From a bacterium (GTDB lineage: Bacteria > UBA8248): a stretch of 64,000 nucleotides of DNA. Positions 1 to 64,000 of the stretch are shown piece by piece; within the stretch, counting starts at the first letter, position 1, and the number at the start of each line of letters is the position of its first letter. The notes under the pieces are model-generated. The model saw only the letters and a list, made by a program, of their open reading frames with translations. It did no database searches and was not told the DNA's origin. The position numbers and the translations under genes were made by a program. The stretch spans positions 2,367,486 through 2,431,485 of the forward strand of contig OZ241326.1 of NCBI GenBank assembly GCA_965199855.1. The letters run 5' to 3'.

Positions 1-1888
1 AGGCCGCTACGCCGTATTCCTCCATCTCCTTTCGGGGAAGATAGACGCGCCCCCGCCCGGCGTCCTCCCAGACGTCCCGCAGGATATTCGTCATCTGGAG
101 CGCCCTCCCCAGAGATACGGCGTAATCCTTCGCGGACTCGGACGCCACCCCGAAGACGCCCAGACAGGCCAGCCCCACCGCCGAGGCCACCTTGTCGCAA
201 TAGGCTTCCAGTTCCCGGAAATCCTCGAATCTCCGCTCCTCGAGGTCCATCGCCACTCCGTCGCAAATCGCCTCGAAATGCTCCTGCGGCAAGTCGTATT
301 TCCGCGCCGCCCGGGCGAGCTCCGCGATGATCGGGTGGGCCGGACTCTCATCTCCCAAACGCGCCGCGGCATCCCTCCATTCGCGCAGCAGGATTCTTTT
401 TCCGGAAACCTCGCCCGGCTCGTCGGCGATGTCGTCGGCCATGCGGCAATAGGCGTAGATCGCGATGATGGCGCGCCTTTTCTCCGCCGGCAGGGTGAAA
501 AAGGAGAGGTAGAAATTCGAGCGGCTCTGGCGAACGAGCCAGAGGCAATATCTGCGGTTCAGCTCCTCTTCCGCGCGAGCGTCCACGAGAGATTCGAGCC
601 GATGAATCGGGCGAAACGCGGCGAGAAACGACTTGGCCTTGTCCCGCCTGTTCAGCTTCGGCGAACCGGCGCAGACGTTCCACTCCTCGCGGGAAATCGC
701 ATCGAGCGCCGCCGCGCCGCCCCGCCAGATCGCCCGAAACTCGCGGCCCGACCTGCCGCGAATCCTGCGAAAAAGGGGCAGGCCCTCCCGGAAGTGGCGC
801 TTCGTTCTGTTGATGTGATGCACGAGAAGGGCGCGCAGCTGGGGCGTCGCCGCATCCTTCAGCAAATCATCGTCGGACACGCCGAACTTCCTCATGTCGT
901 CCTGGGGCATATAGATGAGGTTCCGCTCGGCGTTTTCCCTGATATCCTGCAAATGGTTCGCAATCTGCAGGCCCGTGCATATCGCGTCCGACGCGCGAAA
1001 GGCGGCCGCGCCGCGCGCGCCGTGCAACATGAGATAAATCCGCCCGACGGGGTGCGCGGAGCGGCGGCAATAGTCGATCAGCGCCTCGTAGTCCGGATAC
1101 CTGGATACCGTGACGTCCTGCCGAAAGGCGGAGAGCAGATCCTGAAAAGGCCGCAGGGGAAGATCGAACAGGCGAATCGTATGGGAAAGCGCCGCGAAAA
1201 CGTCCCTCTTCGCCCCTCCTCCCTTGGCCTCGACGAGCTCTTCCTCCCATTCGTCGAGACGGGCGAGCCGCTCGGCCGGAGGCGCGGCCGCATCTGATAT
1301 GTCGTCCGTGCTTCTGCAAAACGCATAGACCGCGAGGATGTGCGGCCTCAGCTTCGGCGGCAGCAGCCGTGAAGCGACAGGGAAATTCTCGGGGTGGGCG
1401 TCCACGATTCTCCGACATGCGTCATAGGCGGCGCCTGCGTCTTCCCGATCGCTTTTTCCGTTTTTTCCCGAACCGGGTATCTCCTCGCCTCGTCTCAGAG
1501 ACTCTATCAGGGGCGCGTCGGCCGGCAGAAAATCGAAATCCCCCAGCGCGAAAGGATGCGCCCATTCATGTCCGCTCACCCCCAGATTCCTCGCCGTCCC
1601 GCTCTTCCACTCGCAGTCATAGAAGCGGAGGTGGACGGCGCGGTCGGGGTAACGATGATGCGTCTTCCAGCGAAGACGCCCGACGCGGGCCTCGATGCCG
1701 AGCTCCTCGCAAATCTCCCGCCGCAGCGCCTCCCGGGGGTTCTCGCCGGGTTCCACCTTTCCGCCGGGAAACTCCCAGAGGCCGGGCATCTGTCCGCCCT
1801 GCGGGCGGCGGCAGACGAGAACGCGCTCCTCGCGCCAGACGATTCCGGCGACGACGCTAAGCTCCAAAGCGGCGGCTTCTTCTTTCAT
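1..1888 (-). CDS. NUDIX (MutT-like) hydrolase fused in frame to HpnC-like hydroxysqualene synthase and HpnD-like presqualene-diphosphate synthase; partial, 3' end beyond the window start
   Basis: Hand translation of the minus strand starts at ATG 1888-1886 in a TGAATG overlap with the upstream gene. The frame is not in the ORF track. It begins MKEEAAALELSVVAGIVWREERVLVCRRPQGGQMPGLWEFPGGKVEPGENPREALRREICEELGIE, a perfect Nudix box Gx5Ex7REUxEExGU. A linker IPGSGKNGKSDREDAG follows, then the HpnC signature ENFPVASRLLPPKLRPHILAVYAFCRSTDDISD ... LQIANHLQDIRENAERNLIYMPQDDMRKFGV. With no stop it continues into the HpnD signature RSNFYLSFFTLPAEKRRAIIAIYAYCRMADDIADE ... LQMTNILRDVWEDAGRGRVYLP. Codon phase (tops congruent 1 mod 3) was verified at 1888, 1519, 1441, 973, 778, 718 and 478. 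Confidence 0.8.
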   Translation of the reverse strand, partial: MKEEAAALELSVVAGIVWREERVLVCRRPQGGQMPGLWEFPGGKVEPGENPREALRREICEELGIEARVGRLRWKTHHRYPDRAVHLRFYDCEWKSGTARNLGVSGHEWAHPFALGDFDFLPADAPLIESLRRGEEIPGSGKNGKSDREDAGAAYDACRRIVDAHPENFPVASRLLPPKLRPHILAVYAFCRSTDDISDAAAPPAERLARLDEWEEELVEAKGGGAKRDVFAALSHTIRLFDLPLRPFQDLLSAFRQDVTVSRYPDYEALIDYCRRSAHPVGRIYLMLHGARGAAAFRASDAICTGLQIANHLQDIRENAERNLIYMPQDDMRKFGVSDDDLLKDAATPQLRALLVHHINRTKRHFREGLPLFRRIRGRSGREFRAIWRGGAAALDAISREEWNVCAGSPKLNRRDKAKSFLAAFRPIHRLESLVDARAEEELNRRYCLWLVRQSRSNFYLSFFTLPAEKRRAIIAIYAYCRMADDIADEPGEVSGKRILLREWRDAAARLGDESPAHPIIAELARAARKYDLPQEHFEAICDGVAMDLEERRFEDFRELEAYCDKVASAVGLACLGVFGVASESAKDYAVSLGRALQMTNILRDVWEDAGRGRVYLPRKEMEEYGVAA

Positions 1889-2716
1889 TCAGGCGCCTCC
1901 CGCCTCCTTCCGCGCGGCCCCCTCCTCCGCGCGCTTCGACAATCGCGCCAGCGTGCTGGAGAACACGACCGGCTCCGCCCGGGGCAGGGCTTCGGCCAGC
2001 GCCTTTTCATTCTCGAAGCGGGCGCCGGGGATGATCCATCCGGGCGTTTGCAGCTCCACCGAGCCCATGGAAAACGGCCATGGGGAGATTTCCAGATCGT
2101 TCGCGCCCGAGGTTCTCACCTTCAGGCCGCCCTGCGTCAGCGGGTGGACGGCGTCGTCGGGCGGGGTGATCTCGGGCGCGCGGCACGCCAGCAGGGAGAG
2201 CGTGTCGCAGGCCCTGAGCAGCGCCGCGCCGCTCTCAATCGAGTCCCTGGACTCCGGCTCGATGCGGGCGTCGAGCGTCTCGCGCCGCTTCGCCTCGGCG
2301 TGAATGAAGCCGCTCAGCAGCCTGGAGACCTCCTGGGGCGCGCCCCGCCTGCCTCCGGCGGCGAGCGAGGCGAAATGGACGCTGACCAGATAGCCGGAAA
2401 ACGGATGGAAGGACGCGCATGAATCAATGCCCTCCGCCCATATTTTCACGGCCTCATCCGCCGTGACCCCGAAAAAGCTGCATGGCAGACTCGTCACGTC
2501 GTCCCATTTCGGCGTAGCGTCCGAGCGGCACCATCCCACGTCGTGGTTGTCCACGGCGAAGAGAACTTTCTCCCTGGCCCCGGCGGGCGGGGCGGGGAGC
2601 GACTCGATGCCCGTCCACTTTCGCGCGATCGTCCCCGCCGCCCTGGCGTGATCATGCTGGGAAATGAGGCAAACGTCATTCTCTCTCGGACGAACTATCA
2701 TGCGGCGCACCTGCAA
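1889..2716 (-). CDS. conserved hypothetical protein (possibly DUF3891-like), translationally coupled to the downstream NUDIX-HpnCD gene
   Basis: 275-aa ORF with mixed composition (MIVRPRENDVCLISQHDHARAAGTIARKW...). Its stop codon overlaps the start of the next gene (TGAATG). The overlapping plus-strand ORFs are antisense to real minus-strand genes. Confidence 0.5.
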   Translation of the reverse strand: MQVRRMIVRPRENDVCLISQHDHARAAGTIARKWTGIESLPAPPAGAREKVLFAVDNHDVGWCRSDATPKWDDVTSLPCSFFGVTADEAVKIWAEGIDSCASFHPFSGYLVSVHFASLAAGGRRGAPQEVSRLLSGFIHAEAKRRETLDARIEPESRDSIESGAALLRACDTLSLLACRAPEITPPDDAVHPLTQGGLKVRTSGANDLEISPWPFSMGSVELQTPGWIIPGARFENEKALAEALPRAEPVVFSSTLARLSKRAEEGAARKEAGGA

Positions 2717-2938
2717 ACGCGGCGGCTAGGACGCGGACGGCCTGCCGGCTTCCCCGTCGCGGGGAACTCCGTCGCATTGTAGGCGCCCGGGGAAAATCCG
2801 GCAACCGCCATGGCGTCCGAGAAGGGAACGGCGCGCGAGCCGGGCGTCCACTTGAAGGGACGCATGAAAAATACGTAACCTTGCCGGAAGGCAACGCGCG
2901 AGCCCGAACTCCCGAGAAGAGGAAGCCGCAAGCCGACT

Positions 2939-4375
2939 ATGAGCGAGAAGAACTCCCCGCAAGACCCCGGTTCGGTCGGCCTGACGAGGACGCGGACGAT
3001 AACGCTGCCCGATCCGTTCAGGACGGATTCGGGCGAAACGCTGCCCGAAGTCCGCGTCGCCTACGAGACATACGGCGAGCTCTCCCCCGGCGGTGACAAC
3101 GCCGTCCTCGTCATCCACGCCTTGACGGGCGACGCGCACGCGGCGGGCTTCCACAGCGAGGCTGATCCGCGCCCCGGCTGGTGGGATCCGATGATCGGCC
3201 CCGGCAAGGCCATCGACACCGAAAAATACTTCGTCGTCTCCTCCAACAACCTGGGGGGATGCGCGGGCACGACGGGGCCCGGCTCCATAAATCCCGCCAC
3301 GGGGAAGCCCTACAACATGCGCTTCCCCGTCATCACGGTGGAGGACACGGTTCGAGCGCACAGGCTGCTCCTCGAGCGCCTGGGGGTAAAGCGCCTCAGG
3401 ACGGTCATCGGCGGCTCCCTCGCCGGGATGCAGACCCTGGAGTGGGGTCTGCGCTACGGGGACTTCTGCGACTCCGTCATCCCGGTCGCGGCCGCCGCCC
3501 GCCTGGATCCCATGGGAATCGCGTGGGGCAAAATCGCCCGCAGGGCCATTACGGCGGACGCCGCCTGGAAAAGCGGCGACTACGCCCCCGGCCAGGGGCC
3601 GCGCAAGGGCCTGAGCGCGGCGCGGATGCTGGCCCACGTCACCTACCTGAGCCGGGGAATCATGTGGGAGAAATTCGGGCGCGAGACGCGGGACAAGGAC
3701 GCGATGCTGGCGGACATCGCCTCCCGCTTCGAGGTGGAGAGCTATCTCGACCACCAGGGCGAGAAATTCGTCGATCGATTCGACGCCAACTCGTATCTGT
3801 ATATCTCCCGCATGATGGACCTCTACGACGCCTCGCTGGGCTTCGAGAGCCTGGAAGCCTCCCTCTCCCGCCTGAGCGCCAAGTGCATGCTCGTGTGCTT
3901 CATCTCCGACTGGCTCTTCCCGCCGGAGAGAAGCATTGAGATGGCCGAGGCGCTGCGAAAGCTCGGGCGTGAGGTGGAGCTGCACACCGTGGAATCCACC
4001 TACGGTCACGACGCCTTTCTGGTGCAATACGACAAGCTCACCGAGATCGTCGGCGGCTTTCTGGAAAGGCTCGAAAGGGGCGGGGCGATCGGCATCGACG
4101 CGACCCCCGTCCCCCCGGGGTGCCGCCGCCTCGTTCTCTCTTTTCCCGGCGACTTGGCGGACAAACCCGTTTTGTGGGAACTCGGCGAGAGATACTCGTT
4201 TTCCGTCAACGTGGCGAGAAGCGAGCTCGACGCCCGCTCGGGCTGGCAGGTATGCGAATTCCAAGGAGACGCGGAGGAAATCGCGCGCGCGGCGGCGGAA
4301 CTCAGAAGCATGGGCGTCTGGGTCGATGCGGGAGGGCACGACGCCATCGACCACGATCGCGCCGAAGTGGTATAA
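2939..4375 (+). CDS. metX: homoserine O-acetyltransferase MetX with a ~90-aa C-terminal extension domain
   Basis: VAYETYGELSPGGDNAVLVIHALTGDAHAAG...GGSLAGMQTLEW is the classic MetX alpha/beta-hydrolase core. At 478 aa it exceeds the usual ~370-400 aa; the extra tail is ...LVLSFPGDLADKPVLWELGERYSFSVNVARSEL... Confidence 0.85.
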   Translation: MSEKNSPQDPGSVGLTRTRTITLPDPFRTDSGETLPEVRVAYETYGELSPGGDNAVLVIHALTGDAHAAGFHSEADPRPGWWDPMIGPGKAIDTEKYFVVSSNNLGGCAGTTGPGSINPATGKPYNMRFPVITVEDTVRAHRLLLERLGVKRLRTVIGGSLAGMQTLEWGLRYGDFCDSVIPVAAAARLDPMGIAWGKIARRAITADAAWKSGDYAPGQGPRKGLSAARMLAHVTYLSRGIMWEKFGRETRDKDAMLADIASRFEVESYLDHQGEKFVDRFDANSYLYISRMMDLYDASLGFESLEASLSRLSAKCMLVCFISDWLFPPERSIEMAEALRKLGREVELHTVESTYGHDAFLVQYDKLTEIVGGFLERLERGGAIGIDATPVPPGCRRLVLSFPGDLADKPVLWELGERYSFSVNVARSELDARSGWQVCEFQGDAEEIARAAAELRSMGVWVDAGGHDAIDHDRAEVV

Positions 4376-4450
4376 ATCAGGGAGCGCGGCCCGGAACATA
4401 AAGATCGCTTTCTTTTCTCAAACCCGCAAACACAAGACGGAGACGATCCG

Positions 4451-5083
4451 ATGAGCGCACTGAAAGAACCCATCGTCGTGGTGAAATACTCGGATTACAC
4501 GTGACCGTTCTGCTACGTCGCCACCGTGGGTGGCACGCCCGTGATCGAGGAAGACTCCGACGTGGTCGTCGAATGGGTCAGCTGGGAGGGCAGACCCCCC
4601 GGGCAGGATTTCGCCGGCTACACGCCCGAGCAGAAAAAAGAGAACTACGAGAACCACCACAAGCCTCTCGCCGAGAAATACGGCGTGCCGCTCCGCCCGG
4701 CGGGGGCGGACTACCGCACGACGGGCCTCCACATGGCCACCTACTACGCCCGGGACAAGGGAAAATTCAGGGAATTCCGGGATCGCTGCTACAAGGCGCG
4801 CTGGGTGGACGACCTCGACCTCGAGGACGCGGAGACCATCGCCGCGCTCGGCGAGGAGGTCGGCCTGGCCGGGCAGGAAATCAAGGCCGTCATCGCCGAG
4901 GGGCGCTACATCGGCGCCCTGCGCAGCCAGCGCGCCCAGGGCAAGGGTCTGGGCATTTTCGGAATCCCCACCTTCGTGGTGGAGGGCAAGCTCTTCTGGG
5001 GCAAGGACGTCATCGACGACGTGCGCGCCGAGGTCGCCCGCGTCCGGCGGGAGCGGCTCGAAAAGCAAGAGGAAGAGGGCTAG
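4451..5083 (+). CDS. DsbA-like thiol-disulfide oxidoreductase selenoprotein (UPFC active site), 210 aa including Sec
   Basis: The ATG at 4451 gives MSALKEPIVVVKYSDYT-TGA(4502-4504)-PFCYVATVGG..., continuing in frame into track ORF 4526..5083. The TGA sits exactly at the first Cys of the DsbA CPFC motif. A GC hairpin gccacc-gtg-ggtggc (4520-4534) lies 15 nt downstream of the TGA, consistent with a bacterial SECIS. The GIFGIPTFVV DsbA motif is present. Confidence 0.7.
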
Positions 5084-5219
5084 CCGCTCCCTCCTTGCGC
5101 TCAGGGGCCGTCCCCGCGCGAAGCAGGCGCCGCCTCGGCGGGCTGCGCCCGCCTCACCCTTTCAGCACTGGTTCCGCAGGCCGGAGCTCCCGGCCCCGAC
5201 ATTTCGAGGAGAGAACCCG

Positions 5220-6812
5220 ATGGCGCAATTCGACGGCATCATCATCGGCGCGGGCCACAACGGCCTGGTGTGCGCGGCCTATCTCGCGCGGGCGGGGCTG
5301 AAGGTCGCCGTCCTCGAAAACGAACCCGAAATCGGCGGCGGATCAAGCACGAAGGAATTTCTCCTGCCAGGCTACCGCTCGAACATGCACGCGAATTTCT
5401 TCATCGGCCTCGACGATTTTCCCATCGTCAAGGATTTGGAGCTGAACAAACACGGCTTCAGGTGGCTTACGCCGGACGCCCAGCACGCCGCGCTCTATCG
5501 GGACGGCACGGCGATTCTCCTCCATCGGGATCCGGAGAAAAGCGCCGCTTCCATCTCGAAATTCTCCCGAAAGGACGCTGAATCCTACGTCTATCTTCAC
5601 AGGCGATTCGCCGTGGAGCTCGCCCCCCTCATGCGCAGCTTCCTGTTTCATCCGCCGCTGCCTCCGGGAGAAATCGCCGAGCGGATGGAGAGCGAAGCGG
5701 GTCGGGAGGTTCTGGGCTTCGCGAAGACGTCCATCTTCGAGGCTATCGAATCCCACTTCGAGCATCCCAAGATGCGCGCGCTTTTCTTCCTCTTCTCCCA
5801 CGCCATCACGGTGGAGGACGCGCCGGGCACGGGCATTTTTCTCCCGAGTCTGTTCTCCACCCACACGACGCTCGGCCTTCCGGTGGGAGGCGCCCTCCAG
5901 TTGCCGCTGGCGCTCGAGCGCATCATCCTCCAGAATGGCGGCGTCGTCCTCAGAAACAGCCGCGTCCGCGAAGTGACGCGCGAAGCCGGCCGCGCGGCGG
6001 GCGTCGCGCTCGAAAACGGAGAGAGGATGACGGCGGGGCGGTTCGTCGCCTCCAGCCTCAACGCGCCGGCGTCCATCCGGATGGCGGGAGAGGACGCCTT
6101 CCCCGACGAGGTGAACGAGAAGGCGCGAAACTGGGACTGGGGCTTCCACTCCCTCAGCACGCTGCATCTCGCCCTGGCCGAGCCTCCGAAATACGCGGCG
6201 GAGGACTTCGACCCGGACGTGGTCCGCGCCTACAACGTCATCTTCGGCGCGGATTCGGGCGAGGAGATGGCCGAAAACGCGCAGGAGCGCAAGAGCGGCG
6301 CCCTGCCCTCGCGCCCTATGGGCAACGGCGCGTGCAACAGCCGGCACGACCCTTCCTACGCGCCCGCCGACGGGCACGTCGCCTTCTGGTGGCCGGGCGC
6401 GCCCTACGACCTCAGGGACGGCGGCCCCGAAAAATGGGATGAGATAAAGGAGGAATACGCCGAGCGTCTGGTGGGCGCGTGGCGAGGCTACGCCCCGAAC
6501 CTCACGCCCGGGAACATTCGCGCGGCGAAGCTCTACACCCCGCTCGACGTGGAGCGCGGGAACGGGAACATGGTGCGCGGCGGCGTGCGCATGGGCGCCT
6601 ATATTCCCGAGCAGCTGGGCGTCAACAGGCCCCATCCCCTGCTCTCCGGCATGAGGACGCCGCTGGAAGGGTTTTATCTGTGCAGTTCGAGCTGCCAGGG
6701 GGGCGGCCTGAACGGAGCGCCCGGCTACAACGCGGCGGGCGTCATCGCGGACGACCAGGGCGTGGAGAAGTGGTGGGAGCCGCTGCCCGCGCCCGCGTCG
6801 CCCGCGCTCTAG
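5220..6812 (+). CDS. CrtI/phytoene-desaturase-family FAD-dependent oxidoreductase
   Basis: N-terminal Rossmann fold MAQFDGIIIGAGHNGLVCAAYLARAGLKVAVLE; 530 aa with amine-oxidase/CrtI-like architecture. Confidence 0.75.
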   Translation: MAQFDGIIIGAGHNGLVCAAYLARAGLKVAVLENEPEIGGGSSTKEFLLPGYRSNMHANFFIGLDDFPIVKDLELNKHGFRWLTPDAQHAALYRDGTAILLHRDPEKSAASISKFSRKDAESYVYLHRRFAVELAPLMRSFLFHPPLPPGEIAERMESEAGREVLGFAKTSIFEAIESHFEHPKMRALFFLFSHAITVEDAPGTGIFLPSLFSTHTTLGLPVGGALQLPLALERIILQNGGVVLRNSRVREVTREAGRAAGVALENGERMTAGRFVASSLNAPASIRMAGEDAFPDEVNEKARNWDWGFHSLSTLHLALAEPPKYAAEDFDPDVVRAYNVIFGADSGEEMAENAQERKSGALPSRPMGNGACNSRHDPSYAPADGHVAFWWPGAPYDLRDGGPEKWDEIKEEYAERLVGAWRGYAPNLTPGNIRAAKLYTPLDVERGNGNMVRGGVRMGAYIPEQLGVNRPHPLLSGMRTPLEGFYLCSSSCQGGGLNGAPGYNAAGVIADDQGVEKWWEPLPAPASPAL

Positions 6813-7210
6813 CTCCCGGATTCGGGGATCATCGCCACCGCCTCGATCTCCACGATGTCGTCCTGGTTCAGCGCGCTCACCTCCACGATGGTGCGCGCGG
6901 GGAGGTTCGGCCCGAAGTATTCCTCATACAGCCGGTTGACGACCGGACGATGGGCGTTCATGTCCCGCACATAGACGACGGTGGAAACGAAGGTCGCCAG
7001 GGACGCCCCCGCCGCCTCCGCGATGGCTTTCAGATTCTCGAGCGCCCTTCTCGCGCGAGCCTCGATGCTCCTCTCGACGAGCTCCCCCGTTTCGGGGTCG
7101 ATGCCGCGCTGGCCGGCGATGAACAGCAGATTCCCCGCCCGGCGCGCCTGAACGAACGGCCCAGTGGGCGAAGGCGCGCGGCCCGTCTGAATGGTTCGAG
7201 GCGACTCCAA
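6809..7210 (-). CDS. ridA: RidA/YjgF family reactive-intermediate deaminase
   Basis: 133 aa; GPFVQARRAGNLLFIAGQ...ARTIVEVSAL is typical of RidA. Confidence 0.8.
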   Translation of the reverse strand: MESPRTIQTGRAPSPTGPFVQARRAGNLLFIAGQRGIDPETGELVERSIEARARRALENLKAIAEAAGASLATFVSTVVYVRDMNAHRPVVNRLYEEYFGPNLPARTIVEVSALNQDDIVEIEAVAMIPESGS

Positions 7211-7274
7211 GACGCCCCCCGATTGAAGGAGGAAGAACAGACGCGCGAGCGGCCTGTTTCGGCTTCGCGCCGCG

Positions 7275-7499
7275 CTATTTCTTCTTGCCTTTGGGCAGCT
7301 CCGCCGGAAACGCGATTTTGAGCCATTGCCGCGTCAGGATGGTCGCGGCGTTCTCGTCTTTTCCGGGAATGAACGCTATCGGCTCCTTCGGCTGCGCGCC
7401 TTCCCGATCCAGCATGAAGACGTCGACGCCGAACCCATAAAGATCGTGCTCGCGGGTCTGAAGATTGTATTTCACCCCGTTGTTCGTCAGTTCGCTCAT
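7275..7499 (-). CDS. small hypothetical protein (74 aa), lower GC than its flanks
   Basis: Clean ORF MSELTNNGVKYNLQTREHDLYGFGVDVFMLD... with local GC about 57%. Confidence 0.4.
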   Translation of the reverse strand: MSELTNNGVKYNLQTREHDLYGFGVDVFMLDREGAQPKEPIAFIPGKDENAATILTRQWLKIAFPAELPKGKKK

Positions 7500-7664
7500 C
7501 TCGAATCATCCCCTCAAAACCGCTTGCGAAAACCGGACGATGGCGATTCCAGCGCTTCCCAGCATAGCGGACGGCGCGAATCGCCGCAAATTCGGGCGGG
7601 CGCGCGCCTCGAATCCGGCCGTTCTTGACCCTCTCCCGGCTCTGTGATACACGCAACGGCCCAT

Positions 7665-7739
7665 GGGCCGTTAGCTCAGTGGCAGAGCGCTGCCTTCACA
7701 CGGCAGAAGTCACTGGTTCAAATCCAGTACGGCCCACCA
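7665..7739 (+). tRNA. tRNA-Val (anticodon CAC)
   Basis: Cloverleaf: acceptor gggccgt/acggccc, anticodon stem ctgcc/ggcag with loop ttCACac, T-loop ttcaaat, encoded CCA. Confidence 0.85.
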
Positions 7740-7854
7740 CAGGAATTTTATCGTTCATCTTCCCGACCGTCTCCCAAGCGAAGCGCCCTCCGCGCCGCCC
7801 CTCGCGGGCGGACGCGCCCGCGCATCCTTCCGCCGCGCTTCCAGGAAAACCGCC

Positions 7855-10407
7855 TCACATCATGCTTATCGGGTCCACGTCCACCGCCAGCTGAACGGAG
7901 GAAAACGCCGCCTGCGCGTCGAATTCGGCCGCCAGCGATTCGAGCGCCTCGCCCAGGCGCCTCGACGTCCTCGCCTTGAGAATCATGTGATGCCGCCATA
8001 CGCCGCGCGCCTTGGGAACCGACGCCGGCGCGGGACCCAGGCATTCGACCTCCTCCGCTCCGGCGGCGCGCTTTTTCAGAAAGGAGGCCGTCCACTCGGC
8101 CGACTGCGCGGCCAGCCGCCCGTTTTTCGACTCGAAACGAAGCCGCGCCAAGCGTCGATACGGCGGATAGCCCATCCGCTCCCTCGCCAGAGCCTCCCGC
8201 CGGTAGAAGCCCGCGTAATCGTGCGCGCGCGCGCACTGAATCGCAAAATGATCCGGCCGGAACGTCTGGATGATGACCTCGCCCGGCAAATCGGCGCGCC
8301 CCGCCCGGCCGGCCACCTGCGTCAGCAGCTGGAAGGTGCGCTCACTCGCCCTGAAATCCGGCAGATGAAGCCCCACGTCGGCCACGACGACGCCCACGAG
8401 CGTCAGCTTGGGGAAATCATGTCCCTTCGCCGCCATTTGCGTTCCGATGAGGATGTCAGCCTCCCCGCTTCGCATCGCCCCGAATATCCGCTCATGCGCC
8501 CCCGCACGGCGGGTCGCGTCGCTGTCGATTCGCAGCACGCGCGCGCCCGGAAACCGCGCCTTCGCCGCCTGCTCCACGCGCTCCGTTCCGACCCCGAAAT
8601 AGCCCACCCGCCCGCCGCCGCAGGAGGGACATTCACCGGGCGGACGCGCGCTGTAATCGCACCAGTGGCACTGCTCCCTTCCCCCGCCTTCCCGGTGAAA
8701 CGTGAGGGGAATGGCGCAATGAGGACACTGAAGCGCCTCGCCGCAGTCGCGGCACAGGATGGTCGAGGAAAATCCGCGCCGGTTCAGAAACAGCAGCGTC
8801 TGCTCGCCTCTCGCCAGGCGATCCCGGATGGCCTCGGACAAATCGGGCGTGAGGAGCTCGGGCGCCCCGGATCGCGCGCCGGCCTCCTTTCTCAAATCCA
8901 CCAGCCGCACCTTCGGCAGCGCGCCGCCCGTCGGCCGACCGGACAGTTCGCAAAGCCTGTAGCGCCCGCTTCTCGCGCTCGTATAGCTCTCGATGGAGGG
9001 CGTCGCCGAGCCCAGAACGACCGGAACGCCCAGATTCCTGGCGCGCACGATGGCGGTGTCCCGCGCGTGGTAGCGCGGCGATTCCTCCTGCTTGTAGGAG
9101 CCGTCGTGCTCCTCGTCCACCACAATCAGCCCCAGATTCGGAATCGGGGCGAAAACGGCGGACCGCGCGCCCACGACGATGGGCGCGTCTCCCTTTTTGA
9201 CGCGCCGCCACGCGGCGAGACGCTCCCTGTCTGAATATGCGCTGTGCAGGCAGACCGCCAGACGGCCGAAGCGCTCCTGGAACCGCCCCAGCAGCTGAGG
9301 AGTCAGGCCGATTTCCGGCGCCAGGATCAGCGCGCCCAGACCATTGTCGAGCGCCTCCTGCGCGAGCCGCATATACACTTCCGTCTTTCCGCTGCCCGTT
9401 ACGCCGTGAAAAAGGGTGACCGAAAAAATTTTCGCCCCCACGTCCCCCCTCACCGCCCGGAACGATCCCTCCTGCTCCTCCGTGAGAACGGGCAAAGCGG
9501 CGCCGCGCGCGACAGCGTCCGCCCCTCCAGACGTCCCGTTCGCCCCATCCGGCGCGAGGGCCTCCTCCACCTCGATCCATCCTTTTTTCTCCAGGGCCGC
9601 GCAGGCGGCGCGCGCGCCCCGCAAGCGGGCTTCCAGGTCTCGCAACGGCATCCGCCCGCCTTCCGTCCCGCCCAGAAGGCGCAAGACCTCCGCCTGCCGC
9701 TCCGCGCGATTCTCCAGGCGCCTCCACGCATCCCCCGAAGGCTTCCTGAGCAGACGCGCGCATCTGACCTTTCTCGGCCCGGCGCCGCCCACGGACTCGA
9801 CGCTCTTCTCCACCAGACCCGCATCGAGAAGACGCGCAAGCTCCGGGCGCGTTCCCCGTCCGAACGCCGCCGCGAGAGAGGGGAGGGTTCTCGGGCGTCC
9901 GCGAAGCCCCGCCAGAATTCGCGTCCTGAGATTCCCTTTCGCCTCCGGGGATGCGAGACCGGGCAGCCCCAGGCCGCCTTCCTCGAGGGCGGCTTCGCGC
10001 CGGCCGGCCGCGCTCAGCCGATAGCGTTCCACGGTCTTCTTCTCCCGGTGGGCCGGAAGAGCGAATTTGAGAGCTTCCCCCCAGCCGCAGCAGTAATACC
10101 GCGACACCCACCTGGTGAGCTTCAGAAGCTCCGGCGTGAGCAGAGGCTCCTCGTCGATCATCTCCAGAACGGGCCGGATGGAAGCGGGCGCGACGCCCGC
10201 GGGCGGCCGCTCGCTCGGCGCGCCGAGGACGTATCCCGTCAGCTTCCTCTTTCCCAGGGGAACCAGGACGCGCAGCCCGGGCGCGAGCCGCTCCGCGAAC
10301 TCCGGAGACGCGCGATAGGTGAGCGATTCGAGATGGGGCACGCTGAGGGCGACCTCGACGTAGCGGCTTCGCGGCTCGCCCGCCTCTTTTTTGAGGGCGT
10401 ATTTCAC
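7855..10407 (-). CDS. priA: primosomal protein N' (PriA replication-restart helicase)
   Basis: 850 aa with helicase motifs GVTGSGKTEVY and DEEHDGSYKQEESPRYHARD, plus a Cys-rich zinc-binding region. Confidence 0.85.
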   Translation of the reverse strand: MKYALKKEAGEPRSRYVEVALSVPHLESLTYRASPEFAERLAPGLRVLVPLGKRKLTGYVLGAPSERPPAGVAPASIRPVLEMIDEEPLLTPELLKLTRWVSRYYCCGWGEALKFALPAHREKKTVERYRLSAAGRREAALEEGGLGLPGLASPEAKGNLRTRILAGLRGRPRTLPSLAAAFGRGTRPELARLLDAGLVEKSVESVGGAGPRKVRCARLLRKPSGDAWRRLENRAERQAEVLRLLGGTEGGRMPLRDLEARLRGARAACAALEKKGWIEVEEALAPDGANGTSGGADAVARGAALPVLTEEQEGSFRAVRGDVGAKIFSVTLFHGVTGSGKTEVYMRLAQEALDNGLGALILAPEIGLTPQLLGRFQERFGRLAVCLHSAYSDRERLAAWRRVKKGDAPIVVGARSAVFAPIPNLGLIVVDEEHDGSYKQEESPRYHARDTAIVRARNLGVPVVLGSATPSIESYTSARSGRYRLCELSGRPTGGALPKVRLVDLRKEAGARSGAPELLTPDLSEAIRDRLARGEQTLLFLNRRGFSSTILCRDCGEALQCPHCAIPLTFHREGGGREQCHWCDYSARPPGECPSCGGGRVGYFGVGTERVEQAAKARFPGARVLRIDSDATRRAGAHERIFGAMRSGEADILIGTQMAAKGHDFPKLTLVGVVVADVGLHLPDFRASERTFQLLTQVAGRAGRADLPGEVIIQTFRPDHFAIQCARAHDYAGFYRREALARERMGYPPYRRLARLRFESKNGRLAAQSAEWTASFLKKRAAGAEEVECLGPAPASVPKARGVWRHHMILKARTSRRLGEALESLAAEFDAQAAFSSVQLAVDVDPISMM

Positions 10408-11372
10408 GGACGGGGCGTCCCGCCGCTCAGGATGACGTCCAGATGCGCCCGGGTGAGATTCCGCCCGCTCAGGATTCCGGCGACCCGCCTGCCCCGCAAG
10501 TCCATCTTCATGGCGGCCGCCGTCGCGGCGGCGCCCGCGCCCTCGGCGATGACGCGAGCCTCCGAGACGAGCAGGCGTATGGCCTCGCAGAGCTCCTCCT
10601 CGCTCACCAGGACGACTTCGTCCACATATCGCCGGAGCATCGAAAAGGTCAGTTCAAAGGGCGTTCTCGTGGCGAGGCCATCCGCGAAGGTGTTCGCCGC
10701 AGGCTCGGAGAGCATCTCGCCCGCGTGAAAACTCCGGAACACGGCGGGCGCGTTCGCCGCCTGAACGCCCACGACGCGAATGCCGGGGTTCACGCTCTTG
10801 GCGACGAGGCCGGCGCCGCACGCCCCGCTCCCTCCGCCCAGGGGAACGATGATGACTTCGATCTCCGGTTCGGTCTCCAAAATTTCCAGGGTCTGGGTCG
10901 CCACGCCCGCGATGAGATGCGGCTCGTTGGCCGAGTGCACGTAGCGCATACCCCGTTCGCCGCATTGCGCCTCGCACCACTCCCTCGCCTCGTCGAAATC
11001 CTTCCCGACGAAGGCGACTTCCGCCCCCAGTCTCCTGATGGACGATATTTTATCCGGATTCGCCCCGCGCGGCGCGGCTATCAGCGCCTTGACCCCGAAA
11101 ATTCTCGCGGCGTAGGCGATGGATTGGCCGTGGTTGCCGGTCGAGGCCGTGATGAGGCCCGCTCTTTTCTCCTTCGGCGAAAGTCGTGAGACGAGATTCA
11201 AGCCGCCTCGGACCTTGAACGCGCCGATGGGCTGCATGGACTCGAATTTCACGAAATACCGGCACCCCAAACGCTCCGACAGCGCCTCCACCTCGTGAAA
11301 GGGAGTGGGGCGCAGGTAGGGGGCGATGCGCTTTCGCGCCTGCAAGACGTCCTCGAACGTGGGCGCGCTCAT
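10404..11372 (-). CDS. PLP-dependent threonine/serine dehydratase (IlvA/TdcB-like, no regulatory domain)
   Basis: FKVRGGLN around the PLP lysine; glycine-rich GGGSGACGAG loop; 322 aa. Confidence 0.8.
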   Translation of the reverse strand: MSAPTFEDVLQARKRIAPYLRPTPFHEVEALSERLGCRYFVKFESMQPIGAFKVRGGLNLVSRLSPKEKRAGLITASTGNHGQSIAYAARIFGVKALIAAPRGANPDKISSIRRLGAEVAFVGKDFDEAREWCEAQCGERGMRYVHSANEPHLIAGVATQTLEILETEPEIEVIIVPLGGGSGACGAGLVAKSVNPGIRVVGVQAANAPAVFRSFHAGEMLSEPAANTFADGLATRTPFELTFSMLRRYVDEVVLVSEEELCEAIRLLVSEARVIAEGAGAAATAAAMKMDLRGRRVAGILSGRNLTRAHLDVILSGGTPRP

Positions 11373-11483
11373 GGAGCCTCCCGGCGGCGGGCGTATCTCC
11401 GTATCCTTATAGCAAAACTTATCGCAAAATAGGCGGCGCGGGGAGCGGCCGTCTCTGATTGGCGCTCGCCGGAAGCGGGAATG

Positions 11484-11512
11484 TTGACCCGTCTTCGCGC
11501 ACGGACTAGAAT
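11484..11512 (+). promoter_or_regulatory. sigma70-like promoter (TTGACC, 17-nt spacer, TAGAAT) upstream of 11558..11887
   Basis: ttgacc at 11484-11489, a 17-nt spacer, tagaat at 11507-11512, about 45 nt upstream of the ATG. Seen in the sequence only. Confidence 0.35.
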
Positions 11513-11557
11513 GTCCTCGCGCATGAGGCCATCACGCTGCCGTGGAGGGTTGTCGCC

Positions 11558-11887
11558 ATGAAAAGCGCCCTGGAAATCGCGATGGAGAAGACTTCCGCCA
11601 TCGGGGAGGAAGCGCGTCGGGAGCTGGAAAAACTCACCCCCGGGCAAAAAAGCAGAATCGAGGAAATCAAAAAGCGCTACGAGGGAAAAATCGCCGAAAA
11701 AGACGTTCTCCACCAGCAGGAACTGTCGAAAATGACGGGGGGCGCGCCCATTGAAGCCGTAGAAGCGCAACTGGAGTCCGAGGCCAAAGAGGCGCTCGCC
11801 GCGTTTCGCCGGAAATTCAGGGAAGACCGCGACGCGCTGGAAGCGGAGCGCGACGCGGAGATAGAAGCCATCCGAAAAGAAGGCTGA
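11558..11887 (+). CDS. hypothetical charged/coiled-coil protein (109 aa)
   Basis: Good RBS (ggaggg); balanced composition; the long minus-strand ORF opposite it is compositionally implausible. Confidence 0.5.
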   Translation: MKSALEIAMEKTSAIGEEARRELEKLTPGQKSRIEEIKKRYEGKIAEKDVLHQQELSKMTGGAPIEAVEAQLESEAKEALAAFRRKFREDRDALEAERDAEIEAIRKEG

Positions 11888-12003
11888 GCGGGCGATGCGG
11901 AGCGCGCGCGCGGGCCGGGAAGCCTGCGGGAGCGCGGACGGCGCCCTCGCCGGTCGGATCATCAAACGCATGAACTTCGGGAAAGCGAACCGGGAGACGC
12001 CGG

Positions 12004-12414
12004 ATGCCTCGCTCCGTTAGGATATTCGAGAGAACCTGGCTGTGCGCCTGGCTCATCGGAATCGTCGTCGCCACGATCGTCCATCCCGGCATGGTCAGCG
12101 CGGCATCCGGCATTTTTGGCGATCTGGCGCGGCTGTTCGTCGTTTTTTTCCAGATCTTCACCTTGGGCTTCACCCTGCTGTTCGTTCTCCTCGCCTCCAG
12201 AAAACGGAACAGGATCGCCATGCGGACCTTGATCGCCTTCTTCGGGGTGGGGCTCGTTTTCTACATCCCGCAGCTCTTCGTCATTTCCGAGGCCGGGATG
12301 CTGGGGGTACTCTCGTCCGTCCAGCTGCTGATGCAGTGCGTGGGCGTCTATTTCCTGCTAACCGAGGAGAGCCGCGACTGGTTCAACGGGACGGATCTCT
12401 ATCCGGCGAACTGA
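12004..12414 (+). CDS. hypothetical integral membrane protein (136 aa, about 4 TM)
   Basis: Hydrophobic segments WLCAWLIGIVVATIV, LFVVFFQIFTLGFTLLFVLL and LIAFFGVGLVFYIP. Confidence 0.5.
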   Translation: MPRSVRIFERTWLCAWLIGIVVATIVHPGMVSAASGIFGDLARLFVVFFQIFTLGFTLLFVLLASRKRNRIAMRTLIAFFGVGLVFYIPQLFVISEAGMLGVLSSVQLLMQCVGVYFLLTEESRDWFNGTDLYPAN

Positions 12415-12474
12415 AAGCGCGAAGCCTCTCCGTTGAATCTCCTTAACCTTCGGCCCCGCCGCGCGCGCGGACCG

Positions 12475-13248
12475 CTAGATGTTCGAGCGGCTTTGCGAGC
12501 CGTCCACGCTCCAGCAGGCCCCATGCACCAGACTCGCCCTCGGACTCACCATGAAGACGGCCACGGCGGAGAGCTCCTCCACTCGCCCGAACCTGCCCAG
12601 GGGCATTTCCGAATCCATAAAGCCCTTCAGACCGTCGGGCGCCTCGTCCATCCGTCGCTCCCAGACCCCTCCCGGAAAGAGGATGCTGCCGGGCGCAATC
12701 GAATTCACGCGAATGTTGTCCTCCGCCGTCTGCTGGGCGAGGCCCTTGGAGAAGCTGATGAGCGCGGCCTTGGAGGCGTTGTAGGTTATCGCGCCCCTCG
12801 ATTCGCGGCCATAGATGGAGGCGACATTCAGGATGGCGCCGCCGCCCCTTTTCTTCATCTCCGGCACCGCGAGGCGCGAGAGCGTCACCGCGTGATACAG
12901 GTTGAACTCGAAGCCCTCGCGCCATTCCGCGTCCGTGATGTCGAGAAACGCCTTGGGGCTACTGCCCCCGACGTTGTTCACCAGAATATCGACGCCGCCG
13001 AACGCATCAAGCGCCCTTTGCAAGAAAACCTCGGGGACGCCCTCCCGCGTCACATCGCCGACGAAGCCCGCCGCGCGGCCGCCGTCCAGCGCGTTCAACT
13101 CGGCAAGCGCCTCGTTCAGGCGCTCCTCCCCCCGCGCGCTGATCGCCACGTGGCAACCCTCGCCGACCAAGTCCCTGGCGATGTGAAAGCCGATGCCCCG
13201 GCTGGCGCCCGAGATCATCGCCACCTTGTCGGCGAGCATCAAATCCAT
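12475..13248 (-). CDS. SDR-family oxidoreductase (3-oxoacyl-ACP reductase-like)
   Basis: GASRGIG cofactor motif, NNVG, and YNASKAA catalytic Y-x3-K. Confidence 0.85.
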   Translation of the reverse strand: MDLMLADKVAMISGASRGIGFHIARDLVGEGCHVAISARGEERLNEALAELNALDGGRAAGFVGDVTREGVPEVFLQRALDAFGGVDILVNNVGGSSPKAFLDITDAEWREGFEFNLYHAVTLSRLAVPEMKKRGGGAILNVASIYGRESRGAITYNASKAALISFSKGLAQQTAEDNIRVNSIAPGSILFPGGVWERRMDEAPDGLKGFMDSEMPLGRFGRVEELSAVAVFMVSPRASLVHGACWSVDGSQSRSNI

Positions 13249-13307
13249 CGCTTCTCCTCCCGAGCGGAGAGGCCGAAAGCGCGCCCCTCCGCATCGCCCG
13301 ACCGCCG

Positions 13308-14492
13308 CTAGACGGGTTCGTCGAGCGTCTGGGCGGCGCGCAGCAGCGTCATCGAGTCCGTTCCGTCGCCGTGCAGGAAGGTGAGGAGGTCGCGCATCAT
13401 CTTCTCCGTCGGCGTCTCCTTCATGATGCCGATGCCGCCGAGAATGTCCGTGGCGAAGCGAATCGTCCTGAGCGCCACCTGATCGCTGAATACCTTCCCG
13501 TAGCGCGTGAAGCGCGTGTTGAAGCTCTCATCGTTCTCCACGCCCCAGCAAATGCGCCACATGAACTGCTCGGCCACCTCGATGTTCATCAGCATCTCGG
13601 CGAGCTGGTGCTGCATCACCTGATGCTCGATGATGGGCTTGCCGCCCTGGACGCGCTCCTTCGCGTGCTGGAGGCAGAAATCGTAAATCCCCCGGGCGAT
13701 GCCCGTGTTGCAGGCGGGAAGCTCCGCGCTGCCGCGAAACACCGTGGCGAAGGTGTGAAAGCCCCTGTTGACCTCGCCCAGGACGTCGTCCTTGTGCACG
13801 CGGACGTTGTCGTAGTAGCTCTCCGCGTTGGGATAGAGACGATAGCCGAGCTTGTCGTGCACGTTGCCGTAGGTTACGCCCTCCTGATCCCCGCGCACGA
13901 GAAAGCACGTGGTGCCCTCGTGCACCGGCGCGTCGGGGTTCGTCCGCGCGAATACCAGCAAAATCTTCGCCCAGCTCGTCAGCGAGGTGAACCGCTTCGC
14001 CCCGTTGATGACGTAGTAGTCGCCGTCCTCCACCGCCGAGGTCTTGAGGCCCAGTTTGGGGTCGGGCTGGCGGTAGAGATTGTCCGCGCCGTAGTCCGGC
14101 TCCGTCATCACGAAGGAGCCCACGCAGTCGTGATCCTCCACGAACATCCTGCCCCACTTCTCGAGCTGCGCCTCCGTCCCGCACTTGAAGAGCGCGTTCG
14201 ACATCTTCCAGCACTGGCTCAGGCACTTGATGACGCCGATCTCTATCTGCGCTCCCGTCCAGAGGCACAGAGCCTTCGTCGTAGTGTCGGCGCCGATGCC
14301 GCCATGCTCCTCCGGCACCGCCATGGTGCGCAGGCCGAGCTTCGACGCCTTGTTGAGAAGCTCGCCCGGGTAGCAGTCCTTCGGGTCAGGCCGCCTGTCC
14401 ATCTCCGCGGCGACGGGCGCCACCTCGCGCTCCATGAAGTCGCGGGTGAGATCGGCCAGCGCCAGCTGCTCTTCAGTGAATGGGTATTGCAT
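13308..14492 (-). CDS. acyl-CoA dehydrogenase family protein
   Basis: 394 aa; FTEEQ start and acyl-CoA dehydrogenase fold motifs (YVINGAKRFTS..., C-terminal ...ILGGIGIMKE). Confidence 0.8.
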   Translation of the reverse strand: MQYPFTEEQLALADLTRDFMEREVAPVAAEMDRRPDPKDCYPGELLNKASKLGLRTMAVPEEHGGIGADTTTKALCLWTGAQIEIGVIKCLSQCWKMSNALFKCGTEAQLEKWGRMFVEDHDCVGSFVMTEPDYGADNLYRQPDPKLGLKTSAVEDGDYYVINGAKRFTSLTSWAKILLVFARTNPDAPVHEGTTCFLVRGDQEGVTYGNVHDKLGYRLYPNAESYYDNVRVHKDDVLGEVNRGFHTFATVFRGSAELPACNTGIARGIYDFCLQHAKERVQGGKPIIEHQVMQHQLAEMLMNIEVAEQFMWRICWGVENDESFNTRFTRYGKVFSDQVALRTIRFATDILGGIGIMKETPTEKMMRDLLTFLHGDGTDSMTLLRAAQTLDEPV

Positions 14493-14677
14493 GGCTCCCC
14501 CCGAATCGGTGGACGAAAATCCCGCGCCTCAGGCCGCCGCGCCGCTTCTGGTTATCCTCTCGGCCGCATGGTGTCAACGCCCATCCGCCCGCGCGCGGCG
14601 AAAGCGGCGGGCGCCGCGGCCGCCTCCCCAGGCGGGCGATTCGGGCCGCGCGCCCTCCTCCGGGGCTTCGCGAGCCA

Positions 14678-15367
14678 TCACGCTCGGGGATAGGGGAGCG
14701 GGTCCCGTTCGCCGATTTCCTCGAAGCCCCTTCGCCTCAGGACGCAGGCGTCGCACGCGCCGCAGGGCCGCCCGACGCCCAACGGGTCGTAGCAGGTGTG
14801 GGTGAGGGAAAAATCCACTCCCAGCTCCAGCCCCCTGCGCGCGATGTCGGATTTTCGCATCGCGCTCAGGGGCGCGTGAATCGCAAGCGGCGCGCCGCCC
14901 GCCCCCGCCTTCGTGGCCAGACGCGCCATGCGCGCGTAGGCTTCGATGTATTCGGGGCGGCAGTCGGGATAGCCCGAATAATCGAGCGCGTTCACCCCGA
15001 TGAAAATGTCGCGCGCGTCCTTCACCTCGGCCAAGGCGAGGGCGTAGCTCAGAAAAATGGTGTTCCGCGCGGGCACGTAGGTGACGGGCACGCCCTCCCC
15101 GATGTCCTCGCGCTCCTTGGGAACCTCGATGTCGTCGGTGAGCGCGCTCCCGCCGATGGCGCGCATGTCGATGGGCAGCACGGCGTGGCCGGCCGCGCCG
15201 ACCTGCTCCGCCACGCTCTTCGCGGCCAGAAGCTCGCACCGGTGCCTCTGCCCGTAGTCGAAGCTCAGCGCCTCGCAGAAGAATCCCTCCTGGTTCGCGA
15301 TCGCCAGGGCGACGGCCGAATCCATGCCGCCGCTCAGGAGGACGACCGCCGCTCTTTTCCCGTTCAC
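14678..15367 (-). CDS. queC: 7-cyano-7-deazaguanine synthase QueC
   Basis: [10 protein letters not shown]-loop, YVPARNTIF, and C-terminal zinc cysteines [10 protein letters not shown]. Confidence 0.85.
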
Positions 15368-15543
15368 GCCCGGAATTCCTCCCCCGCCCCCGGTCCGGCG
15401 GAATGAACCACCCTCCCCGGGAAGTCGCTTTCAACATGCCGCCGTATCCATAGCGCGGCGTTCATATTAAAGTATGGAGGCGGCGCGCGGCAAAGAGACT
15501 CCACGAGAAGGCGCGAATCCACCGCCCGAGAAGGAGAACCCCC

Positions 15544-15945
15544 ATGACGCGGGACGAGGCGCTGGCCTTTTTGAGCGAACAGCATCACGGCGTCCTGAGC
15601 ACCCTGCTCAAGGACGGCAGGCCGCACCCCACGCCCATCGCGTTCGCCTACCGGGAAGGAGTCGCGGAATTCTCCATGACCTGGGATCGCGTGAAGGCAA
15701 GAAACCTCCAGCGCGACCCGAGGGCGACTCTTTGCGTCCTCCCCGAGAGTAGTTTTTACCCCTATCTTTGCGCGGAAGGAGAAGCCGCGCTCATTGAGGA
15801 TCCTGACGGACTCGGGAACCTCGGCCTCTACCGGCGCATCACCGGAAAGGAGCCTGACGATCGCGACGAATATCTCCGGGCGATGAAGGATGAGAAGCGG
15901 CTCGTGGCGCGGCTTCGCGTCACGCGCGTGTATCCGCTCGATTGA
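15544..15945 (+). CDS. PPOX-class (pyridoxamine 5'-phosphate oxidase-like) FMN/F420-binding protein
   Basis: 133 aa; HGVLSTLLKDGRPHPTPIAF is typical of the split-barrel PPOX class. Confidence 0.65.
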   Translation: MTRDEALAFLSEQHHGVLSTLLKDGRPHPTPIAFAYREGVAEFSMTWDRVKARNLQRDPRATLCVLPESSFYPYLCAEGEAALIEDPDGLGNLGLYRRITGKEPDDRDEYLRAMKDEKRLVARLRVTRVYPLD

Positions 15946-16129
15946 GGCGCGCTGCAAGACGGCGCGCCCGGGATAGACGGAGAGCGAAGCCCATGCGCGC
16001 GTCGCCGGCGCCTGCCCGCCCTTCACCGCGCTTTTCAGGCGACAAGGCGACGCAGGGCGCGGCCAAGGCGAGCGATCTCCGCTTCGTGCTATGTTCGGGG
16101 AAATCCATCGAACGGAGGAGGATGCTTCC

Positions 16130-16447
16130 ATGGCGGTCACCGCAATCGTTCGCTTCACGCTTCCCGAAGGCAGAACCCGCGAGGAGACGGCCGCGGCCTT
16201 CGAGAAATCCGCGCCTCTCTACAGGGACGTTCAGGGGCTGGTGCGCAAATACTATCTCGTGTCCGAGGACGCGCGCACCGGCGGCGGGGTGTATCTCTTT
16301 GAATCGCGCGCGGACGCCGAGCGGCTCTACGACGACGCCTGGCGCGCCGGGCTGCGCGAGCGTCTGGGCGTCGAGGCGAGCGTGGAATACTTCGACTCGC
16401 CCGTCATCGTGGACAACGAAGCGGGAGCGATCTCCACCGCGTCCTGA
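16130..16447 (+). CDS. YdhR-like putative monooxygenase (dimeric alpha+beta barrel)
   Basis: MAVTAIVRFTLPEG...GGVYLFESRADAERLYDD resembles the YdhR family. RBS ggagga precedes the ATG at 16130. Confidence 0.55.
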   Translation: MAVTAIVRFTLPEGRTREETAAAFEKSAPLYRDVQGLVRKYYLVSEDARTGGGVYLFESRADAERLYDDAWRAGLRERLGVEASVEYFDSPVIVDNEAGAISTAS

Positions 16448-16553
16448 AAGAGACCGCCCGCGCCGCAAGCATCGGCGGCGCTCGTCGATTCCATGAAAAT
16501 GGGCGGGACTGCGAAAAAATCAGAAAACGGCTGACTTTCCCCACAAAACAATC

Positions 16554-17246
16554 TTACTCCTGGCCCGCCGCCGCTCTCGACAGAATCTCCCGAAAGCCCT
16601 CATACACCGCTTCGCCGAAGGCGGGCGGAGGGCGGACTTCCGTCAGTTTTCCGCCCTCTATCGTCTTCTCGGATGCGTATGGGTTATGAACGGCCTCCCC
16701 GTTCGGGAGGATCAGGGTAGGGCTGGTCATCGGCAGGCCCTCCTCGTCCCGCAGACGCATGGCTTCCCGGCAGTCGTCCATCACGCCTTCCTCGTATGCG
16801 CCCGATTCCAGGTCCGCACGCACCCTGTCGGCGTCGAGGCCTGCCTCCCCGGCGATTTCGCAAAGAACCGACTGCTCATCCACCCGCCTGCCCTCGAAGA
16901 AAAAGCCGCGCCGTATAGCGAGGTCGAACGCGCGCGCCTTTTCCGGATCTTGCGTCCAGGCGCTCGCGCAGGCCTGAAAAGCGGGAATCGTGCTTCTCAC
17001 ATATTCGTCATGCGGCCAGCTTCTGCACGGGGCGAGCGGCTCCTGCACCGCCACCAGAGGCCACTCCTGATCCACGATGTGGCGAGGCGCCGGGCGGTCG
17101 TTGATGATTTCGAGGGGAAACGCGCGCCATTTGAGGCGCAGCTTCTCCCGGAAGGCGGGCATCACCCTGTCCAGCCGCGCCGCGGCCATATATGCCCAGG
17201 GTCAATGGTATTCGTGAAAAATTTCGACAACCGCCGGATTCGCCAT
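16554..17246 (-). CDS. DsbA/FrnE-like thioredoxin-fold selenoprotein (UPWA active site), 230 aa including Sec
   Basis: Minus-strand ATG at 17246-17244, with RBS GGAGG 7 nt upstream. It gives MANPAVVEIFHEYH-TGA(17204-17202)-PWAYMAAARLDRV..., in frame with track ORF 16554..17189. The TGA is at the first Cys of the DsbA-family CPWC motif, and the second position is Ala. Phase was verified base by base. Confidence 0.65.
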
Positions 17247-17385
17247 ACCGCCTCCTCGCTGAGAACTTAAAAGTAACTCTTTCATCCTGACGCCCCGACG
17301 CCCCGCGCGCAACCCGCCGGGGATTCAGGCGCGCGGCCGCGGCTTCTTCCGCCGCCTTGATGCGCTCGCCGAAACGTGTGATACG

Positions 17386-17829
17386 ATGAAGGATATTCGA
17401 GGAGACGCCCGCATGAACCCCGACAGCCGGGCCATCGCCGACATTCTTTCAGCCGCCGGGACGATAGCCGTGGTCGGCCTCTCGGCCGATCCTTCCCGGA
17501 CGAGCCACCGAATCGCCGCCTATCTCCAAGAGGCGGGCTACCGCGTCATTCCCGTGAACCCCAACGTCGAGCGCGTCCTCGGGGAAAAGGCGCATTCTCG
17601 CCTCGGCGAGATCGAGGAGCGCGTCGATATCGTCAACGTGTTCAGACGCTCCGGGGAAATTCCGGCCCTGGCGGACGAGGCGCTGAAAAAGCGCCCGCGC
17701 GCGTTCTGGATGCAAAAGGGCGTCTCGCATCCTGCGGCCGCGCGCCGCCTCGAGGTGGCGGGAATCGCCTCGATTCAGGACCTCTGCATCAAGGTCGCCC
17801 ACCGCGGCCTCGCCCCCACCCCTCTATGA
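17386..17829 (+). CDS. CoA-binding domain protein (YccU-like)
   Basis: IAVVGLSADPSRTSHRIAAYLQEAGYRVIPVNP. Confidence 0.75.
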   Translation: MKDIRGDARMNPDSRAIADILSAAGTIAVVGLSADPSRTSHRIAAYLQEAGYRVIPVNPNVERVLGEKAHSRLGEIEERVDIVNVFRRSGEIPALADEALKKRPRAFWMQKGVSHPAAARRLEVAGIASIQDLCIKVAHRGLAPTPL

Positions 17830-17899
17830 GAGCGGGCCGCTGCGATTCTCCCGAAAATTTCATCGCTACGCGCTCCTGGCGCTCGCCGCGCTGACGGCG

Positions 17900-18685
17900 A
17901 TGGGAATTCCGTCTTTTCTGGAAAACGTTCTTCTGTATCACCCCCACCGGGAGCTCGACCTGACGCCCGAAAGCTACGGCGTCCCATACGAAGACGTCCG
18001 TTTCCGCGCCGCTGACGGCGCGCGACTTCACGGCTGGCATGTTGCGCCGAAGGAGGCGGGCGGCCCGGTTCTCCTGTGGGCGCACGGCAACGCCGGCAAC
18101 CTCTCGCACCGGGCGGAGAACATCGCGCTCATTCAAAGGGAGCTGGGCGCGGGCGTCTTCGCGTTCGACTACCGGGGCTACGGGAAAAGCGAGGGCAGAC
18201 CGAGCGAGGATGGCCTCTACGCCGACGGCAGGGCCGCCCACGACTGGCTGCTGGCGCGCGCGCCGCGTGAGCGCGTTTTCCTGTTCGGCCGCTCGCTGGG
18301 CGCGGCCGTGGTCGTCCGACTCGCCTCGGAGGGAAGAAAGGCGCGCGGCCTCATCCTGGAGAGCCCTTTCGAGAGCACCCTCGCCATGGGCAAGAAGATG
18401 TTTCCCTTCCTGCCGGTCGGCTGGCTCGTCTCCAAGAAGTTCGACAATGCGTCCATGCTCCCGCAAGTGAAGACGCCCCTGCTGATCCTGCACGGCGACC
18501 GGGACGGCATCGTGCCCCACGCCCAGGGGAGACGGCTCTTCGAGGCGGCGCGCGCGCCCGGCAAGCGCTTCTTCACCATCGAGGGGGCGGGCCACAACGA
18601 CACGTATCTCGCGGGAGGCGCGCTCTACTGGAAGGCGTGGCGGGATTTTCTGCAAAACCCCGAGGGCGGGCGAAGCGGGAGCTGA
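17900..18685 (+). CDS. alpha/beta-fold hydrolase
   Basis: Nucleophile elbow GRSLG and the LILHGDRDGIVP catalytic-triad region. Confidence 0.75.
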   Translation: MGIPSFLENVLLYHPHRELDLTPESYGVPYEDVRFRAADGARLHGWHVAPKEAGGPVLLWAHGNAGNLSHRAENIALIQRELGAGVFAFDYRGYGKSEGRPSEDGLYADGRAAHDWLLARAPRERVFLFGRSLGAAVVVRLASEGRKARGLILESPFESTLAMGKKMFPFLPVGWLVSKKFDNASMLPQVKTPLLILHGDRDGIVPHAQGRRLFEAARAPGKRFFTIEGAGHNDTYLAGGALYWKAWRDFLQNPEGGRSGS

Positions 18686-18760
18686 GCAAAGAGTCCGCGC
18701 CCGGCGTCTTTCTCCGCGCTCTTCCGTCCGCGTGGAGCGGCGCGCCGCCGAAGGCCGGCC

Positions 18761-19546
18761 TCAGGGCTTTCGCGCCCGCCGCCTCTCTCGAAACTCCTCC
18801 ACCAGCCGCTCGTGACGCGCGCTGGCGAGAAATCCCTCGACGAACGGGCCGGCCGGATGGTTCACGAGATTCTCCGGCGCATCGACCTGAACGATCGCCC
18901 CCTCGCGCATCACGGCGATTCGGTCGGCGATTTGAAAAGCGTCGGAAAGATCATGCGTCACGAGCAGGCTCATCGCCCCGAGCTCCTCGTGCACCCGCCT
19001 CAACTCCTTGCGGACCTCGACCCTGGCGACCGGGTCGATGTTCGCCATGGGCTCATCAAGGAGAAAAACGCGCGGAGGAATGGCGATGGCGCGGCCGATC
19101 GCCACCTTCTGCCGCTGGCCCGCGCTCAGACCGCCCGGGCGGCGGCCAGCCCAGCTCTCGCCGATCCCCAGGCGGCGCATCACGCCGCGCGCGCGCTCGT
19201 TCAGGGCGCCAGGCAGCCACCCGCGAATTTTCAGGGCGAAACCCAGGTTAGAGTGTCTCTTCGGGTCGAACACCTTCATGTGCGGCCACAGGGCGTAGCT
19301 CTGAAACACCAGTTGAATCCCGCGCCGGCCGGGCGGCACGCCGTTCATCCGCGCCCCGTCGAGGTAGATGTGGCCCGCGTCCTCGTCCTCCACGCCGGCG
19401 ATCAGGCGCAGCAGGGTGGATTTCCCGCAACCGGTCGGCCCGACGAGCGCCATGAATTCCCCGTCCTCCAGCGTGAGGGAGAGGCCATCGACCGCCCGCG
19501 CGCCGTCGAAATCCTTTCTGAGTCCCACAATTCTCAAAGGGCTCAC
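18761..19546 (-). CDS. ABC transporter ATP-binding protein
   Basis: Walker A GPTGCGKST, signature LSAGQRQKV, Walker B VFLLDEP. Confidence 0.85.
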   Translation of the reverse strand: MSPLRIVGLRKDFDGARAVDGLSLTLEDGEFMALVGPTGCGKSTLLRLIAGVEDEDAGHIYLDGARMNGVPPGRRGIQLVFQSYALWPHMKVFDPKRHSNLGFALKIRGWLPGALNERARGVMRRLGIGESWAGRRPGGLSAGQRQKVAIGRAIAIPPRVFLLDEPMANIDPVARVEVRKELRRVHEELGAMSLLVTHDLSDAFQIADRIAVMREGAIVQVDAPENLVNHPAGPFVEGFLASARHERLVEEFRERRRARKP

Positions 19547-19684
19547 CGGCCTGCCTCGCTGTGAAAAAGGGGGGTTGGTTTGTGAGAATCACGGCGCCGG
19601 ACAGCGCGCGCTCCGCTCCCGCCGGCCTTTCGGCGCGGCGTCCGGCCCCATCCCGGAGGCGGGTCGTCTCCTCCCGACGCTTCC

Positions 19685-20032
19685 CTATCCGCTCTCGGGG
19701 GCGAGGCTGTTCAGCTTCTCGACGCCCGGCGTGAAAATCTCCTCCAGAACGAGCTCCCCCTCGCCCGCGTTTCGCGTGGAATGCTCCTGGTTCGGCGGAA
19801 AGACCACGACGCCGCCCGGCCCGAGCGTCACCTCCCGTCCGCCGCAGGCGAACCGCGCCTTTCCCTCGAGAACAATCGTCATCTGCTCGTTCGGATGCGA
19901 ATGGGGGTTGTACATGTCCACGCCCGCGCGAATCGTCTGGCGAAGCACGGTAAGATTCTCCCCCGCCGCCACCCGCTGCGCCCGCTCCCCGGTGTCATGC
20001 GCCGCCATCTTCCCGAAATGATAGACTCTCAC
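19685..20032 (-). CDS. cupin-domain protein
   Basis: 115 aa; HSHPNEQMTIVLEGKARF...GGVVVFPPNQEH, a two-His cupin motif. Confidence 0.65.
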   Translation of the reverse strand: MRVYHFGKMAAHDTGERAQRVAAGENLTVLRQTIRAGVDMYNPHSHPNEQMTIVLEGKARFACGGREVTLGPGGVVVFPPNQEHSTRNAGEGELVLEEIFTPGVEKLNSLAPESG

Positions 20033-20182
20033 GCTTCCCTCCGCCCGGATGGCTGAAAATTCGATGGAAAATGCGGACCCCGCGTTATGGAATCGCTCCC
20101 CTCATCGTATAGAAGTATTTGCATCCCCTCAATCGTTCTCTTAGAGTATTCTTACGCCTTCCCCCCCGCTCTGGAGACCGTG

Positions 20183-20707
20183 ATGAAGCGAATCCGCATC
20201 CCCGTCATCGCCGCCGCCCTGGCGGCCGCCCTGTGGGCGATACATCCGGCGACCTCCTCGGGGCTCGGGCCCGGCGCGCCCGCCCCCGAACTGAAGGGCG
20301 GCCCCTGGCTGGGCGTCGAGAAGCCCCTTCAACTGAAGGAGCTGCGCGGCAAGGTCGTGCTTCTCGACATGTGGACGTTCGGCTGAATCAACTGCGTGCG
20401 GGAGATTCCCGCGCTGCGCTCGTGGCACGAGCGCTACGGGGACAAGGGGCTGGTCGTCATCGGAAACCACGCGCCCGAGTTCGGCTTCGAGAAGAGCAGG
20501 GCGAACGTGGAGAAGGCCATCGCCAAGCTCGGCATCGCCTACCCCGTTGTGATGGACAACGGGTTCGTCAACTGGAACGCCTACGGCAACCGCTACTGGC
20601 CGACGAAATACCTGATCGACAAGAAGGGAATCGTGCGCTTCAAGGCGATTGGCGAGGGGGGCCACGAGCGCGCCGAGGCGATGATCAAGAAGCTGCTCGC
20701 CGAGTGA
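20183..20707 (+). CDS. periplasmic thioredoxin-like (TlpA/redoxin-type) selenoprotein with a UINC active site, 174 aa including Sec
   Basis: Signal peptide [19 protein letters not shown], then ...[15 protein letters not shown](20384-20386)[10 protein letters not shown]... The TGA joins track ORFs 20087..20386 and 20396..20707, which share one frame. It aligns with TlpA WCxPCRxEMP as U-x-x-C. A hairpin gcggga-gat-tcccgc (20398-20412) lies 11 nt after the TGA. Confidence 0.65.
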
Positions 20708-20830
20708 TGGAGACGGAAAAGCGGGCGCGTGGTTCGGCGCGCCGCTTTATCTCTTCATCCGGGCGGGCCTCCTGCGGGGATGGCGGAGCGGACGCCTCTC
20801 GCCGAAGCGAAGCGTCGGGAGGTGAGCGCG

Positions 20831-21123
20831 TGAGCGAGCGCGAACGGGCGGAATTCACGCTTCCCACCCGGCTGGCGAGGCGCAGGCTCCTCGTGGGGAG
20901 GCTGGCGCTGGGCGTCGTCTGCGCCAACGCTCTTCTCGCTCTCGCCGCCGCATATCTGCTGAGCGGGCCGATGGCCTGGGCGACGAGCTTCCGGCTCGGC
21001 TTTCTCGGCTGGGCGGGCGTCCTGTTTCCCGCCTCCCTCATGCTGGCGGTTCCGGTGATGGCGCCTCTCGTCATCAGACTGCTGAAGCCGCCGACGGAGG
21101 AAGCGCCCGGAGAGCGAAAATGA
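20831..21123 (+). CDS. small hypothetical membrane protein (GTG start)
   Basis: RBS gggagg precedes a GTG start; two hydrophobic helices (LALGVVCANALLALAAAYLL, GWAGVLFPASLMLAVPVMAPLVI); only the C-terminal part of the Arg-rich 334-aa track ORF is retained. Confidence 0.35.
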
Positions 21124-21432
21124 AGGCGGGCGAGAAGCGAAAAAAAGACGCCGCGGGAAGCGCGCCTGCGTGGAGGGCTGGAGCGCGATTCGCCACTGGC
21201 GGGGGGCGAGCCTCGCCGACGAACGTGGGCTGGCAGCGCCCGAAGTTCCTCCGCTGCGTCTTCTTCACGAACGAGGACGCGGGCGGCTTCTCTGGGAGAA
21301 GCGGGACTACCCGCGCTGCTACGGATTCTGACCTAGAAGCCCCCCGGCGCGTCTTGACAACGCCCTCCCGCCGCCTTCATATAGAGGGGGAATTTCAGCG
21401 CAAGCCCCAGTCCCCATGAGGTCCCCTCTCGC

Positions 21433-21507
21433 TCCGGCGTAGCTCAACGGCAGAGCAATCGGCTGTTAACCGATGGGTTGTAGGTTCGAATCCTACCGCC
21501 GGAGCCA
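21433..21507 (+). tRNA. tRNA-Asn (anticodon GTT)
   Basis: Acceptor tccggcg/cgccgga, anticodon stem atcgg/ccgat with loop ctGTTaa, T-arm gtagg-ttcgaat-cctac, discriminator G, encoded CCA. Confidence 0.85.
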
Positions 21508-21577
21508 TGGGGGAGGGGGGCAACGGGCCGCCCATTGCAAGTTCTTGACTCCAAGACCGGCGAAAGGAGGCTTGACC

Positions 21578-23455
21578 GTGCTCTTTGCGGAAGCCAAAGA
21601 TAGGATCCGGAGCTGGATTCGCCGCCTTATCAAGTGGCTGACCAAGCCCGAATATCCCACAGAGGCACCCGAACCAATTCCATCGAACGAGGCAAGGCCG
21701 GAGACAACCCACATACTGGCGTCTCCCCCAACTACGGCATCGCCAAAGTCAGAACCGGCCTCTCCTTCCGACCCAGGCGAAGGCACCGACGCGGAACCCA
21801 AGACAACGGACGATTCAGCAAGCAAAGAAGAGCCCAAGAAAGAACCGCGCAAGATAGGACCGAGACGTATCAAGCCGGACAACAATCGCCAAAAACCAAA
21901 TCGCCCCGCACAACTCACCCGCCCCTTCACTCCCAGGGCGGAGTTGCTCTGCCGCCAAGCTCGGGGTTCATCCTGGGAGTTAATTCTGTCCGTTCCCGAA
22001 GAATGCGGCATTGTGAAAATACAACATGACAACAACCCCTTGTCAGTCGACGAAAACGGCGAATGTCGCCCGTCATCATTCTCCGGCACCCTGAAAGTTG
22101 AATACAGCGACGGAAAAACTGACGAGATTATCCCATTGGTCTGCGACAAGACGCCGCTGGTTTTTAAAATGCGGAACGGCTGGCAAGGGTCTGGCCGCAA
22201 AATTAGCGGAATTACTCGTGGGCACTTCATTGTTTTCACGCCTGCTGAATGGAAGCGAACGGGTCGCGTTCCGGTAGAAGCCGAGAACTGCGTGGACGCT
22301 GACTTCCGGGCGCACTACTTCCATGCGCGCAAGAACGACGCAAACGATGAAATTGGCGGATTTAAGGAATATGAAGTCCCGTTGACCCCAACCGGATTCG
22401 AGTTGGAAGGTACTAGAATTTTCGATGATTCTGAAGATGGGGAACTATTCGTTGATACAGTTCCAAGGGTGAAGCCCGCGTCCGGCATCGTCTGGGCGCG
22501 CGTGGGCGAAGAGCGGCAGAGAGGCTGGTCTGGAGAAAATTTCAGACCCGATGACAAATCTCTCAAGAAAGTTCTGAATGGCCGCCAGAGGCGATTTTAT
22601 GTCCGCGTCTATGACGACGCGCCCAAGTTGATGGACAGCGGCGAGTTCCGCTATTACGCGGATCTGCAAGATATTCAGGTGAATGGCGTATCGTATTCGC
22701 AGGACATGCTGTTGCTCCCCACGTCGGACGGGCATTCGCCAACAAGACTGCAATTCATTGCCCGGAATGGAGAGCTGATCTCCCAAGATCGGCTGGAATT
22801 GAAAGGAAACAACCCTCACGCGGCCATTACGCCAGATGGCGTTTTGACAATAGCCCCACACCCGGATGGCGATGAAATAACCTTAGTCTTAAAAGCCAAT
22901 ACAAGTAGCGTGGCCGTCAAGCTCCACTTGCCGCGCGTCTGGTGGAGGCTTGAGCGATCAGGAGAGGAGCCAAGCAGGTGGGGCGACCAACCCCTAAATA
23001 TGACGCGCGATGAGTTTCGAGATCGGGCCAATAAGAGCACCGTGATAAAATTGCGATTGCCTTCACGCATCAAATCTGCCGATGTGGGATTTGGTGATAA
23101 TCTGGACCGGAGACTTCCCATAGGGGACGGATTGCCACTTGGGAACTTTATCGATTATACGGAAATCGACAATCCATCAAGTGAAGAGGTCGAACTGCGA
23201 ATTCGATGCAATAGTGAAAGGCTAACTCTAATCCAACTTGCCGCTGACTTACCTGCCCCTACAAAGAAGCCTCTAACAAACAATATGCCAGACACTTGTC
23301 CAAGCGGCAACAAGGGATTCAGCTGCGGCGAATTGCGGAAGGCCAATCTCACAGCCGCCGATGCGAAACGCTTGCAATTACGTATCGACAGGCGACGCCG
23401 CAGCGAACACAATAGCAATATAGACAGGCTCATGGAGATTGGAAACGATGCCTGA
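21578..23455 (+). CDS. island protein A: 625-aa protein of unknown function (N-terminal amphipathic helix, Pro/Thr/Ser/Glu-rich linker, ~480-aa beta-rich C-terminal region)
   Basis: The track ORF starts inside the tRNA; the likely true start is GTG 21578, with GGAGG 8 nt upstream. The protein runs VLFAEAKDRIRSWIRRLIKWLTKPEY..., then a PTS/E-rich segment, then ...GHFIVFTPAEWKRTG... No nuclease, methylase, ATPase or other catalytic motif was recognised by eye. It overlaps gene B by 8 nt. Confidence 0.6.
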   Translation: MLFAEAKDRIRSWIRRLIKWLTKPEYPTEAPEPIPSNEARPETTHILASPPTTASPKSEPASPSDPGEGTDAEPKTTDDSASKEEPKKEPRKIGPRRIKPDNNRQKPNRPAQLTRPFTPRAELLCRQARGSSWELILSVPEECGIVKIQHDNNPLSVDENGECRPSSFSGTLKVEYSDGKTDEIIPLVCDKTPLVFKMRNGWQGSGRKISGITRGHFIVFTPAEWKRTGRVPVEAENCVDADFRAHYFHARKNDANDEIGGFKEYEVPLTPTGFELEGTRIFDDSEDGELFVDTVPRVKPASGIVWARVGEERQRGWSGENFRPDDKSLKKVLNGRQRRFYVRVYDDAPKLMDSGEFRYYADLQDIQVNGVSYSQDMLLLPTSDGHSPTRLQFIARNGELISQDRLELKGNNPHAAITPDGVLTIAPHPDGDEITLVLKANTSSVAVKLHLPRVWWRLERSGEEPSRWGDQPLNMTRDEFRDRANKSTVIKLRLPSRIKSADVGFGDNLDRRLPIGDGLPLGNFIDYTEIDNPSSEEVELRIRCNSERLTLIQLAADLPAPTKKPLTNNMPDTCPSGNKGFSCGELRKANLTAADAKRLQLRIDRRRRSEHNSNIDRLMEIGNDA

Positions 23456-26400
23456 AACTCGTGACATTGAGAGATGGGTTGATACGATTGGTGCTCGCTA
23501 CGAAAATTATTTGAAAACCTCGTTTTACTTCAAGGACTCGAAACTCCGTGAATCGTTTCAACATGCGTTACAGGGTGGCCGCCTGCTGAAAGGGCCTTTT
23601 CCCGAACCGGCGCGCGACTTCAAAAAAGGCGTAGACGCGAGGCAACTGGCGAAAGAATGTTTTCCTGACAGGGGCGGCGCTCTACTTCCGGCATTACGGA
23701 AAGGCGCTTTGTATGTCCATCAAGAGCGCGCCGTGCGTTGTACTCACACAGACCAGCGGAACATCGTGGTCGCCACCGGTACCGCCAGCGGCAAGACGGA
23801 GAGTTTTCTCTACCCGATTCTGTTCGAGTTGTACCGCCAATACTTGGCGGGAGAACTCAGCGAGCCCGGCGTGCGGGCCATGATCCTGTATCCGATGAAC
23901 GCGCTCGCCAACGATCAAAGAGAACGCCTTGGCGAAATTTGCGAGCAGCTACGCAAGGAGGGTTCAGATTTTGCCCCCATTTTCGGACAGTACATCGGAC
24001 AAACACCCGAAGATCAAAGAGACCGTCGGCGTAACGCCTCTACTCGGGAAGAGGAACGCCTGCCCGGCGAGTTGGTTTTCCGGGAAGAGATGCGGAACAA
24101 TCCGCCGCATATCCTGCTGACCAATTATTCCATGCTGGAATACCTTCTTATTCGTCCGAGCGACAGCCCGCTTTTCGACGTAGACCGAGGCAAACACTGG
24201 CAATTCATCGTGCTTGATGAAGCTCACCAGTACCGGGGCGCCAAAGGGATGGAGATGGGCATGTTAATCCGGCGTCTCAAGCAACGGTTGCGCGATGGAG
24301 GGCGCGAAGATCGTTTCCGCTGCATCGCCACCAGCGCGACCATCGCCACCGGCGAAGGCGAAGAAGACAAACAGGTCGTCGCGAAATTCGCCGAGGAACT
24401 CTTTGCCGAGCCTTTTCGGACATCCGGCATCATTTTGGGAGAACACGAACAACAGTCACTCAAAAAGGAGCCGCGTCGCTTCCATGCGTTCGCGCGCGCC
24501 TTGGAAGGGGCTTTTTTGCTCCATGATGACGGTGAGGATGCGGTCATCCTCAATCGCAAGAGAGAGGTTGGGTGCCGCGCCGAGCCCTTGGAAATCGCGT
24601 TATGCCGGGAATGCGGACAACACTATTACGTCGGCCGGGAAAATGATGGCAAGTTGAAAGAAGCGGTGCGAGATCCCAGTCATCCGAAATTTGGCGTGGA
24701 TTATTACCTGCCATTGGAAAGCGATAATGCCGCTTCTCATGTCTTATGCCGATGCTGCGGCCAACTCTCCGCCGACGGGTCTGCTTGCGATTGCGGCGAC
24801 AGCGCCTCAATTCTCGTCAAGAAGTGCGAATCTCATAAAGAACATCCGGATCACCTGAAGAAATGCGAAGCCTGCGGCTATAGCCGCGGCGGCATCGGCG
24901 ACCCTGTTCAGGAAATCGTGCACGGCTCCGACGGCCCCAACACCGTCATCGCGACCGCCCTTCACGAGTTGCTACCGGAAAGCAGGCGCAAGGTGCTGGC
25001 GTTCGCCGACAGTCGGCAGGAGGCCGCGTTCTTCGCCTGGTATGCTCAGGACTCCTATACGGAGGTACGCGACCGCAATTTGATGTTGCGCGCTTTGAAG
25101 GCTGGGGCAATCGATTCTGAAGGACTGTCCATTGACGACCTCAAAAACCGACTGTTCAAACAGTGGGAACAGTCTGGTCTGTTTGAGAGAGCGGATACCA
25201 GGGAAAGCAAGGACCGAAAGGTGCTGACGGCAATCCTCGGAGAAGCGTTGACGGACGAGAAGAGGCTGTCCTTAAGTGGAGTCGGTTTGGTCAGGTGGTT
25301 CGTCAAAATCCCGGACGACTTGAGACCGCCGGCCTCAATGCTGGAGCCGCCTTGGAATCTAACGGATGAAGAAGCGCGCCGCCTTCTCGCATATCTTTTA
25401 GACGAGTGGCGTGTGCGCTACGCCTTGGCTTTGCCGGACGGTGCAGGGACCCCGTTATGGAACGACGTATCACCCCTGCGGCGGCAACAGGCTTACGGTC
25501 TGGGCACCCCCGGCAAAAGAAAAAACATCGCAGAATGGGGCAGCTCCCAATCCGCAATCGTTGGTCACTTCCTGCGCCGGCTCCTTATGCGAAATGGACA
25601 GTCCGGCAATGACGACCATTCACAATCGATCATGCTGATGAAGGATGTATGGAGCGCATTGCGCGAGCGGGATAAAAAATATGGCCAAAAAGCCGACCAA
25701 ATTCTTTCGTCCGCTAACACAAACGGGACATTCCGCCTCAACTCGCGCTGGCTGCGGACCAAGCTCGCCGAGCCATCTGAAATTTGGGAGTGCGACACGT
25801 GCGCAAGCCTGAGCACCCACAACATTCACAACATCTGTCCTCGAAACGGATGCCCCGGAAATCTGTCGCCTGCCGGCCAATCACGGCTTGAAGAAAACCA
25901 CTATCGAATCCTTTACGAAAAACCCGGCCTGCCACCCACGCTATGCGCTGAAGAACATACGGCTCAAATCGAAAGCAGCGAGGCGCGCCAGAGACAGGAT
26001 CGCTTCAAAAGCGGACAAATACACCTCCTCAGTTCCTCAACCACGTTTGAGGTTGGCGTCGACTTGGGCGATCTCGAGGTCGTATTCCTCCGCAACGTGC
26101 CGCCGGAGCCGTTCAACTATACCCAGCGCGTCGGGAGGGCGGGACGCCGAGAAACGCCGGGATTGGCGCTGACCTACTGCCGCCGCAACCCACATGACTT
26201 GTACCACTACGAAGACCCGGAAAAGCGCGTGATAGAGGGAAAGGTGCAACCCCCAAGGCTCCGGATGACCAACGACAAAATCATCTCCCGGCACATGGCC
26301 GCCGTCGCTCTGTCCGCATTTTTCAAGAATGAGGGAAACGAGGAACGCTTCAGGAATGTCGAATCCTTCATCGGCGATTGGGAGAATCCTCGCGCCGTTT

Positions 26401-27716
26401 CGGACCTGAAGCAGTTTTGCGAAAACAACGAGGCGTTGAAGAATTCGCTACTCCGGAGCGTGCCGGAAGCCATGCGCGAAACAACCGGACTCAACAGCAA
26501 TGATTGGATTAAAATCATCGCCGGCCCGGACAGCCGCCTTGACCGAGCCGAGAAAGAAGTTTCCGACGACTATCAGCGCATGGAAGCGCTTGAAAAAGAG
26601 TACTCGGACAACAGCAAATATAGCGACGCGAAACGTATCAAGCAACGGAGGGATACCATCGCTAACGAACAAACCTTGACCTTCCTCTCACGCAAAGCCG
26701 TAATTCCCAAATATGGCTTTCCGGTTGACGTGGTGGAACTCGATACCCGGGAACTCGATACCCGGCCGCAAAACAGAAGTTCGGCAAGAGTATCGTTGCA
26801 AAGAGACCTGTCTCAAGCCATTGCCGAATATGCGCCGGGCGGTAAAGTCGTGGCGAACAAGCAAGAGTGGGAATCATGCGGTGTAAAAGTAATTTCCGGA
26901 AAGCAATTTCCGGTCAAGCGTTACGCTTACGACGATGCCCGCTATTTTCAGCAATGTGATGAAGAGGGCAATCTTCCAAACAGCAGAAGCAGAAGATACC
27001 TTTCTCCGGTCTTCGGTTTCGTGACACCGCTATTTGAGAAACCCAAGAAGCCGCGGGGACGAGCGCAACGCCTATACACAACACGACCGTTTTTTCCGGG
27101 TTTTGATGAAGAACCGGAATCCAAGGACCTGTTCGGGATTACGGTAACAAAAGCGCAACCGGGAAGCTTGGTCATCCTGTGCGAGGGGCGGAATCAGAAA
27201 GGGTTCTATATTTGCCGCACTTGCGGAAGCCACATGACGAAGCCAGCGAGCGCGCACAAGACGCCGGCAGGATCCAAATGTACCGAGAGATTAGAGAAAT
27301 TTTCGCTCGGGCACGAGTTGGTTACGGATGTAGTGCGCCTGCAATTTTCAGACTTGGGCGACCAGTGGGACGCTTACTCCCTCGCTTACGCCATACAGCT
27401 GGGCGCGTCGAAAACAATGGATGTGCCGGACACGGACTTGAACGTCACTATCACTGGCGACAAAGCATCGGACGAGACGGCGATTGTCTTATATGACAAT
27501 GTTCCCGGCGGTGCCGGTCTGGTGGCGCAGTTGGAACACGAGGGTATATTTCGAGAAATGCTCGGCAATGCCCGAGAACGGGTACAAGGCGGATGTGGCT
27601 GTGACTCAAGTTGCTACGGTTGTCTGCGCAGCTACCGCAACCAGTTCGCGCACCCGCACTTGAATCGCAAAAGAGCTCAAGCCTTTTTACCCGCCGTAGG
27701 CGTCGGGGCGGAATAG
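23448..27716 (+). CDS. island protein B: large DExH-box SF2 helicase with a Zn-ribbon insertion and C-terminal DUF1998/MZB Cys4 domain (DruE/MrfA/DrmA-like)
   Basis: The track start at 23439 is TTG; ATG 23448 gives MPETRDIERW... Motif I VVATGTASGKTESF, Ia ILYPMNALANDQ, II VLDEAHQY, III ATSATI, VI QRVGRAGRRETPG. An insertion between the RecA-like halves carries four CxxC pairs (LCRECGQHYY..., CRCCGQ, CDCGD, CEACGY). The C-terminus CRTCGSH...C..GGCGCDSSCYGCLRSYRNQFAHPHL matches the DUF1998 signature. Confidence 0.85.
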   Translation: MPETRDIERWVDTIGARYENYLKTSFYFKDSKLRESFQHALQGGRLLKGPFPEPARDFKKGVDARQLAKECFPDRGGALLPALRKGALYVHQERAVRCTHTDQRNIVVATGTASGKTESFLYPILFELYRQYLAGELSEPGVRAMILYPMNALANDQRERLGEICEQLRKEGSDFAPIFGQYIGQTPEDQRDRRRNASTREEERLPGELVFREEMRNNPPHILLTNYSMLEYLLIRPSDSPLFDVDRGKHWQFIVLDEAHQYRGAKGMEMGMLIRRLKQRLRDGGREDRFRCIATSATIATGEGEEDKQVVAKFAEELFAEPFRTSGIILGEHEQQSLKKEPRRFHAFARALEGAFLLHDDGEDAVILNRKREVGCRAEPLEIALCRECGQHYYVGRENDGKLKEAVRDPSHPKFGVDYYLPLESDNAASHVLCRCCGQLSADGSACDCGDSASILVKKCESHKEHPDHLKKCEACGYSRGGIGDPVQEIVHGSDGPNTVIATALHELLPESRRKVLAFADSRQEAAFFAWYAQDSYTEVRDRNLMLRALKAGAIDSEGLSIDDLKNRLFKQWEQSGLFERADTRESKDRKVLTAILGEALTDEKRLSLSGVGLVRWFVKIPDDLRPPASMLEPPWNLTDEEARRLLAYLLDEWRVRYALALPDGAGTPLWNDVSPLRRQQAYGLGTPGKRKNIAEWGSSQSAIVGHFLRRLLMRNGQSGNDDHSQSIMLMKDVWSALRERDKKYGQKADQILSSANTNGTFRLNSRWLRTKLAEPSEIWECDTCASLSTHNIHNICPRNGCPGNLSPAGQSRLEENHYRILYEKPGLPPTLCAEEHTAQIESSEARQRQDRFKSGQIHLLSSSTTFEVGVDLGDLEVVFLRNVPPEPFNYTQRVGRAGRRETPGLALTYCRRNPHDLYHYEDPEKRVIEGKVQPPRLRMTNDKIISRHMAAVALSAFFKNEGNEERFRNVESFIGDWENPRAVSDLKQFCENNEALKNSLLRSVPEAMRETTGLNSNDWIKIIAGPDSRLDRAEKEVSDDYQRMEALEKEYSDNSKYSDAKRIKQRRDTIANEQTLTFLSRKAVIPKYGFPVDVVELDTRELDTRPQNRSSARVSLQRDLSQAIAEYAPGGKVVANKQEWESCGVKVISGKQFPVKRYAYDDARYFQQCDEEGNLPNSRSRRYLSPVFGFVTPLFEKPKKPRGRAQRLYTTRPFFPGFDEEPESKDLFGITVTKAQPGSLVILCEGRNQKGFYICRTCGSHMTKPASAHKTPAGSKCTERLEKFSLGHELVTDVVRLQFSDLGDQWDAYSLAYAIQLGASKTMDVPDTDLNVTITGDKASDETAIVLYDNVPGGAGLVAQLEHEGIFREMLGNARERVQGGCGCDSSCYGCLRSYRNQFAHPHLNRKRAQAFLPAVGVGAE

Positions 27717-28010
27717 CCGAAAACACTTTCATTGAGGTTCGTTGGGCGGCTTTTTCGAATTGCAACGCCCCCCTAGTCCCGGCGGTAGCCCCGGCATTTG
27801 GCGAGGATGGCGCCGTCGCGCGAGAACCACTCGGCGGTGAAGCCCGTCCCCTTGGGCAGAAACTTCACCAGGAGCAGGCCCTCGCTCCTGCCGCGCCGCC
27901 AGCGATACCACGAGCCCCTGGAGTCCCGCCCGTCCAGTTTGAGTCCCGTCCTCTTGAGGCGGCTGCCCTGGATGAAGCCCTCCTTCTCCCGGAAGCCGGC
28001 GGCGATGCCC

Positions 28011-29030
28011 TCATCCCTCCCTTCGCCCTCGCAGATGCCGCGAAATCCGCGCCAGCCCGAGGCGAAGCGGAGACGGGGCGCGGCGGAGAGCAGGCGCTTG
28101 TTGCGCCGCTTGATCTTCTTCCTCTCCGTTCTGATCGCATCCTTTATCTCCCATTTGTCGAACCAGCCGAAGGCGAGGGTGTTGATCGCGGCGGAGAGCG
28201 CGTCCTCCTCCTTCTTCTCGCCGGGCGCGGGGGTTGAGCTGTCCCGGAACGTAGTAGCGCCGCGCCTTGTCGGCGATATTCCGCGCGCGGCGGACGCGCC
28301 CGGGCCCCGCCGGGTGCGTCCTGAAATAGGCGCGGCCCCTGCCCGGCCCGCGCGCCCAGAGGCGCGAGGCGGCGTAGGGGTCGTAGCCGGCGAGCGCCGC
28401 GTAGAGAATGCCCATCTTGTCCGCCTCCTCCTCTTCCTTGAAGGAGTAGGTCGCGCCCCTGCCCTTCCGACCCGTCCTTCCGCCGGCGAGGTTGATGAAC
28501 GTTTGCGAGGATACGCGATCGGAGACGTGGGAGGCCGCGTTGTGGGCCATCTCGTGGCCGATCACCGCGGCGAGCTCCTCGTCGTCCAGGTCGTCGGTCA
28601 GGCCCGTGAAGAACACCATCTTGTTGCCGCCGAGAGCGGCCGCGTTCCAAAGCGGGTCGTCAAAATAGACGAACCTGACGGAGCGCTCGATCTCGTCCGC
28701 CGCGTGGCTCGCGGAGACCACGCGATGGAAGACGCGCGCGAGGCGCTCGTAGCGAGGGTCGAAGGGCGACACCCGCCTCGCTCCGGGCCGCGCCCCGATT
28801 TTTTCGGGATTGCGGATAATCTCCCTCATCCGCCTCTCGGAGGCGCGGACTTCCGCGGCCCGGGGGATGAAGTTGGGCGAGCGCTCCCCCGCGCTCGCGC
28901 CGCGCCTGCCCGGGGCACCGGGTTCCCGATACCGCTCGAGGATCGCGTCCGCCTGCGAGATGAGGTCAACGAGCTCCGCGCACGCGCTCATAGAAAGCGA
29001 GAGAAGCAGGAGCGCCGCCAGATTTCTCAT
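28011..29030 (-). CDS. M48-family zinc metallopeptidase lipoprotein (C-terminal tail uncertain)
   Basis: Signal/lipobox LLLLSLSMSAC; HEMAH zinc motif (HExxH) in AVIGHEMAHNAASH; downstream THPAGPGRVRRARNI. The last ~100 aa are low-complexity Arg/Gly-rich, so the true stop may lie earlier. Confidence 0.65.
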   Translation of the reverse strand: MRNLAALLLLSLSMSACAELVDLISQADAILERYREPGAPGRRGASAGERSPNFIPRAAEVRASERRMREIIRNPEKIGARPGARRVSPFDPRYERLARVFHRVVSASHAADEIERSVRFVYFDDPLWNAAALGGNKMVFFTGLTDDLDDEELAAVIGHEMAHNAASHVSDRVSSQTFINLAGGRTGRKGRGATYSFKEEEEADKMGILYAALAGYDPYAASRLWARGPGRGRAYFRTHPAGPGRVRRARNIADKARRYYVPGQLNPRARREEGGGRALRRDQHPRLRLVRQMGDKGCDQNGEEEDQAAQQAPALRRAPSPLRLGLARISRHLRGRREG

Positions 29031-29115
29031 CGCGCGCCTCCTTTTCGGGCCGGCGGCCAGCGAGAGCCGGCGGCCGCTCCCTCCCGGCTTCGGCCGCGGC
29101 GCCTCGCCCGAAGAT

Positions 29116-30333
29116 TCAGACCATCATGCCCGCCAAAGCCGCCGTGAGCCAGGACGCCAGCGCGCCCGCGACCATCGCCCGCAGCGCGAGTTTCGCCAGA
29201 TCGCCCCTGCGCTCGGGCGCGAGCCCCCCGATGCCGCCCACCTGGACGCCGATGGAGGCGAAATTTGCGAAGCCGCACAGGGCGTAGCTGGCGATGACCG
29301 CCGTGCGGTCGGAGAGGGCGCCGGCGGCGTGCAGCTCGCTCAGGTTGTGGTAGGCGATGAACTCGGTGAGGACGACCTTCTCTCCCATCAGCCGTCCCAG
29401 AACGTCCGCCTCGGCCCAGGGCGCGCCCATCGACCACGCCAGGGGGCGGAACGCCCAGCCGAGAATTTGCTGCACGCTCAGGCCCGCGAGGTCCAGCGCG
29501 CCGTTGATCATGGCGACGAAGGCGACGAAGGCCACCAGCATGACGGCCACGTTCATCACGAGCGTCAGCCCCTCCGCCGCGCCGCGCGTCATGGCCTGGA
29601 TGAGGTTGGCGTCGGGACGCTCCATCTCTATCCGCGCGTCGCCCAGGGTCTCCGGCGTCTCCGTCTCCGGGAAGACGATTTTCGCCATCACGAGCGCGGC
29701 GGGGGCGCTCATGATGGAGGCGGCCATCAGGTGGCCGGCGATTCCCGGCACGTCCTTCAGCATCCCCGCATAGACGGCCAGCAGCCCGCCGGTCATGGTG
29801 GCGAAGCCGCCGGTCATCACCGCCATGAGCTCGGAGGAGGTCATCCGCCCGAGGAAGGGCCGCACGACCAGGGGCGCCTCCGTCTGCCCGACGAAGATGT
29901 TGGCCGACACGCTCAGCGTCTCCGAGCCGCTCGTCCCCATGAACCTGCGCATGACGATGGCGATTCCGCGCACGACGGGCTGCATGACGCCCAGGTGGTA
30001 GAGCACGGCCATGAGCGAGGAGAGAAAGATGATGACCGGCAGAAAGCGGAAGGCGAGGTTGAACAGCGCGGGCTCGACGTTGCCCGTCTGGACGGAGCGG
30101 AAGATGAACGCGGTGCCCTCGTCGGCGAAGTTCAGGAGCTTGCGGACGAAGCCGTCCACCGCCGCGAAGAACGGCCGGCCCGCGGGCGTCTTCAGGATGA
30201 GGACGGCGAAGAGAAGCTGCAGGCCGAGACCCGCGGCGACGACGCGCCTCGATATGGCGGCGCGGTCGCGGGACATGGCGTAGGCGGCGCCAAGCAGAAC
30301 GAGGATGCCCAGAATCCCGACGAATCTCCCCAT
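29116..30333 (-). CDS. NupC/CNT-family concentrative nucleoside transporter
   Basis: Multi-TM protein with CNT hallmark motifs around GQTEAPLVVRPFL and YALCGFANFASIGVQ. The start was placed at the internal Met (MGRFVGILGILVLL). Confidence 0.75.
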   Translation of the reverse strand: MGRFVGILGILVLLGAAYAMSRDRAAISRRVVAAGLGLQLLFAVLILKTPAGRPFFAAVDGFVRKLLNFADEGTAFIFRSVQTGNVEPALFNLAFRFLPVIIFLSSLMAVLYHLGVMQPVVRGIAIVMRRFMGTSGSETLSVSANIFVGQTEAPLVVRPFLGRMTSSELMAVMTGGFATMTGGLLAVYAGMLKDVPGIAGHLMAASIMSAPAALVMAKIVFPETETPETLGDARIEMERPDANLIQAMTRGAAEGLTLVMNVAVMLVAFVAFVAMINGALDLAGLSVQQILGWAFRPLAWSMGAPWAEADVLGRLMGEKVVLTEFIAYHNLSELHAAGALSDRTAVIASYALCGFANFASIGVQVGGIGGLAPERRGDLAKLALRAMVAGALASWLTAALAGMMV

Positions 30334-30469
30334 CGCGCCTCCTTCGGCGGGCGGGAAACGGCGTGAAGCGATATCAAAAAATGTAGCACCCCCGCCCGCG
30401 AACGCAAAGCCGCGCGCGGTGATCCGGCCTCCATTGGACATTGGCGAACCGTCCGCGGCAACGGCCGCG

Positions 30470-31231
30470 TCAGGCGCCCGCTTCCTCCGCCAGCGCCTCG
30501 GCGGTCCGCGCGATGAGGGCGAGGTCCCGGGGTCTCGAGAGTCTGTGATCGCCGTCCTTTACGAGCGTCAGGCGCGCGTCTCCGCCCTCGAGGGCGTTCG
30601 CCAGGCGAAGCGAGGTCTCCCATGGCACGCTTTCATCGCGCATTCCGTGAATGAGGCGAACGGGCTGTGTCAGCCCGATCCCGCCGCGCAGGAGCAGGTG
30701 GTTCGCTCCCTCGTCCAGCAGGCTCCGGGTGATGGGGTAAGGCGGCTCGTAGTCGGAGGCGCGCATGAAAAAGCCGCGTTCGGCCAGCTCCGCCCGCGCG
30801 GCGTCGTCGAGCCTGCTCCTTATCAAATCCTCCGTGAAGTCGGGGGCCGCCGCCACGCCCACCAGCCCCCGCACACGATCGGGCCGCGCCAGGGCGGCGA
30901 GCAGCATGATCCACCCGCCCATGCTCGAGCCGACGAGCACCTGGGCCCCCCGGGCGACCTCATCCAGAACCGCGACGGCGTCCTCCGCCCACGCCCCGAT
31001 GGTTCCCTCCTCGAACGCTCCCGAGGACTCTCCATGTCCGCCGTAGTCGAAGCGGACGTAGGCGCGTCCCGCGCGCCGGCAGCGCGCCTCGAGCGCGCTC
31101 GCCTTCGTCCCGCTCATGTCCGAACGGAAGCCGCCCAGGAACATCAGCCCGGGGGACTTCCCCTCCAGCCGAAAAAAGGCGAGCGAGGCCCCGCCCGGCC
31201 GGGACAGAAATCTTGAGCCGGCGCGCGGCAT
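30470..31231 (-). CDS. alpha/beta-fold hydrolase
   Basis: GSSMGG nucleophile elbow; 253 aa. Confidence 0.7.
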   Translation of the reverse strand: MPRAGSRFLSRPGGASLAFFRLEGKSPGLMFLGGFRSDMSGTKASALEARCRRAGRAYVRFDYGGHGESSGAFEEGTIGAWAEDAVAVLDEVARGAQVLVGSSMGGWIMLLAALARPDRVRGLVGVAAAPDFTEDLIRSRLDDAARAELAERGFFMRASDYEPPYPITRSLLDEGANHLLLRGGIGLTQPVRLIHGMRDESVPWETSLRLANALEGGDARLTLVKDGDHRLSRPRDLALIARTAEALAEEAGA

Positions 31232-31240
31232 CTTTCTCGT

Positions 31241-31774
31241 CTAGGAGGATTTCTTCAGGTGATCGAGCAGGCCGGCGGCGACGCTCCGGATGGCGGCTTC
31301 CGCCTCCGGGTCCGCGCAGCGCCCCTTCTCGTCGAAGCGCTTGTGAACGCTCCCTAACGAGGCCTGGACGGGCAGAACCTCCGCGCCGACGTGGGTGAGG
31401 ATGTGCCGCAGGTGCGAGAGGGCGTCGTCCGCGCCCGGCCCCATCGCCACGCCCAGGATGGCGACGCTCCCGCCCTCGAGAGTGGAGGGATAGCCCAGAT
31501 TGTCTATCGCCAGCTTGAGGGTGCTGCTGACGCTGCCGTGATAGACCGGCGTCCCGATGAGGATTCCCGCCGCCCCCGACACGAGCCCCCGCAGGGCTTC
31601 GGGGTCCTTCGAGTCGCTCGGCTCGCCCGGCAGGGGCAGGTCGAGCTCGCCCAGATGAATCCGGGTGATCGCGAAATCGCCCTTCTCCAGTTCGTCCAGG
31701 GCGATCGCCAGCGCCTTGTCCGTGTTGTTCCCCGGCCGGCGGCTGCCGCCGAAAACGAGAATGTAGGGAGTCAC
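31241..31774 (-). CDS. NAD(P)H-dependent FMN reductase
   Basis: ILVFGGSRRPGNNTDKAL flavodoxin-like N-terminus; ...IGTPVYHGSVSS. Confidence 0.75.
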   Translation of the reverse strand: MTPYILVFGGSRRPGNNTDKALAIALDELEKGDFAITRIHLGELDLPLPGEPSDSKDPEALRGLVSGAAGILIGTPVYHGSVSSTLKLAIDNLGYPSTLEGGSVAILGVAMGPGADDALSHLRHILTHVGAEVLPVQASLGSVHKRFDEKGRCADPEAEAAIRSVAAGLLDHLKKSS

Positions 31775-31793
31775 GTCCGGCGCTTGCGCTTGA

Positions 31794-32900
31794 TCAGGCG
31801 GCGACGCCCGCGGGATCGGGCAGCGCGACGGGGGCGGTGTCCTTGAGCAGCGGCAGAACCTCCCTGCCGAAAATCTCCGCTTCCTCCCTGTGCGGCCATC
31901 CGTTCATGATGAAGTGCCGCACGCCCGCGTCGTAATACTCGCGGATGGTGGCGGCGACCATCTCCGGCGTGCCGACGAACATCGTGCCCGCCCCTCCGCG
32001 CACCCGGTTCACCCCCATCCAGATGGTGTCGGTGAGCCACAGGCTCCCGCGGGAGCCCATCTCGTTGATGCGCATCTGGCCGGTGGATTCGGTGTTGTTC
32101 TTCATGTCGGCCCAGGTTCCCGTGTTGGCGATGTCGCTCCTGTCGATGAGCGCCTCGGCGGCGCGCGCCGCCTCCTTCCTCGTCTCGCGCACGCAGACCA
32201 GATGGCGGACGCCGTAGCGCAGCGGACGCTCGCGGTCGTATTTTTGGGACTCCCGCGCGCCCTCCTCGATGTCCCTGGCGACCACCTCGGGCTCGGCGGC
32301 ATACATGACGTGCACGTCCCCGTATTCCCACGCCACCCGCTTGCCCGCCTGCGAGCTTCCCGCCAGGAAAATCGGGGGGTTGGGCTTCGTCACCCGCTCC
32401 GGGAAGATGGACGCGCCCTCGATCTCGAAAAATTTCCCCTTGTAGTCCATCGGCCCCTCCGAGCGCCAGAGCCTGCGCACCACGTCGAGAAACTCGCCCG
32501 TGCGCTCGTAGCGGTCGTCGTGGGGCATGAAGTCCCCGTATCGCTTCTGATCGACGGGCGTGCTGCCCGTCACCACGTTCAGGGAGCAGCGTCCGCCCGT
32601 GAGGTAGTCGAGGCTGTTCGCCTGCTGCGCCGCATAGACCGGGCCGGTGATGCCGGGTCGGAAAGCCACGAGAAACCTGATTTTTTTGGTTCTTCCCGAA
32701 ATCGCGCCCGCCGTCGTCCAGGCGTCGATGCAGTGCGTGCCGCACGGCACGAGGATGTTGGCGAAGCCCGCCGCCTCGGCCGCCGCCGTCACCTGGGCGA
32801 GATAATCCAGCGTGGCGGGGCGATCCGGCGTCTTCTGGTTCACCTGGCTGCCGTCGCCCGCCCTGTGGGAGCAAAGCGCCCAGATGTATTCGGTGGACAT
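31794..32900 (-). CDS. LLM-class (luciferase-like) flavin-dependent monooxygenase
   Basis: 368-aa TIM-barrel LLM family (..LDYLTGGRCSLNVVTGS..); adjacent to the FMN reductase, suggesting a two-component monooxygenase. Confidence 0.75.
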   Translation of the reverse strand: MSTEYIWALCSHRAGDGSQVNQKTPDRPATLDYLAQVTAAAEAAGFANILVPCGTHCIDAWTTAGAISGRTKKIRFLVAFRPGITGPVYAAQQANSLDYLTGGRCSLNVVTGSTPVDQKRYGDFMPHDDRYERTGEFLDVVRRLWRSEGPMDYKGKFFEIEGASIFPERVTKPNPPIFLAGSSQAGKRVAWEYGDVHVMYAAEPEVVARDIEEGARESQKYDRERPLRYGVRHLVCVRETRKEAARAAEALIDRSDIANTGTWADMKNNTESTGQMRINEMGSRGSLWLTDTIWMGVNRVRGGAGTMFVGTPEMVAATIREYYDAGVRHFIMNGWPHREEAEIFGREVLPLLKDTAPVALPDPAGVAA

Positions 32901-33146
32901 ATCCCCCTCCCGCGCGCGAAGAAAGCGCCCGCGTCTTACCGCTCACGCCTGCGCTTCCTCGTCAGGATAAAGGCATTTTCACGGCGGATCAAGATAGCGG
33001 AGCGGGCGGGCGGCGCAAGGACGCGCCCCGGGAGGCGAAGCGCATCCGCGAAATCCGGCGCGGCAGGCTCGGCAGGAAGCGCGCTCCGACCGGCGAGGCG
33101 GCCCAACGTCCCGGAGGCGGCTCGCTCGCCGGCCGATGGAGCGGGT

Positions 33147-33725
33147 CTAAGGCTCCTTGTCCAGGACGACCAGATAGCGCCGCTCCCGCCTGCGCTCGAC
33201 GACGACGCCGCGGCGCTCCATGCGGTATCCCGGCAGCCGCAGCCACAGGGAATGCTCGCCCGGAACGAGTGTCGATATCTCGAGCGTCGGTTCCGCCTTT
33301 CCGTAATACCGGCTGTTGACGAAGACCTCGGCGCCCGGCGGGTTCGAGCGGACGACCAGGCGGCCGAAGCCGTCTTTCGTCAGCCTCACCTTCAGGGGAA
33401 CCTTCTCCGCGCGCACGTCGAACTCCACGACCTGCGCGACTCGGCCCGGAAATTCCGCCCGCAGCGAATGACGCCCGTAGGCCACGCCCTTGATCTCAAG
33501 GGGCTTTCGGGCGTATGCGACCCCGCGCGGATTGCCGTCGAAGATGACGGCCGCCCCGTCGGGTTCGCTCGTCACCACGACGATGCCCATGCCCCGCGGA
33601 ATTTCGGCGGCCTTCTTTCCCAGACATCCGCCGCCCGCCGCCAGAGCGCAAAGCGCGAACGCCATGATCGTCGGGCGGATGCGATTTCTCCCCGCGCGCC
33701 TCGAAGCCAAGCGTCTCTCCTCCAT
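33147..33725 (-). CDS. PEGA-domain (lipo)protein
   Basis: Two PEGA-like repeats (VVTSEPDGAAVIFDG; VRSNPPGAEVFVNS). The start was moved to an internal Met preceding the hydrophobic signal MAFALCALAAGGGC. Confidence 0.55.
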   Translation of the reverse strand: MEERRLASRRAGRNRIRPTIMAFALCALAAGGGCLGKKAAEIPRGMGIVVVTSEPDGAAVIFDGNPRGVAYARKPLEIKGVAYGRHSLRAEFPGRVAQVVEFDVRAEKVPLKVRLTKDGFGRLVVRSNPPGAEVFVNSRYYGKAEPTLEISTLVPGEHSLWLRLPGYRMERRGVVVERRRERRYLVVLDKEP

Positions 33726-33894
33726 GTTCAGGCCCCTCTCTCCTCTCGAATCCCGCGTTTCAGCGTAACGTATCCTGTTTGGCCGGGGAGTGGAAGCCGC
33801 CTCCGAAGACGAACCCCGGACGCGCTTGCCGATTCGCGGCGCATGGGGAATGATGCGGCGCGAGCGTGAGGCGCCCATGGGGAGAGGCCGCGCA

Positions 33895-35598
33895 ATGCGG
33901 GGACACCTGAGAGGACTGACGAGCTACGGCGATCCGGGCTTCAGCGCTTTCGCGCGGGGCGCCTACGCGCGGGGGTTCGGCCTCACGAAGGAGGACCTGG
34001 AAAAGCCCATCGTCGGCATCGCCCAGACCTGGAGCGAGCTCAACCCCTGCCATCGCCACCTGCGGGAGATCGCCGAGGCCGTCAAGCGCGGCGTCTGGCA
34101 GACGGGCGGCCTGCCGCTGGAGTTTCCCACCATTTCGCTCGGCGAAATGTATATGAACCCGACGGCCATGTTCTTCCGCAACCTCCTCTCGATGGACACC
34201 GAGGAGATGATTCGCGGACAGCCCATGGACGGCGTGGTGCTGCTCGGCGGATGCGACAAGACGCTGCCCGCGCAGCTCATGGGCGCGGCCAGCGCGGGCA
34301 TCCCCGCCATCTGCGTGACGGCGGGACCGATGATCGGCGGAAGGTTCGAGGACAAGACGCTGGGGGCGTGCTCGGACTGCCGCGGGATGTGGAGCGAATA
34401 CCGCGCGGGCGGCCTCGACGACGCGCGCCTCGAGGAGGCCCAGGGCGCGCTCTTCCCCTCGGCGGGCGCCTGCATGGTGATGGGAACGGCGAGCACCATG
34501 GCCTCCCTCGCCGAGGCGATGGGCATGATGCTCCCCGGGCTCGCGGCGATTCCGGCGGTGAATTCGCGCCGCATCCGCCTGGCGGAGCAGAGCGGGCGGC
34601 GCATCACCGACCTGATCGAGAAGAACCTCACGCCCGACGGAATCATCACGCGCGAATCGCTCGAAAACGCCATCCGCGTGCTCATGGCGGTGGGCGGCTC
34701 CACGAACGCCGTCGTTCACCTGCCGGCCATCGCCGGAAGGCTGGGCATCGACCTCCCCCTGTCCGTCTTCGATGACATCTCCCGCGAGACGCCGCTGCTG
34801 GGAAGCGTCCGCCCCTCGGGCGAGAAATACCTGATGGAGGATCTGGCGGCGGCGGGCGGGATTCCGGTCGTGATGAAGGAGCTCGAACCCCTCCTGCACG
34901 GCGAGTGCATGACGGTGACGGGCGGAACCGTCCGGGAAAACCTGTCGAGCGTCCCCAGGGCGCAGGCTTGGCAGGACGTCATCCGCCCCCGGGAGAAGCC
35001 CCTCTCCCCCGAGGGCGGCCTCGTCATCCTGAAAGGCTCGCTCGCGCCCGACGGGGCGGTCATCAAGGTTTCGGCGGCCAGTCCCGGTCTGCTGAGGCAC
35101 ACCGGCCCGGCGGTCGTCTTCTCCTCGCTCCAGGATTTGATCGAGCGCATTGACGACCCCGACCTCCCCGCGACGGCCGAGAGCGTCTTCGTGCTCCAGA
35201 ACGCGGGGCCGCTCGGCGCGCCCGGCTTCCCCGAGGCAGGCTCCCTGCCCATTCCGAAGAAGCTGCTCGAAGCCGGCGCGCGCGACGTCGTCCGCGTCTC
35301 GGACGCGCGCATGAGCGGCACGGCGTCGGGAACCATCGCGCTGCACGCCGCCCCCGAAGCGGCCGCGGGCGGGCCCCTCGCCCTGGCGCGGGACGGGGAC
35401 ATGATAACCCTCGACGTCCCGAGCCGCAGGCTCGACCTGAACGTCCCCGATGAGGAACTCGCGCGCCGCCGCGCCGCCTGGAAGCCGCCGCCGCCCCATT
35501 ACGAGCGGGGCTACGGCAGGCTGTTTCTCGAAAACGCGCTCCAGGCGCCCCAGGGGTGCGACTTCGGCTTTTTGAGAAAGACGCCGCCCGAAGCGTGA
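33895..35598 (+). CDS. IlvD/EDD-family dehydratase (dihydroxy-acid / sugar-acid dehydratase)
   Basis: KPIVGIAQTWSELNPCHRHL, the [Fe-S] ligand region CDKTLPAQLMGAA, and ...MSGTASGTIALH. Start at MRGHL, with an RBS upstream. Confidence 0.85.
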   Translation: MRGHLRGLTSYGDPGFSAFARGAYARGFGLTKEDLEKPIVGIAQTWSELNPCHRHLREIAEAVKRGVWQTGGLPLEFPTISLGEMYMNPTAMFFRNLLSMDTEEMIRGQPMDGVVLLGGCDKTLPAQLMGAASAGIPAICVTAGPMIGGRFEDKTLGACSDCRGMWSEYRAGGLDDARLEEAQGALFPSAGACMVMGTASTMASLAEAMGMMLPGLAAIPAVNSRRIRLAEQSGRRITDLIEKNLTPDGIITRESLENAIRVLMAVGGSTNAVVHLPAIAGRLGIDLPLSVFDDISRETPLLGSVRPSGEKYLMEDLAAAGGIPVVMKELEPLLHGECMTVTGGTVRENLSSVPRAQAWQDVIRPREKPLSPEGGLVILKGSLAPDGAVIKVSAASPGLLRHTGPAVVFSSLQDLIERIDDPDLPATAESVFVLQNAGPLGAPGFPEAGSLPIPKKLLEAGARDVVRVSDARMSGTASGTIALHAAPEAAAGGPLALARDGDMITLDVPSRRLDLNVPDEELARRRAAWKPPPPHYERGYGRLFLENALQAPQGCDFGFLRKTPPEA

Positions 35599-35638
35599 GC
35601 CGCCCGCCCCGAAAAACGCCCGACGGGATTTTCACCCC

Positions 35639-36370
35639 ATGTGCGGACGCTTCACCCTCACCGAACCCGCCCCCTGGCTCGCGGAAATCCTGGGGCCGGG
35701 CGCGGAGAGCCCAGAGGCGCTCGGAGAGATTCCCCCCCGCTACAACGCCGCGCCGGGGACGGAGATTCACATCGTCCGGGCGGCGGGGGAGACGCCGCGC
35801 GAACTCGCCCGCGCCCGCTGGGGGCTGGTTCCCCACTGGGCGAGAAGCCCCGACTTCGCCGCCAGGACCATCAACGCGCGCGCGGAGACGGCGGCGGAGA
35901 AGCCCGCCTTCCGCGCCGCCTTCCGCCGCAGGCGCTGCCTCGTGCCGGCGGACGGCTTCTACGAGTGGGCGGGAGATTCAGGAAAAAAGCGCCCCTGGTT
36001 CATCCACCTGAGCGGCGGGAGACCCTTCGCCTTCGCGGGTCTTTGGGAGTCCTGGCGCGGAGCGGACGGGGCGCGGCTCGATACCTGCGCGATTCTCACG
36101 ACGGAGGCGAACGAGCGGCTCGCCGCCCTCCATCCCCGGATGCCCGTCATCCTGCCCGAAAGCGCCCATGGCGCCTGGCTCGACCCGAAGGCGGGCCGCG
36201 CCCCGCAGGCGCTACGGGCGCTCCTGGGTCCCTGGCCGGCGGAGGACTTCGCCTGCTATCCCGTGGGCGAGCGGGTGAACAGCCCCGGAAACGACGACCC
36301 CGCCTGCCTCGAAAGACTCGCCCCGGAAGCCGCCCCGCCGCCGCGCCAGGGGTCGCTCTTCGGGGATTGA
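35639..36370 (+). CDS. SOS-response-associated peptidase (SRAP/YedK abasic-site processing protein)
   Basis: MCGRF N-terminus with catalytic Cys2; ...RYNAAPGTEIHIV...LVPADGFYEW. Confidence 0.85.
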   Translation: MCGRFTLTEPAPWLAEILGPGAESPEALGEIPPRYNAAPGTEIHIVRAAGETPRELARARWGLVPHWARSPDFAARTINARAETAAEKPAFRAAFRRRRCLVPADGFYEWAGDSGKKRPWFIHLSGGRPFAFAGLWESWRGADGARLDTCAILTTEANERLAALHPRMPVILPESAHGAWLDPKAGRAPQALRALLGPWPAEDFACYPVGERVNSPGNDDPACLERLAPEAAPPPRQGSLFGD

Positions 36371-36399
36371 CCGGAGAGCGGCCCAGGCGGGACGCCGGG

Positions 36400-38520
36400 T
36401 CCGCCCCCGGCGTGAGGGCCTTCGGGCGGGGAGGCTCCGTCTCGATCCGTCTCGGTTCCCGGCCCCCGTCGGGGCGCAAGTGCGGGCGGATGCGCGCAAA
36501 CGCCGCGGCCTTGCGAAATGACCTCTCCGGGAGCCTCTTTTTCGCACAATCCTTTTATTTTCAATGACTTGATATTTTTTCCGCGCTCCGAAGGGTCTTG
36601 AATTTGTCGAATAAAGGCGCGAATTTGCGGGATAAAGGCGTGAATTTGTCGGATTTTGTCGAAAATAGGATTGTTTTCATCATGGCGCGGACGACGCGCG
36701 AACGCCGCGCCTGAAACGCGCAGGGGCGCCCCCTCCTCGGCGCCGCCCCACAACTCCCGAGCCGCCCGTCGCCGGACGACAACCCCCGGATTCCGCAATC
36801 CTTCCTTCTCATCGGAATTGACGACGCGGGAACGGCGCGGGGCGACAAACGCCCTGACCCGCGCCCACGCCTTCGTCATCATTCGTATTCCGAAACCCAT
36901 GCGTTCGCCTCCTCCTTCTCGCGGCGGATTCTCGCGCATTCAGGGGAAAGCCCGACAGGCGCAAATGCGGGCAAATGCGCAATCGATTCCGAATGGGCGG
37001 AAGGATTCTCCCGATGCGGGGAGAGACGCGGGCGGACAACCACAGGGGGTTGTCCCTACGGGGCCGGATGGCGTGATTCACCCGTAGGGGACGCATATAT
37101 GTGTCCCGCGCCGTTCCCGTTTGTGGCGCGGGCGGTTCTCGAACCGCCCCTACGGGGTTTTCGCGCGGCGGCGGGACGGGAATCTGGCGAAGGACAACCA
37201 CGGGGGTTGTCCCTACGGGCCAAGGCATCGCCAACCCACAACGGGGCGCAAGAATGCGCCCCCTACGGGAATCGGATGGCGTGATTCGATTGTAGGGGCG
37301 GTTCGCGAACCGCCCGTTTGGGGATGGTTGCCTATGGGTGATGATGGGGCGTAGGGGCGGCCCCTCCCCGGGGCCGCCCCACAATTCGGGAACCGCCCGT
37401 TTTGAAGGAAGACAATCAAAACCCTGGATTCCGGCCTTCGCCGGAATGACGGCGGAATGAGGACGCGGTGCGGACAACCACAGGGGGTTGTCCCTACGGC
37501 GGGGCGCATGAATGCGCCCCCTACGGCGAGGGTTTCCCCTCCGGCGCGCGCCGCCGCAAAACCCGTCATTCCGGCGAAGGCCGGAATCCAGAACCGGGGC
37601 GCGCGGCGGCAAACGGGCGTTCCCGGTCAATCCATGCGCGGGTTCATGGTTCCGTAGGGGCGGCTCGCGATTGGCGGGGCGGGTCGTTCACGAACGACCC
37701 CTACGGGATTGTCGCGCGGCGGCGGGACGGGAATCCGGCGAAAGACAACCCCCCGTGGTTCGCTACGGAGGGCGAGCGCGGTTCGCCTCCGCAGGGGCGG
37801 CCCCTTCCCGGGGCCGCCCCACAATTCGTGAACCGCCCGTTTTGAAGGAAGACGATTAAAACCCTGGATTCCGGCCTTCGCCGGAATGACGGCCGGGGAT
37901 GCCCCTTACGGCGGGGAACGCGGGGTTCATGGTTCCGTAGATGAAACGCGAGAGCGTTTCCATTCATGCGTCCCGCGCCGTTTCCGTTGATTCGATGCGG
38001 GCGGTTCTCGAACCGCCCCTACGGGGTTTTCATCCGGCGGAATGAGGACGCGGTGCGGACAACCACAGGGGGTTGTCCCTACGATTTGATCCGCGTTATC
38101 GCCGGGCCCGCAACGGGCGCAAGAATGCGTCCCCTACGAAACTGTCGCCGCCCTCGCCTTTGTAGGGGACGCATATATGCGTCCCGCGCCGTTTTCCATC
38201 AATGGCGACGCGGGCGGTTCGCGAACCGCCCCTACGGGGTGGGTCGTCTATGGATGACGACGACGGGCCGCCCGTTTTGACGGGAAGACAATCAAACCTC
38301 CGGATTCCGGCCTTCGCCGGAATGACGGCCGGGGATTCCCCCTACGGCGGGGAACGCGGGGTTTGTGACTTCGCAGGGGCGCCCCCTCCCCGGGGCCGCC
38401 CCGCAATTCGGGAACCGCCCGTTGGGGAGCGGCCAGCCTCGCCGGGTTCCGCAATCCCTCCGCCCCGTCGGGGAATCTCTCCTCCTTCGGGCGGGACGGC
38501 TCCTCACGCCAGCCTTCTCA
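36400..38520. repeat. large cluster of REP/BIME-like mosaic palindromic repeats (GTAG/CTAC-headed palindromes of at least 6 unit types)
   Basis: Units recur many times here and at four other loci, each flanked by gtagg/cctac. Examples: ggacaaccacagggggttgtccctacgg, cggttcgcgaaccgcccctacgg, ggcgcatgaatgcgccccctacgg, attccggccttcgccggaatgacgg, ggcggcccctccccggggccgcc, ggattccgcaatccctccgcc. Confidence 0.85.
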
Positions 38521-39397
38521 CCCCCGGGAATTCCTCCTCGACGCGCAGGTCGCGCTCGTCGTGGCCGGCGAAGAGGAGGCCGGGGGAGGCCGCCATGTCC
38601 TTCACGGCGTCCAGGGCGCGCAGGGCGTCGTCCACGTGGACGTGGACGCCCGGCGGAATCATCGACTCGAAGCTGCGGTAGAGACAGGCCGCGTCCACCG
38701 CCAGCGCCGCCCAGCCCCCCTTCGCCCGGAAGCGGACGACCTGGAGGCCGGGCGTGTGCCCGCCCACCCGGTGGAGGCGGACGCCGTCGGCGATTTCCGC
38801 CTCGCCGTCCACGAGCTCCAGGCGGCCCGCCTCCAGCAGCCGCTCGGCTTCCGCCAGATCGCCCAGAAAATGGTTGAGGAAGTGGTATGCGCCCGCGTCG
38901 CTCCGCCAGAAGTCGAGCTCGCGCCTCTGGAGCCAGAACCGCGCGGAGGAGAACAGCCGGGGCGAGGCGAAATGATCCCAGTGCAGGTGGCTCACGACGA
39001 GCCGCTCCACCTCCGAGGGTCTGAGTCCGAAATGCGCGAGAAGCTCCCGCTGGGAGCGGTAGCCCTCGTAGTCGGGATTGCGCGCCCGCTGCGCCTCCTC
39101 GCCGAAGCCGGTGTCCACCACCACGGGCGCGCCGCCCCCCTCGGGCATGAGCAGCCAGAAGAAGTAGGGCAGCCGCCGCGTCCGCCCCGACTCGCTCAGA
39201 TACAGCAGCCAGGAGGCGTCGCACCGACGCCAGCCCTGGCACAGGGCGTAGAGCCGCCAGGTCGCCTCGCGCAAGATGCGGTCCTCCCCCTTTTGTTGTC
39301 CGCGCCCGCCGATTATGCCATTATTTTCGAGGACGCGAACTTCTACGGCCCGGACAACCGCGAACCACCCCCGAAGGGCGCCTGTCTTGGACAACAT
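38504..39397 (-). CDS. MBL-fold metallo-hydrolase (AHL-lactonase-like)
   Basis: HLHWDH (HxHxDH) zinc motif in VVSHLHWDHFAS. The N-terminal start is uncertain; the annotated Met of the track ORF would overlap mrpA. Confidence 0.7.
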   Translation of the reverse strand: MLSKTGALRGWFAVVRAVEVRVLENNGIIGGRGQQKGEDRILREATWRLYALCQGWRRCDASWLLYLSESGRTRRLPYFFWLLMPEGGGAPVVVDTGFGEEAQRARNPDYEGYRSQRELLAHFGLRPSEVERLVVSHLHWDHFASPRLFSSARFWLQRRELDFWRSDAGAYHFLNHFLGDLAEAERLLEAGRLELVDGEAEIADGVRLHRVGGHTPGLQVVRFRAKGGWAALAVDAACLYRSFESMIPPGVHVHVDDALRALDAVKDMAASPGLLFAGHDERDLRVEEEFPGVRRLA

Positions 39398-41732
39398 CCT
39401 CATCGCCGTGTTCTTCCCGTTTCTGGCGGCGCTCATCGTCCCCCGGTTCGCCGCGCGATTCCGCCGGCGCGCCGCGTGGTTCGCCATGGCGGCGCCCCTC
39501 GCAAGCCTCGGGGCGCTGCTCTCCCTCTACGGCGAATGGGCGGCGGGGGGCGGGAAGACCCTCGTCCGCCCCCTCTCCTGGGTGCCGGCGGCGAACGTGG
39601 AAGTCTCCTTCATGACGGACGGCCTGAGCCTCATGTGGGGCTTTCTGGTGGCGGGCATGGGCGCGCTCATCGTCCTCTATTCGCATTGGTATCTCCCCGA
39701 AGACGAGGCGCTCGGGCGCTACTACGGCTTTCTGCTCGCCTTCATGGGGTCGATGCTCGGGGTGGTGTTCTCGGATCACCTGCTCTCGCTCTTCATCTTC
39801 TGGGAGCTGACGAGCGTCACCTCGTTCTTCCTCATCGGCTTCTGGTCGGAGCGCGGCGCCTCGAACTACGGCGCGGCCAAGGCGATTCTCATCACCGGAA
39901 GCGGGGGGCTCGCCATGCTGGGGGGCTTCCTGCTCCTGGGCGAGGCGGCGGGCGAGTGGCGGCTCTCGCGGCTCATCCTCACGCCCGACGCGGCCGCGAA
40001 GGTCTCCCTGGGCGTCTTCCTGCTCATCATCCTGGGGGCGGCGACCAAGAGCGCGCAGTGGCCCTTCCACATCTGGCTGCCGAACGCCATGGAGGCGCCC
40101 ACGCCCATCAGCGCCTTCCTGCACTCGGCGACGATGGTGAAGGCGGGGGTCTATCTGCTCTCGCGCTTCTACCCGATTCTGGGGGCGCACCCCGCCTGGG
40201 GCTACGTCGTGACGGGCTTCGGCATGACGACGATGATCGCGGGCGGCCTGCTCTCCCTGCGCGCCCATGACCTCAAGGCCATCCTCGCCTACGGGACGAT
40301 CAGCCAGCTGGGCCTCCTCGTCACCTTCCTGGGCTACGGGGGGCGGGGCGCCGTCGTGGGCGCGACGCTCCACCTCTACAACCACGCGGCGGCGAAGGCG
40401 GCGATGTTCATGACGGTGGGCGTCATCGACCACGAGGCGGGCACGCGCGACGCGCGGCTGCTGGGGAACCTGCGGAAGCTCATGCCGAAAACCCACCTCC
40501 TCGCGCTCCTCGCCGCGCTCAGCCTCATCGGCGTCCCGCCCCTGGGCGGCTTCATCACCAAGGAGATGCTCTACGAGGCGAGCCTGCGCCCCGGAGGCCC
40601 GGGCGCGTGGGGCTGGTTCTGGCCCTGGCTCACCGTTCTGGCGGGCGCGTTCACCGCGCTCTATCACCTGCGCTTTCTGGGCGAGCCCTTCTGGCGGGCG
40701 GCCGAGGGGGAGGCGCCGAAGCGCCCGCACGACCCGCCCTGGGGGATGCTCGCCGCCCCCGCCGCCCTCGCGCTCCTCGCGCTCGCCTTCGGCCTGGCGC
40801 CGTGGATCATCCAGGACGCCCTCGTCGCGCCGGCGGCGGAGGCGACCCTGGGCGGAGGCGCGCGGCTCGACCTCCGCCTGGGTCTCTGGCACGGGGTGAA
40901 CGCGCCCCTGCTCATGTCTGTCCTCACCATGGCGCTGGGCACCGCGCTCTACTTCGGCTTCGCGCGCGTGAAGGCGCTGCTCGACGCCTCGGCGCGCGCG
41001 TGGGGGAGCGCCCCCGCTCCCGACAGAATATACGACGCCTGCATCGGCTGGATGCGCGGCGGGGCGCGGGAGATCCTCCTCCTCCTCCAGGACGGGAACC
41101 TGAGAAGATACATGCGCTGGACGATGGCGGCCCCCGCCGTCCTCGTCCTGGGCGTCGTCTGGCCGATGCGCTGGGGGGAGAGCGTCTTTCCCCGGACGCT
41201 CGAGGGCGTCTCGCCCCTCCTCGTCGTGATCGCGGCGATGATCGCGGCCTCCGCCCTCGCCACGGCGCTCTTCCGGCGGCGCATCCCGGCGATTCTCTCC
41301 CTCGGCGTGATGGGCTATTCCATCTCGGGGCTGTATCTGCTCCTCAAGGCGCCGGATCTGGCGCTCACCCAGATCATGGTCGAATCGGCCTCGGTCGCGC
41401 TGTTCCTGCTCGTGTTCCGGCGCCTGCCCGAGCTCGAACCCGTCCCCTCCTCCCCCGCCAGAAAGGCGCGGGACTGGGGAATCGCCGCCGCCCTGGGCGC
41501 CTTCACGGCGCTGGGCATGGCCGCCGCCATGAACGCGCACCACTTCCGGACGATCGCGGACTACTTCATGCGCACGAGCAAGCCGGTCGCCGGCTTCAAG
41601 AACGTGGTGAACGCGATCATCGTCGACTACCGCGGCTACGACACGCTGGGGGAGATTACCGTGCTCGTCATCGCGGGCATCGCCATCTACGCCCTCACGC
41701 GGCTGACGGGGGGGGTTCGATGGGATCACTGA
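39383..41732 (+). CDS. mrpA: Na+/H+ antiporter subunit MrpA/MnhA (with fused MrpB-like domain)
   Basis: NuoL-like multi-TM protein ([28 protein letters not shown]). Start uncertain (TTG 39383 proposed); the track ORF begins upstream in a GC-rich leader. Confidence 0.8.
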
Positions 41733-42157
41733 TTCTCCAGACGGTCGCGCCCGTCGTCCTCCACCTGACGCTCCTGTTCTCGCTCTTTCTGCTCCTCTAC
41801 GGCCACAACCAGCCGGGGGGCGGCTTCATCGCGGGGCTGATGACGGCGGTGGGCGTCATCCTCCAGTGGGTGGCGGTGGGCGCGGAGGAGGGCCGGCGGC
41901 GCTTCCACTGGCCCTACGAGACGATTTTCCTGCTCGGGCTGGCGCTCTCCACCCTCACGGGCCTGTGGGGCTATCTCAAGGGGGCGTATCTCAAAAGCTC
42001 GATCTACCGCTTCGTCCTGCCGTTCATCGGCGAGGCGGAGCTGTTCACCGCGTTTCTGTTCGACGTAGGAGTCTATGGCGTGGTGGTCGGGGTGGTGATG
42101 TCCATCCTCACCAACCTGTGCCCGCCGCCGGAGGGGACGAACCCCCAGGGGCGGTGA
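41720..42157 (+). CDS. mrpB: Na+/H+ antiporter subunit MrpB/MnhB
   Basis: The ATG at 41720 overlaps the mrpA stop; 145-aa membrane protein ([40 protein letters not shown]). Confidence 0.75.
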
Positions 42158-42228
42158 CGCCCGCGGGGGGCGGAGCTTCCGGCGTCCGCCCGCCCCGCCG
42201 GACGAGAAGAAGCGGAGGAGGAAGGGCC

Positions 42229-42579
42229 ATGGTCTGGACGCTGGCGGCGACGATAGGCGCGCTGGTCGCGGTCGCCTCCTATCTCATCATGCAGCGCAGA
42301 ATCATCCAGGTCGTGCTGGGCATGTCGGTGCTCAGCCACGCCGCGAACCTGATGATCGTCGCCTCCGGCTGGGTGGGGGACGGAAAAGCCCCCATCGTCC
42401 CCAAGAAGGAGGGCTTCCTCGACCCGTTCCTCTACGTGGACCCCCTGCCCCAGGCCATGGTGCTGACCGCCATCGTCATCAGCCTCGCGGTGACGGCGTT
42501 CCTGCTCGTCCTCGCGCTCTTCGCCTACCGCAGGTTCGGGACGGACGACATCGACAAAATCAGGAGGCTCAGGGGATGA
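42229..42579 (+). CDS. mrpC: Na+/H+ antiporter subunit MrpC/MnhC (NuoK-like)
   Basis: MVWTLAATIGALVAVASYLIMQRRIIQVVLGMSVLSHAANLMIV. Confidence 0.8.
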   Translation: MVWTLAATIGALVAVASYLIMQRRIIQVVLGMSVLSHAANLMIVASGWVGDGKAPIVPKKEGFLDPFLYVDPLPQAMVLTAIVISLAVTAFLLVLALFAYRRFGTDDIDKIRRLRG

Positions 42580-44051
42580 GCGCCCTCTTCCCCCTGCTCG
42601 TCGTCTGGCCGCTCGCCACGGGCGTCGTTCTCTTCCTCGTCCGCAAAAGGCGCGCCCTCCAGGAGAGCCTGAGCCTCCTCTCGCTGCTGGCGAACCTGAT
42701 GCTGGCCGTCGCGCTCCTGAGCGCCACGGCGGACGGGACGATATTCGTCCACAGGATGGGGCTGTGGCCCTTCCCCTACGCCATCGTTCTCGCCGCCGAC
42801 CGGCTCGCCGCCACGCTCCTGTGCCTCTCCGCCTCCATCGTGGGGGCGTGCGCCGTGTTCGCCGGAAGCTACCTCACCGACGAGCAGCGCAGGGAGGCCT
42901 TCAGCCCCCTGCTGCATTTTCTCCTGATGGGGATGCAGGGCTGCTTCATCACGGGCGATCTGTTCAACCTGTTCGTCTTCTTCGAGGTCATGCTCATGGC
43001 CACCTACGCGCTGCTCGGCTTCCACTACAGCCTCGACCAGCTCGAGATGGCCTTCAAATACGTCTGCCTGAACCTCATCGCCTCGGCCCTGTTCCTGATC
43101 GGCGTCTCGCTGCTCTACGCCCAGACGGGCACGGTGAACATGGCGGACCTCGCCGGGAAAATCGCGCTCCTGGGCCCCACGCCCCTCGTCGTGGCGACCG
43201 CCCTCGTCTTCATCTTCACGTTCAGCGTCAAGGCGGCCATCTTCCCCATGCACCTGTGGCTGCCCTCGGCGCATTCGATATCGCCCACCCCCGTCAGCGC
43301 CATCCTGGCGGGCGCGCTCGTCAAGGTGGGCCTCTACGCCGTCATCCGGTGCGCCACGCTCATCTTCCCGGCCGCGTTCCTGGAGCTCCAGCCGGGCCTC
43401 ATCGCCCTCGGGCTGTGCACCATCGCCATGGGCGCGCTCGGCACCCTCTCGCAGACGAGCCTGAAGCGCATCCTCGCCTACAGCACCATCAACCAGCTCG
43501 GCTACATCGCCTTCGCGGTCGCCCTGCTCTCGCAGGCGGGGCTGGCGGCGGCGGTCTTCTACATCGCCGCCCACGCCTACCTGAAAAGCGCGTTGCTGCT
43601 GGGGGCGGGCCTCAGCCAGAAGCTCACCGGCACGGTGGACCTCGAGGAGATGGGCGGCATGATGGGCAAGGCGCCCTTCGCCAGCCTCCTGATGCTCGTG
43701 GGCTTCCTCTCCCTGGCGGGCTTCCCGCCCTTCGCGGGCTTCTTCGCCAAGCTCTTCGTTCTGCAGGCGGGGTTCGCGCAGGGGGCGACCCTCGCGACGG
43801 GCGTCGCCCTGGGGTTCGGCGTCATATCGCTCTACTACAACTTCACGACCTATCAGCGCTACGCCTGGGGAACGGGCGGAGGCGAGGTCGCCGCGGCGTC
43901 TCCCGCCCTCTACGGGGCCGCGGCCTTTCTCTCCGCCTTCGCGGTCATCTTCGGGGCGGGCGCGTTCTGGCTCTTCGAGTGGGCGCAGCTCGTGGCCGCC
44001 CAGATCACGAGGCCGGAGCTCTACGTCGCCGCCATGCGGCAGGCCGGATAG
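42576..44051 (+). CDS. mrpD: Na+/H+ antiporter subunit MrpD/MnhD (NuoN/M-like)
   Basis: 491-aa multi-TM protein with AIFPMHLWLPSAHS; its start overlaps the mrpC stop. Confidence 0.85.
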   Translation: MSALFPLLVVWPLATGVVLFLVRKRRALQESLSLLSLLANLMLAVALLSATADGTIFVHRMGLWPFPYAIVLAADRLAATLLCLSASIVGACAVFAGSYLTDEQRREAFSPLLHFLLMGMQGCFITGDLFNLFVFFEVMLMATYALLGFHYSLDQLEMAFKYVCLNLIASALFLIGVSLLYAQTGTVNMADLAGKIALLGPTPLVVATALVFIFTFSVKAAIFPMHLWLPSAHSISPTPVSAILAGALVKVGLYAVIRCATLIFPAAFLELQPGLIALGLCTIAMGALGTLSQTSLKRILAYSTINQLGYIAFAVALLSQAGLAAAVFYIAAHAYLKSALLLGAGLSQKLTGTVDLEEMGGMMGKAPFASLLMLVGFLSLAGFPPFAGFFAKLFVLQAGFAQGATLATGVALGFGVISLYYNFTTYQRYAWGTGGGEVAAASPALYGAAAFLSAFAVIFGAGAFWLFEWAQLVAAQITRPELYVAAMRQAG

Positions 44052-44062
44052 GAGAACAGCGG

Positions 44063-44536
44063 ATGCCGCTCGCCGCCCTCGCCCTCGTCATCGCCGCCCT
44101 GTGGATCTTCCTTCACGGCAGCGCCACGCCCGGGCGCTTCTTCGTGGGCCTCGTCATGGCCGCCCTCATCATCGGCTTTCTGAGAAAATCCTGCTACGAG
44201 GAGCGGACGTTCCTGCGGCTCGGCAGCTACGCCCGATACCTGAGAAGCTTCGCCTGGGAGCTCCTCGCGGCGAATCTGCAGGTTCTGAGAATCGTCCTAA
44301 GCCCCCGGCTGTCGATTCGCCCGGGCATCATCTCCTACCGGACGGTCTGCAGGACGCCCCTGGGGGTGACGATGCTGGCCAACTCCATCACCCTCACCCC
44401 CGGAACGCTGAGCGTGGACGTGTCCGAGGATCACGCGACGATCTTCGTCCACACCCTGGACATCGACCACCCCGACGAGGTCGCCGCCGGCATCCGGGAG
44501 GGGCTGGAGCGCCCCATCGCGGGAGCGGTGGAATGA
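44063..44536 (+). CDS. mrpE: Na+/H+ antiporter subunit MrpE/MnhE
   Basis: MPLAALALVIAALWIFLHGSATPGRFFVGLVMAALIIGFL...TLTPGTLSVDV. Confidence 0.75.
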   Translation: MPLAALALVIAALWIFLHGSATPGRFFVGLVMAALIIGFLRKSCYEERTFLRLGSYARYLRSFAWELLAANLQVLRIVLSPRLSIRPGIISYRTVCRTPLGVTMLANSITLTPGTLSVDVSEDHATIFVHTLDIDHPDEVAAGIREGLERPIAGAVE

Positions 44537-44802
44537 TCGCCGCCGCCGTCCAGATCAGCCTCGTCATGCTGGGCCTCTCGGTGGCGCTGGCGTTCGTCCG
44601 CCTCGTCAAGGGCCCCACGACCTCCGACCGCGTCGTGGCCGCCGACGCCATCGCCACGAACGTGCTGGGCGTCATCGCCCTCTACGCGATACAGACGGGC
44701 AACGGCCTGTTCATCATCGCCGCCCTCGCCCTGGCGATTCTGAGCTTCGTGGGGACGACGGCGTACGCGAAGTTCCTGGAGAGGGGGAGAATCATTGAGT
44801 GA
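44533..44802 (+). CDS. mrpF: Na+/H+ antiporter subunit MrpF/MnhF
   Basis: MIAAAVQISLVMLGLSVALAFVRLVKGPTTSDRVVAADAIATNV; overlaps the stop of mrpE. Confidence 0.75.
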   Translation: MIAAAVQISLVMLGLSVALAFVRLVKGPTTSDRVVAADAIATNVLGVIALYAIQTGNGLFIIAALALAILSFVGTTAYAKFLERGRIIE

Positions 44803-45178
44803 GGCCCTCGCCTGCGCCCTCCTGCTCATCGGCGCGTTCTTCATGCTGGTGGCGAGCGTCGGGCTTCTGCGCCTGCCGGACGTCTATTGCCGGATGCACG
44901 CCGCCACCAAGGCGACCACCTTCGGAATGCTCGGCATCCTCCTGGGGGCGAGCCTCGTGTTCCAGAGCGCGGCCGTGACGACGCAGGCGCTCCTCGCCGT
45001 CTTCTTCCTGTTCCTGACCGCCCCCGTCGCCGCGCACCTCATCTCGCGCGCCGCCTACAAGCGCGGCCCCGACCTTTGCCCCGAGACCACGCACGACGAA
45101 TACGGCGAATACCTCAGGAAGCGAGAGGGCGCGGCCGGGGAGGAGGAAGCCGGCGGCGAGGGGCGGGAAAGCCCTTGA
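44795..45178 (+). CDS. mrpG: Na+/H+ antiporter subunit MrpG/MnhG
   Basis: MSEALACALLLIGAFFMLVASVGLLRLPDVYCRMHAATKATTFG. Confidence 0.8.
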   Translation: MSEALACALLLIGAFFMLVASVGLLRLPDVYCRMHAATKATTFGMLGILLGASLVFQSAAVTTQALLAVFFLFLTAPVAAHLISRAAYKRGPDLCPETTHDEYGEYLRKREGAAGEEEAGGEGRESP

Positions 45179-45196
45179 AAAAGCGCGGCGAGGCGC

Positions 45197-46045
45197 ATGG
45201 CTGAGCCGAAGAGCGTCTTCATCGAAAGGGGCGGCGTCCGGCTTCACGCCCTGGATCACGGGGGCGAGGACAGGCCCGTTCTCCTCATGCTGCACGGCGC
45301 GGCGGCCCACGCGCGCTGGTGGGATCACGCCGCGCCCCGCTACGGGGACATCCTGCGGCCGGTGGCGACGGATCACCGGGGCCACGGCGACAGCGCGTGG
45401 CAGAGCGAATACCGCTTCGAGGACCTCCTGGGCGACCTCGCCGCCTGGGTGGCGTGGGCGACCGGGGCGGCGGGCGGGCGGAAGCCCTGGCTGCTGGCGC
45501 ACTCGATGGGCGGCGTCGTCGCCCTCAACCTCTTCGCCCTCGCTCCGCCCGAGGCGGCGGGCCTCATCGTCGTGGACGCCCCGCTCCGGACCACGGGCGA
45601 AATCCTCGCCGAGGTGCGCGCCTTCGGGAGGCGGCCCGAGAGGCCCTGGGCCTCGCGGGAGCTTTTCGTGGAAAAATTCAGGCTCCTGCCCTCATCGGAC
45701 AGGGCGGATCCGGCCGTCATCGCCCACATCGCGCGCCACGCCGTGCGGCGCGGCGGCGAGGACGCCTGGACGGTGAAGGCGGACAGGCGGTTTCACCTCA
45801 CCCGCCCCGAGACCGACCAGCGGCCCGGCTGGCTGAAAGTCGGGACGCCCGCCCTGCTCGTGGCGGGGGGGATGTCCGACCGCCTGAAGGAGGAGGGCTT
45901 CGCCTGGATGCGCGAAAACGCGCCGGGCGTGGAGATCGCGGTGATTCCGGGAGCGCATCACCACGTCTTCATCGACGCGCCGGAGGAGTTCATCCGCGTG
46001 ACGCGGGCGTTTCTGAAAAGGGAGATTTCCCGCGCGTCCGAATGA
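45197..46045 (+). CDS. alpha/beta-fold hydrolase
   Basis: LMLHGAAAHARWWD...LLAHSMGG nucleophile elbow. Confidence 0.75.
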   Translation: MAEPKSVFIERGGVRLHALDHGGEDRPVLLMLHGAAAHARWWDHAAPRYGDILRPVATDHRGHGDSAWQSEYRFEDLLGDLAAWVAWATGAAGGRKPWLLAHSMGGVVALNLFALAPPEAAGLIVVDAPLRTTGEILAEVRAFGRRPERPWASRELFVEKFRLLPSSDRADPAVIAHIARHAVRRGGEDAWTVKADRRFHLTRPETDQRPGWLKVGTPALLVAGGMSDRLKEEGFAWMRENAPGVEIAVIPGAHHHVFIDAPEEFIRVTRAFLKREISRASE

Positions 46046-46237
46046 GGAGGGCGGAGCGCGCGCCGGGCATGGTAAGTTGCCCCGGGAGGGGCGGCAAGCG
46101 GGCTGCGCCTCCTGTTAGACAAGGCGGACGGACGGGGGCGGGATGGCGAAGCTCATGGACGGCGCGGGCGATATGGCGTCCCTTCCGGGCTCGCTCGACG
46201 GCGGGCCTCTCCTGAAAATCGAACGGGAGGAGAAGGC

Positions 46238-47446
46238 ATGAAGAAAACGCGGCTCCTGACGGGGTGGGCGTTGACGCTGATCATGGCGGGATGCGCTGCG
46301 CCCACCATGAAAGTTCCGCCCGTGACGAAGTACGAGCAGAGGGAGGAGGCCAGGAAGCAGATAGCGATGGCTTCCAGAAGAACCCCGCTGAAAATGAGGA
46401 AGAACGAGAAGAACCTCGATCCGGAGAAGTGGCTGAACGAGATCGCCTATCAGATTTATCGAGCGAACGCCGAGTTTTGCGACAAGACGAGATTCATATC
46501 GGGATTCAGCTGGGAGAGCAGGCCGTATCTCTACAAGGGGGCGTTGGGAGATCGGGCGGCCTACGTCCTTCAGGTGTACGAGGACTCTCCGGCGGAGAAG
46601 GCGGGCTTGAAGGAAGGGGATCGGATTATCAGGATAAACGGGCATTATTTGGGGACATCAGGCGCGGGCGGGAAGAATATGCTTGAAAATCATTTCAGGC
46701 AGGGGGGGATGACGAACCAGCTCGTGGTGGACAGGGGAGGGACAAGGAGGGGAGCGCCGGCGGAACTGGTGGAAATAAGCGTAGGACAGACCAGGAACTG
46801 CGACTATCCGGTTCACATAAAGCCGGACGGCAAGGTCAACGCCTACACCGACGGGAAGAAGATCGTCTTTACCACGGGGCTGTTGAAGTTCGCGGACACC
46901 TCGGAGGAGCTGGCGTTCGTGCTCTCCCACGAGTTGGCGCACATCATCGAGAAGCACGTGGACAAGTCGAAAGCCAACACGTTCATCGGCGCCGGAATTG
47001 GAGCGGCGGTAGGAGCCGCGCTGGGGGTATTGCTGGACGCCGGACGTTCCCGATCTTCCGGCGGAGAGAAGAAAAGGACGACGAATTACGCCGAGAGACT
47101 GGGGACGGTGGGGATGGCGGCCGGAGCGATAAAGGGAAGACTGGCGTACTCCCCCGAGTTTGAAGGAGAGGCCGACTACATCGGGGTGTATTTGATGGGA
47201 AGGGCGGGATACGAGCTCGACAACGTAGCGGGGTTCTGGAGAAGGATGGGAGCGAAGCATCCACAGGCGATTATGCACAGCGTTACGCATCAGCCGACGG
47301 CGAAAAGGTTCGTGGCGGTGGAAAAAGCGGTAAGAGAGTTCAAGTGGAAGCAGAGCCGGGGGGAGAGGTTGATTCCGGAGAAGAAGGCGTTCTCGACGGG
47401 GAGCTACGCTGAATCCGAACATGGGAACGAGGGAGAAGGCAACTAG
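46238..47446 (+). CDS. M48-family metallopeptidase lipoprotein with internal PDZ-like domain (lower-GC gene)
   Basis: Lipobox LIMAGC; HELAH zinc motif (FVLSHELAHIIEKH); PDZ-like AEKAGLKEGDRIIRINGH; local GC about 56-58%. Confidence 0.7.
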   Translation: MKKTRLLTGWALTLIMAGCAAPTMKVPPVTKYEQREEARKQIAMASRRTPLKMRKNEKNLDPEKWLNEIAYQIYRANAEFCDKTRFISGFSWESRPYLYKGALGDRAAYVLQVYEDSPAEKAGLKEGDRIIRINGHYLGTSGAGGKNMLENHFRQGGMTNQLVVDRGGTRRGAPAELVEISVGQTRNCDYPVHIKPDGKVNAYTDGKKIVFTTGLLKFADTSEELAFVLSHELAHIIEKHVDKSKANTFIGAGIGAAVGAALGVLLDAGRSRSSGGEKKRTTNYAERLGTVGMAAGAIKGRLAYSPEFEGEADYIGVYLMGRAGYELDNVAGFWRRMGAKHPQAIMHSVTHQPTAKRFVAVEKAVREFKWKQSRGERLIPEKKAFSTGSYAESEHGNEGEGN

Positions 47447-47518
47447 ATTCAACCCGGGATGGAGCCTCTCCCCTCCGCCGGAGGTCGGCCCCGCCCGCCT
47501 CGCTCCGTCCGCGTCCTT

Positions 47519-47785
47519 CTACGCTCTCAGGACGGGTATTCTTCCGTTCGCGCAATCCCGATCAATATCCAGATACCGGACGAGTTTTTTCACGTGGCCC
47601 GGCTCGATCTCCGCGTTCTCCGATATGCGCTTCCGGCCATGCTCTCCCCGGGGAAAGGACGGGTATGTCTTCCCGCCGTAATGGAAGCGCAGAAAATGCG
47701 GCGTCGGCTTGTACACATAGCCGGGGGCGCATTCATCCAGCATGTCGAAAACGGCCTTGAGCTTCACCCTGCCGACCGAGGGCAC
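47519..47785 (-). CDS. HicA-family (YcfA-like) putative mRNA-interferase toxin
   Basis: 88 aa. VKLKAVFDMLDECAPGYVYKPTPHFLRFHYGGKTYPSFPRGEHGRK...IEPGHVKKLVRYLDI aligns by eye to the HicA consensus (GSHhifrhpdg...PhH...lkkgtlrsilkqagl). Confidence 0.45.
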   Translation of the reverse strand: MPSVGRVKLKAVFDMLDECAPGYVYKPTPHFLRFHYGGKTYPSFPRGEHGRKRISENAEIEPGHVKKLVRYLDIDRDCANGRIPVLRA

Positions 47786-47788
47786 GGG

Positions 47789-48280
47789 TCAGGCGGCGAT
47801 GAGGGCCGTCGGAGGATCGATGAGGTTTTCCTTCGCGTTTTCTTTCGGACCGATTCTCTCCAGCGCCACCCTGGCGATGACGACGCGCGCCGGGGAGTCG
47901 GCCGACTTCCTCGGCATGTCCTTCCGCCGGATTTTTCCACTCCGCACCTCTTCCACCGCCCGGCTCCACAGCGCCTGCGTTTCCGCGCAGGATTCGGAGA
48001 AGAACGCCCGCGCTCCGGCCCTGAAGTCCTTGAAGCCGGCCGCCTCTTCGGCGACGTCCTCGAGCACGTTGAAAAAGGCGCGCCGGAAGTTCATGTATGC
48101 TTCGCGCTCGTTTTCGCCCGACGCGGCCAGCCCGCCCGGCGTGACGCCGTAGAGCCACACGCGCCGGCTCGCTCCCCTGCCTTCGAGCTCGCCCAGAACG
48201 CGGCCCCTCGCGCGCACGTCGGCCAGAAAGCCCTTGCCGAACACCTTGTCCCTGAAATCGAACAGGAACGGATACCTCAT
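47789..48280 (-). CDS. HicB-like putative antitoxin partner (start moved to MRYPF)
   Basis: MRYPFLFDFRDKVFGKG...GVTPGGLAASGENEREAYMNFRRAF resembles the HicB N-terminal domain. RBS aaagggggcg precedes the ATG. A 3-nt gap separates it from the HicA-like gene. Confidence 0.4.
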   Translation of the reverse strand: MRYPFLFDFRDKVFGKGFLADVRARGRVLGELEGRGASRRVWLYGVTPGGLAASGENEREAYMNFRRAFFNVLEDVAEEAAGFKDFRAGARAFFSESCAETQALWSRAVEEVRSGKIRRKDMPRKSADSPARVVIARVALERIGPKENAKENLIDPPTALIAA

Positions 48281-48402
48281 TTCGCCCCCTTTTTTTCTCT
48301 GCTGGATGTCGCGCCTGCAGAATGCAACACGACGTCTCAACGTCGCCACCGCCCCGGCGGCTCGTCAAGTCCCGCCTTGAAGCCCCCGCGTCGTCTCCCG
48401 TC

Positions 48403-50082
48403 TCACTCCGTCACCGCCAGGGGCGCCATGGCCTCGATGTCGCTCACGCAGTCGATGACGACGGGCCGGTTCGCGCTGAACGCCTGATCGAGCGCGCTTT
48501 CGAGCTCGCCCGGCTTCTCCACGCGGATGCCGAGGGCGCCCATCGTCCCGGCGATTTCGGCGAAGTTCACCGCGTTGAGCTTCCACAGCTCGCCGGCCTG
48601 CTCGGTCTGCGCGCCGCCGTAGGCGCGGTCGAAGCCGCGCTTGGACTGGTTGCCCGAGGCGTTGTTGTTCACGAGGGTCACCGCGTTGATCTTCCAGCGC
48701 GCGGCGGTCTCGATTTCCGGGAGGTGGTACCAGAAGCCCGAATCGCCGTTGAAGGCGAACACGGGCCGGTCGGGGAGGGCGCACTTGGCGCCCAGCCCCG
48801 CCGGGAAGGCCCAGCCCAGATGCCCCGCGCTCCGGATGTAGCTCTGCTCCGGGTGCGAGAGGTCGTACATGCCGCCCATCCACATGCCCGAGTGGCCCGT
48901 GTCGGCGAGCACCACGCAGTCGGAGGGCAGATGCTCCGTCAGCTCCCGGCAGATGCGCTCGGGGCGCATGGGCGCGGCGTCGGATTCGAGATATTCGCGG
49001 AACTCCTCGCGCCACCCCGCCACGAAGCCCCGCGCCTTCTCCGCCCAGCCCGCGCGCGAGGCGGCGGACTCCCCGCTCGCCGCCTCCGCCATTTTCCGCA
49101 GGCTCGTCCTGGCGTCTCCCAGAACCGCCGCCCGGAGGGGGTAGTTGCGCGCCAGAGCCTCGGGGTCGATGTCCAGCTGGACGGCGGGCGTCCCGATGGG
49201 AGGGACGGCCCAGAAGTGGGTGGTCATGCCGCCCGTCTCGGTGCCGACGAAGAACGCCAGATCCGCCGCGTTCACCACACGGTTCGCGCTTTTTCTCGAA
49301 TAGGTGCCCACGACGCCCACGGAGAGGGGATGATTGCCCGGAATGCTGTCCTTGCCGTTCAGGGAGGTCGCCACCGGAACGTTCAGCTTCTCCGCCAGGG
49401 CGATGAGCTCGGCGGACGCTCCCGAGGCGCGAACGCCGCCGCCCGCGACGATGACGGGCCGCTCCGCTCTTTCCAGCAGCGCGACCGCCGCCTTCACGCG
49501 CTCGGGCTCGGGCTCGGGCCGATAGGGGGGCAGCGCTCTGAAGTCCTCCTCGATGATCACCTCCATCTCGGCTTCCTCCACGTCGAGCTGCCCCTCGTTT
49601 CCGGCGAACTGGAGATGGACGGGGCCCGGGCAGCCCGAGGTCGCCGCGCGGAAGGCCTGGCGCAGCATATCGGGAAAGCGCGACACGTCGTCCACCGTGG
49701 CGTTGAACTTCGTCACCGGCTCGAAGGCGGGGACGTCGTCCACCTCCTGATAGACCTTTCGGAACTTTGTCTCCGGCAGGCGCCCTCCCGTGAAGGCGAG
49801 GACGGGAGACTTCGCCAGGAAGGCGTCGCGCAGGCCGGCCGCCAGATTCAGCGCGCCGATGACCTGCGCCATGCAGACGCCCGGCTTCCGGCCCGCGCGC
49901 GCGTAGCCGTCCGCCATGTAGGCGGCGGACTTCTCGCCGTGGGTCTGGATGCGGGCGATGCCCGTTCGCTCCTCCATCTCGGCCATCGAGCGCCTGAGAA
50001 CGGCGGGAACCATGAACGTGTGGGTCACGCCGTAGCCCTTGAGCATCTCGGCCATGACGCGGGCGCCTGTCATCCTGGGCAT
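48403..50082 (-). CDS. thiamine-diphosphate-dependent enzyme (acetolactate-synthase-like large-subunit family)
   Basis: 559 aa with three TPP-enzyme domains; TPP-binding GDSGFWYHLPEIETAARWKINAVTLVNNN. Confidence 0.8.
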   Translation of the reverse strand: MPRMTGARVMAEMLKGYGVTHTFMVPAVLRRSMAEMEERTGIARIQTHGEKSAAYMADGYARAGRKPGVCMAQVIGALNLAAGLRDAFLAKSPVLAFTGGRLPETKFRKVYQEVDDVPAFEPVTKFNATVDDVSRFPDMLRQAFRAATSGCPGPVHLQFAGNEGQLDVEEAEMEVIIEEDFRALPPYRPEPEPERVKAAVALLERAERPVIVAGGGVRASGASAELIALAEKLNVPVATSLNGKDSIPGNHPLSVGVVGTYSRKSANRVVNAADLAFFVGTETGGMTTHFWAVPPIGTPAVQLDIDPEALARNYPLRAAVLGDARTSLRKMAEAASGESAASRAGWAEKARGFVAGWREEFREYLESDAAPMRPERICRELTEHLPSDCVVLADTGHSGMWMGGMYDLSHPEQSYIRSAGHLGWAFPAGLGAKCALPDRPVFAFNGDSGFWYHLPEIETAARWKINAVTLVNNNASGNQSKRGFDRAYGGAQTEQAGELWKLNAVNFAEIAGTMGALGIRVEKPGELESALDQAFSANRPVVIDCVSDIEAMAPLAVTE

Positions 50083-50170
50083 TCGCGGTGTCTCCTCATC
50101 GAAAAGTCTCGGGAAAAGCGCTCAATCGCCGGCTCGGGGATTCATGGGAAATACGGAACAGGGATATCAG

Positions 50171-51076
50171 TTACGCGGGAGAAAATCCAGCGCCCAGCGC
50201 GCCGCGCGCGGCGGCGGGAATCTCGCGCATGTCCTCCACCACGACGGCGCCCGCCTCCTCGAGCATCGCCTTCTTTCGCGCCGGAGAGCCTTCGCCGCGC
50301 TCGATGATGGCCGCCGCGTGGCCGAAGCTCGCCCCGCGCGGGGCGGACTCGTGAACCATGCCCGCGATGAAGGCGACCACCGGCTTCGTGAAGCCTCCCT
50401 CGCCCATCAGCCGCGCCGCCTCCTCCTCGAAGCAGGAGCCGGGCTCCCCGAACAGGACGACGCACTCCGTTTCGGGATCATCCTGGAGCAGGGGCATGAG
50501 ATCGGCGAAGGAGGAGCCGATGAGCGCGTCGCCGCCCACGCTCACGTAGGCGCTCTGGCCGATTCCCTCCCGGCTCAGGAGCCAGCAGGTCTCGCTGCCC
50601 ATCCCCCCGCTTCGGCTCAGCACGCCCACCGGCCCCCGCCGGAACAGGAGGTTCGTGACCGCCAGGTCGCCGCCCACGCCGCCCATCTTGGCGCGTCCGG
50701 GGCAGATGACGCCCTGGCTGTTCGGGCCGATGAGCCGCGCCCCCGCGCGCCGGGCGCGGGCGATCATCCGCGCCGCGTCGTGTTGCGGCAGCCCCTCGGC
50801 GCAGACGAGAATCAGCCCGACGCCCGCCTCCGCCGCCTCGATGGCCGAATCCGCCGCCGCGGCCGCCGGCACGAACAGGACGGCGGCGTCCGCCGGATGC
50901 GCGTCCAGGGCGTCGGCGAAAGAATCATGGACGGGGACGCCGTCGCAGTCCTCGCCCCCGCGGCCCGGCACCACGCCCGCGACCACCCGCGTCCCGTATT
51001 TCCGCATGAAGCCCGCGTGGGCGCGCGCCTGCCAGCCGGTGATGCCCGCCACGACGACGCGCGTCGCCTCGTCGAT
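50171..51076 (-). CDS. succinyl-CoA-synthetase alpha-subunit-like (CoA-binding) protein
   Basis: TRVVVAGITGWQARAHAGFMRKYGTRVVAGVVPGRGG and SRSGGMGSE; proposed TTG start overlapping the upstream stop. The track merges it into an Arg-rich 448-aa ORF. Confidence 0.65.
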   Translation of the reverse strand: MDEATRVVVAGITGWQARAHAGFMRKYGTRVVAGVVPGRGGEDCDGVPVHDSFADALDAHPADAAVLFVPAAAAADSAIEAAEAGVGLILVCAEGLPQHDAARMIARARRAGARLIGPNSQGVICPGRAKMGGVGGDLAVTNLLFRRGPVGVLSRSGGMGSETCWLLSREGIGQSAYVSVGGDALIGSSFADLMPLLQDDPETECVVLFGEPGSCFEEEAARLMGEGGFTKPVVAFIAGMVHESAPRGASFGHAAAIIERGEGSPARKKAMLEEAGAVVVEDMREIPAAARGALGAGFSPA

Positions 51077-51084
51077 GAGGGCGC

Positions 51085-52326
51085 TCAACGCCCGCCCCCC
51101 GTCCGGGGCGCGCCGCGCTTCAGCGCCTCGACCTGGGCGACGATGCGCCCTGCGGCCTCCTCGAGCGTCGCCTCCGCGCCCAGATACTGAAGCCCCGGGC
51201 ACGTCCGCGCGATCTCGCGCGCCTCCTCGCCGCCCGCGCCCGCGAAGCGGACGATGAAGGGGAAGGCGGCGAGATCCACCCCCGTCTCCCGGACGGCGCG
51301 GACGATGGCGCGGACCTTCAGCTGCACGCGCGAGAAGCTCGTGATGTTGCTCCCCGCCAGCGCGCCCCTGACGCCGGGCATCTTCAGGATTTCCTTCGCG
51401 ATCAGGAAATACTTCTCCTCCAGCGGCCCCGGCGTGATGTCGAACGCCGTCGCCGGCTTCCCGCCCAGGCGCGCCATCACGTCGAGGAGATACAGGCCGC
51501 CTCCGCCCCCGCTCCACAGCAGGGCGATCTCCCCGCCCTCGAACTCCGTGAAGCGCGCCGCGCCGCGGGGCGGCACGCGGGCGTCTATCTCCGCGACGCG
51601 CGCCTCGAGAGGGGTGGGCGGGCGCCAGCCGCCGAGGGAGTCCTCATCGAGCAGCGCCTCCAGTTCGGGATGGCGAAACAGCGCGTCCGCGTCCAGATCG
51701 AGCGCGCACGCGGCGGCGGCGACCTCGCCGCTCTCCTCCAGGACGAGCGGGTTGACTTCCAGAAGCCGCGCCTCCGTCCGGCGAAACAGCGCGAAGCAGG
51801 CGTGAGCGGCGAGCACCGCGCGATAGAGCGCCTCCCCGCTCAGCCCGCAGGCGCGCAGAAAGGAGACGCACGCCTCCTCGCTCAGCCCCTCCAGAATATC
51901 GACCTCGATCCGCTTGAGCGCGCCCGGGTTCTCCTCCAGCAGCGTCTCGACCTCGACGCCGCCCTCGGCGCTGAACATGACGAGCGGCCCGCGCGAGGCG
52001 CTGTCGAAGGAGACGGAAAGATACCACTCCCGCTCGATCGCGAGCCGCTCCTCCACCAGAACGCGCCTGACAGGAAAGCGGCGCGCGACGCCGCCCAGCA
52101 GCTTCCGCGCCGCCCGCTCCGCCTCCTCCGGAGTATCCGCCGGCAGAATCGCCCCCGCCTTGCCGCGCCCGCCCACGGGCGCGAGCGCCTTCACCATGAC
52201 GGGCGCGCCGATGCGGCGCGCGGCGCCGGCCGCCTCGGCGGGCGTTCGCGCCGCGCGGCCTTCGGGGACGCGGACGCCCGCGTCCCCCAGCAGCGCTTTC
52301 GCCTTGTCCTCATAGAGGCGGGGCAT
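51085..52326 (-). CDS. succinyl-CoA-synthetase beta-subunit-like ATP-grasp protein
   Basis: MPRLYEDKAKALLGDAGVRVPEG...VMVKALAPVGGRGKAG ATP-grasp N-domain; 413 aa. Confidence 0.75.
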   Translation of the reverse strand: MPRLYEDKAKALLGDAGVRVPEGRAARTPAEAAGAARRIGAPVMVKALAPVGGRGKAGAILPADTPEEAERAARKLLGGVARRFPVRRVLVEERLAIEREWYLSVSFDSASRGPLVMFSAEGGVEVETLLEENPGALKRIEVDILEGLSEEACVSFLRACGLSGEALYRAVLAAHACFALFRRTEARLLEVNPLVLEESGEVAAAACALDLDADALFRHPELEALLDEDSLGGWRPPTPLEARVAEIDARVPPRGAARFTEFEGGEIALLWSGGGGGLYLLDVMARLGGKPATAFDITPGPLEEKYFLIAKEILKMPGVRGALAGSNITSFSRVQLKVRAIVRAVRETGVDLAAFPFIVRFAGAGGEEAREIARTCPGLQYLGAEATLEEAAGRIVAQVEALKRGAPRTGGGR

Positions 52327-52358
52327 TCGCTCTCACCCGAACGCGGGAGGGGGACGCT

Positions 52359-53165
52359 CTACAGGATGGCGACGGGGCGGACGGGCGAGCCGGTGCCGCC
52401 GCGTATCTTGAGCGGCAGGCAGACGAAGAGGAACTCGCGCGCCCGCGCCCGGCTCAGCTCCTCCAGCATCGCCACCTCGAGCAGGTGGACGCCGCGCTCC
52501 ACGAGCAGATGGCAGTGCACCGGCAGGGAGGGGGCGGGCAGAACCTCGACCGCGAAGTTGTCGCTCCCCGCCATGAAGACGCCCGCGTCGGAGAGCCACC
52601 GCGCGGCGTCCAGGTCGATTCCGGGGACGCCTCCCTTCTGGAAGTAATAGTCCCGGCCCGGCCAGTGGCGCATGTGGCCGGTGCGAATCAGGACGACGTC
52701 GCCCTCCTCCACCCGCGCGCCCTGGGCGCGGGCGGTCGCCTCGAGCTCCGCCTTCGTTATGGGGCGGCCCGCCTCGAGGACGTCCTTCTTGAGGTGCGCC
52801 GCCGCGTCCAGCATCACCCCGCGCCTGACGACGGGCGCCACGCTCTCGATTCCGTGGACTCTCAGCCCCTCCGTCTTGCTCTGGGAGGCGGCGGCGTCCG
52901 CCCCGCCGTGAAGCTTCATCTCCCGCGAGACGTGGCCCAGGGCGTCGATGTGGGTTCCCGTGTGGCCGGTGCAGAAGATCGCGTCCACCGCCGCGCACGC
53001 CCCGTCCGCATACATGAAGTCGCCGTGCTCCCGGATCATCGAATACCCGAAGGGGCCGTGGAGCGGCACGTGGGGCATTCCGGGGAAAAGCTCCACCCCC
53101 AGGTCGAACACCCTGCCGCCGCGCGCGATGGCGCGCAGGTCTTCCATGTCCATCGCTTCCTCCAT
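52359..53165 (-). CDS. cyclase-family protein (kynurenine-formamidase-like)
   Basis: HTGTHIDALGH metal-binding motif. Confidence 0.75.
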   Translation of the reverse strand: MEEAMDMEDLRAIARGGRVFDLGVELFPGMPHVPLHGPFGYSMIREHGDFMYADGACAAVDAIFCTGHTGTHIDALGHVSREMKLHGGADAAASQSKTEGLRVHGIESVAPVVRRGVMLDAAAHLKKDVLEAGRPITKAELEATARAQGARVEEGDVVLIRTGHMRHWPGRDYYFQKGGVPGIDLDAARWLSDAGVFMAGSDNFAVEVLPAPSLPVHCHLLVERGVHLLEVAMLEELSRARAREFLFVCLPLKIRGGTGSPVRPVAIL

Positions 53166-53292
53166 CGGGCGTTCGGGCGCCGGAAGCCCCGGCTTCGGTT
53201 TTCGTCATTGTATCTTTGCGCCCCGCCCCCCGACAAGGTAAAGAGGGCGGGAGAGAAGAAGCCCTCGCTGGACTTTCCGGGATCGGCGGCGC

Positions 53293-53712
53293 ATGAATTT
53301 CTCTGCATACGTTCATCCGGCCTTTCAGATCGCCACGCTCTCGCTGTGTCTGCTCACTCTGGCGAACGGCCTGCGGGTCAGGCGCGCCCGGCGGGGGAGG
53401 CTGTCCGGCAGGGCGGGAATCGCCCGCTTCCACGTGAGGCTCGGGCGGTGGCTCGCCGCTTTTTTCTCGACGGGCTACGCGCTCGGCCTGGGCGGGATGC
53501 GCTTCGCCCTGGAGGAGCCGCTTTACGAGACGGCGCACGGCTACTTCGCCACCCTCGCCCTGGGCCTTCTGTGGACGACGGCCTGGCTGGGGCGCAGGCT
53601 GCGAAAGGCTCCGGGCAGGGACGATCTGCGGCAGATTCACGCCTTCTGCGGCTTCCTCGCCGTCTTCGTCTCCCTGTTCGTCTCGTTTCTGGGGATGCGG
53701 CTGCTCCCCTGA
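53293..53712 (+). CDS. DUF4079-like integral membrane protein
   Basis: 139 aa, four predicted TM segments. Confidence 0.5.
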   Translation: MNFSAYVHPAFQIATLSLCLLTLANGLRVRRARRGRLSGRAGIARFHVRLGRWLAAFFSTGYALGLGGMRFALEEPLYETAHGYFATLALGLLWTTAWLGRRLRKAPGRDDLRQIHAFCGFLAVFVSLFVSFLGMRLLP

Positions 53713-53731
53713 CGCCCGGAATTCCGCTAGA

Positions 53732-54940
53732 ATGGAGGCGCCGCCCGGTCTCGGCTGCGCCCCGCCTCCTTTCGCGTCCCCCGGCGAGGCGAAGCCATCC
53801 CGCGAGGGGGAGCGCCCTTTGCGACCCGAAACCGAAAAGCGCGCGCCGAAGCCCTCCTCCGGGCGAGGCGGAATCCCTGGGGGAAAGCCGGGGCTTCTCC
53901 CCGCGCTCGCGCTTCTCGCCGCGGCGCTCTGGGCCGCGGCCCCGGCCCGGGCGGCGAGCCCCCCGGCGCGAAACCCCTGCGCGGTCAATCCCCCCGCGGC
54001 GAATCCATCCGGCGGAAACCCCTGCGCGCCCTCAAGAAGCCCGCGCCCCGAAGCCGCCGGGGGAGGAAACCCCTGCGCGCCCCGGAATCCCCGCGCCGGA
54101 GACGCCGGCGCGAAGGCGGGGACGAATCCGCAGGGCGGCAGGCTTTTCGATCCCTTCGCCGACGACGCGGGGCGGGCGGGCGGCGAAAAACCCCCTCCGC
54201 CGCCTCCGTCGCCGGGCGGGGGCGTCCAGTGGGGGGAGAGCCGGGCGGGCGTCGCGCGGCCGCGCTACCTCTTCACCCAGCGGCCCGACGCCAGCGTGCG
54301 CGACGCCGTCGCGCGCGGCAGGCGGGCGTTCAGGCGCGCGGGTTGCGTGGGTTGCCATCCCCGGGGGCGCACCATCTACGGCCACGCGGCGGACGTGACG
54401 GGCGCGACGCATCCGTTTCCCATCCCCACCCTCATCGGCGCGGCGGAGCACTTTCCGCGCCTGGGCCCGGCGGGACGGGCGCTCAGCGTCGGGCAGTTCA
54501 ACGACTTCTGCGCCACGACCTTCCTGGGCGAGCCGCCCATGGACCCCTATTCGCAGAAATACAAGGACCTGGAAGCCTACGTGGTCTCGCTCTCTCCCGA
54601 ACGCTACGAGCGGATGCTCGCCTGGGAGGCGAAGCGCAAGGCGCTCGCGCGGGCCATGCGGGGGACGCCGGGACCGGGAGCGGGCGGCGGCGCTTCGACG
54701 CCTTCTTCCGGCGGGGGAGAGAAGCCCGCCGCGCCGACCGCGCGAATCCCCGGCGGGGGCGGAGGGAAACCGGTCGGGGGAAACCCCTGCGCGCCCTCGA
54801 ATCCGCGCGCGGGGAAGCCCGGCGCCGCCCCAAGCGCCCCCGCCGGGGTCAACCCTTGCGCCCCCCGAAATCCATGCGCGGCGAAAAATCCCTGCGCGAT
54901 TCCGAACGCGCGCGCGAAAAACCCCTGCGCGAAGCCGTAG
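53732..54940 (+). CDS. secreted mono-haem c-type cytochrome domain protein flanked by tandem 'G-NPCA-P' repeats
   Basis: Signal-like LLPALALLAAALWAAAPARA; single CxxCH (RAGCVGCHPRG); at least 9 NPCA motifs (NPCAVNPP, GGNPCAPS, GGGNPCAPRNPRAG, GGNPCAPSNPRAG, VNPCAPRNPCAAKNPCAIPNARAKNPCAKP). The N-terminal start is uncertain. Confidence 0.55.
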   Translation: MEAPPGLGCAPPPFASPGEAKPSREGERPLRPETEKRAPKPSSGRGGIPGGKPGLLPALALLAAALWAAAPARAASPPARNPCAVNPPAANPSGGNPCAPSRSPRPEAAGGGNPCAPRNPRAGDAGAKAGTNPQGGRLFDPFADDAGRAGGEKPPPPPPSPGGGVQWGESRAGVARPRYLFTQRPDASVRDAVARGRRAFRRAGCVGCHPRGRTIYGHAADVTGATHPFPIPTLIGAAEHFPRLGPAGRALSVGQFNDFCATTFLGEPPMDPYSQKYKDLEAYVVSLSPERYERMLAWEAKRKALARAMRGTPGPGAGGGASTPSSGGGEKPAAPTARIPGGGGGKPVGGNPCAPSNPRAGKPGAAPSAPAGVNPCAPRNPCAAKNPCAIPNARAKNPCAKP

Positions 54941-54959
54941 GGCAGGCGCCTCCTGTCGT

Positions 54960-55520
54960 TGTCCTTCTTGAATAAGAAACTGTAGGGGGACAAGCCGCAG
55001 CTTGTCCTCCCTGCGCAAAATCAAGGCGCGGCCGCAGGGCCGCATTCATGCGCTTCGTTCGAGGGCCGGCGGTGAAGACGCCCCGGCCTCCCGCAGGGGG
55101 CGTTCGCGAACGCCCCGCCGCCTGCGATGCGAATCCTTCCCAAAAACGGGCGGCCGCAGGAGTCGCCCCTACGGAACGTCCCCCACGGGGGACCATCCCA
55201 AACGGGCGGTTCGCGAATTGTGGGGCGGCCCCGGGGAGGGGTCGCCCCTACGGAAACCTGAAAACCCCGCCCCCGCGCCAACGGGGACGCGCCCCGCCGT
55301 AGAGGCAACCCCCGTGGCTGTCCTTCGCTGGGTTCCCGTCCCGCCGCCGCGCGAAAATCCCGTAGAGGGCGTTCGAGAACGCCCCGCCCGGCTCCGGCTT
55401 CCGGCGAAGGCCGGAATCCAGGGGGTTGGTTTTCTTCCACGCAAACCCTGCGAAGGCGAGTCGTCGGGAATGTAGGGGCAGCCCCGCGGCTGTCCTTCGC
55501 TGTCGGCATGGGCAGGCGCG
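54960..55520. repeat. REP/BIME-like palindromic repeat cluster
   Basis: Contains cggttcgcgaa, ggcggccccggggaggggtcgcccctacgg, attccggccttcgccgga and tgtaggggcagccccgcggctgtcc units. Confidence 0.8.
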
Positions 55521-55624
55521 GGGGGCCTGTCCCCGTGAGGCCCTTTGACGCCCTCCTTGCCGCGCCGCCTTCGCTCTGCTAGCGTTGCCGCGAATCCATT
55601 TCTCATCATCGGGAGGAGCGCGCG

Positions 55625-56146
55625 ATGGCGGAATTCACCGTGGCGAATTTCAGGGACGTCTCCGGGGGGCTCCAGGAGGGCCAGTTCGCCGTGGGCGAGC
55701 GGAAGAAGGCGAGCGGCCTGGCCGACCTCGACCCCATCTACGGGCAGCTGCTGGACATGCCGATCACGGTCACGCTCGGGCTCGTCGGCCCCGACGGGCG
55801 GGTGAACCTCACGCCCATGTGGTTCGACTACGAGGGCGACATGATTCTGGTGAACACCGCCGCGCACCGGGCGAAATGCGGATGGATACGCGCGAACCCG
55901 CGGCTCACCATCCTCCTCGTCAACCCCGAGAACCCCTACCACTGGATGAGCGTGAAGTGCGAGGTCGTGAACGAAATCCGCGAGGGGGAGCCGGGCGGGG
56001 AGCGGGCCGCCGAGCAGCTCGACCGCATCTGGACGAAATACACGGGGCAGGAGCCGCCCTACGCGCTGCGCGATCCCGTCATCGACGAGAAGCGCGTCCT
56101 CTTCGAGTGCCGCGTGGACAGAATCGCCACCTTCGGAAAGCCCTGA
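55625..56146 (+). CDS. PPOX-class F420/FMN-binding split-barrel protein
   Basis: 173 aa; ...RVNLTPMWFDYEGDMILVNTAAHRAKCGWIRANPRLTILLVNP. Confidence 0.65.
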   Translation: MAEFTVANFRDVSGGLQEGQFAVGERKKASGLADLDPIYGQLLDMPITVTLGLVGPDGRVNLTPMWFDYEGDMILVNTAAHRAKCGWIRANPRLTILLVNPENPYHWMSVKCEVVNEIREGEPGGERAAEQLDRIWTKYTGQEPPYALRDPVIDEKRVLFECRVDRIATFGKP

Positions 56147-56306
56147 GGCCGGGGGGCGCGCCGCTTCGCGTCATCGATGCGCGCGTCTCTTGCGGGAGGC
56201 GCGAAGCTGCGCGGCGCCGAAGCGATGGCGGGGAGGAATGGAAACGGCCTTTTCAACGTCTTCAGCGACCCCGAGTTTCCAAAACCCTGAATCTACCGTT
56301 GCGCTA

Positions 56307-56732
56307 TCAGAGTTCCCAAAGCTCCACATCAGACGGAATCATGTGGAAGCAGGCGCGTCTGAAATAGGAAAGCAGAGTCTCGCCCGTAGATTTCCTCACG
56401 CTCCGCTCAACGATAAATATCTTCCGATAAGCCTTGGGAGCCATGTGAAAATGGAACATGGCTTCCGCCCAGTTTTTCATCTTCGCGCTTGGAACATTCC
56501 CCCCTGCTGTCCAAGTGTGCGATTTGCATTCCACGATGATTTTGGGACGCTCTGATCCAAAATCGAACGTGTGCTCCTTCTTGTCCTTCTTGGCTCGTCC
56601 AAGCCCCACCGCCAATTTGAAGTTGGATTCCAAATCGAGGCCATGCTTGGCCAGCGCCCTCTTGGCCTTCTTCTCAAATTTCCGTCCGACATCCGCATTG
56701 CTGTTCGCGCCCTCGCGCTGATGATTCGCCAT
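56307..56732 (-). CDS. small PD-(D/E)xK nuclease-fold protein (Mrr-cat/restriction-endonuclease-like), low-GC gene
   Basis: 141 aa; HTFDFGSERPKIIVECKSHTW gives a D...E-x-K arrangement; local GC about 52% versus ~70% flanks. Confidence 0.5.
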   Translation of the reverse strand: MANHQREGANSNADVGRKFEKKAKRALAKHGLDLESNFKLAVGLGRAKKDKKEHTFDFGSERPKIIVECKSHTWTAGGNVPSAKMKNWAEAMFHFHMAPKAYRKIFIVERSVRKSTGETLLSYFRRACFHMIPSDVELWEL

Positions 56733-56744
56733 ATTCTTCCTCCT

Positions 56745-57872
56745 CTACCAGACGCAGCCGCGGGCGGCGACGGGAATGACGACCTCGAGGACGCCCTCCT
56801 CCGTCCCGCCGCGAATTCCATGATAGACGTCGTAGAGGTTGATGGTCGGGTCGCAGTGGCTGGGCTGGAACAGGAGCGTCTCGCCGATTTCGGGACGCCG
56901 GGCGGAGGGCGAGAGCGTCAGCACGCCGTGCTCGTCCGAGGCGCGCGCGTGCTCGGCGCCCTCGAGCTCCAGGCAGGGGGCGAGCCCGCTGTCCGAGGCG
57001 AGCGCCTTGTGGCCGGCGTCCACGACGGCGCGGTCGGACGAGGCGCTCACCACCGTCGTCAGCACGAACAGGGCGGGCCGGAAGTCGTCGTAGGCTTCGG
57101 AGTCCTCGCCGCCGATGCTGCGGTAGTGGGAGTCCATGAAGAGGTAGCTGCCCGCCTGGAGCTCGTTCAGAACGCACGCTTCCGCGTCCCAGCGCCAGGA
57201 GCCGGTGCCGCCGCCGCTTCTGATCTCCGTGGAAAGCCCGGCGGCGCGGAAGGCGGCTATGGTCTCCTCCATCAGCGCGATGGCGCGCGCATAGACCGCG
57301 CGCCGCTCGGCGAAGCCCTCCACGTGCTGCGCCGCGCCCTGATACGCCTGAATCCCCCGGAGCGCGAGCCCGGGCAGCCTCTCCACGCGCTCGGCCAGCT
57401 CGACGGCCGCCGCCCCCGGCGCGACCCCGCAGCGCCCCTGGCCTACGTCCACGTCCACGAGCGCGCCGATCTCCGCCCCCGCCTCCACGGCGGCCTCGGA
57501 GAGCATGGCCGCCCCCCGCGGGTGATCTACCACCGCCGCGATCCGCGCGTGGCGCGCAAGGGCGGCGAGGCGCCCGAGCTTCGAGGCGGCGGCGACCTCG
57601 CTGCTCACCAGCGCGTCCTCCACGCCGCCCGCCACCATCACCTCCGCCTCGCTCACCTTCTGGCAGCACACGCCCACCGCGCCCAGGGCGATCTGCTTTT
57701 TCGCCAGCCAGGGGCTCTTGTGCGTCTTGGCGTGGGCGCGCAGGCGGACGCCCGTGCCCTCCAGGCGCGCCGCCATGCGCGCGAGGTTCTCCTCCATGGC
57801 GTCGAGGTCGATGAGCAGGGCGGGGGTTTCGAGCTCGCGCGCGGGCGTCCCGACCCTCTGGCTCGGTCGCAT
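56745..57872 (-). CDS. alanine-racemase-N-domain / DSD1-family PLP enzyme (D-serine deaminase or D-threonine aldolase-like)
   Basis: LLIDLDAMEENL...RAHAKTHKSPWLAKKQ (PLP-binding Lys); 375 aa. Confidence 0.75.
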   Translation of the reverse strand: MRPSQRVGTPARELETPALLIDLDAMEENLARMAARLEGTGVRLRAHAKTHKSPWLAKKQIALGAVGVCCQKVSEAEVMVAGGVEDALVSSEVAAASKLGRLAALARHARIAAVVDHPRGAAMLSEAAVEAGAEIGALVDVDVGQGRCGVAPGAAAVELAERVERLPGLALRGIQAYQGAAQHVEGFAERRAVYARAIALMEETIAAFRAAGLSTEIRSGGGTGSWRWDAEACVLNELQAGSYLFMDSHYRSIGGEDSEAYDDFRPALFVLTTVVSASSDRAVVDAGHKALASDSGLAPCLELEGAEHARASDEHGVLTLSPSARRPEIGETLLFQPSHCDPTINLYDVYHGIRGGTEEGVLEVVIPVAARGCVW

Positions 57873-58199
57873 GGAGAATTCTCCCCGGGGAAGGGGCGCG
57901 GCCCGAACCGCGGGACAACGGCGCGGGCCTCGGGCGCGAAAAGCGAAAGGGACGAATTCAGGGGATAATACCCCGGGGATCAGGCAAAGGGAAGCGCAGC
58001 CGGCGCCCCTCGCTCCATATCCGCAAGCCCGGCGTCAGCGCGAGGGTCTCGCTTCGCTCCCTGGCGAATTGTTTCCTCGCGTCCATGCTGCGAACATAAA
58101 AAAAGCCACCAAGGTCCGCGTCATCGAGAAACATCCTCAATGAGAGGCGTGGCGGCTACGTTGGAGAAAACGTATCCGCGCATCGCATTCACGTCAAGG

Positions 58200-58500
58200 T
58201 AAAAGCGAATCCGAAAAGGCGAGAGCATATCTGACGCGCGCTGAAGGATATTTCGCTTTTCATCGTCATTGCGGCGAAAGCCGCAATCCAGGACCGACGG
58301 GAAAACAAGGGATTCCGCAATCCCTCCGCCTGGTCGGGATTGACGCCGGAATGACGACGGGGGACGCGGGCTTTATGATTCGTAGGGGCGGTTCGGGAAC
58401 CGTCCGTTTTGGAACGGCAACCCCCGGATTCCGCAATCCCTCCGCCCTTCCGGGTAGGGTGGGACGACTTGCCCGGCGTCCCTTCCTGCCGCATGATGGG
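58200..58500. repeat. REP/BIME-like palindromic repeat cluster
   Basis: ggattccgcaatccctccgcc (x2), gacgccggaatgacgacg and tcgtaggggcggttcgggaaccg units. Confidence 0.75.
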
Positions 58501-58539
58501 GTGGTTTTGCGCCGCCCCGCTCGCGTTCGGAGGACTTTC

Positions 58540-59430
58540 ATGCGCACCAAGGCGGACGATCTCCTCGAGGGCGCCATCGACGTCCACGCCCACATCTTCC
58601 CGCAGGTGTTCGTCGAGGAGTCCGGGCGCGTGCTGGATCACGAATGGGCCGAACTCGCCCGCGACGCCGGGATGCGCGGCTTCGTGATGAAGAGCCACCT
58701 GTGGCCCACCATGGCGCAGGCGCGTATTCTGAACGAGGTCTATCCCGACGTCGCCGCCTTCGGCGCCATCGTCCTGAACGCGAACGTGGGCGGGCTTTCG
58801 CCCTTCGCGGCGGAGAGCGCGGTTCGCCTGGGCGCGAAGGTCATCTGGATGCCCACCTACTCCGCGGCGAACGACATCGCGGTCGGCGCCTACAGCGCGC
58901 GCATCGCGGAAGCCTACCGCCGGCCGCCCCCGGACGCGGGCCTCGCCGTCCTGGACGAGGACGGCGCGGTTTCGCCCGACGCCGAGGCCGTCCTCGAAAT
59001 CGCCCGTGACGCGAACGTCGCCGTGGCGACCGGCCATCTCTCGGCCGACGAGGGCGTCGCCCTCGCGCGGCGCGCCCGCGAGATCGGGCTGGAGAAGTTC
59101 ATCTTCACCCATCCGATCATCTTCATCGTGCGCGCGAGCGAGGCGCAGCTGCGCGAGGTGGCGGATATGGGCTACATCATCGAGTTCACCTGGATCTCCG
59201 CCTTTCCGATGTGGCGCGACCTCGACCCCTGGGAGGTGGCGCGAACCGCGCGCGCCCTGGGCCCCGAGCGCTGCGTGATGAGCACGGACGCGCAGCTCGA
59301 CCTCAACCCCCCGCCGCCCGAGATGCTGCGGATGTTCATCGCCACCATGCTGCGCCTGGGGTTCGGCGAGGACGAGATTCGCTGGATGACGCAGCGAAAC
59401 CCCGCCCGGCTGATGGGCCTGGAAGGATGA
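58540..59430 (+). CDS. amidohydrolase-2 family TIM-barrel metal-dependent hydrolase
   Basis: AIDVHAHIFPQ... N-terminal His pair; start at MRTKADD with RBS ggagga. The track ORF begins 63 codons upstream inside a repeat. Confidence 0.75.
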   Translation: MRTKADDLLEGAIDVHAHIFPQVFVEESGRVLDHEWAELARDAGMRGFVMKSHLWPTMAQARILNEVYPDVAAFGAIVLNANVGGLSPFAAESAVRLGAKVIWMPTYSAANDIAVGAYSARIAEAYRRPPPDAGLAVLDEDGAVSPDAEAVLEIARDANVAVATGHLSADEGVALARRAREIGLEKFIFTHPIIFIVRASEAQLREVADMGYIIEFTWISAFPMWRDLDPWEVARTARALGPERCVMSTDAQLDLNPPPPEMLRMFIATMLRLGFGEDEIRWMTQRNPARLMGLEG

Positions 59431-59933
59431 GAGGCGCGCGCGGCGGCGCCCGCTCCGCCGGCTTCCGGGGAGGAGCGGGCCTCCGCGGGACGGGGCTGAT
59501 TCTCTGCGCGGCGGCCCTCCTTCTCCTCGCGCCTGCGGCCTCGGGCGCGGAGACGCTCGTCATCGCCCTCACCCAGACGGGCTGCCAGTTCCTCGAACCC
59601 GAAGGCGGGGATCGCGGCTTCCGGCCCGAAAGGGCGGCCGACTGCCGGCGCGTCAACGCCGAGACCGGGGCGCGGCGCCTCGCCGCCGCCCGGACGATGA
59701 CGCTCCGGCCCGGCCGCTACGTCTTCCGGGTGACGAACCGGAGCGTGCCCTACGAGCTCGGCTTCTACCTGCGCGGGGCGGGCGTCGGACGCCTCACGCT
59801 GCCCAAAGTCTCGGGCGGCGGCATCGCGCGCGGGCGGACGCGCGACTACGCCGTCACCCTGACGGAGGGCGAGTATCGCTACTCCTGCCCCCTGAACCCG
59901 ACGCCCGACTACAGACTGCGCGTGAGAAACTAG
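59427..59933 (+). CDS. secreted hypothetical protein (168 aa)
   Basis: Signal peptide ...LILCAAALLLLAPAASGAE; ATG overlaps the upstream stop (GATGA). It corresponds to the C-terminal part of track ORF 59211..59933. Confidence 0.5.
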   Translation: MRGARGGARSAGFRGGAGLRGTGLILCAAALLLLAPAASGAETLVIALTQTGCQFLEPEGGDRGFRPERAADCRRVNAETGARRLAAARTMTLRPGRYVFRVTNRSVPYELGFYLRGAGVGRLTLPKVSGGGIARGRTRDYAVTLTEGEYRYSCPLNPTPDYRLRVRN

Positions 59934-59939
59934 CCGCGG

Positions 59940-61040
59940 CGCGCCGGGACGCATGAATGCGCCGCGCGTTCGTAGATGGAATCGCCTTCGCATTCGTAGG
60001 GACAGGTCGCGACCTGCCCCTACACAAAACATGAACGCCCCGCCGCCTCCGATGCGAACGCCTCTTGAACACGGGCGGCCATTCCTTGCGGAACCGTCCC
60101 CGCGCCCCGGTTCTGGATTCCGGCCTTCGCCGGAATGACGGGCTTTGAGTCGCGCCCGCCGGGATCGTAGGGACGCCCCCCTGTGGTTGTCCTTCCGCCG
60201 TAGGGGCGGTTCGTGAACCGCCCACATCGCCATCAATACAAAACGGCGCGGGACGCATGAATGCGTCCCCTACAAAACCGTCGCACCCTCCCCGCCGTAG
60301 GGGGCGCATTCTTGCGCCCCGCCCTGTGGTTGTCCGCCCGCGTTCTTCCTCCGTCGGGACGATCCTTCCGCCCTGTCGGAATGGATCGCGCATTTGCCCG
60401 CATTTGCGCCTGTCGGGCCTTTCCGCGAACGCGCGAGAATCCGCCGCGAGGGGGAGGCGGCGAGCATGGGTTTCGGGAAGCGGATGATGACGAAGGCGGG
60501 GGCGCGCGTCAGGGCGTTTTTCGCCCTCGGCCGTTCTCGCGTCGTCAATTCCGATGAAGAGGCAAGATTGCGGAATCCGGGGGTTGTCGTCCGGCGACGG
60601 GCGGCTCGGGAGCTGTGGGGCGGCCCCGGGGAGGGGCCACCCCTGCGCGTTTCAGGAGTGACGCGCGCGCGTCGTCCGCGTCATAATAAAGACGACGCTA
60701 TTTTCGACAAAATCCGACAAATTCACGGCTTTATCCCGCAAATTCGCGCCTTTTTTCGACAAATTCAAGACCCTTCAGGGCGCGGAAAAAACATCAATAC
60801 ATTGAAAATAAAAGGATTATGGGAATCAGGGGGCGCCGGGAGGGGGTATTTCGCAAGGCCGCGGCATTTGCGCGCATTTGCCCGCACCCGCGCTTCCCGC
60901 GCGCTGAGGCGCCGCCCGGCCAACCCCCCGCAGAGGCTGCTCTCCAGGAAGCGGCGGGCGCGGCGGCTTGCGGCTTTTCGCGAAAGGCGCGATGATGAGG
61001 CGTCCTTTTGGCGAACGGATTTTCCCTTGAACCCATGAAG
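59940..61040. repeat. REP/BIME-like repeat cluster including the inverted copy of the ~0.5-kb 36.42-36.94 kb segment
   Basis: The reverse complement of 36420-36935 aligns by eye to 60460-60990. Matching stretches include atgggtttcgg..gatgatgacgaaggcg..gtcagggcgttt..cgtcgtcaattccgatga..gattgcggaatccgggggttgtcgtccggcgacgggcggctcgggag..tattttcgacaaaatccgacaaattcacg. Confidence 0.8.
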
Positions 61041-61050
61041 GAGAGCGCCC

Positions 61051-61383
61051 ATGAGCAGCGAGCTTGCGGCGAAGGAGTGCGTCCCCTGCAAGGGCGGCGT
61101 CCCCCCGCTCAAGGGAGACGAACTCACCGCCCTCCAGGAGCGGCTGGGCGGCGGCTGGCGCGTGGTGGACGAGCATCACCTGGAGAAGGAATACCGGTTT
61201 CCCGACTTCCGCGCGGCGCTCGACTTCACGAACCGCGTGGGCGAGATGGCCGAGGAGCAGGGCCACCACCCCGACGTCCATCTGGCGTGGGGGAAGGTCG
61301 GAATCACCATCTGGACGCACAAGATAGACGGGCTGACGGAGAGCGACTTCGTCTTCGCGGCGAAGGCGGACAGCGTTCTGTAG
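61051..61383 (+). CDS. phhB: pterin-4a-carbinolamine dehydratase
   Basis: 110 aa; ...EEQGHHPDVHLAWGKVGITIWTHKIDGLTESDF is the signature [EDKH]-x3-H-[HN]-P. Confidence 0.85.
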   Translation: MSSELAAKECVPCKGGVPPLKGDELTALQERLGGGWRVVDEHHLEKEYRFPDFRAALDFTNRVGEMAEEQGHHPDVHLAWGKVGITIWTHKIDGLTESDFVFAAKADSVL

Positions 61384-61443
61384 GAAGCCGCGGCTTTCAG
61401 CCGGGGGCGCGGGGCGGCGTCCCCTTTCCTTTCGGGGCGGGGC

Positions 61444-62523
61444 GTGCGGATCGCCTTCCTGAACTCCTGGATGCTCGACGCGGCGCGGGGCTCCGGCACG
61501 GCGGCGGCCATCGCGGGCCTGGCGGACGGGCTGGAGGCGAACGGCCACGAGGTGGAGATCGTCGGCCCGCGCGAGCGCGCCTCGAGCCTTCTCCTCCAGC
61601 GGCTCCTCTACAACTTCGAGCTCGGGGAGCGGCTCCCTCCGGACGGCTTCGACCTCGTCACGGGCTTCGACATCGACGGCTTCTGGCTGGACGTCCGCGC
61701 CCCCTTCGTCGTCTTTCTGCACGGCGTGGCGGCGGACGAGATGCGCTTCGAGCGCGGCGCGCCGCGCCGGTATCTCCGCGCCCTCTCCCACCTCGAGCGC
61801 GCCAACGCGCGGCGCGCGGGCAGGGTCCTCCTCACCAGCGAATACAGCCGCCGCGCGGCCTGCGAGGCGTATGATCTTCCGCCGGAGAAGGTCGGCGTGG
61901 TTCCGAACGGGATTCATCCGGCCCACTGGGAGCGCGTCCGGCGGATGAAGGGGCCGCCGGGCCGGACCATCCTCTCGGTGGCGCGGCAGTATCCCCGGAA
62001 GAACACGCGGAGCCTGATTCGCGCCATGCCGCGGGTGCTCGCCGCCCTCCCCGACGCGAGGCTGCGCGTCGTGGGCGGGGGACCGAGCCTGGGCGCCCTG
62101 CGAAGGCAGGCGACCAGCCTGGGGCTGGGCGGGGCGGTGACGCTTCTGGGCGAGATTCCCGACGATGAGGCCGCGCGCCTGGAATACGCGGCGGCGGACG
62201 TGTTCTGCCTCCCCTCGCTCCAGGAGGGCTTCGGCATCGCGTTTCTGGAGGCCATGGCGGCGGGGCTGCCCGTCGTGGGGCTGCGCGCCGCGGCCGCGCC
62301 CGAGGTCGTGGGCGAGGCGGGCGTTCTCCTGCCGCCCGGGGACGCCCCCGGCGGGGAGGCCGACGCGCGCGCCCTGGCCGACGCGCTCATCGGCCTCCTG
62401 AAGGACGAGGCGCTGCGCGAGAGGCTCGGACGCGCCGGCGCCGCGCGCGCGGCGGCCTACGACTGGCGCGCCGTCGCCCGCCGCTTCCTGGAGGAGGCCG
62501 CGCCCCTCCTTGCGGCTCCGTAG
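61444..62523 (+). CDS. GT4-family glycosyltransferase
   Basis: C-terminal E-x7-E region ...PSLQEGFGIAFLEAMAAGLPVVG; GTG start. Confidence 0.8.
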   Translation: MRIAFLNSWMLDAARGSGTAAAIAGLADGLEANGHEVEIVGPRERASSLLLQRLLYNFELGERLPPDGFDLVTGFDIDGFWLDVRAPFVVFLHGVAADEMRFERGAPRRYLRALSHLERANARRAGRVLLTSEYSRRAACEAYDLPPEKVGVVPNGIHPAHWERVRRMKGPPGRTILSVARQYPRKNTRSLIRAMPRVLAALPDARLRVVGGGPSLGALRRQATSLGLGGAVTLLGEIPDDEAARLEYAAADVFCLPSLQEGFGIAFLEAMAAGLPVVGLRAAAAPEVVGEAGVLLPPGDAPGGEADARALADALIGLLKDEALRERLGRAGAARAAAYDWRAVARRFLEEAAPLLAAP

Positions 62524-63180
62524 GGGCGACCCCTCCCCGGGGCCGCCCCGCAATTCGGGAACCGTCCTCATTCAAGGGGCATTCGCATCACGGGCGGCGG
62601 GGCGTTCCCGAACGATCCCTGCGGGATTTTCACGCATCGGCGGGGCGGGATGCGGCGAAGGACAATCCCCGTGGTTGTTCGCTGCGGAGGGCGGGCGCGG
62701 TTCGTCTTCGTAGGGGCGGTTCGAGAACCGCCCGTTTTGAAGAAAGACAATCAAAACCCTGGATTCCGGCCTTCGCCGGAATGACGGGTTTGAGGCGGCG
62801 CTCGCCGGAGGGGAAATCCTCGCCGCCGTTCGAGCGGCGTCTTCAAACAGGGAAAGGGTTGGCCTTTCGTCGTCATTCCGGCGAAGGCCGGAATCCCGAA
62901 CCGGCGCGCGCGGCGGAAAAGAGCCTTTCCGGCCCATCCATCCGTGGGCCGCGTATATGCGCCCCGCGTTGTTTTTCATGGACGGCGACGCGGGCGGCCT
63001 TCGCGCGAACCGCCCCTACGGGATTTTCGCGCCTTGCCGGCGCGCGAACCCGGCGAAGGACAACCACAGGGGGTTGTCCCTACGCCCCACGTCTTTCGGT
63101 GACAAAAAACGGGCGCGGGGATCGTCGGTGGATCCCCGCGCCCGGTTTCTTCAAATGCGGGCGGTTCGCGCGAAGGCCGC
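62520..63180. repeat. REP/BIME-like palindromic repeat cluster
   Basis: gtaggggcgacccctccccggggccgcc, cggttcgagaaccg, attccggccttcgccggaatgacgg (both orientations) and ggacaaccacagggggttgtccctacg. Confidence 0.8.
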
Positions 63181-63188
63181 CCGCGCGC

Positions 63189-64000
63189 CTAGAACTTCAC
63201 GCCGAGGCTCGCGTCGCCGCCGTATTGGTTCGTGTCGCTTCCGCTCGCCTCGTAGTGGCCGGAGACGGTGAGCGCCGCGCTCTCGCCCAGCGCCACGGTG
63301 CCGCCCACGACCACGCGCGCCGTCGTCGGCTCGACCTTCGTCCAGATTCTGGCGTCGGCGACCTTCACGGTCGTCTCGTCGGAGAGCTCGCGCTCGATGT
63401 CCGCCGAGAGGAACGCCCGCGCGCCCCGCCCCCACGCCTCCAGGGTGAAGCCCGCCCGCGCCCGCGCGCTCCGCGCCTCCCGCAGCGAGACCCGCGCGGC
63501 GGAGCCGACCGAATCCGCGAAGTCGTCCAGGTCCGCCGACGACCAGACCAGGCCCAGGCGCGGGGTGACGGTGATCGCGCCGCCGGCGAAGGACATCCTC
63601 CGCCCGACCTCGACGCCCGCCGCCGCGCCCGCGCCGCTCGCGTCCTTCTCCAGCGCGCCGCTGATGGTCGAGGCGATCTCGGCCTCGAACCAGGTCGCGT
63701 GCCCGGAGAAGTCCAGATGGAAGCCGCCCCACGCCCAGGTCGCCGAGGCGCCCGCGCCCGCGCCGTTCACGACGATCTCGCCCGTGCCGGACATCTTCGC
63801 CTTCGCCTTCAGAACGTGCGCCGAGAGGCCGAAGCGGGAAATCCTCCCGCCCAGGTCAACCCCCGCGCGCCCGCCGGATATGCTGTAGTCGTAGCTGAGC
63901 TCCTCCGCCGAGGCCGCCTTGTCCGCCTTCCACTCCCCGCGCGACGCCTCCCCGCGCGCCCAGAAGCCGCTCGCCCCGCGCGGGGCGGAGGTGCGCTCGG
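63189..64000 (-). CDS. autotransporter / outer-membrane beta-barrel domain protein (C-terminal part; gene continues beyond the window end)
   Basis: Ends ...YGGDASLGVKF with a C-terminal aromatic residue; alternating-hydrophobic beta-strand pattern. The frame stays open upstream of the track Met (..VLKAKAKMSGTGE..). Confidence 0.6.
   Translation of the reverse strand, partial: ERTSAPRGASGFWARGEASRGEWKADKAASAEELSYDYSISGGRAGVDLGGRISRFGLSAHVLKAKAKMSGTGEIVVNGAGAGASATWAWGGFHLDFSGHATWFEAEIASTISGALEKDASGAGAAAGVEVGRRMSFAGGAITVTPRLGLVWSSADLDDFADSVGSAARVSLREARSARARAGFTLEAWGRGARAFLSADIERELSDETTVKVADARIWTKVEPTTARVVVGGTVALGESAALTVSGHYEASGSDTNQYGGDASLGVKF

Follow-up and report, generated by a model that had tools for sequence, protein, structure and literature searches.

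Replicators of the REPIN-RAYT type are commonly described as passed on vertically and bound to their lineage. Published descriptions of REPs and BIMEs agree on a GTAG tag followed by a palindrome, and on mosaic extragenic clusters of mixed orientation (PMC3733652, PMC6006769). Among these systems, the transposase genes of the TnpA-Y1 subclass 2.4 REPtrons include an in-frame REP doublet that lies between HUH and Tyr, and their REPs have GGG-footed stems or, in double-foot form, GT[AG]G...C[TC]AC (Quentin, Siguier, Chandler and Fichant 2018, PMC6006769). Subclass 2.4 probably corresponds to Bertels' RAYT Group 4 (PMC5581495).

We analysed a 64,000-nucleotide stretch of bacterial contig OZ241326.1, referred to here as the window. 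Like the subclass 2.4 REPtrons (PMC6006769), its repeats include long REPs with a stem foot of three G-C pairs and double-foot variants, and the associated RAYT genes, here known from relatives, are REP-flanked and scattered over many phyla. We did not find emphasised in that account two features seen here, namely flanking copies that share bases with the intragenic copy and a class A 27-mer as the most conserved stretch. The E. coli REP/BIME system with TnpA-REP (YafM; PDB 4ER8) likewise combines GTAG and an imperfect palindrome, alternating REP types with linkers, and a Y1/HUH enzyme. In contrast to E. coli, the stems here are shorter, perfect and free of bulges, more REP classes occur per genome, and arrays reach ~1.7 kb; 4ER8 is the best PDB match of the RAYT-like proteins described below, yet the similarity is weak (E = 0.12).

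As in the REPIN-RAYT systems of Pseudomonas fluorescens (Bertels and Rainey 2011, PMC3116915), inverted doublets are the likely mobile unit and there are several REP classes, each with its own RAYT. The doublets in the window are, however, often heterologous (F with B), and whereas the P. fluorescens systems are described as vertical within lineages (PMC3116915), an identical 27-mer is found here across phylum labels. The repeats also resemble the GTAG and CGTC superfamilies (Di Nocera, De Gregorio and Rocco 2013, PMC3733652) in that both tags occur in one genome, with dimers of opposite orientation, mostly between convergent or co-directional ORFs and with an occasional overlap of an ORF end, in this case a stop codon in a GTAG head. 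This likeness is one of tag and arrangement; the classes below may be new families or may belong among the 24+4 published ones.

Short hairpin units in five intergenic gaps

A preliminary description of the window had reported a family of recurrent palindromes at five intergenic loci and read them as REP/BIME-like. We confirmed that the repeats are true REP elements, short sequences able to form hairpins, that gather in five intergenic gaps, and they are a further example of a well-known kind of bacterial repeat. Hamming matching to class consensus sequences, with at most 20% mismatch, gave 43 recognisable units, of which 30 are palindromes with a GTAG head and fall into six classes, 9 are palindromes with a CGTC head, and 4 are short H motifs (A, 5; A2, 3; B, 7; C, 5; F, 2; E, 7; G, 1; D, 9; H, 4). 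All 43 are intergenic, as expected of the GTAG superfamily, and lie in five gaps spanning 36.4-63.2 kb, which were delimited by GC3 frame analysis and by Pfam matches of the flanking genes; none was found elsewhere in the window, including the whole of 1-36 kb (Table 1). A stricter search for GTAGG followed at once by a hairpin (stem of at least 8 bp, at most one mismatch) returned 26 units, 25 of them within the five loci, against a mean of 0.17 and a maximum of 2 in 100 dinucleotide shuffles. The REP-bearing spans cover ~3.7 kb within 5.2 kb of intergenic DNA, less than the ~4.7 kb first estimated. Seventeen of the 43 units have no mismatch to consensus, and degenerate units, with GCAG heads or 3-8 mismatches, are numerous.

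Table 1. Repeat loci, repeat units and the 565-bp repeat, in window coordinates
Feature	Position	Strand	Description
Locus 1	36371-38503		2133-bp gap; 23 repeat units and copy 1 of the 565-bp repeat
Locus 2	54941-55624		gap between co-directional (+) genes; E(-) 55203-55251, A2-like, D-like
Locus 2, three other GTAG hairpins	54982-55007, 55362-55384, 55472-55495
Locus 3	57873-58520		gap between divergent genes; D variant 58264-58289, H 58310-58331, B 58382-58405, H 58426-58447
Locus 4	59934-61050		gap between co-directional (+) genes; G 59996-60023, D, A-like, B, C, C, then 565-bp copy 2
Locus 5	62520-63188		E(+), A2-like, B(+), D-/D+ inverted pair, F-like/B-like pair, A(-)
565-bp repeat, copy 1	36472-37040	+	bounded by GCAAATGCGGGCAAATGC-like motifs
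565-bp repeat, copy 2	60329-60893	-	inverted relative to copy 1, 87% identical
Class A REP	37034-37059	-	GTAGGGACAACCCCCTGTGGTTGTCC
Further A/A2 copies	37192-37216, 37472-37497, 38057-38082, 63058-63083	-
Degenerate A/A2 copies	55299-55323, 60167-60192, 62656-62680	+
Inverted heterologous pair	37084-37153		class F (+, GTAGGGGACGCATATATGTGTCCC) and class B (-, GTAGGGGCGGTTCGAGAACCGCCC), hairpin linker between
Degenerate F/B pairs	37937-38022, 62946-63015
Class B REP	37292-37315	+	GTAGGGGCGGTTCGCGAACCGCCC
Other class B	37999-38022(-), 38212-38235(-), 58382-58405(+), 60200-60223(+), 62710-62733(+)		variant at 37681-37704(-)
Class C REP	37243-37266	-	GTAGGGGGCGCATTCTTGCGCCCC
Other class C	37501-37524(-), 38114-38137(-), 60250-60273(-), 60297-60320(+)
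Class D inverted pair	37426-37451(-), 37564-37589(+)		CGTC-headed, CGTCATTCCGGCGAAGGCCGGAATCC; encloses one A and one C REP
Other class D	37866-37891(-), 38302-38327(-), 55394-55419(+), 58264-58289(+), 60115-60140(-)
Class E composite unit	37351-37399	+	GTAGGGGCGGCCCCTCCCCGGGGCCGCCCCACAATTCGGGAACCGCCCG
Other class E	37791-37839(+), 38373-38421(+), 55203-55251(-), 62520-62568(+)
E-like REPs inside the 565-bp repeat	36720-36768; 60598-60646(-)		copy 1; copy 2
Class G unit	59996-60023		double foot

The GTAG-headed units carry an unpaired GTAG at the 5' end, followed by a G+C-rich palindrome with a GGG/CCC stem foot. Stems of 8-10 bp, reaching 11 bp in class E, and loops of 2-6 nt fit the description of a REP as a palindromic unit of 20-40 bp that can form a stem-loop. 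The GTAG+GGG...CCC foot typical of subclass 2.4 is present in classes B, C, E and F, and a double foot in the class G unit. Bracketing by ccgtagg...cctacgg, which had been thought usual, applies to the minority of double-foot units (GTAGGG...CCCTAC, as in class G), whereas most units have a GTAG foot on one side only. The palindrome attccggc...gccggaat had been grouped with the GTAG-headed units, but its head is CGTC (CGTCATTCCGGCGAAGGCCGGAATCC); the nine class D units have the form CGTC+ATTCCGGC-GAAG-GCCGGAAT, which fits the second REP superfamily of Di Nocera, for whose CGTC units no dedicated transposase is known (PMC3733652). The recurring peptide RELWGGPGEGxPLR, rightly attributed to spurious ORFs, is the translation of the E unit.

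DNA folding bore out the hairpins, with z-scores of -2.2 to -4.7 for single units and pairs and a full range of -2.2 to -11. An inverted D dimer folds at -64.6 kcal/mol (z = -11); the D-/D+ pair of locus 5 (62761-62896) folds as a single 144-nt hairpin. For the F/B pair at 37084-37153 the minimum-free-energy fold is closed by the outer CCGTAGG/CCTACGG bases; in the second copy of this pair (38162-38235) the GTAG/CTAC bases are unpaired. Recurrent modules in the window are F(+)/linker/B(-) pairs, A(-)C(-) tandems and D(-)...D(+) pairs, without strict alternation. Mixed REP types in both orientations, with recurrent linker motifs between them, are the organisation of a BIME.

Locus 1 is flanked by convergent genes encoding SRAP (35639-36370, +) and MBL-fold (38504-39487, -) proteins. 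Blocks of E+D units within it, spaced 440 bp and 436 bp, have the look of local duplication, and contigs assembled from short reads of the same population have ends that fall inside this locus. Locus 5 also lies between convergent genes, for a GT4 glycosyltransferase (61444-62523, +) and an autotransporter (from 63189, -), and the TAG stop codon of the former (62521-62523) is inside the GTAG head of the E unit.

The interval 36.4-38.5 kb had been described as a single repeat locus. This is correct for its REP part, but the first ~0.6 kb (36472-37040) belongs to a separate element that has an AT-rich core and is present in two copies of 565 bp, inverted relative to each other. Copy 1 contains a 21-nt x2.7 tandem in this core (36599-36654). 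It also includes an E-like REP at 36720-36768 and, at 36788-36809, an H motif. Phased CGACAAATTC motifs were observed in the AT-rich element. The core had no matches in viral contigs or in a JGI metagenome scan. For the sister-genome copy of the element, the RNA fold z-score was near 0 on both strands, and Rfam searches at E <= 1 of this copy and of locus 1 gave chance-level sRNA matches or none.

Dispersal in a sister genome and RAYT genes in relatives

A sister genome, OZ251456.1, is 86-92% identical to the window at the nucleotide level over the syntenic segments compared. Over its 3.09 Mb this genome has the window's REP classes in dispersed form. The exact class-A 27-mer is spread between 24 kb and 2.96 Mb, in at least 33 separate stretches of 8 kb, and C(+)/linker/A(-) modules recur. 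The interspersion proposed as a check in the preliminary description is thus seen for class A across the whole sister chromosome; on the window's own chromosome, the view is of five loci within 27 kb. The two genomes also differ in the presence of REPs at an orthologous site, as the locus 3 gap measures 617 bp with REPs in the window versus 163 bp without REPs in the sister ortholog, which speaks for mobility or turnover of the units. Synteny with the sister genome breaks at locus 4.

The window itself contains no RAYT gene, as had been noted, by tblastn with six RAYT-like proteins as queries. RAYT-like proteins were first sought with an approximate E. coli YafM sequence as bait; the matches were weak, and motif regexes, tblastn, Pfam and NCBIfam then confirmed them. 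The loci collected by REP pattern contain six RAYT-like genes (L046, L056, L058, L078, which has two, and L088). The search for RAYT genes suggested earlier therefore succeeded in relatives, with two RAYT-like Y1/HUH genes in sister-genome loci and others on related metagenome contigs. It did not do so on the window's own 3,043,534-bp contig, where no relative of either sister-type RAYT at 90% identity or more was recorded and which is absent from the best 120 matches of each search. Pfam Y1_Tnp scores were 26-34 bits against a threshold of 23 (five of the six RAYT-like proteins scanned). Among NCBIfam families, REP_Tyr_transpos was by far the best, at 61-70 bits compared with 17.6-26.4 bits for IS200 (three proteins scanned); these values are below the curated NF047646 cut-off of 80 bits, the match being split or weakened by the REP-encoded insert.

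The RAYT genes of relatives are flanked by REPs. L046 and L078a have class A doublets on either side, whereas L088 has them downstream only; L056 is enclosed by class F and L105 by F plus C. In five of the six genes, all from relatives (L046, L058, both of L078, and L088), a REP doublet is also present in frame between HUH and Tyr, where it is read as peptide, for example VGDGPRAVP...GQPQGVVPT. L056 has a single degenerate F-like palindrome between HUH and Tyr, and in the paralogue L078b the doublet found there is a different one. In three RAYT genes whose columns otherwise agree at 49%, the A 27-mer is the best-conserved stretch of its length (25 of 27 columns). In L058 and L088, bases of the spacer or of the coding sequence upstream are common to the flanking REP copies and the intragenic copy. 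From these hallmarks, rather than from phylogeny, we assign the putative cognate enzymes to TnpA-Y1 subclass 2.4.

Origin of the clusters

We consider it very likely that the five loci are BIME-like REP mosaics of six GTAG classes plus the CGTC class D, in which the GTAG units would be mobilised by RAYTs and the cognate subclass 2.4 enzymes are encoded outside the window. The family to which they belong suggests that a GTAG unit would fold, as single-stranded DNA, into a hairpin whose 5' GTAG stays unpaired, and that this hairpin would be the substrate of a Y1/HUH RAYT (TnpA-REP), which would cut and rejoin it. Units would then spread as singletons or as inverted doublets (REPINs) and accumulate at tolerant insertion sites, mostly 3' of genes, and the clusters would subsequently be reshuffled by recombination and local duplication. 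We infer RAYT cleavage, transposition and any present-day activity in this genome from that analogy. One point against this explanation is that locus 3 sits between divergent genes, a less usual position for REPs.

The lack of a recorded sister-type RAYT on the window's contig raises a second reading, in which the units are a relic REP population, present by descent after loss of the RAYT genes, with clusters that change only through recombination, duplication and decay. The many degenerate units and the parts of locus 1 that look like local duplications (440-bp and 436-bp E+D spacings) are in its favour. Each RAYT search covered its best 120 matches, a scope that pseudogenes or divergent paralogues would escape. 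The window's REPs could be relics, or could depend on an enzyme that has diverged further. We regard the relic reading as rather unlikely; 17 of the 43 units are still perfect. The exact D and E cores were not found in ~260 kb of sister-genome loci, bar one match to the E tail motif, which suggests lineage-specific expansion; yet a D copy with one mismatch and E-like copies are readable in the sister loci L040 and L095.

The D-/D+ pairs (37426-37589 and 62761-62896) resemble terminal inverted repeats around 84-112 nt, one of them folding as a single long hairpin, as might be expected if the repeats were MITEs derived from a conventional DDE insertion sequence and not RAYT substrates. This is very improbable: the units are 24-49 nt hairpins tagged with GTAG or CGTC and not TIRs of 15-30 bp around a fixed body, identical units also occur singly and in many combinations, and units both flank and sit within Y1 transposase genes.

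Terminators would be expected between convergent genes, where two of the five loci are found, and 3' of a gene, as in two others, so the hairpins might instead have evolved locally, without mobile ancestry, as regulatory elements such as terminators, attenuators or protein-binding sites. Intrinsic terminators were rejected, as the units lack T-tails and the terminator scan was not above shuffle expectation (in locus 1, one terminator-like site versus 3.5 expected). Neither sigma-70 promoters nor terminators exceeded shuffle expectation in scans of loci 1 and 4 and of the sister element, and Rfam at gathering thresholds returned two tRNAs and nothing else for the whole window. REPs are also present or absent at an orthologous site (locus 3), and identical sequences of 24-27 nt, loops included, are shared between unrelated loci and between genomes that carry different phylum labels and range from 51 to 71% G+C. 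Because of this cross-genome identity a non-mobile regulatory origin is effectively refuted and scarcely deserves credence. A host function of the REPs, such as mRNA 3'-end stabilisation or protein binding, may have been acquired secondarily, which would be compatible with a mobile origin.

Although short palindromic repeats clustered in non-coding DNA could recall a degenerate CRISPR array, the probability of this is negligible, since Tandem Repeats Finder detected no constant period in the REP part of locus 1, at least seven repeat sequences occur in both orientations with repeated linkers as 'spacers', and the same units are dispersed singly over the sister chromosome. Integron cassettes with attC sites were considered and rejected.

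One REP unit across phylum labels

The most notable feature of these REPs is that one unit occurs letter for letter in genomes labelled as several phyla. The exact class-A 27-mer was found in more than 100 stretches of GTDB genomes, where class A is usually the second half of a doublet, GTAGGGACAGGCCCCCGTGCCTGTCC-N-GGACAACCACAGGGGGTTGTCCCTAC; a viral-contig scan for the class A REP returned no matches. As the exact REP GGACAACCACAGGGGGTTGTCCCTACG, the 27-mer is multi-copy in at least 34 species-representative MAG assemblies, labelled as Nitrospirales (15), Latescibacterota (5), Nitrospinota (3), Arenicellales (1) or simply 'bacterium' (10), and the stretches that bear it are 51-71% G+C. The identical REP is therefore common to four named taxa, three or more phyla by label, plus unclassified bacteria. 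These MAGs may come from sponge and coral holobionts, as their names suggest. A search of the literature on REP/RAYT in sponge symbionts and on the MAG names found nothing relevant.

These data allow us to hypothesise that unrelated bacteria of one host-associated community exchange a common REP-RAYT pool horizontally, and that the RAYT-embedded doublet, kept at the DNA level, is the master copy that seeds dispersed copies after each transfer. We propose this tentatively, placing it somewhat below an even chance. In its favour we count the occurrence of GGACAACCACAGGGGGTTGTCCCTACG in many phylum labels, its conservation within RAYT genes, and the bases shared by flanking and intragenic copies. 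The RAYT proteins are only 57-62% identical to one another, which means that any transfer was not recent or that several lineages of paralogues contributed. Comparable inserts (VGAGPRACP...GQPQGVAPT) occur in homologues from Acetothermia, Chloroflexota and Omnitrophota, so that much of the pattern could reflect ancient vertical descent under strong constraint on the REP.

In this genome the practical effects of the repeats include spurious ORFs and at least one stop codon supplied to a gene (61444-62523). REP clusters break short-read assemblies and coincide with a synteny breakpoint relative to the nearest sequenced relative. If horizontal exchange is correct, these bacteria would offer a tractable natural system for how REPIN-RAYT elements change hosts, and would bear on why subclass 2.4 transposases retain their own substrate within the coding sequence.

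Repeat units in five intergenic gaps

In a strict structural search of the window, a unit was defined as GTAGG directly abutting a hairpin whose stem spans 8 bp or more with no more than one mismatch and whose loop measures 2-8 nt. This search returned 26 units, against an average of 0.17 per sequence and never more than 2 in 100 dinucleotide-preserving shuffles, and all except one fall in five intergenic gaps, hereafter loci 1-5. The remaining unit (62434-62460) is intragenic, has a different, G+C-only sequence and is probably a chance occurrence. A second catalogue, made by consensus matching with up to 20% mismatch, holds 43 units in nine classes (A 5, A2 3, B 7, C 5, F 2, E 7, G 1, D 9, H 4), every one inside the same loci and none in the first 36 kb of the window. 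The short palindromes of the preliminary description were seen on reading all five stretches, and single-strand DNA folding of the units gave the expected hairpins. The gaps comprise 5.2 kb of intergenic DNA, of which REP-bearing spans take up ~3.7 kb, less than the "about 4.7 kb" first proposed.

GC3 frame analysis and Pfam identify the flanking genes as ordinary chromosomal genes, encoding an SRAP peptidase, an MBL-fold hydrolase, an Mrp antiporter subunit, a PNPOx-like protein, a D-serine-dehydratase-like protein, DUF6282, a pterin-4a-carbinolamine dehydratase, a GT4 glycosyltransferase and an autotransporter. REPs favour convergent and co-directional gaps (Di Nocera et al. 2013, PMC3733652).

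Positions of the repeat-bearing gaps and of selected features within them
Feature	Position in window	Remarks
Locus 1 gap	36371-38503	convergent genes
Locus 2 gap	54941-55624	co-directional genes
Locus 3 gap	57873-58520	divergent genes
Locus 4 gap	59934-61050	co-directional genes
Locus 5 gap	62524-63188	convergent genes
Class G unit	59996-60023	'double-foot' GTAGGG...CCCTAC
F(+)-hairpin linker-B(-) pairs	37084-37153; 38162-38235	
F(+)-linker-B(-) pairs	37937-38022; 62946-63015	degenerate
AT-rich 565-bp repeat, copy 1	36472-37040	(+) orientation
AT-rich 565-bp repeat, copy 2	60329-60893	(-) orientation

In classes B, C, E and F, GTAG precedes a palindrome, perfect or nearly so, with GGG/CCC at the foot of its stem, as in GTAG-GGGCGGTTC-GCG-GAACCGCCC; classes A and G follow the same plan with a stem that starts in GGA. 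Most units carry a single GTAG foot, so the bracketing by ccgtagg...cctacgg previously described as usual is not the rule. The attccggc...gccggaat unit had also been counted as GTAG-headed; this unit, class D, is headed by CGTC (CGTC-ATTCCGGC-GAAG-GCCGGAAT). Both GTAG and CGTC superfamilies of REPs have been described, and no dedicated transposase has been reported for CGTC units (Di Nocera et al. 2013, PMC3733652). The recurring peptide RELWGGPGEGxPLR arises, as suspected, by translation of a repeat, namely class E, a longer composite unit.

The clusters use a limited set of unit combinations, amounting to a recurrent grammar. In addition to the F-B pairs, they contain A(-)C(-) tandems and D(-)...D(+) inverted pairs, one of which folds as a single 144-nt hairpin (-64.6 kcal/mol, z = -11). 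At the edge of locus 5, the GT4 glycosyltransferase gene (61444-62523) ends in a stop codon (62521-62523) that sits within the GTAG head of an E unit, and homology with the orthologue in the sister genome stops 13 nt upstream of that codon. This indicates that the cluster edge has remodelled the 3' end of the gene, whose last codons are supplied by the cluster.

Two other identities for the repeats were rejected. Terminator-like sites are rarer than expected, which excludes intrinsic terminators, and Tandem Repeats Finder, applied to the REP part of locus 1, detected no periodic array, so the regular repeat-spacer spacing named in the preliminary description as the sign of a CRISPR array is absent there.

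Elsewhere in the window, a low-G+C island (21433-27716; 52-58% compared with ~68% elsewhere) begins immediately after tRNA-Asn (21433-21507). Its products include a 660-aa protein (21473-23455) that matched nothing in Pfam or PADLOC, and a 1425-aa helicase (23439-27716) with DEAD, Helicase_C and MrfA Zn-binding domains and a PADLOC match to DruE (E ~1e-154). The region resembles a defence island of Druantia type III-like kind that has inserted at a tRNA gene.

Dispersal in the sister genome and the AT-rich element

The closest relative available, the 3.09-Mb sister genome OZ251456.1, is 86-92% identical to the window across the syntenic segments compared. Its chromosome carries the class-A 27-mer in at least 33 stretches, from 24 kb to 2.96 Mb; the repeats are thus interspersed rather than local. 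Classes A, C, F and B build similar mosaic arrays there, with recurrent linkers. At locus 3, the window has four units in a gap of 617 bp and the sister has none in an orthologous gap of 163 bp, the presence/absence pattern that would be expected of inserted DNA. Synteny breaks in locus 4 (59945-60964), at the REP array and one copy of the 565-bp repeat: the genes on its left lie at ~2.12 Mb in the sister and those on its right at ~0.03 Mb, in opposite orientation (stretches L099 and L038). Short-read contigs 98.9-99.3% identical to the window terminate inside locus 1, as is expected where assemblies meet repeats. Separately, a putative cyclase gene (PF04199; 52359-53165, minus strand) occupies window positions 52337-53198, where the orthologous site in the sister has only 42 bp.

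The preliminary reading of 36400-38520 as REP-like stands for the REP units of locus 1; the first 0.6 kb or so of that interval belongs to another kind of repeat, a 565-bp AT-rich element with two inverted copies, 87% identical and 23 kb apart. Read from the gene 3' end through the REP array, the element lies at the distal end of the array. Read in this order, each copy starts with GCATTTGCCCGCATTTGC and holds an E-like REP and an H motif, followed by an AT-rich core with phased CGACAAATTC-like motifs; in copy 1, Tandem Repeats Finder reported a 21-nt x2.7 tandem. An analogous element occurs in at least 11 copies in the sister loci examined (for example, L036 6679-7200). It has the same start motif, an AT-rich core of ~265 nt that is >90% identical among copies, and a CCGATCG-repeat tail; its core gave no blastn alignment with that of the window.

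Autotransporter paralogues with C-terminal beta-domains ending in ...RF (63189-63998 in the window; L006, L018, L036, L038, L061 and L065 in the sister) are each followed by a REP array in the loci examined, and in six of seven loci such a gene lies upstream of the sister element, with downstream genes in either orientation. These paralogues share only 30-62% identity, whereas the cores exceed 90%, so the element is much younger, or more homogenised, than the genes preceding it. We found no Rfam match and no excess of RNA structure in the AT-rich element, and promoter and terminator consensus matches were at or near shuffle expectation; locus 4 had two weak promoter-like sites and the other sequences scanned had none. 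The element could act within the array grammar as a module that binds protein, or it could be cargo that REPs carry between them.

RAYT genes in related genomes

No gene for a REP-associated tyrosine transposase (RAYT) was found in the window, in agreement with the preliminary description. Among 8-kb stretches fetched by REP pattern, we identified six genes of ~190 codons with MPNHxHG and WQRSFYDHVIRD...YIxxNP motifs. All five proteins scanned pass the Pfam Y1_Tnp threshold (26-34 bits; threshold 23). The three scanned against NCBIfam score 61-70 bits for 'REP-associated tyrosine transposase', all under the curated 80-bit cut-off, compared with 17.6-26.4 bits for IS200. The sole PDB match is E. 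coli TnpA-REP (4ER8, E = 0.12).

Two of these genes are in the sister genome: L088 has class A REPs downstream only, and L056 has class F REPs on both sides. A metagenome-contig protein 84% identical to that of L056 is encoded by a gene with an F+C module on either side. Between the HUH motif and the next helix, five of the six genes contain an in-frame REP doublet, for example GTA GGG GAC GGC CCC CGT GCC GTC CC...GGA CAA CCA CAG GGG GTT GTC CCT ACG, read as VGDGPRAVP...GQPQGVVPT. At this position L056 has only one degenerate F-like palindrome, and the paralogue L078b has another doublet. These flanking and internal REPs are as described for TnpA-Y1 subclass 2.4, which is associated with GGG-footed long REPs and double-foot GT[AG]G...C[TC]AC REPs (Quentin et al. 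2018, PMC6006769). The cognate enzymes in the relatives are RAYTs of this already described type. For neither sister RAYT does the 90%-identity cluster include a protein from the window's own 3,043,534-bp contig, which is also absent from the best 120 matches of either RAYT search, a test that divergent paralogues and pseudogenes would escape.

Together, the non-random units, their dispersal in the sister and the agreement of the RAYT-REP link with published features support the original REP/BIME interpretation: the repeats are genuine and far from random, and they are REP/BIME elements that belong to the GTAG superfamily and, in class D, to the CGTC superfamily.

The class-A 27-mer across lineages

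A scan of GTDB with one genome for each species, using the class-A 27-mer GGACAACCACAGGGGGTTGTCCCTACG as an exact query, found it in at least 101 stretches from at least 34 assemblies; the stretches examined range from 51 to 71% G+C. Among the matches listed, record titles name Nitrospirales or Nitrospira (15), Latescibacterota (5), Nitrospinota (3), Arenicellales (1) or 'bacterium' (10). As many of these assemblies are complete chromosomes, mis-binning is of no concern. In most stretches inspected from other genomes, the 27-mer is the latter part of a doublet resembling a REPIN, GTAGGGACAGGCCCCCGTGCCTGTCC-N-GGACAACC..., and other lineages also have exact cores of classes B and F. The names of several MAGs point to sponge and coral holobionts, on what we take to be the naming conventions; a literature search gave no confirmation of this origin. 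The window's population is present in 'PANK22-1 ... METAG' assemblies, and the window's nearest named relatives by IlvD are labelled Nitrospinota (76-78% identity).

RAYT proteins containing the 27-mer share only 57-62% identity, and the 27-mer is the most conserved 27-nt window of three RAYT genes (25 of 27 columns identical, compared with 49% overall). Flanking doublets repeat the 12 coding bases 5' of GTAG of the intragenic copy in L058 (541-627) and its whole spacer in L088 (5574-5654), which hints that intragenic and dispersed copies exchange sequence. Low protein identity, conservation of the 27-mer and shared flanking bases argue for constraint or exchange; the exact identity of the 27-mer may reflect either exchange in a shared habitat or constraint by the enzyme and the coding frame. 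A similar VGAGPRACP...GQPQGVAPT insert is present in homologues from Acetothermia, Chloroflexota, Omnitrophota and others. These homologues argue for ancient descent, and the doublet is therefore an old feature of the clade.

Follow-up and report, generated by a model that had tools for sequence, protein, structure and literature searches.

An inverted repeat pair that probably represents two copies of a dispersed intergenic element with a conserved AT-rich core

The long chromosomal repeats LDR, hok/sok and Sib/QUAD of E. coli are type I toxin-antitoxin loci. The order of parts in the pSC101 origin is AT-rich tract, IHF site, a set of three ~21-bp direct repeats spaced two helical turns apart and, last, a partial repeat that overlaps a promoter. 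The ends of IS200/IS605 elements carry direct terminal repeats, and regulated small-RNA promoters such as that of rsmZ have phased upstream repeats and an IHF-like site. RIP or RIB elements constitute the IHF-binding subclass of BIMEs. BIMEs themselves are REP-based mosaic elements of enterobacteria (PMC3333891, PMC2817692), and the Correia (CREE/NEMIS) elements of Neisseria belong to the small mobile repeats that carry an IHF site together with a promoter (reviewed in PMC2229807).

Here, we describe an inverted-repeat pair in a 64-kb stretch of contig OZ241326.1 from a UBA8248 bacterium (the whole stretch is called the window). Its two arms are probably paralogs within a family of dispersed, non-coding intergenic repeats that is specific to the lineage, and not the ends of a mobile element. 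The pair itself is ordinary, although it belongs to an undescribed repeat family whose conserved AT-rich core is unusual.

The repeat pair and its family

The two arms, unit L and unit R, share 575 bp at about 87% identity in opposite orientation (Table 1). Gapped local alignment merges the three arm pairs of the repeat search into a single match (36470-37155 vs 60899-60198; 595 matches, 80 mismatches and 38 gap columns), in which the clean stretch (36470-37045 vs 60899-60324) is 86.7% identical over 573 columns. Past about 37045 in L and 60323 in R, GC-rich REP-type repeats start in both copies. Within the window, the core 20-mer GAATTTGTCGGATTTTGTCG occurs in the two arms only (0.00 expected), and the arm match is thus far beyond chance. 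An earlier, sequence-only reading of the pair correctly described how long and how similar (85-90%) the arms are, that their orientation is opposite and that they have an AT-rich core, but its intervals (36420-36940 and 60460-60990) are displaced outward by about 50-140 bp from the true arms.

Table 1. Features of the two repeat units and their surroundings (positions in the window).
Feature	Position	Strand	Remarks
Inverted arm pair 1	36527-36902 / 60464-60839		376 nt, 88% (repeat search of the window)
Inverted arm pair 2, adjoining pair 1	36905-37024 / 60344-60463		120 nt, 85% (repeat search)
Inverted arm pair 3, adjoining pair 1	36474-36535 / 60832-60893		62 nt, 84% (repeat search)
Unit L	36470-37045	+	Family-level unit ~36473-36985; L/R similarity runs on to 37045; nhmmer score 601.7
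Unit R	60323-60899	-	Family-level unit ~60385-60893; nhmmer score 623.9
DR1 of unit L, left terminal direct repeat	36473-36503	+	10-bp phased GCAARTGCGS units; D5 = 23 nt, 87%, spacing 485
DR2 of unit L, right terminal direct repeat	36958-36985	+	GGCGCAAATGCGGGCAAATGCGC; invariant in 14/14 aligned copies
DR1 of unit R	60864-60893	-	Motif and repeat search
DR2 of unit R	60385-60410	-	Motif and repeat search
AT-rich core of unit L	36548-36683	+	39% GC in a 68% GC genome; 94% identity among paralogs
AT-rich core of unit R	60683-60818	-	Same core, 39% GC, 94% among paralogs
IHF-consensus site, unit L	36562-36574	-	TATCAAGTCATTG (WATCAANNNNTTR); sole exact match in the 64-kb window
IHF-like site, unit R	60792-60804	+	CATCAATACATTG; one mismatch, W position
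Three 21-bp phased direct repeats, unit L	36600-36672	+	GAATTTGYSG at 36600, 36621 and 36642, plus TTTGTCG half-site 10 bp downstream
Phased repeats, unit R	60694-60766	-	At 60757-60766, 60736-60745 and 60715-60724
Sigma-70-like promoter, unit L (predicted)	36656-36683	+	-35 TTGTCG, 16-nt spacer, -10 CATCAT
Promoter-like site, unit R (predicted)	60683-60710	-	TTGTCG, 16 nt, TATTAT; 9/12 consensus matches
REP-type hairpin module in unit L	36719-36770	+	Repeat family D3; variable or absent elsewhere; 24-39 nt presence/absence among copies
REP-type hairpin module in unit R	60597-60648	-	Repeat families D12, I8, I15
GTAG-headed REP-type array adjoining unit L	37046-38450		Repeat families D1-D10
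REP-type array adjoining unit R	59950-60322		Repeat families D4, D6, I4, I12, I19
Spurious 227-aa ORF through unit L	36256-36939	-	Publicly annotated from ATG 36900 as 214-aa P0007
Spurious 214-aa ORF through unit R	60394-61038	+	No codon-position bias
Enclosed chromosomal genes	38504-59933		MBL-fold hydrolase, mrpA-G, alpha/beta hydrolase, M48-PDZ peptidase, TPP enzyme, two succinyl-CoA-ligase-like subunits, cyclase, DUF4079, PNPOx, D-Ser-dehydratase-like gene, DUF6282

The family unit is about 500 bp long, the 575 bp being common to the L/R pair. In the DNA of relatives, it is present at five further loci with unrelated flanks (a 1363-aa gene and RmuC; inositol phosphatase and ECH; NMT1 and Band_7; TrmE and rhodanese-gyrA; ArsP and rhodanese-gyrA), where the copies match unit L at 79-89% identity along about 510-690 bp. 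The scattered copies total at least seven, and the window's own 3.04-Mb genome most likely holds at least three (P0007, which is the ORF of unit L, and P0013 are both assigned to a contig of the same length, 3,043,534 bp). When the translation of the spurious ORF of the unit was used as the probe of the family search, 27 protein clusters were retrieved; family representatives number 18 among 1.84 billion proteins, indicating a family restricted to a narrow lineage. The sequence-only reading had proposed, as the third of its interpretations, two copies of a larger MITE-like unit. As a dispersed unit, this is the only one of the three that is borne out, by the five further loci, and additional copies genome-wide were what that reading had regarded as the mark of just another dispersed repeat. 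The term MITE-like is incorrect as to details of the unit: the ends are direct instead of inverted, and comparison of ends and flanks revealed neither terminal inverted repeats nor target duplications. Copies are mostly embedded in REP arrays located at gene 3' ends, as a rule where two genes converge; in six of eight copies, the unit is flanked by REP hairpins that share one orientation, and there is no consistent downstream partner gene across the loci. Metagenome contigs end inside units, as expected for repeats.

In L123, the ortholog of unit R, the middle block is 93% identical to the copy at the ECH locus and 47% identical to unit R. This mosaic reflects gene conversion, by which the copies of the family exchange sequence. 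Inside another copy, a synteny break is found: to one side of the unit, L154 and L155 share 10.2 kb at 98.4% identity, and to the other they are unrelated; the break could be a metagenome mis-join at the repeat.

Architecture and proposed working of the unit

Each unit is a mosaic in which terminal direct repeats enclose an AT-rich core, REP modules of the GTAG type and a right module that is conserved. Both ends carry a 23-bp direct repeat composed of 10-bp phased GCAAATGCGS units, and the search for the motif GCAARTGCGS gave six matches in the window against 0.21 expected, all within the two units. The middle of the unit consists of fast-changing GTAG-type REP modules and is followed by the right module. 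Paralog identity is 94% in the core, 91% in the right module and 75% in the middle block, and the core is likewise much more conserved than the ends. Together with its REP array, unit L occupies a 2.1-kb gene-free gap that extends from an SRAP gene to an MBL-fold gene.

Within the core, the IHF consensus is matched exactly in 9 of 14 copies and with one mismatch in the other five, the variation falling mostly on the first three N positions; such a match alone is weak, as at least one occurs in 24% of window shuffles. The GAATTTGYSG repeats with their 21-bp phasing number one to three per copy (seven matches in the window vs 0.61 expected, six of which are in the units), and a fourth site, the TTTGTCG half-site 10 bp further on, coincides with the -35 hexamer of the predicted promoter. 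The 14-copy alignment shows a textbook pattern of promoter conservation: this hexamer never varies, the 16-nt spacer has a fixed length without indels, and in the -10 hexamer the A at position 2 and the T at positions 3 and 6 are the same in every copy. The identity of the core compared to the middle, the exact phasing, the restriction of IHF-site variation to mostly N positions and the invariant hexamers indicate that the core is under constraint.

Based on these comparisons, the unit is most likely a BIME/RIP-like mosaic element that is retained by the host for its AT-rich core. This core would serve as a phased protein-binding platform for IHF and for a putative protein binding the direct repeats, and the platform may be coupled to a regulated sigma-70 promoter. 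From this promoter, a non-coding transcript would extend into the part of the unit that contains the REP modules. The copies are probably kept alike by selection acting on the core together with gene conversion among them. As a pair, the two arms would only provide RecA with some 0.5 kb of homology for inverting the enclosed segment.

The enclosed segment and alternative explanations

The 23.3 kb between the arms are ordinary chromosome between two oppositely oriented copies. Segment and flanks have the same GC content and GC skew, the sign of the skew being that of the left flank, and gene order is conserved in strain contigs L123-L127. Two items named in the sequence-only reading are indeed present, i.e., the mrp operon (39276-45178) and the lower-GC M48 peptidase, which is of the M48-PDZ type (46238-47446). 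Its PD-(D/E)xK gene corresponds to a 141-aa ORF (56307-56732, minus strand) that has a D..ExK-like motif, lacks a Pfam or PADLOC match and is plausible from sequence only; the HicAB-like pair could not be confirmed, being undetected by Pfam. Two lower-GC islets are located at 46-48.4 kb and 56.2-56.75 kb.

Inverted 0.5-kb arms that bracket a block with such islets could be taken for the two ends of a 24.5-kb composite transposon or mobile island moving as a unit. This interpretation, put forward in the sequence-only reading, is extremely unlikely: the arms are non-coding, without terminal inverted repeats or target duplications; a gene and Pfam survey of the segment revealed no transposase, recombinase or invertase gene between the arms or nearby; composition and skew equal those of the flanks; and the gene order at the right arm is kept in five strains. 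The housekeeping content of the block and the single units at five other loci contradict it as well. Each unit on its own might be a non-autonomous transposable element that depends on the transposase of another locus; it could be MITE-like, or a cargo that lies between direct REP hairpins and is mobilised by IS200/IS605 or RAYT. The presence of copies at several loci whose flanks are unrelated, a non-coding sequence of about 0.5 kb, the same-orientation hairpins around six of eight copies and direct terminal repeats like the ends of IS200/IS605 are in line with this possibility. We nevertheless consider it doubtful, given the absence of terminal inverted repeats and target duplications, end regions that fold no better than shuffled sequence (z +0.6 to -0.9), and a conservation of the core far above that of ends and middle, which is a better fit to a host-level function than to a decaying selfish element. 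Moreover, neither an empty site nor presence/absence polymorphism was seen among the strains compared, plasmid (PLSDB), phage and viral collections contained nothing similar to the units, and no autonomous partner element was found among the sequences compared. If RecA or a site-specific enzyme repeatedly inverted the 23-kb segment, two isomers would coexist in the population; such a process could exploit the 575 bp of inverted homology and is consistent with the sequence exchange among family members and with the synteny break between the two nearly identical strains. The sequence-only reading had named an inversion substrate, which is possible in principle, and had suggested to compare synteny in relatives; inversion was not observed for this pair, since all five strain contigs that cross unit R have the gene order of the window (the left junction of the pair is spanned by none). 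Sequence divergence, here 13%, lowers the efficiency of RecA recombination. With the inside GC skew sharing its sign with the left flank and no invertase or recombinase gene nearby, an invertible segment is quite unlikely.

Turning to function, the ORFs of 214-227 aa could represent a real, fast-evolving basic protein, as they are open in many copies, are called as genes in public annotations, have a GGAGG-like motif 8-10 nt upstream of the ATG and show three strain indels that are multiples of 3 nt. The probability of this is close to nil. Variable columns spread evenly over codon positions (27/33/33), the lack of any Pfam match for the ORFs in the arms even at E of 1 or less, and frameshifts in some copies contradict a coding gene; furthermore, the ORF traverses the 39%-GC core whereas the genes of this genome have mostly a GC3 of 75-95%, and its C-termini are translations of each copy's own flank. 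Frame comparison revealed no small ORF with a frame kept across copies, and the unit is non-coding. The units might instead be multi-copy small-RNA genes with their regulatory region, in which the core promoter yields a functional non-coding RNA of about 300 nt. Conserved -35/-10 hexamers with a fixed spacer, upstream phased repeats and an IHF-like site resembling regulated small-RNA promoters (e.g., rsmZ), a right module conserved at 91% and inconsistent downstream partner genes agree with such genes. They are rather unlikely, however, as no terminator-like site was found after the putative promoter, the putative transcript has no folding energy in excess of shuffled sequence (z -0.7 and -1.7), RNAalifold on the aligned copies gave essentially no covariation (covariation term -0.51), the units have no Rfam family match and the putative transcript start is the least conserved part of the unit. 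GGA motifs are not enriched in the putative RNA either (6-8 vs about 5 expected), so that this RNA is not a CsrA/RsmA sponge. Three phased direct repeats beside an IHF-like site and an AT-rich tract, with a partial repeat overlapping the promoter as in pSC101-type iteron origins, would also suit an origin-, centromere- or oriT-like cis site recognized by a protein of the Rep, ParR/ParB or relaxosome type from another locus. Yet rep, par and relaxase genes are absent beside all seven loci, an exact DnaA box is absent from the units, the many copies are chromosomal and unlike plasmids or phages, and the repeat number varies, making this cis site very unlikely. A BIME/RIP-like mosaic element is our preferred reading.

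Comparison with described repeats

Similar to the type I toxin-antitoxin repeats of E. coli, the unit measures about 500 bp, is non-coding in appearance and has few copies per genome; it differs in lacking a conserved small hydrophobic ORF in the cross-copy frame comparison and an evident antisense promoter pair. With the pSC101 iteron origin it shares the order of parts, but it has neither a rep gene nor a DnaA box, occurs in many chromosomal copies with a variable repeat number and is dissimilar to any plasmid in PLSDB. Like the unit, Correia elements are multi-copy intergenic repeats with an IHF site and promoter-like hexamers, and both are recombination hot spots; Correia elements, however, are 100-155 bp long, have inverted repeats of 26 bp at their termini and duplicate a TA target, whereas the ends of the unit are direct and no target duplication is present.

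Compared to BIMEs, which span about 40-150 bp, the unit is about five times larger (~500 bp), has no sequence similarity to them and is bounded by a 23-bp direct repeat. Its 130-bp AT-rich core, which includes three 21-bp phased repeats as well as a promoter-like site, is a further difference; the classical elements are devoid of the 21-bp array. In their overall organization, the unit and the BIME/RIP elements are nonetheless alike. Neither is coding, and both are scattered through intergenic DNA, mainly where convergent transcription units have their 3' ends. Both vary by gain and loss of modules, contain a match to the IHF consensus (IHF binding by the unit being putative) and are mosaics of GTAG-headed REP hairpins and other conserved motifs.

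The inverted pair and its dispersed family

The inverted pair is the ordinary outcome of a dispersed repeat family and not a composite element. A repeat search recovered three adjoining inverted segment pairs (see the table), which merge in a gapped alignment into 36470-37155 versus 60899-60198. The clean match between the left arm (unit L) and the right arm (unit R) covers 36470-37045 versus 60899-60324 with 86.7% identity over 573 columns; past this match both copies enter GC-rich, GTAG-headed palindromic REP-type repeats. Repeat search and alignment hence confirm the pair of about 0.5 kb reported by the sequence-only reading in its size, identity, orientation and AT-rich core, but the arm intervals of that reading are displaced by about 50-140 bp.

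The arms are non-coding. Long ORFs run through both of them (36256-36939, minus strand; 60394-61038, plus strand), yet no arm ORF has a Pfam match, even at E <= 1. In an alignment of unit R and the orthologous units on eight strain-level metagenome contigs, chosen by their identical neighboring pterin-4a dehydratase, the variable columns were spread over the codon positions as 27/33/33, without codon-position bias, and the long ORF is therefore regarded as an accident of GC-rich DNA. Together with the finding that no short ORF is preserved in frame and start codon between copies, this led us to reject a protein-coding reading. A type I toxin-antitoxin repeat (LDR/hok/Sib-like) was rejected as well, because the short ORFs that recur code for basic or hydrophilic peptides or do not retain their frame or start codon from copy to copy. 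Rfam gave chance-level matches only, both at the gathering threshold and at E <= 10.

Since gene callers often translate the repeat, the translation of the spurious ORF served as a probe of the protein collection and matched 27 clusters with 54-84% identity. DNA was retrieved for five additional loci whose flanks are unrelated, where the copies (~510-690 bp) share 79-89% identity with unit L; a circular relative of 3,033,334 bp carries two such loci. The public cluster P0007 corresponds exactly to the unit L ORF and P0013 represents a third copy; both are listed on a contig of the same length, 3,043,534 bp, so that the genome under study most likely contains at least three. The additional copies by which the sequence-only reading would recognize a mere dispersed repeat are thus present, at five further loci and probably as a third copy in the same genome. 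At least 27 public 'hypothetical protein' clusters (84-371 aa; P0001-P0034) are translations of the repeat that run into flanking REP sequence.

An exhaustive profile search across 1.84 billion protein representatives returned only 18 matches, nearly all of them sequences already known, and added few diverged copies (P0030, P0033, P0034), which restricts the family to a narrow lineage. The plasmid, phage and viral collections gave no match to the unit, and the three-repeat pattern had no match in a metagenome scan. Scanning contigs for three GAATTTG motifs at 21 bp gave 120 tandem-repeat loci, none with the unit, as this pattern is too loose. The 18 metagenome matches to a 20-mer of the core were rejected as unit homologues because they share only 10-bp TGTCGGAWTT tandem arrays in unrelated contigs. 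These arrays (around the 20-mer matches in L133, L135, L137, L139, L141-L146, L148 and L149) comprise 3-6 units upstream of genes, in contigs with a GC content of 41-68%. They include the TTTGTCG motif of the unit's repeats, and five contigs have a conserved block immediately upstream of the array in common. The TGTCGGAWTT arrays may represent a widespread phased binding-site array.

Features of the inverted pair, its surroundings and the further copies of the unit
Feature	Position (nt)	Details
Arm pair 1	36527-36902 vs 60464-60839	inverted; 376 nt, 88% (repeat search)
Arm pair 2	36905-37024 vs 60344-60463	inverted; 120 nt, 85% (repeat search)
Arm pair 3	36474-36535 vs 60832-60893	inverted; 62 nt, 84% (repeat search)
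Terminal direct repeat GGCGCAARTGCGGGCRRATGCGC	36473-36495 and 36958-36980	23 bp; spacing 485 bp
AT-rich core	36548-36683	39% GC
REP-type arrays	37046-38450, 55000-55500, 58200-58450, 59950-60320, 62500-63100	
Low-GC island ORF	21473-23455	660 aa, no family match
DruE-like helicase	23439-27716	1425 aa; PADLOC DruE3/DruE1, E ~3e-154; Pfam DEAD, Helicase_C, MZB
Further locus 1		1363-aa protein / RmuC
Further locus 2		inositol phosphatase / enoyl-CoA hydratase (ECH)
Further locus 3		NMT1 / Band_7
Further locus 4		TrmE / rhodanese-gyrA-gyrB-recF-dnaA
Further locus 5		ArsP/TruD / rhodanese-gyrA block as at TrmE locus

The enclosed segment and recombination between copies

The 23 kb between the arms, including mrp, is ordinary chromosome and not a mobile island. 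In order, it encodes an MBL-fold hydrolase, mrpA-G, an alpha/beta hydrolase, an M48-PDZ peptidase, a TPP enzyme, two succinyl-CoA-ligase-like subunits, a cyclase, DUF4079, a PNPOx-like protein, a D-serine-dehydratase-like enzyme and DUF6282; no transposase, integrase or invertase is found among these genes. The mrp operon and M48 peptidase that the sequence-only reading placed here are indeed present, while its HicAB-like pair (47519-47785 and 47789-48349, both minus strand) found no Pfam confirmation. Five strain contigs (L123-L127) cross unit R and keep the same gene order on both sides. Unit L is not spanned from inside by any strain contig; on its SRAP side, two contigs (L121, L122) end within the unit, as assemblies do at repeats.

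The composite element considered earlier would require IS-like arms, and this possibility was dismissed: the arms lack both a transposase and any Pfam match, the gene order around the right arm is constant in the five strain contigs, and the segment has the same GC content (0.69) and GC skew (-0.03 to -0.05) as the left flank. In addition, no terminal inverted pair occurs within the arms, whose internal repeats are direct, and no repeat indicative of a target duplication is common to the left and right flanks of eight copies, whose boundaries could be placed only to within a few bp. The dispersed-repeat result clears away the false lead of a mobile mrp island.

The pair could in principle act as an inversion substrate. 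In L123, a strain orthologue of unit R, identity to unit R amounts to 94% in the left block and only 47% in the middle block, which matches the ECH-locus copy of another genome with 93% identity; L123 is therefore a gene-conversion mosaic. The contigs L154 and L155 share 98.4% identity over 10.2 kb, from mid-unit through rhodanese-gyrA-gyrB-recF-dnaA, and are unrelated beyond the unit (TrmE-GidA-ParAB versus ArsP-TruD); the L154 unit (10230-10850, versus 10130-10900 in L155) has lost 155 bp internally, precisely at this junction. Either an origin-proximal rearrangement broke within the unit here, or the assembly is chimeric, mis-joined at the repeat. Recombining copies make the family a plausible substrate for inversions, but no inversion was observed for the L/R pair and nothing suggests a programmed inversion of the segment.

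Several small islets were seen along the way. The stretch 46000-48400, with the M48-PDZ gene (46238-47446) and two minus-strand ORFs without family, has a GC content of 0.60-0.62 and a strongly positive GC skew (+0.22), and is possibly a small acquired segment. Another islet (56190-56750, GC 0.61) holds a minus-strand ORF of 141 aa (56307-56732), which carries a D..ExK-like motif and matches neither Pfam nor PADLOC. Two strain contigs (L125, 4008-5517; L127, 2008-3517) instead carry a 201-aa ORF and an N6/N4 DNA methyltransferase at this site between the PNPOx and D-serine-dehydratase-like genes, which is a variable restriction/defence islet. Outside the arms, a low-GC island (21433-27716; 0.52-0.58 versus 0.68 for the genome) lies directly 3' of tRNA-Asn (21433-21507) and probably represents a Druantia type III-like defence island that integrated at the tRNA gene.

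Anatomy of the unit and readings of its core

The anatomy was derived from alignments A2 and A3, with positions given along unit L. Full copies of the family measure 463-502 bp. The terminal repeats are composed of 10-bp phased TGCGSGCA palindromes, a motif absent elsewhere in the window and in 277 kb of related loci. Among paralogs, identity amounts to 94% in the AT-rich core, 75% in the middle of the unit and 91% in the conserved right module. The core carries GAATTTGYSG three times at an exact 21-bp spacing, with an extra TTTGTCG 10 bp further; the number of 21-bp repeats varies from one to three among copies. An IHF-consensus site (TATCAAGTCATTG) is the sole exact WATCAANNNNTTR match in 64 kb. 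This consensus is exact in 9 of the 14 copies, three others being off at W and two changed inside ATCAA or TTG, and most variation falls in the first three N positions. A promoter-like site (TTGTCG, 16 nt, CATYAT) has an invariant -35 hexamer, invariant -10 positions 2, 3 and 6 and a spacer without indels in all 14 copies.

The variable middle block consists of REP-type modules that also occur elsewhere in the window. In general, GTAG-headed imperfect palindromes of the 20-40 nt class form clustered intergenic arrays (families D1-D12), with REP modules both within and flanking the unit, and modular shuffling makes the copies a mosaic of REPs and other conserved motifs. REP hairpins flank six of the eight aligned copies on both sides. 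The unit lies downstream of a co-directional gene in six of seven flanking contexts, and the next gene is convergent in five of the seven. REP-type arrays (CGTAGGGGCGG...CCGCCCC) of several sub-families fill the larger intergenic gaps, and the gap between the SRAP and MBL-fold genes is a gene-free 2.1 kb. A CRISPR leader was rejected, the adjacent repeats being irregularly spaced GTAG-type REPs.

In the aligned copies the core is under strong sequence constraint, its repeated motifs are helically phased, and the IHF-like and promoter-like sites show consensus-shaped conservation. We propose that the core links a putative protein-binding platform to a regulated sigma-70 promoter, whose predicted transcript would extend into the part of the unit that contains the REPs. 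No terminator was found downstream of the putative promoter. Unit RNA gave folding z-scores of -0.7, -1.7 and +0.6 versus shuffled sequence, and the covariation term was -0.51, with only two compensatory pairs, at the alignment edges; these values lend no clear support to a structured RNA, in copies too alike for the test to be a strong one. A CsrA/RsmA sponge sRNA was rejected as GGA motifs are not enriched, a sigma-54 promoter as the GG-N10-GC spacing is one off on both strands (by eye), and a DnaA-box cluster as the units hold no exact TTWTNCACA. A more specific reading, which we consider unlikely, takes the core as the cis target of a dedicated candidate DNA-binding protein and the copies as functional sites across the chromosome. 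The IHF site, the three 21-bp direct repeats and the flanking 10-bp TGCGSGCA palindromes would be its parts, and the family would be either ncRNA genes controlled by a response regulator or dispersed origin-, centromere- or transfer-origin-like sites of an uncultivated bacterium. If true, the unit would not be junk DNA but a host-maintained regulatory repeat of a new kind. If the core is truly a protein-binding or promoter module, the family would exemplify a regulatory repeat maintained by its host, here an uncultivated high-GC bacterium.

Relation to known repeat classes

The family illustrates the effects of 0.5-kb repeats that lie in REP arrays: they break up metagenome assemblies, give rise to spurious 'hypothetical proteins' (27 public clusters in this case), trade sequence from locus to locus and probably initiate rearrangements among strains. 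The MITE-like character suggested initially holds for small size, non-coding content and multiple copies, but terminal inverted repeats and target duplications are absent, the ends being direct repeats of 23 bp placed 485 bp apart. Terminal hairpins of the IS200/IS605 or REP type were rejected, as the ends of the unit gave no more stable folds than shuffled sequence. Iteron-type origins such as that of pSC101, whose layout the unit resembles, have three or more direct repeats of 17-22 bp phased at ~21-22 bp beside an AT-rich tract, and the unit has three phased at 21 bp beside its own; however, the copies lack an accompanying rep gene and an exact DnaA box.

The closest likeness is to REP/BIME elements, which are likewise GTAG-headed, mosaic and located at the 3' ends of genes. 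RIP/RIB elements are a BIME subclass with an IHF site, and the IHF-consensus site of the unit recalls this subclass. Yet the unit differs by its 500-bp size (463-502 bp versus tens to ~150 bp for BIMEs), 21-bp repeat array, promoter and direct terminal repeats. Its setting and modular make-up match those of REP/BIME-type mosaic elements (PMC3333891, PMC2817692, PMC2229807). Among the bacterial interspersed mosaic repeats, the family is a new member restricted to its lineage, with an unusually large, well conserved, AT-rich core.

Follow-up and report, generated by a model that had tools for sequence, protein, structure and literature searches.

Gene X and its immediate neighborhood

We examined an open reading frame (ORF) on the minus strand of the window (the whole stretch of DNA that was analyzed, 64 kb in length), which extends from an ATG to a TGA codon and encodes a protein of 141 aa, hereafter termed X. 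The protein carries the segments FDFGS (residues 56–60) and IIVECKSH (residues 65–72), confirming the D...ExK pattern noted in a preliminary description of this DNA. The features of the locus are as follows, in order of position:

55625..56146, plus strand: PNPOx-like gene (Pfam PF01243), the convergent downstream flank and right border of the polymorphic site
56152..56218, no strand assigned: GC-rich inverted repeat I1 with 19-nt arms, found by an inverted-repeat search between the convergent X and PNPOx-like genes
56237..56744, no strand assigned: low-GC foreign insert of about 0.5 kb, containing the Shine-Dalgarno (SD) sequence, X and the proximal 3΄ region, delimited by a GC step at about 56236 and by relatives with an empty site
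56272..56306, minus strand: former codons of the X C-terminal tail, now untranslated owing to a TGA stop created by a 1-nt insertion after ...GAACTC
56307..56732, minus strand: X coding sequence, a single-domain PD-(D/E)xK protein with the predicted catalytic residues E20, D57, E68 and K70
56733..56744, minus strand: 12-nt spacer AGGAGGAAGAAT from the stop codon (TAG) of the DSD1-like gene to the X start codon, bearing the SD sequence
56745..57872, minus strand: gene for a DSD1-family PLP enzyme (Pfam Ala_racemase_N and D-ser_dehydrat), the housekeeping upstream flank

The GC content of the X ORF was 0.523, whereas the DSD1-like gene, the PNPOx-like gene and the 64-kb window as a whole had values of 0.733, 0.669 and 0.665, respectively, and the GC content at third codon positions was 0.65, compared with 0.93–0.94 in both flanking genes; the low GC content originally remarked upon therefore holds. 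Homologues of the upstream gene carry the name 'DSD1 family PLP-dependent enzyme [Nitrospinae/Nitrospinota]', and the closest named relatives of this gene are from Nitrospinota metagenome-assembled genomes (MAGs). The distance between this gene and X is exactly 12 nt, as had been claimed. The spacer AGGAGGAAGAAT is a strong SD sequence, and the spacer GAGAGGGAAGAT that precedes X in two related contigs (L005 and L008, see below) is its homologue. The spacer leaves no room for a promoter or terminator between the DSD1-like gene and X, and no promoter-like or terminator-like site was found there. This arrangement implies, as far as can be judged from the sequence, that the two genes are co-transcribed, and the DSD1-like gene is the probable source of X transcription.

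On the 3΄ side, the inverted repeat at 56152..56218 may act as a bidirectional terminator, although this assignment is uncertain. The possibility of an RNA antitoxin or a terminator in the X 3΄ untranslated region (UTR) was rejected, as its fold was no more stable than that of shuffled sequences (z = +1.4), no Rfam family matched and no T-tract terminator was found 3΄ of X. Consistent with the earlier statement that neither a methylase nor a partner is visible, no homologue of a methylase, Hsd or GmrSD protein was found anywhere within the 64-kb window, and a search of the window for genes encoding the domains that accompany X elsewhere returned chance-level matches only. Given its 461 homologues, the 537 or more clusters into which its family falls and dN/dS values of 0.19–0.23 (see below), X is a real gene and not a chance ORF.

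Fold, active site and extent of the X family

A word-indexed search yielded 461 homologues of X at E ≤ 1e-3, typically 60–73% identical, about 150 aa in length and all labelled 'hypothetical', and an exhaustive search yielded at least 537 clusters at 50% identity across many phyla. X had zero matches in Pfam (E ≤ 1), NCBIfam and PADLOC (E ≤ 10), and its best match in PHROGs (E = 0.027) was taken as noise. Zero matches were likewise obtained when X and ten fused relatives were compared with the system HMMs of PADLOC-DB v2, including its HEC and PDC candidates. The two families suggested in the preliminary description, Mrr_cat (PF04471) and VRR-NUC (PF08774), did not match X by HMM. A search of the PDB with the single sequence or a profile gave no real match, only a chance similarity to CARM1 at E > 1.

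We built an AlphaFold2 model of X on 31 sequences, which had a pLDDT of 90.7 and a pTM of 0.85. The order of its elements, α(12–29)-β(35–42)-β(52–61)-β(64–70)-α(82–97)-β(103–108), is that of the canonical PD-(D/E)xK core, with E20 of the catalytic signature in α1, D57 in β2 and E68-C-K70 in β3. These residues vary little or not at all across the 31 close sequences. Among 76 diverse representatives of the family, E20 is kept in 82%, D57 in 92%, E68 in 96% and K70 in 95%, so that the D/E/K triad, whose conservation in homologues had been proposed as a check, is widely retained; C69, W74 and K84 are kept in at least 96% of the same representatives. Within the subfamily, conservation reaches at least 95% at 67 of 141 positions, and the sole unconserved part of the family is a variable C-terminal tail of 7–20 aa. 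The core fold of the model and the conserved active-site signature agree with each other and with the fold assignment made beforehand, and on this predicted structure X is a member of the PD-(D/E)xK superfamily.

When the model was compared with the PDB using Foldseek, nothing was found at E ≤ 1e-3, and the weak matches share the fold of X. The structures compared with X comprised the Upx restriction enzyme, YaeQ, the CdiA-CT and Tox-REase-5 toxins, SfsA, NgoMIV, BstEII and other type II enzymes, as well as NucS, Can2/Card1, HamA, Vsr and Hjc; none was close to X, identity being at most 18%. The family appears to be undescribed; it is absent from Pfam, NCBIfam and PADLOC, and we did not find it among published embedded candidates. 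A PD-(D/E)xK nuclease as defense-island cargo is a kind already known, and it is the family itself that appears to be new.

We further searched the family for fusions and found an extra domain, 60 aa or longer, in 32 of 150 representatives (about one fifth). A small set of such domains recurs, at either terminus of X, as expected of modular fusions. The commonest partner, domain B, has the motif GGYPG..HRMPxCC...IRYxLPR and looks like a winged-helix nucleic-acid-binding domain; it also occurs as a free protein of 85–117 aa, in an island with a restriction-modification (R-M) system of type III, an ASCH protein, an HD protein and GmrSD. Another partner is DUF7662. In addition, one 651-aa fusion of HsdS and X (P0172) was found, in which ECES replaces ECKS and the D57 region is lost; judging from its sequence, it is probably a pseudogene or an assembly artefact, and it was discarded as a sign of physical interaction because its X part is degraded.

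Genomic contexts of the family and history of the window copy

We fetched 80 loci containing X, clustered all neighboring ORFs and annotated the recurrent clusters. The loci came from Alpha- and Gammaproteobacteria, Chloroflexota, Gemmatimonadota, Acidobacteriota, Verrucomicrobiota, Desulfobacterota, Neisseria and Neobacillus, and the recurrent neighbors of X were HsdM, HsdS, EcoEI-type HsdR, GmrSD, a DUF262-only relative of GmrSD and an SMC-like ATPase. In the close subfamily (45 loci, at least 56% identity), X lies in an EcoEI-type type I R-M operon at 27 loci, typically arranged as HsdR...HsdS-X-HsdM with 4-nt ATGA overlaps on both sides of X; translational coupling of this kind was found at 20 loci or more, and a GmrSD-like gene follows X in 5 of the 27 operons. 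The 18 close loci without Hsd genes include 9 in which X adjoins GmrSD and/or SMC-like ATPase genes and 9 without Hsd, GmrSD or ATPase genes. Among 36 loci from the distant half of the family, 33 had no defense neighbor detectable with narrow HMMs and the immediate neighbors were often housekeeping genes, so an association with defense is shown for one subfamily of X only. One distant member is flanked by a DEAD/MZB helicase and an SNF2 helicase in a DISARM-like arrangement, and another is followed by a gene for a PLD-like protein.

The solitary loci were also analyzed for a common neighbor. Among 77 neighboring proteins, 105 Pfam families were found, each of which matched at most two proteins; the neighbors include aminotransferase and NifU genes (Neisseria), ribonucleotide reductase, carbamoyltransferase and transposases, and in Neisseria X is an intergenic insertion between NifS-like and NifU-like genes. 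No conserved partner exists at these loci, which indicates that lone copies such as that of the window are normal for the family. The GC content of X was below that of the host locus in 75 of 87 loci. The family was absent from 50,697 GenBank phage records and from IMG/VR, and was present on only three plasmids. On a Methylobacter plasmid, X adjoins a uracil-DNA glycosylase gene.

We fetched 80 metagenomic loci whose HsdM was 73–90% identical to an HsdM adjacent to X, 71 of which had enough upstream sequence. X was present in only 4 of these 71 sister operons. Directly next to hsdM, and in most cases overlapping it by the same 4 nt, lay HsdS at 19 loci, GmrSD/DUF262 at 19 and another gene at 28, the last group including a GIY-YIG/DUF4357 nuclease, a PIN toxin, a ParE toxin, RhuM-family and Schlafen-AlbA_2/Fic-like_C proteins, and X. 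The hsdS-hsdM junction of the EcoEI-type clade is thus a hotspot of interchangeable defense and toxin-antitoxin cargo, and the rarity of X in an interchangeable slot indicates that it is optional defense cargo and not a subunit. Obligate co-occurrence with the hsdR, hsdM and hsdS genes of the clade, as expected of a type I R-M component, was not found for X; members of its family are instead nested in multi-gene defense operons, where they are optional and swappable with defense genes, as expected of embedded cargo. Moreover, the HsdR of operons containing X keeps its own motif (GPADY...VVEAKP), and X is therefore not a replacement nuclease. The idea that X is a detached HsdR nuclease domain was rejected (hhalign probability of 2%, with the HsdR motif still present). 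Such a 'guilt-by-embedding' signature has been published, together with Hma-embedded candidates (10.1101/2024.01.29.577857). TgvAB, which is GmrSD-like, lies inside the type I R-M system of Vibrio VPI-2 (PMC11411939), and DarTG2 lies inside that of EPEC (PMC12255303).

The site between the DSD1-like and PNPOx-like genes is itself polymorphic, the PNPOx-like gene being syntenic in L001, L005, L008, L088, L090 and L091. It is occupied in a near-identical contig (L001, with an X 96% identical to that of the window) and in L005 and L008, where the DSD1-like protein is 82%, the PNPOx-like protein 88–90% and X 73% identical to its counterpart in the window. The site is empty in L088/L089 (DSD1-like gene 92% identical), with 30 nt between the two genes, in L090 (83% identical), with 72 nt, and in L091 (78% identical), with 348 nt that include a MITE-like inverted repeat. 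In the junction alignment, the left edge of the insert falls directly after TAG-AGG, exact to about 3 nt, and the GC profile puts its right edge between about 56189 and 56237. An AGAG microrepeat is present at both junctions and is too short for interpretation. Relics of hsdS, hsdM or gmrSD were sought in the spacers of solitary copies of X, where blastx and blastn-short gave chance-level matches only.

We compared X of the window with X of L005 and L008 and obtained dN/dS values of 0.19–0.23 at dS of 0.73–0.85, comparable with those of the DSD1-like gene (0.18–0.21 at dS of 0.54–0.63). A value of about 0.2 indicates that the solitary gene has long been kept by purifying selection. In the window and L001, however, a 14-residue C-terminal tail has been lost via a 1-nt insertion (CTC-T-GA versus CTC-GAT...), and X of L005 and L008 reads on for 14 codons past the window stop (DIVTGDVSITSPSNKRE); in the 3΄ UTR of the window copy, the former tail codons can still be made out. 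The window protein is altered at 5 of 67 positions that are invariant in the subfamily (F4H, V40L, L58F, Y94H and T127A), none of which is catalytic, and it lies on a long branch of a neighbor-joining tree. Together, the loss of the tail, the five changes and the long branch suggest that the activity of the window X could be reduced.

The copies in L005 and L008 are 85–87% identical to copies embedded in type I operons of two MAGs, one of Longimicrobiales and one gammaproteobacterial, compared with 75% to the window X. The sequences favor one old insertion, after which X evolved faster in the window lineage and was lost in others, over repeated exchange of X between genomes, given the common site, the similar dS values and the conserved 12 nt proximal to the SD sequence; repeated exchange is a less favored but still conceivable history.

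Candidate functions and comparison with known systems

The reading that we prefer, and to which we give slightly better than even chances on these genomic comparisons, is that X is an autonomous, methylase-independent, single-domain and metal-dependent PD-(D/E)xK endonuclease that serves as horizontally mobile, optional cargo of defense islands. X would then be active as a metal-dependent endonuclease, probably as an oligomer, with DNA rather than RNA as its most likely substrate. Because it has no methylase, antitoxin or fixed partner, X would have to spare host nucleic acid via substrate selectivity, and it might discriminate its target by modification, structure, ends, damage or another property of foreign DNA, possibly with the occasional help of small DNA-binding-like domains. 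It would thus be directed against invading DNA on its own, as an add-on nuclease of a type IV-like nature, and its gene in the window would be transcribed by read-through from the DSD1-like gene. The independence of X from a methylase, its recurrent adjacency to GmrSD and the slot that it shares with GmrSD are suggestive of a type IV-like role. At 141 aa and lacking a reader domain, X is small for a modification-dependent enzyme.

Among the three readings of the preliminary description, that of an orphan defense nuclease is the best supported, the relatives of X being optional cargo in type I R-M, GmrSD and similar loci. The second, a toxin, is disfavored. For the third, a remnant of a mobile cassette, the clean insertion/deletion polymorphism bears out the mobile part, whereas the lack of partner relics and the signs of purifying selection rather than decay speak against a remnant.

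Several other explanations have to be weighed against the preferred one. X might be a selfish, free-standing gene similar to that of a homing endonuclease, or cargo of a 'minimal mobile element', that spreads into empty sites through cutting or recombination and confers no benefit on its host. Such a gene would account for the presence/absence polymorphism at exactly one intergenic site in close relatives, the GC content below that of the host in 75 of 87 loci, the precise insertion at operon junctions with 4-nt overlaps and between housekeeping genes (e.g. the NifS-like and NifU-like genes of Neisseria), the lack of a partner gene and the closer similarity of the L005 and L008 copies to those of other phyla than to the window X; small PD-(D/E)xK homing endonucleases such as I-Ssp6803I also exist. 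However, X is highly conserved (67 of 141 positions at 95% or more) even though its insertion sites are unrelated, which is a misfit with site-specific homing, and it has been kept in place with a dN/dS of about 0.2 over a dS of about 0.8. It is also absent from the 50,697 phage records and IMG/VR, has no intron or intein context and shares its slot with defense or toxin-antitoxin genes, and we accordingly regard a selfish gene as unlikely. A housekeeping-type nuclease of repair or recombination (Vsr-, NucS-, Hjc- or RecU-like, with specificity for a structure or lesion) that travels with mobile DNA would be tolerated without a methylase or antitoxin, the very strong conservation of X would fit a universal substrate, and the uracil-DNA glycosylase gene next to X on the Methylobacter plasmid would suit such a role. 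This explanation is nevertheless improbable, since X is patchily distributed, moves horizontally, is missing from its site in sister genomes, occupies a slot common to defense and toxin-antitoxin cargo, has no specific sequence similarity to any repair family and accompanies N6-adenine methylases, unlike Vsr, which occurs with C5 methylases.

The PIN and ParE toxins among the alternative cargos of the slot raise the question of whether X is itself a toxin, i.e. a nuclease of an abortive-infection or toxin-antitoxin system that, once triggered, kills the cell or brings it to arrest. However, an antitoxin gene would not fit, since the gap upstream of X is 12 nt in the window and X overlaps both of its neighbors by 4 nt in the operons; there is no conserved small neighboring gene and no structured RNA or Rfam family in the 3΄ UTR, and solitary X is stably inherited under purifying selection; we therefore consider a toxin a poor candidate, about on a par with a repair nuclease. 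That X is an accessory subunit or regulator of type I R-M systems, with the window copy serving an Hsd system elsewhere in the genome, would agree with the translational coupling of HsdS, X and HsdM at 20 or more loci and with the single 651-aa fusion. This is very improbable in view of the occurrence of X in only 4 of 71 sister operons (HsdM 73–90% identical), the retained nuclease motif of HsdR, the degraded state of the fusion and the many copies of X that stand beside GmrSD only or alone. Finally, the window copy could be a decaying, non-functional leftover of a lost cassette, to which the loss of the C-terminal tail via a 1-nt insertion, the five substitutions at invariant positions, the long branch and the frameshifted or truncated copies of X elsewhere (L035, L046, L047, L064 and L074) might point. 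Against this, dN/dS is 0.19–0.23, all catalytic and most invariant residues are intact, a strong SD sequence is retained, the tail that was lost is the one stretch that the family does not conserve and the flanks hold no relics of partner genes, which leaves decay as the least probable of these explanations.

Returning to X as mobile defense cargo, we tentatively propose a bolder version, for which we would give rather less than even chances: X may found a new family of single-gene anti-phage or anti-plasmid systems of about 150 aa that need no methylase or separate sensor, occur alone or in type I R-M, GmrSD, Hma and DISARM loci, and read foreign DNA by the catalytic domain itself or by swappable winged-helix-like add-ons. 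If the preferred reading holds, X is a widespread and unannotated candidate defense gene (at least 537 clusters) that would be among the smallest stand-alone defense nucleases. Its contexts (in type I R-M operons, with GmrSD, fused to small DNA-binding-like domains, and alone under purifying selection) form a natural experiment on how a minimal nuclease avoids self-damage, and the hsdS-hsdM junction of the EcoEI-type clade could be mined for further systems. For genome annotation, the immediate gain is modest, in that X is an accessory, horizontally acquired nuclease that lies outside the adjacent metabolic operon.

Among known enzymes of similar size, PvuII (type IIP, homodimeric) has about 157 aa and I-Ssp6803I, a PD-(D/E)xK homing endonuclease, has about 150 aa. 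Both resemble X in size and fold, and show that subunits of about 150 aa can suffice for a complete, oligomeric DNA endonuclease. As a rule, type II enzymes need an adjacent cognate methylase, and homing enzymes are found within introns or inteins and recognize a single site. X differs from the former in having no adjacent methylase, its neighbors in the window being the DSD1-like and PNPOx-like genes and those of solitary copies being unrelated, and from the latter in being highly conserved across varied contexts with no intron or intein, while empty alleles exist. Nor does X have the adjacent, co-transcribed antitoxin gene of type II toxin-antitoxin systems.

XisH-like proteins (PDB 2okf, 'FdxN element excision controlling factor') are 15% identical to X, but X has no match to Pfam XisH even at E ≤ 1, and no XisI-like partner or excision-element context was seen around it. 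Compared with Mrr-type type IV nucleases and AF1548 (PDB 1y88), X lacks a match to the Mrr_cat HMM (PF04471), and the window protein consists of the catalytic domain alone, without a DNA-reader domain. The N-terminal nuclease domain of EcoEI-type HsdR shares the register of its motif with X (GPADY...VVEAKP...W in HsdR versus FDFGS...IVECKS..W in X) and the order of helices and strands aligns, but the hhalign comparison was not significant (2%); moreover, X has a gene of its own, and the HsdR proteins of these operons retain their domain. X also differs in family and fold from GmrSD, which consists of DUF262 and the HNH-like DUF1524, in fold from the embedded candidates HEC-01 to HEC-09, and from RptR, which is helical. 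What X shares with defense genes embedded in type I R-M or Hma loci, namely TgvAB and other GmrSD-like genes, BrxU/HEC-05, HEC-06, PrrC and DarTG2, is its optional nesting between hsd genes, and like them it is often translationally coupled and interchangeable with GmrSD-like genes (PMC11411939; PMC12255303; 10.1101/2024.01.29.577857).

Insertions at the DSD/PNPOx site and the state of X copies

In the window, the intergenic site between the DSD1-family gene and the PNPOx-like gene (the DSD/PNPOx site) is occupied by X, the predicted PD-(D/E)xK nuclease. At the same site in the relative L091 (positions 4132-4479), a 348-nt spacer stands in place of X, and the inverted repeat within it (GTCATTCCGGCGAAAGCCGGAATCC ... 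GGATTCCGGCTTTCGCCGGAATGAC) is MITE-like. This makes the DSD/PNPOx site a place where insertions recur. In the closest relative contig (L001), the PNPOx-like gene (3934-4456) was called as an ORF of only 129 aa, and its alignment with the window protein falls into two overlapping pieces, one spanning residues 1-38 (100%) and the other residues 21-173 (90%). This pattern suggests a frameshift or an assembly error in the L001 contig.

Copies of X were N-terminally truncated or frameshifted in five loci (L035, L046, L047, L064 and L074). In L038 (9585-10004), an intact-looking X adjoins a degenerate fragment of HsdR, a type I R-M subunit, an arrangement suggestive of an R-M operon decaying around X. 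A plasmid-borne homologue was found in Methylobacter sp. YRD-M1 (L099; NZ_CP091425.1, 71674-72078), where a gene for a uracil-DNA glycosylase follows it immediately downstream and an IS256 transposase gene lies on either side. The gene table used for this plasmid has no entry for the homologue.

Partner domains and neighbouring cargo

An unannotated domain of ~85 aa with the motif GGYPG..HRMPxCC...IRYxLPR is fused at either end of X, and was recorded in proteins P0141, P0145, P0188, P0196, P0253 and P0391-P0394 and in loci L095-L098. The same domain is also encoded unfused, as a separate protein within a defence island that has type III R-M, ASCH, HD and GmrSD, and its AF2 model suggests a winged-helix-like fold. 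Further partners of X are DUF7662 and two recurrent unannotated domains with the motifs 'GDY..N.SY.LA' and 'Y.KG.FN..GRV.R..PRIYG'.

The hsdS-hsdM junction of the EcoEI-type type I R-M clade (loci with a sister HsdM, L101-L180) is a cargo hotspot. The genes abutting hsdM there encode GmrSD/DUF262, GIY-YIG+DUF4357, PIN, ParE, RhuM-family and Schlafen-AlbA_2+Fic-like_C proteins, and some are unannotated small ORFs of 84-106 aa; most overlap hsdM by 4 nt. This junction is worth mining for further candidates.

Other features of the window

Features of the window
21433-21507, tRNA-Asn
21433-28000, low-GC island (~6.5 kb, GC 0.52-0.59), beginning directly after the tRNA
21473-23455, + strand, 660-aa ORF
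23439-27716, + strand, 1425-aa DruE-type helicase, downstream of the 660-aa ORF
53732-54940, + strand, 402-aa ORF rich in Pro, Ala and Gly

In the 402-aa ORF, many short NPCA-type repeats (GGNPCAPRNP..., AKNPCAIPNARAKNPCAKP) surround a central part that contains the CxxCH motif GCVGCH, and no Pfam match was obtained for its orthologue in L001. A possible identity for the product is an atypical c-type cytochrome whose tails consist of repeats. Elsewhere, at 46401-47200, the local GC content drops to 0.58, with a strongly positive GC skew (0.245) and an AT skew of 0.20.

The low-GC island lies about 30 kb from X. Its 660-aa ORF had no family match, and its helicase matches PADLOC DruE3 at 3e-154 and the Pfam families DEAD, Helicase_C and MZB. 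The whole resembles a Druantia type III-like defence island that used a tRNA gene as its integration site.
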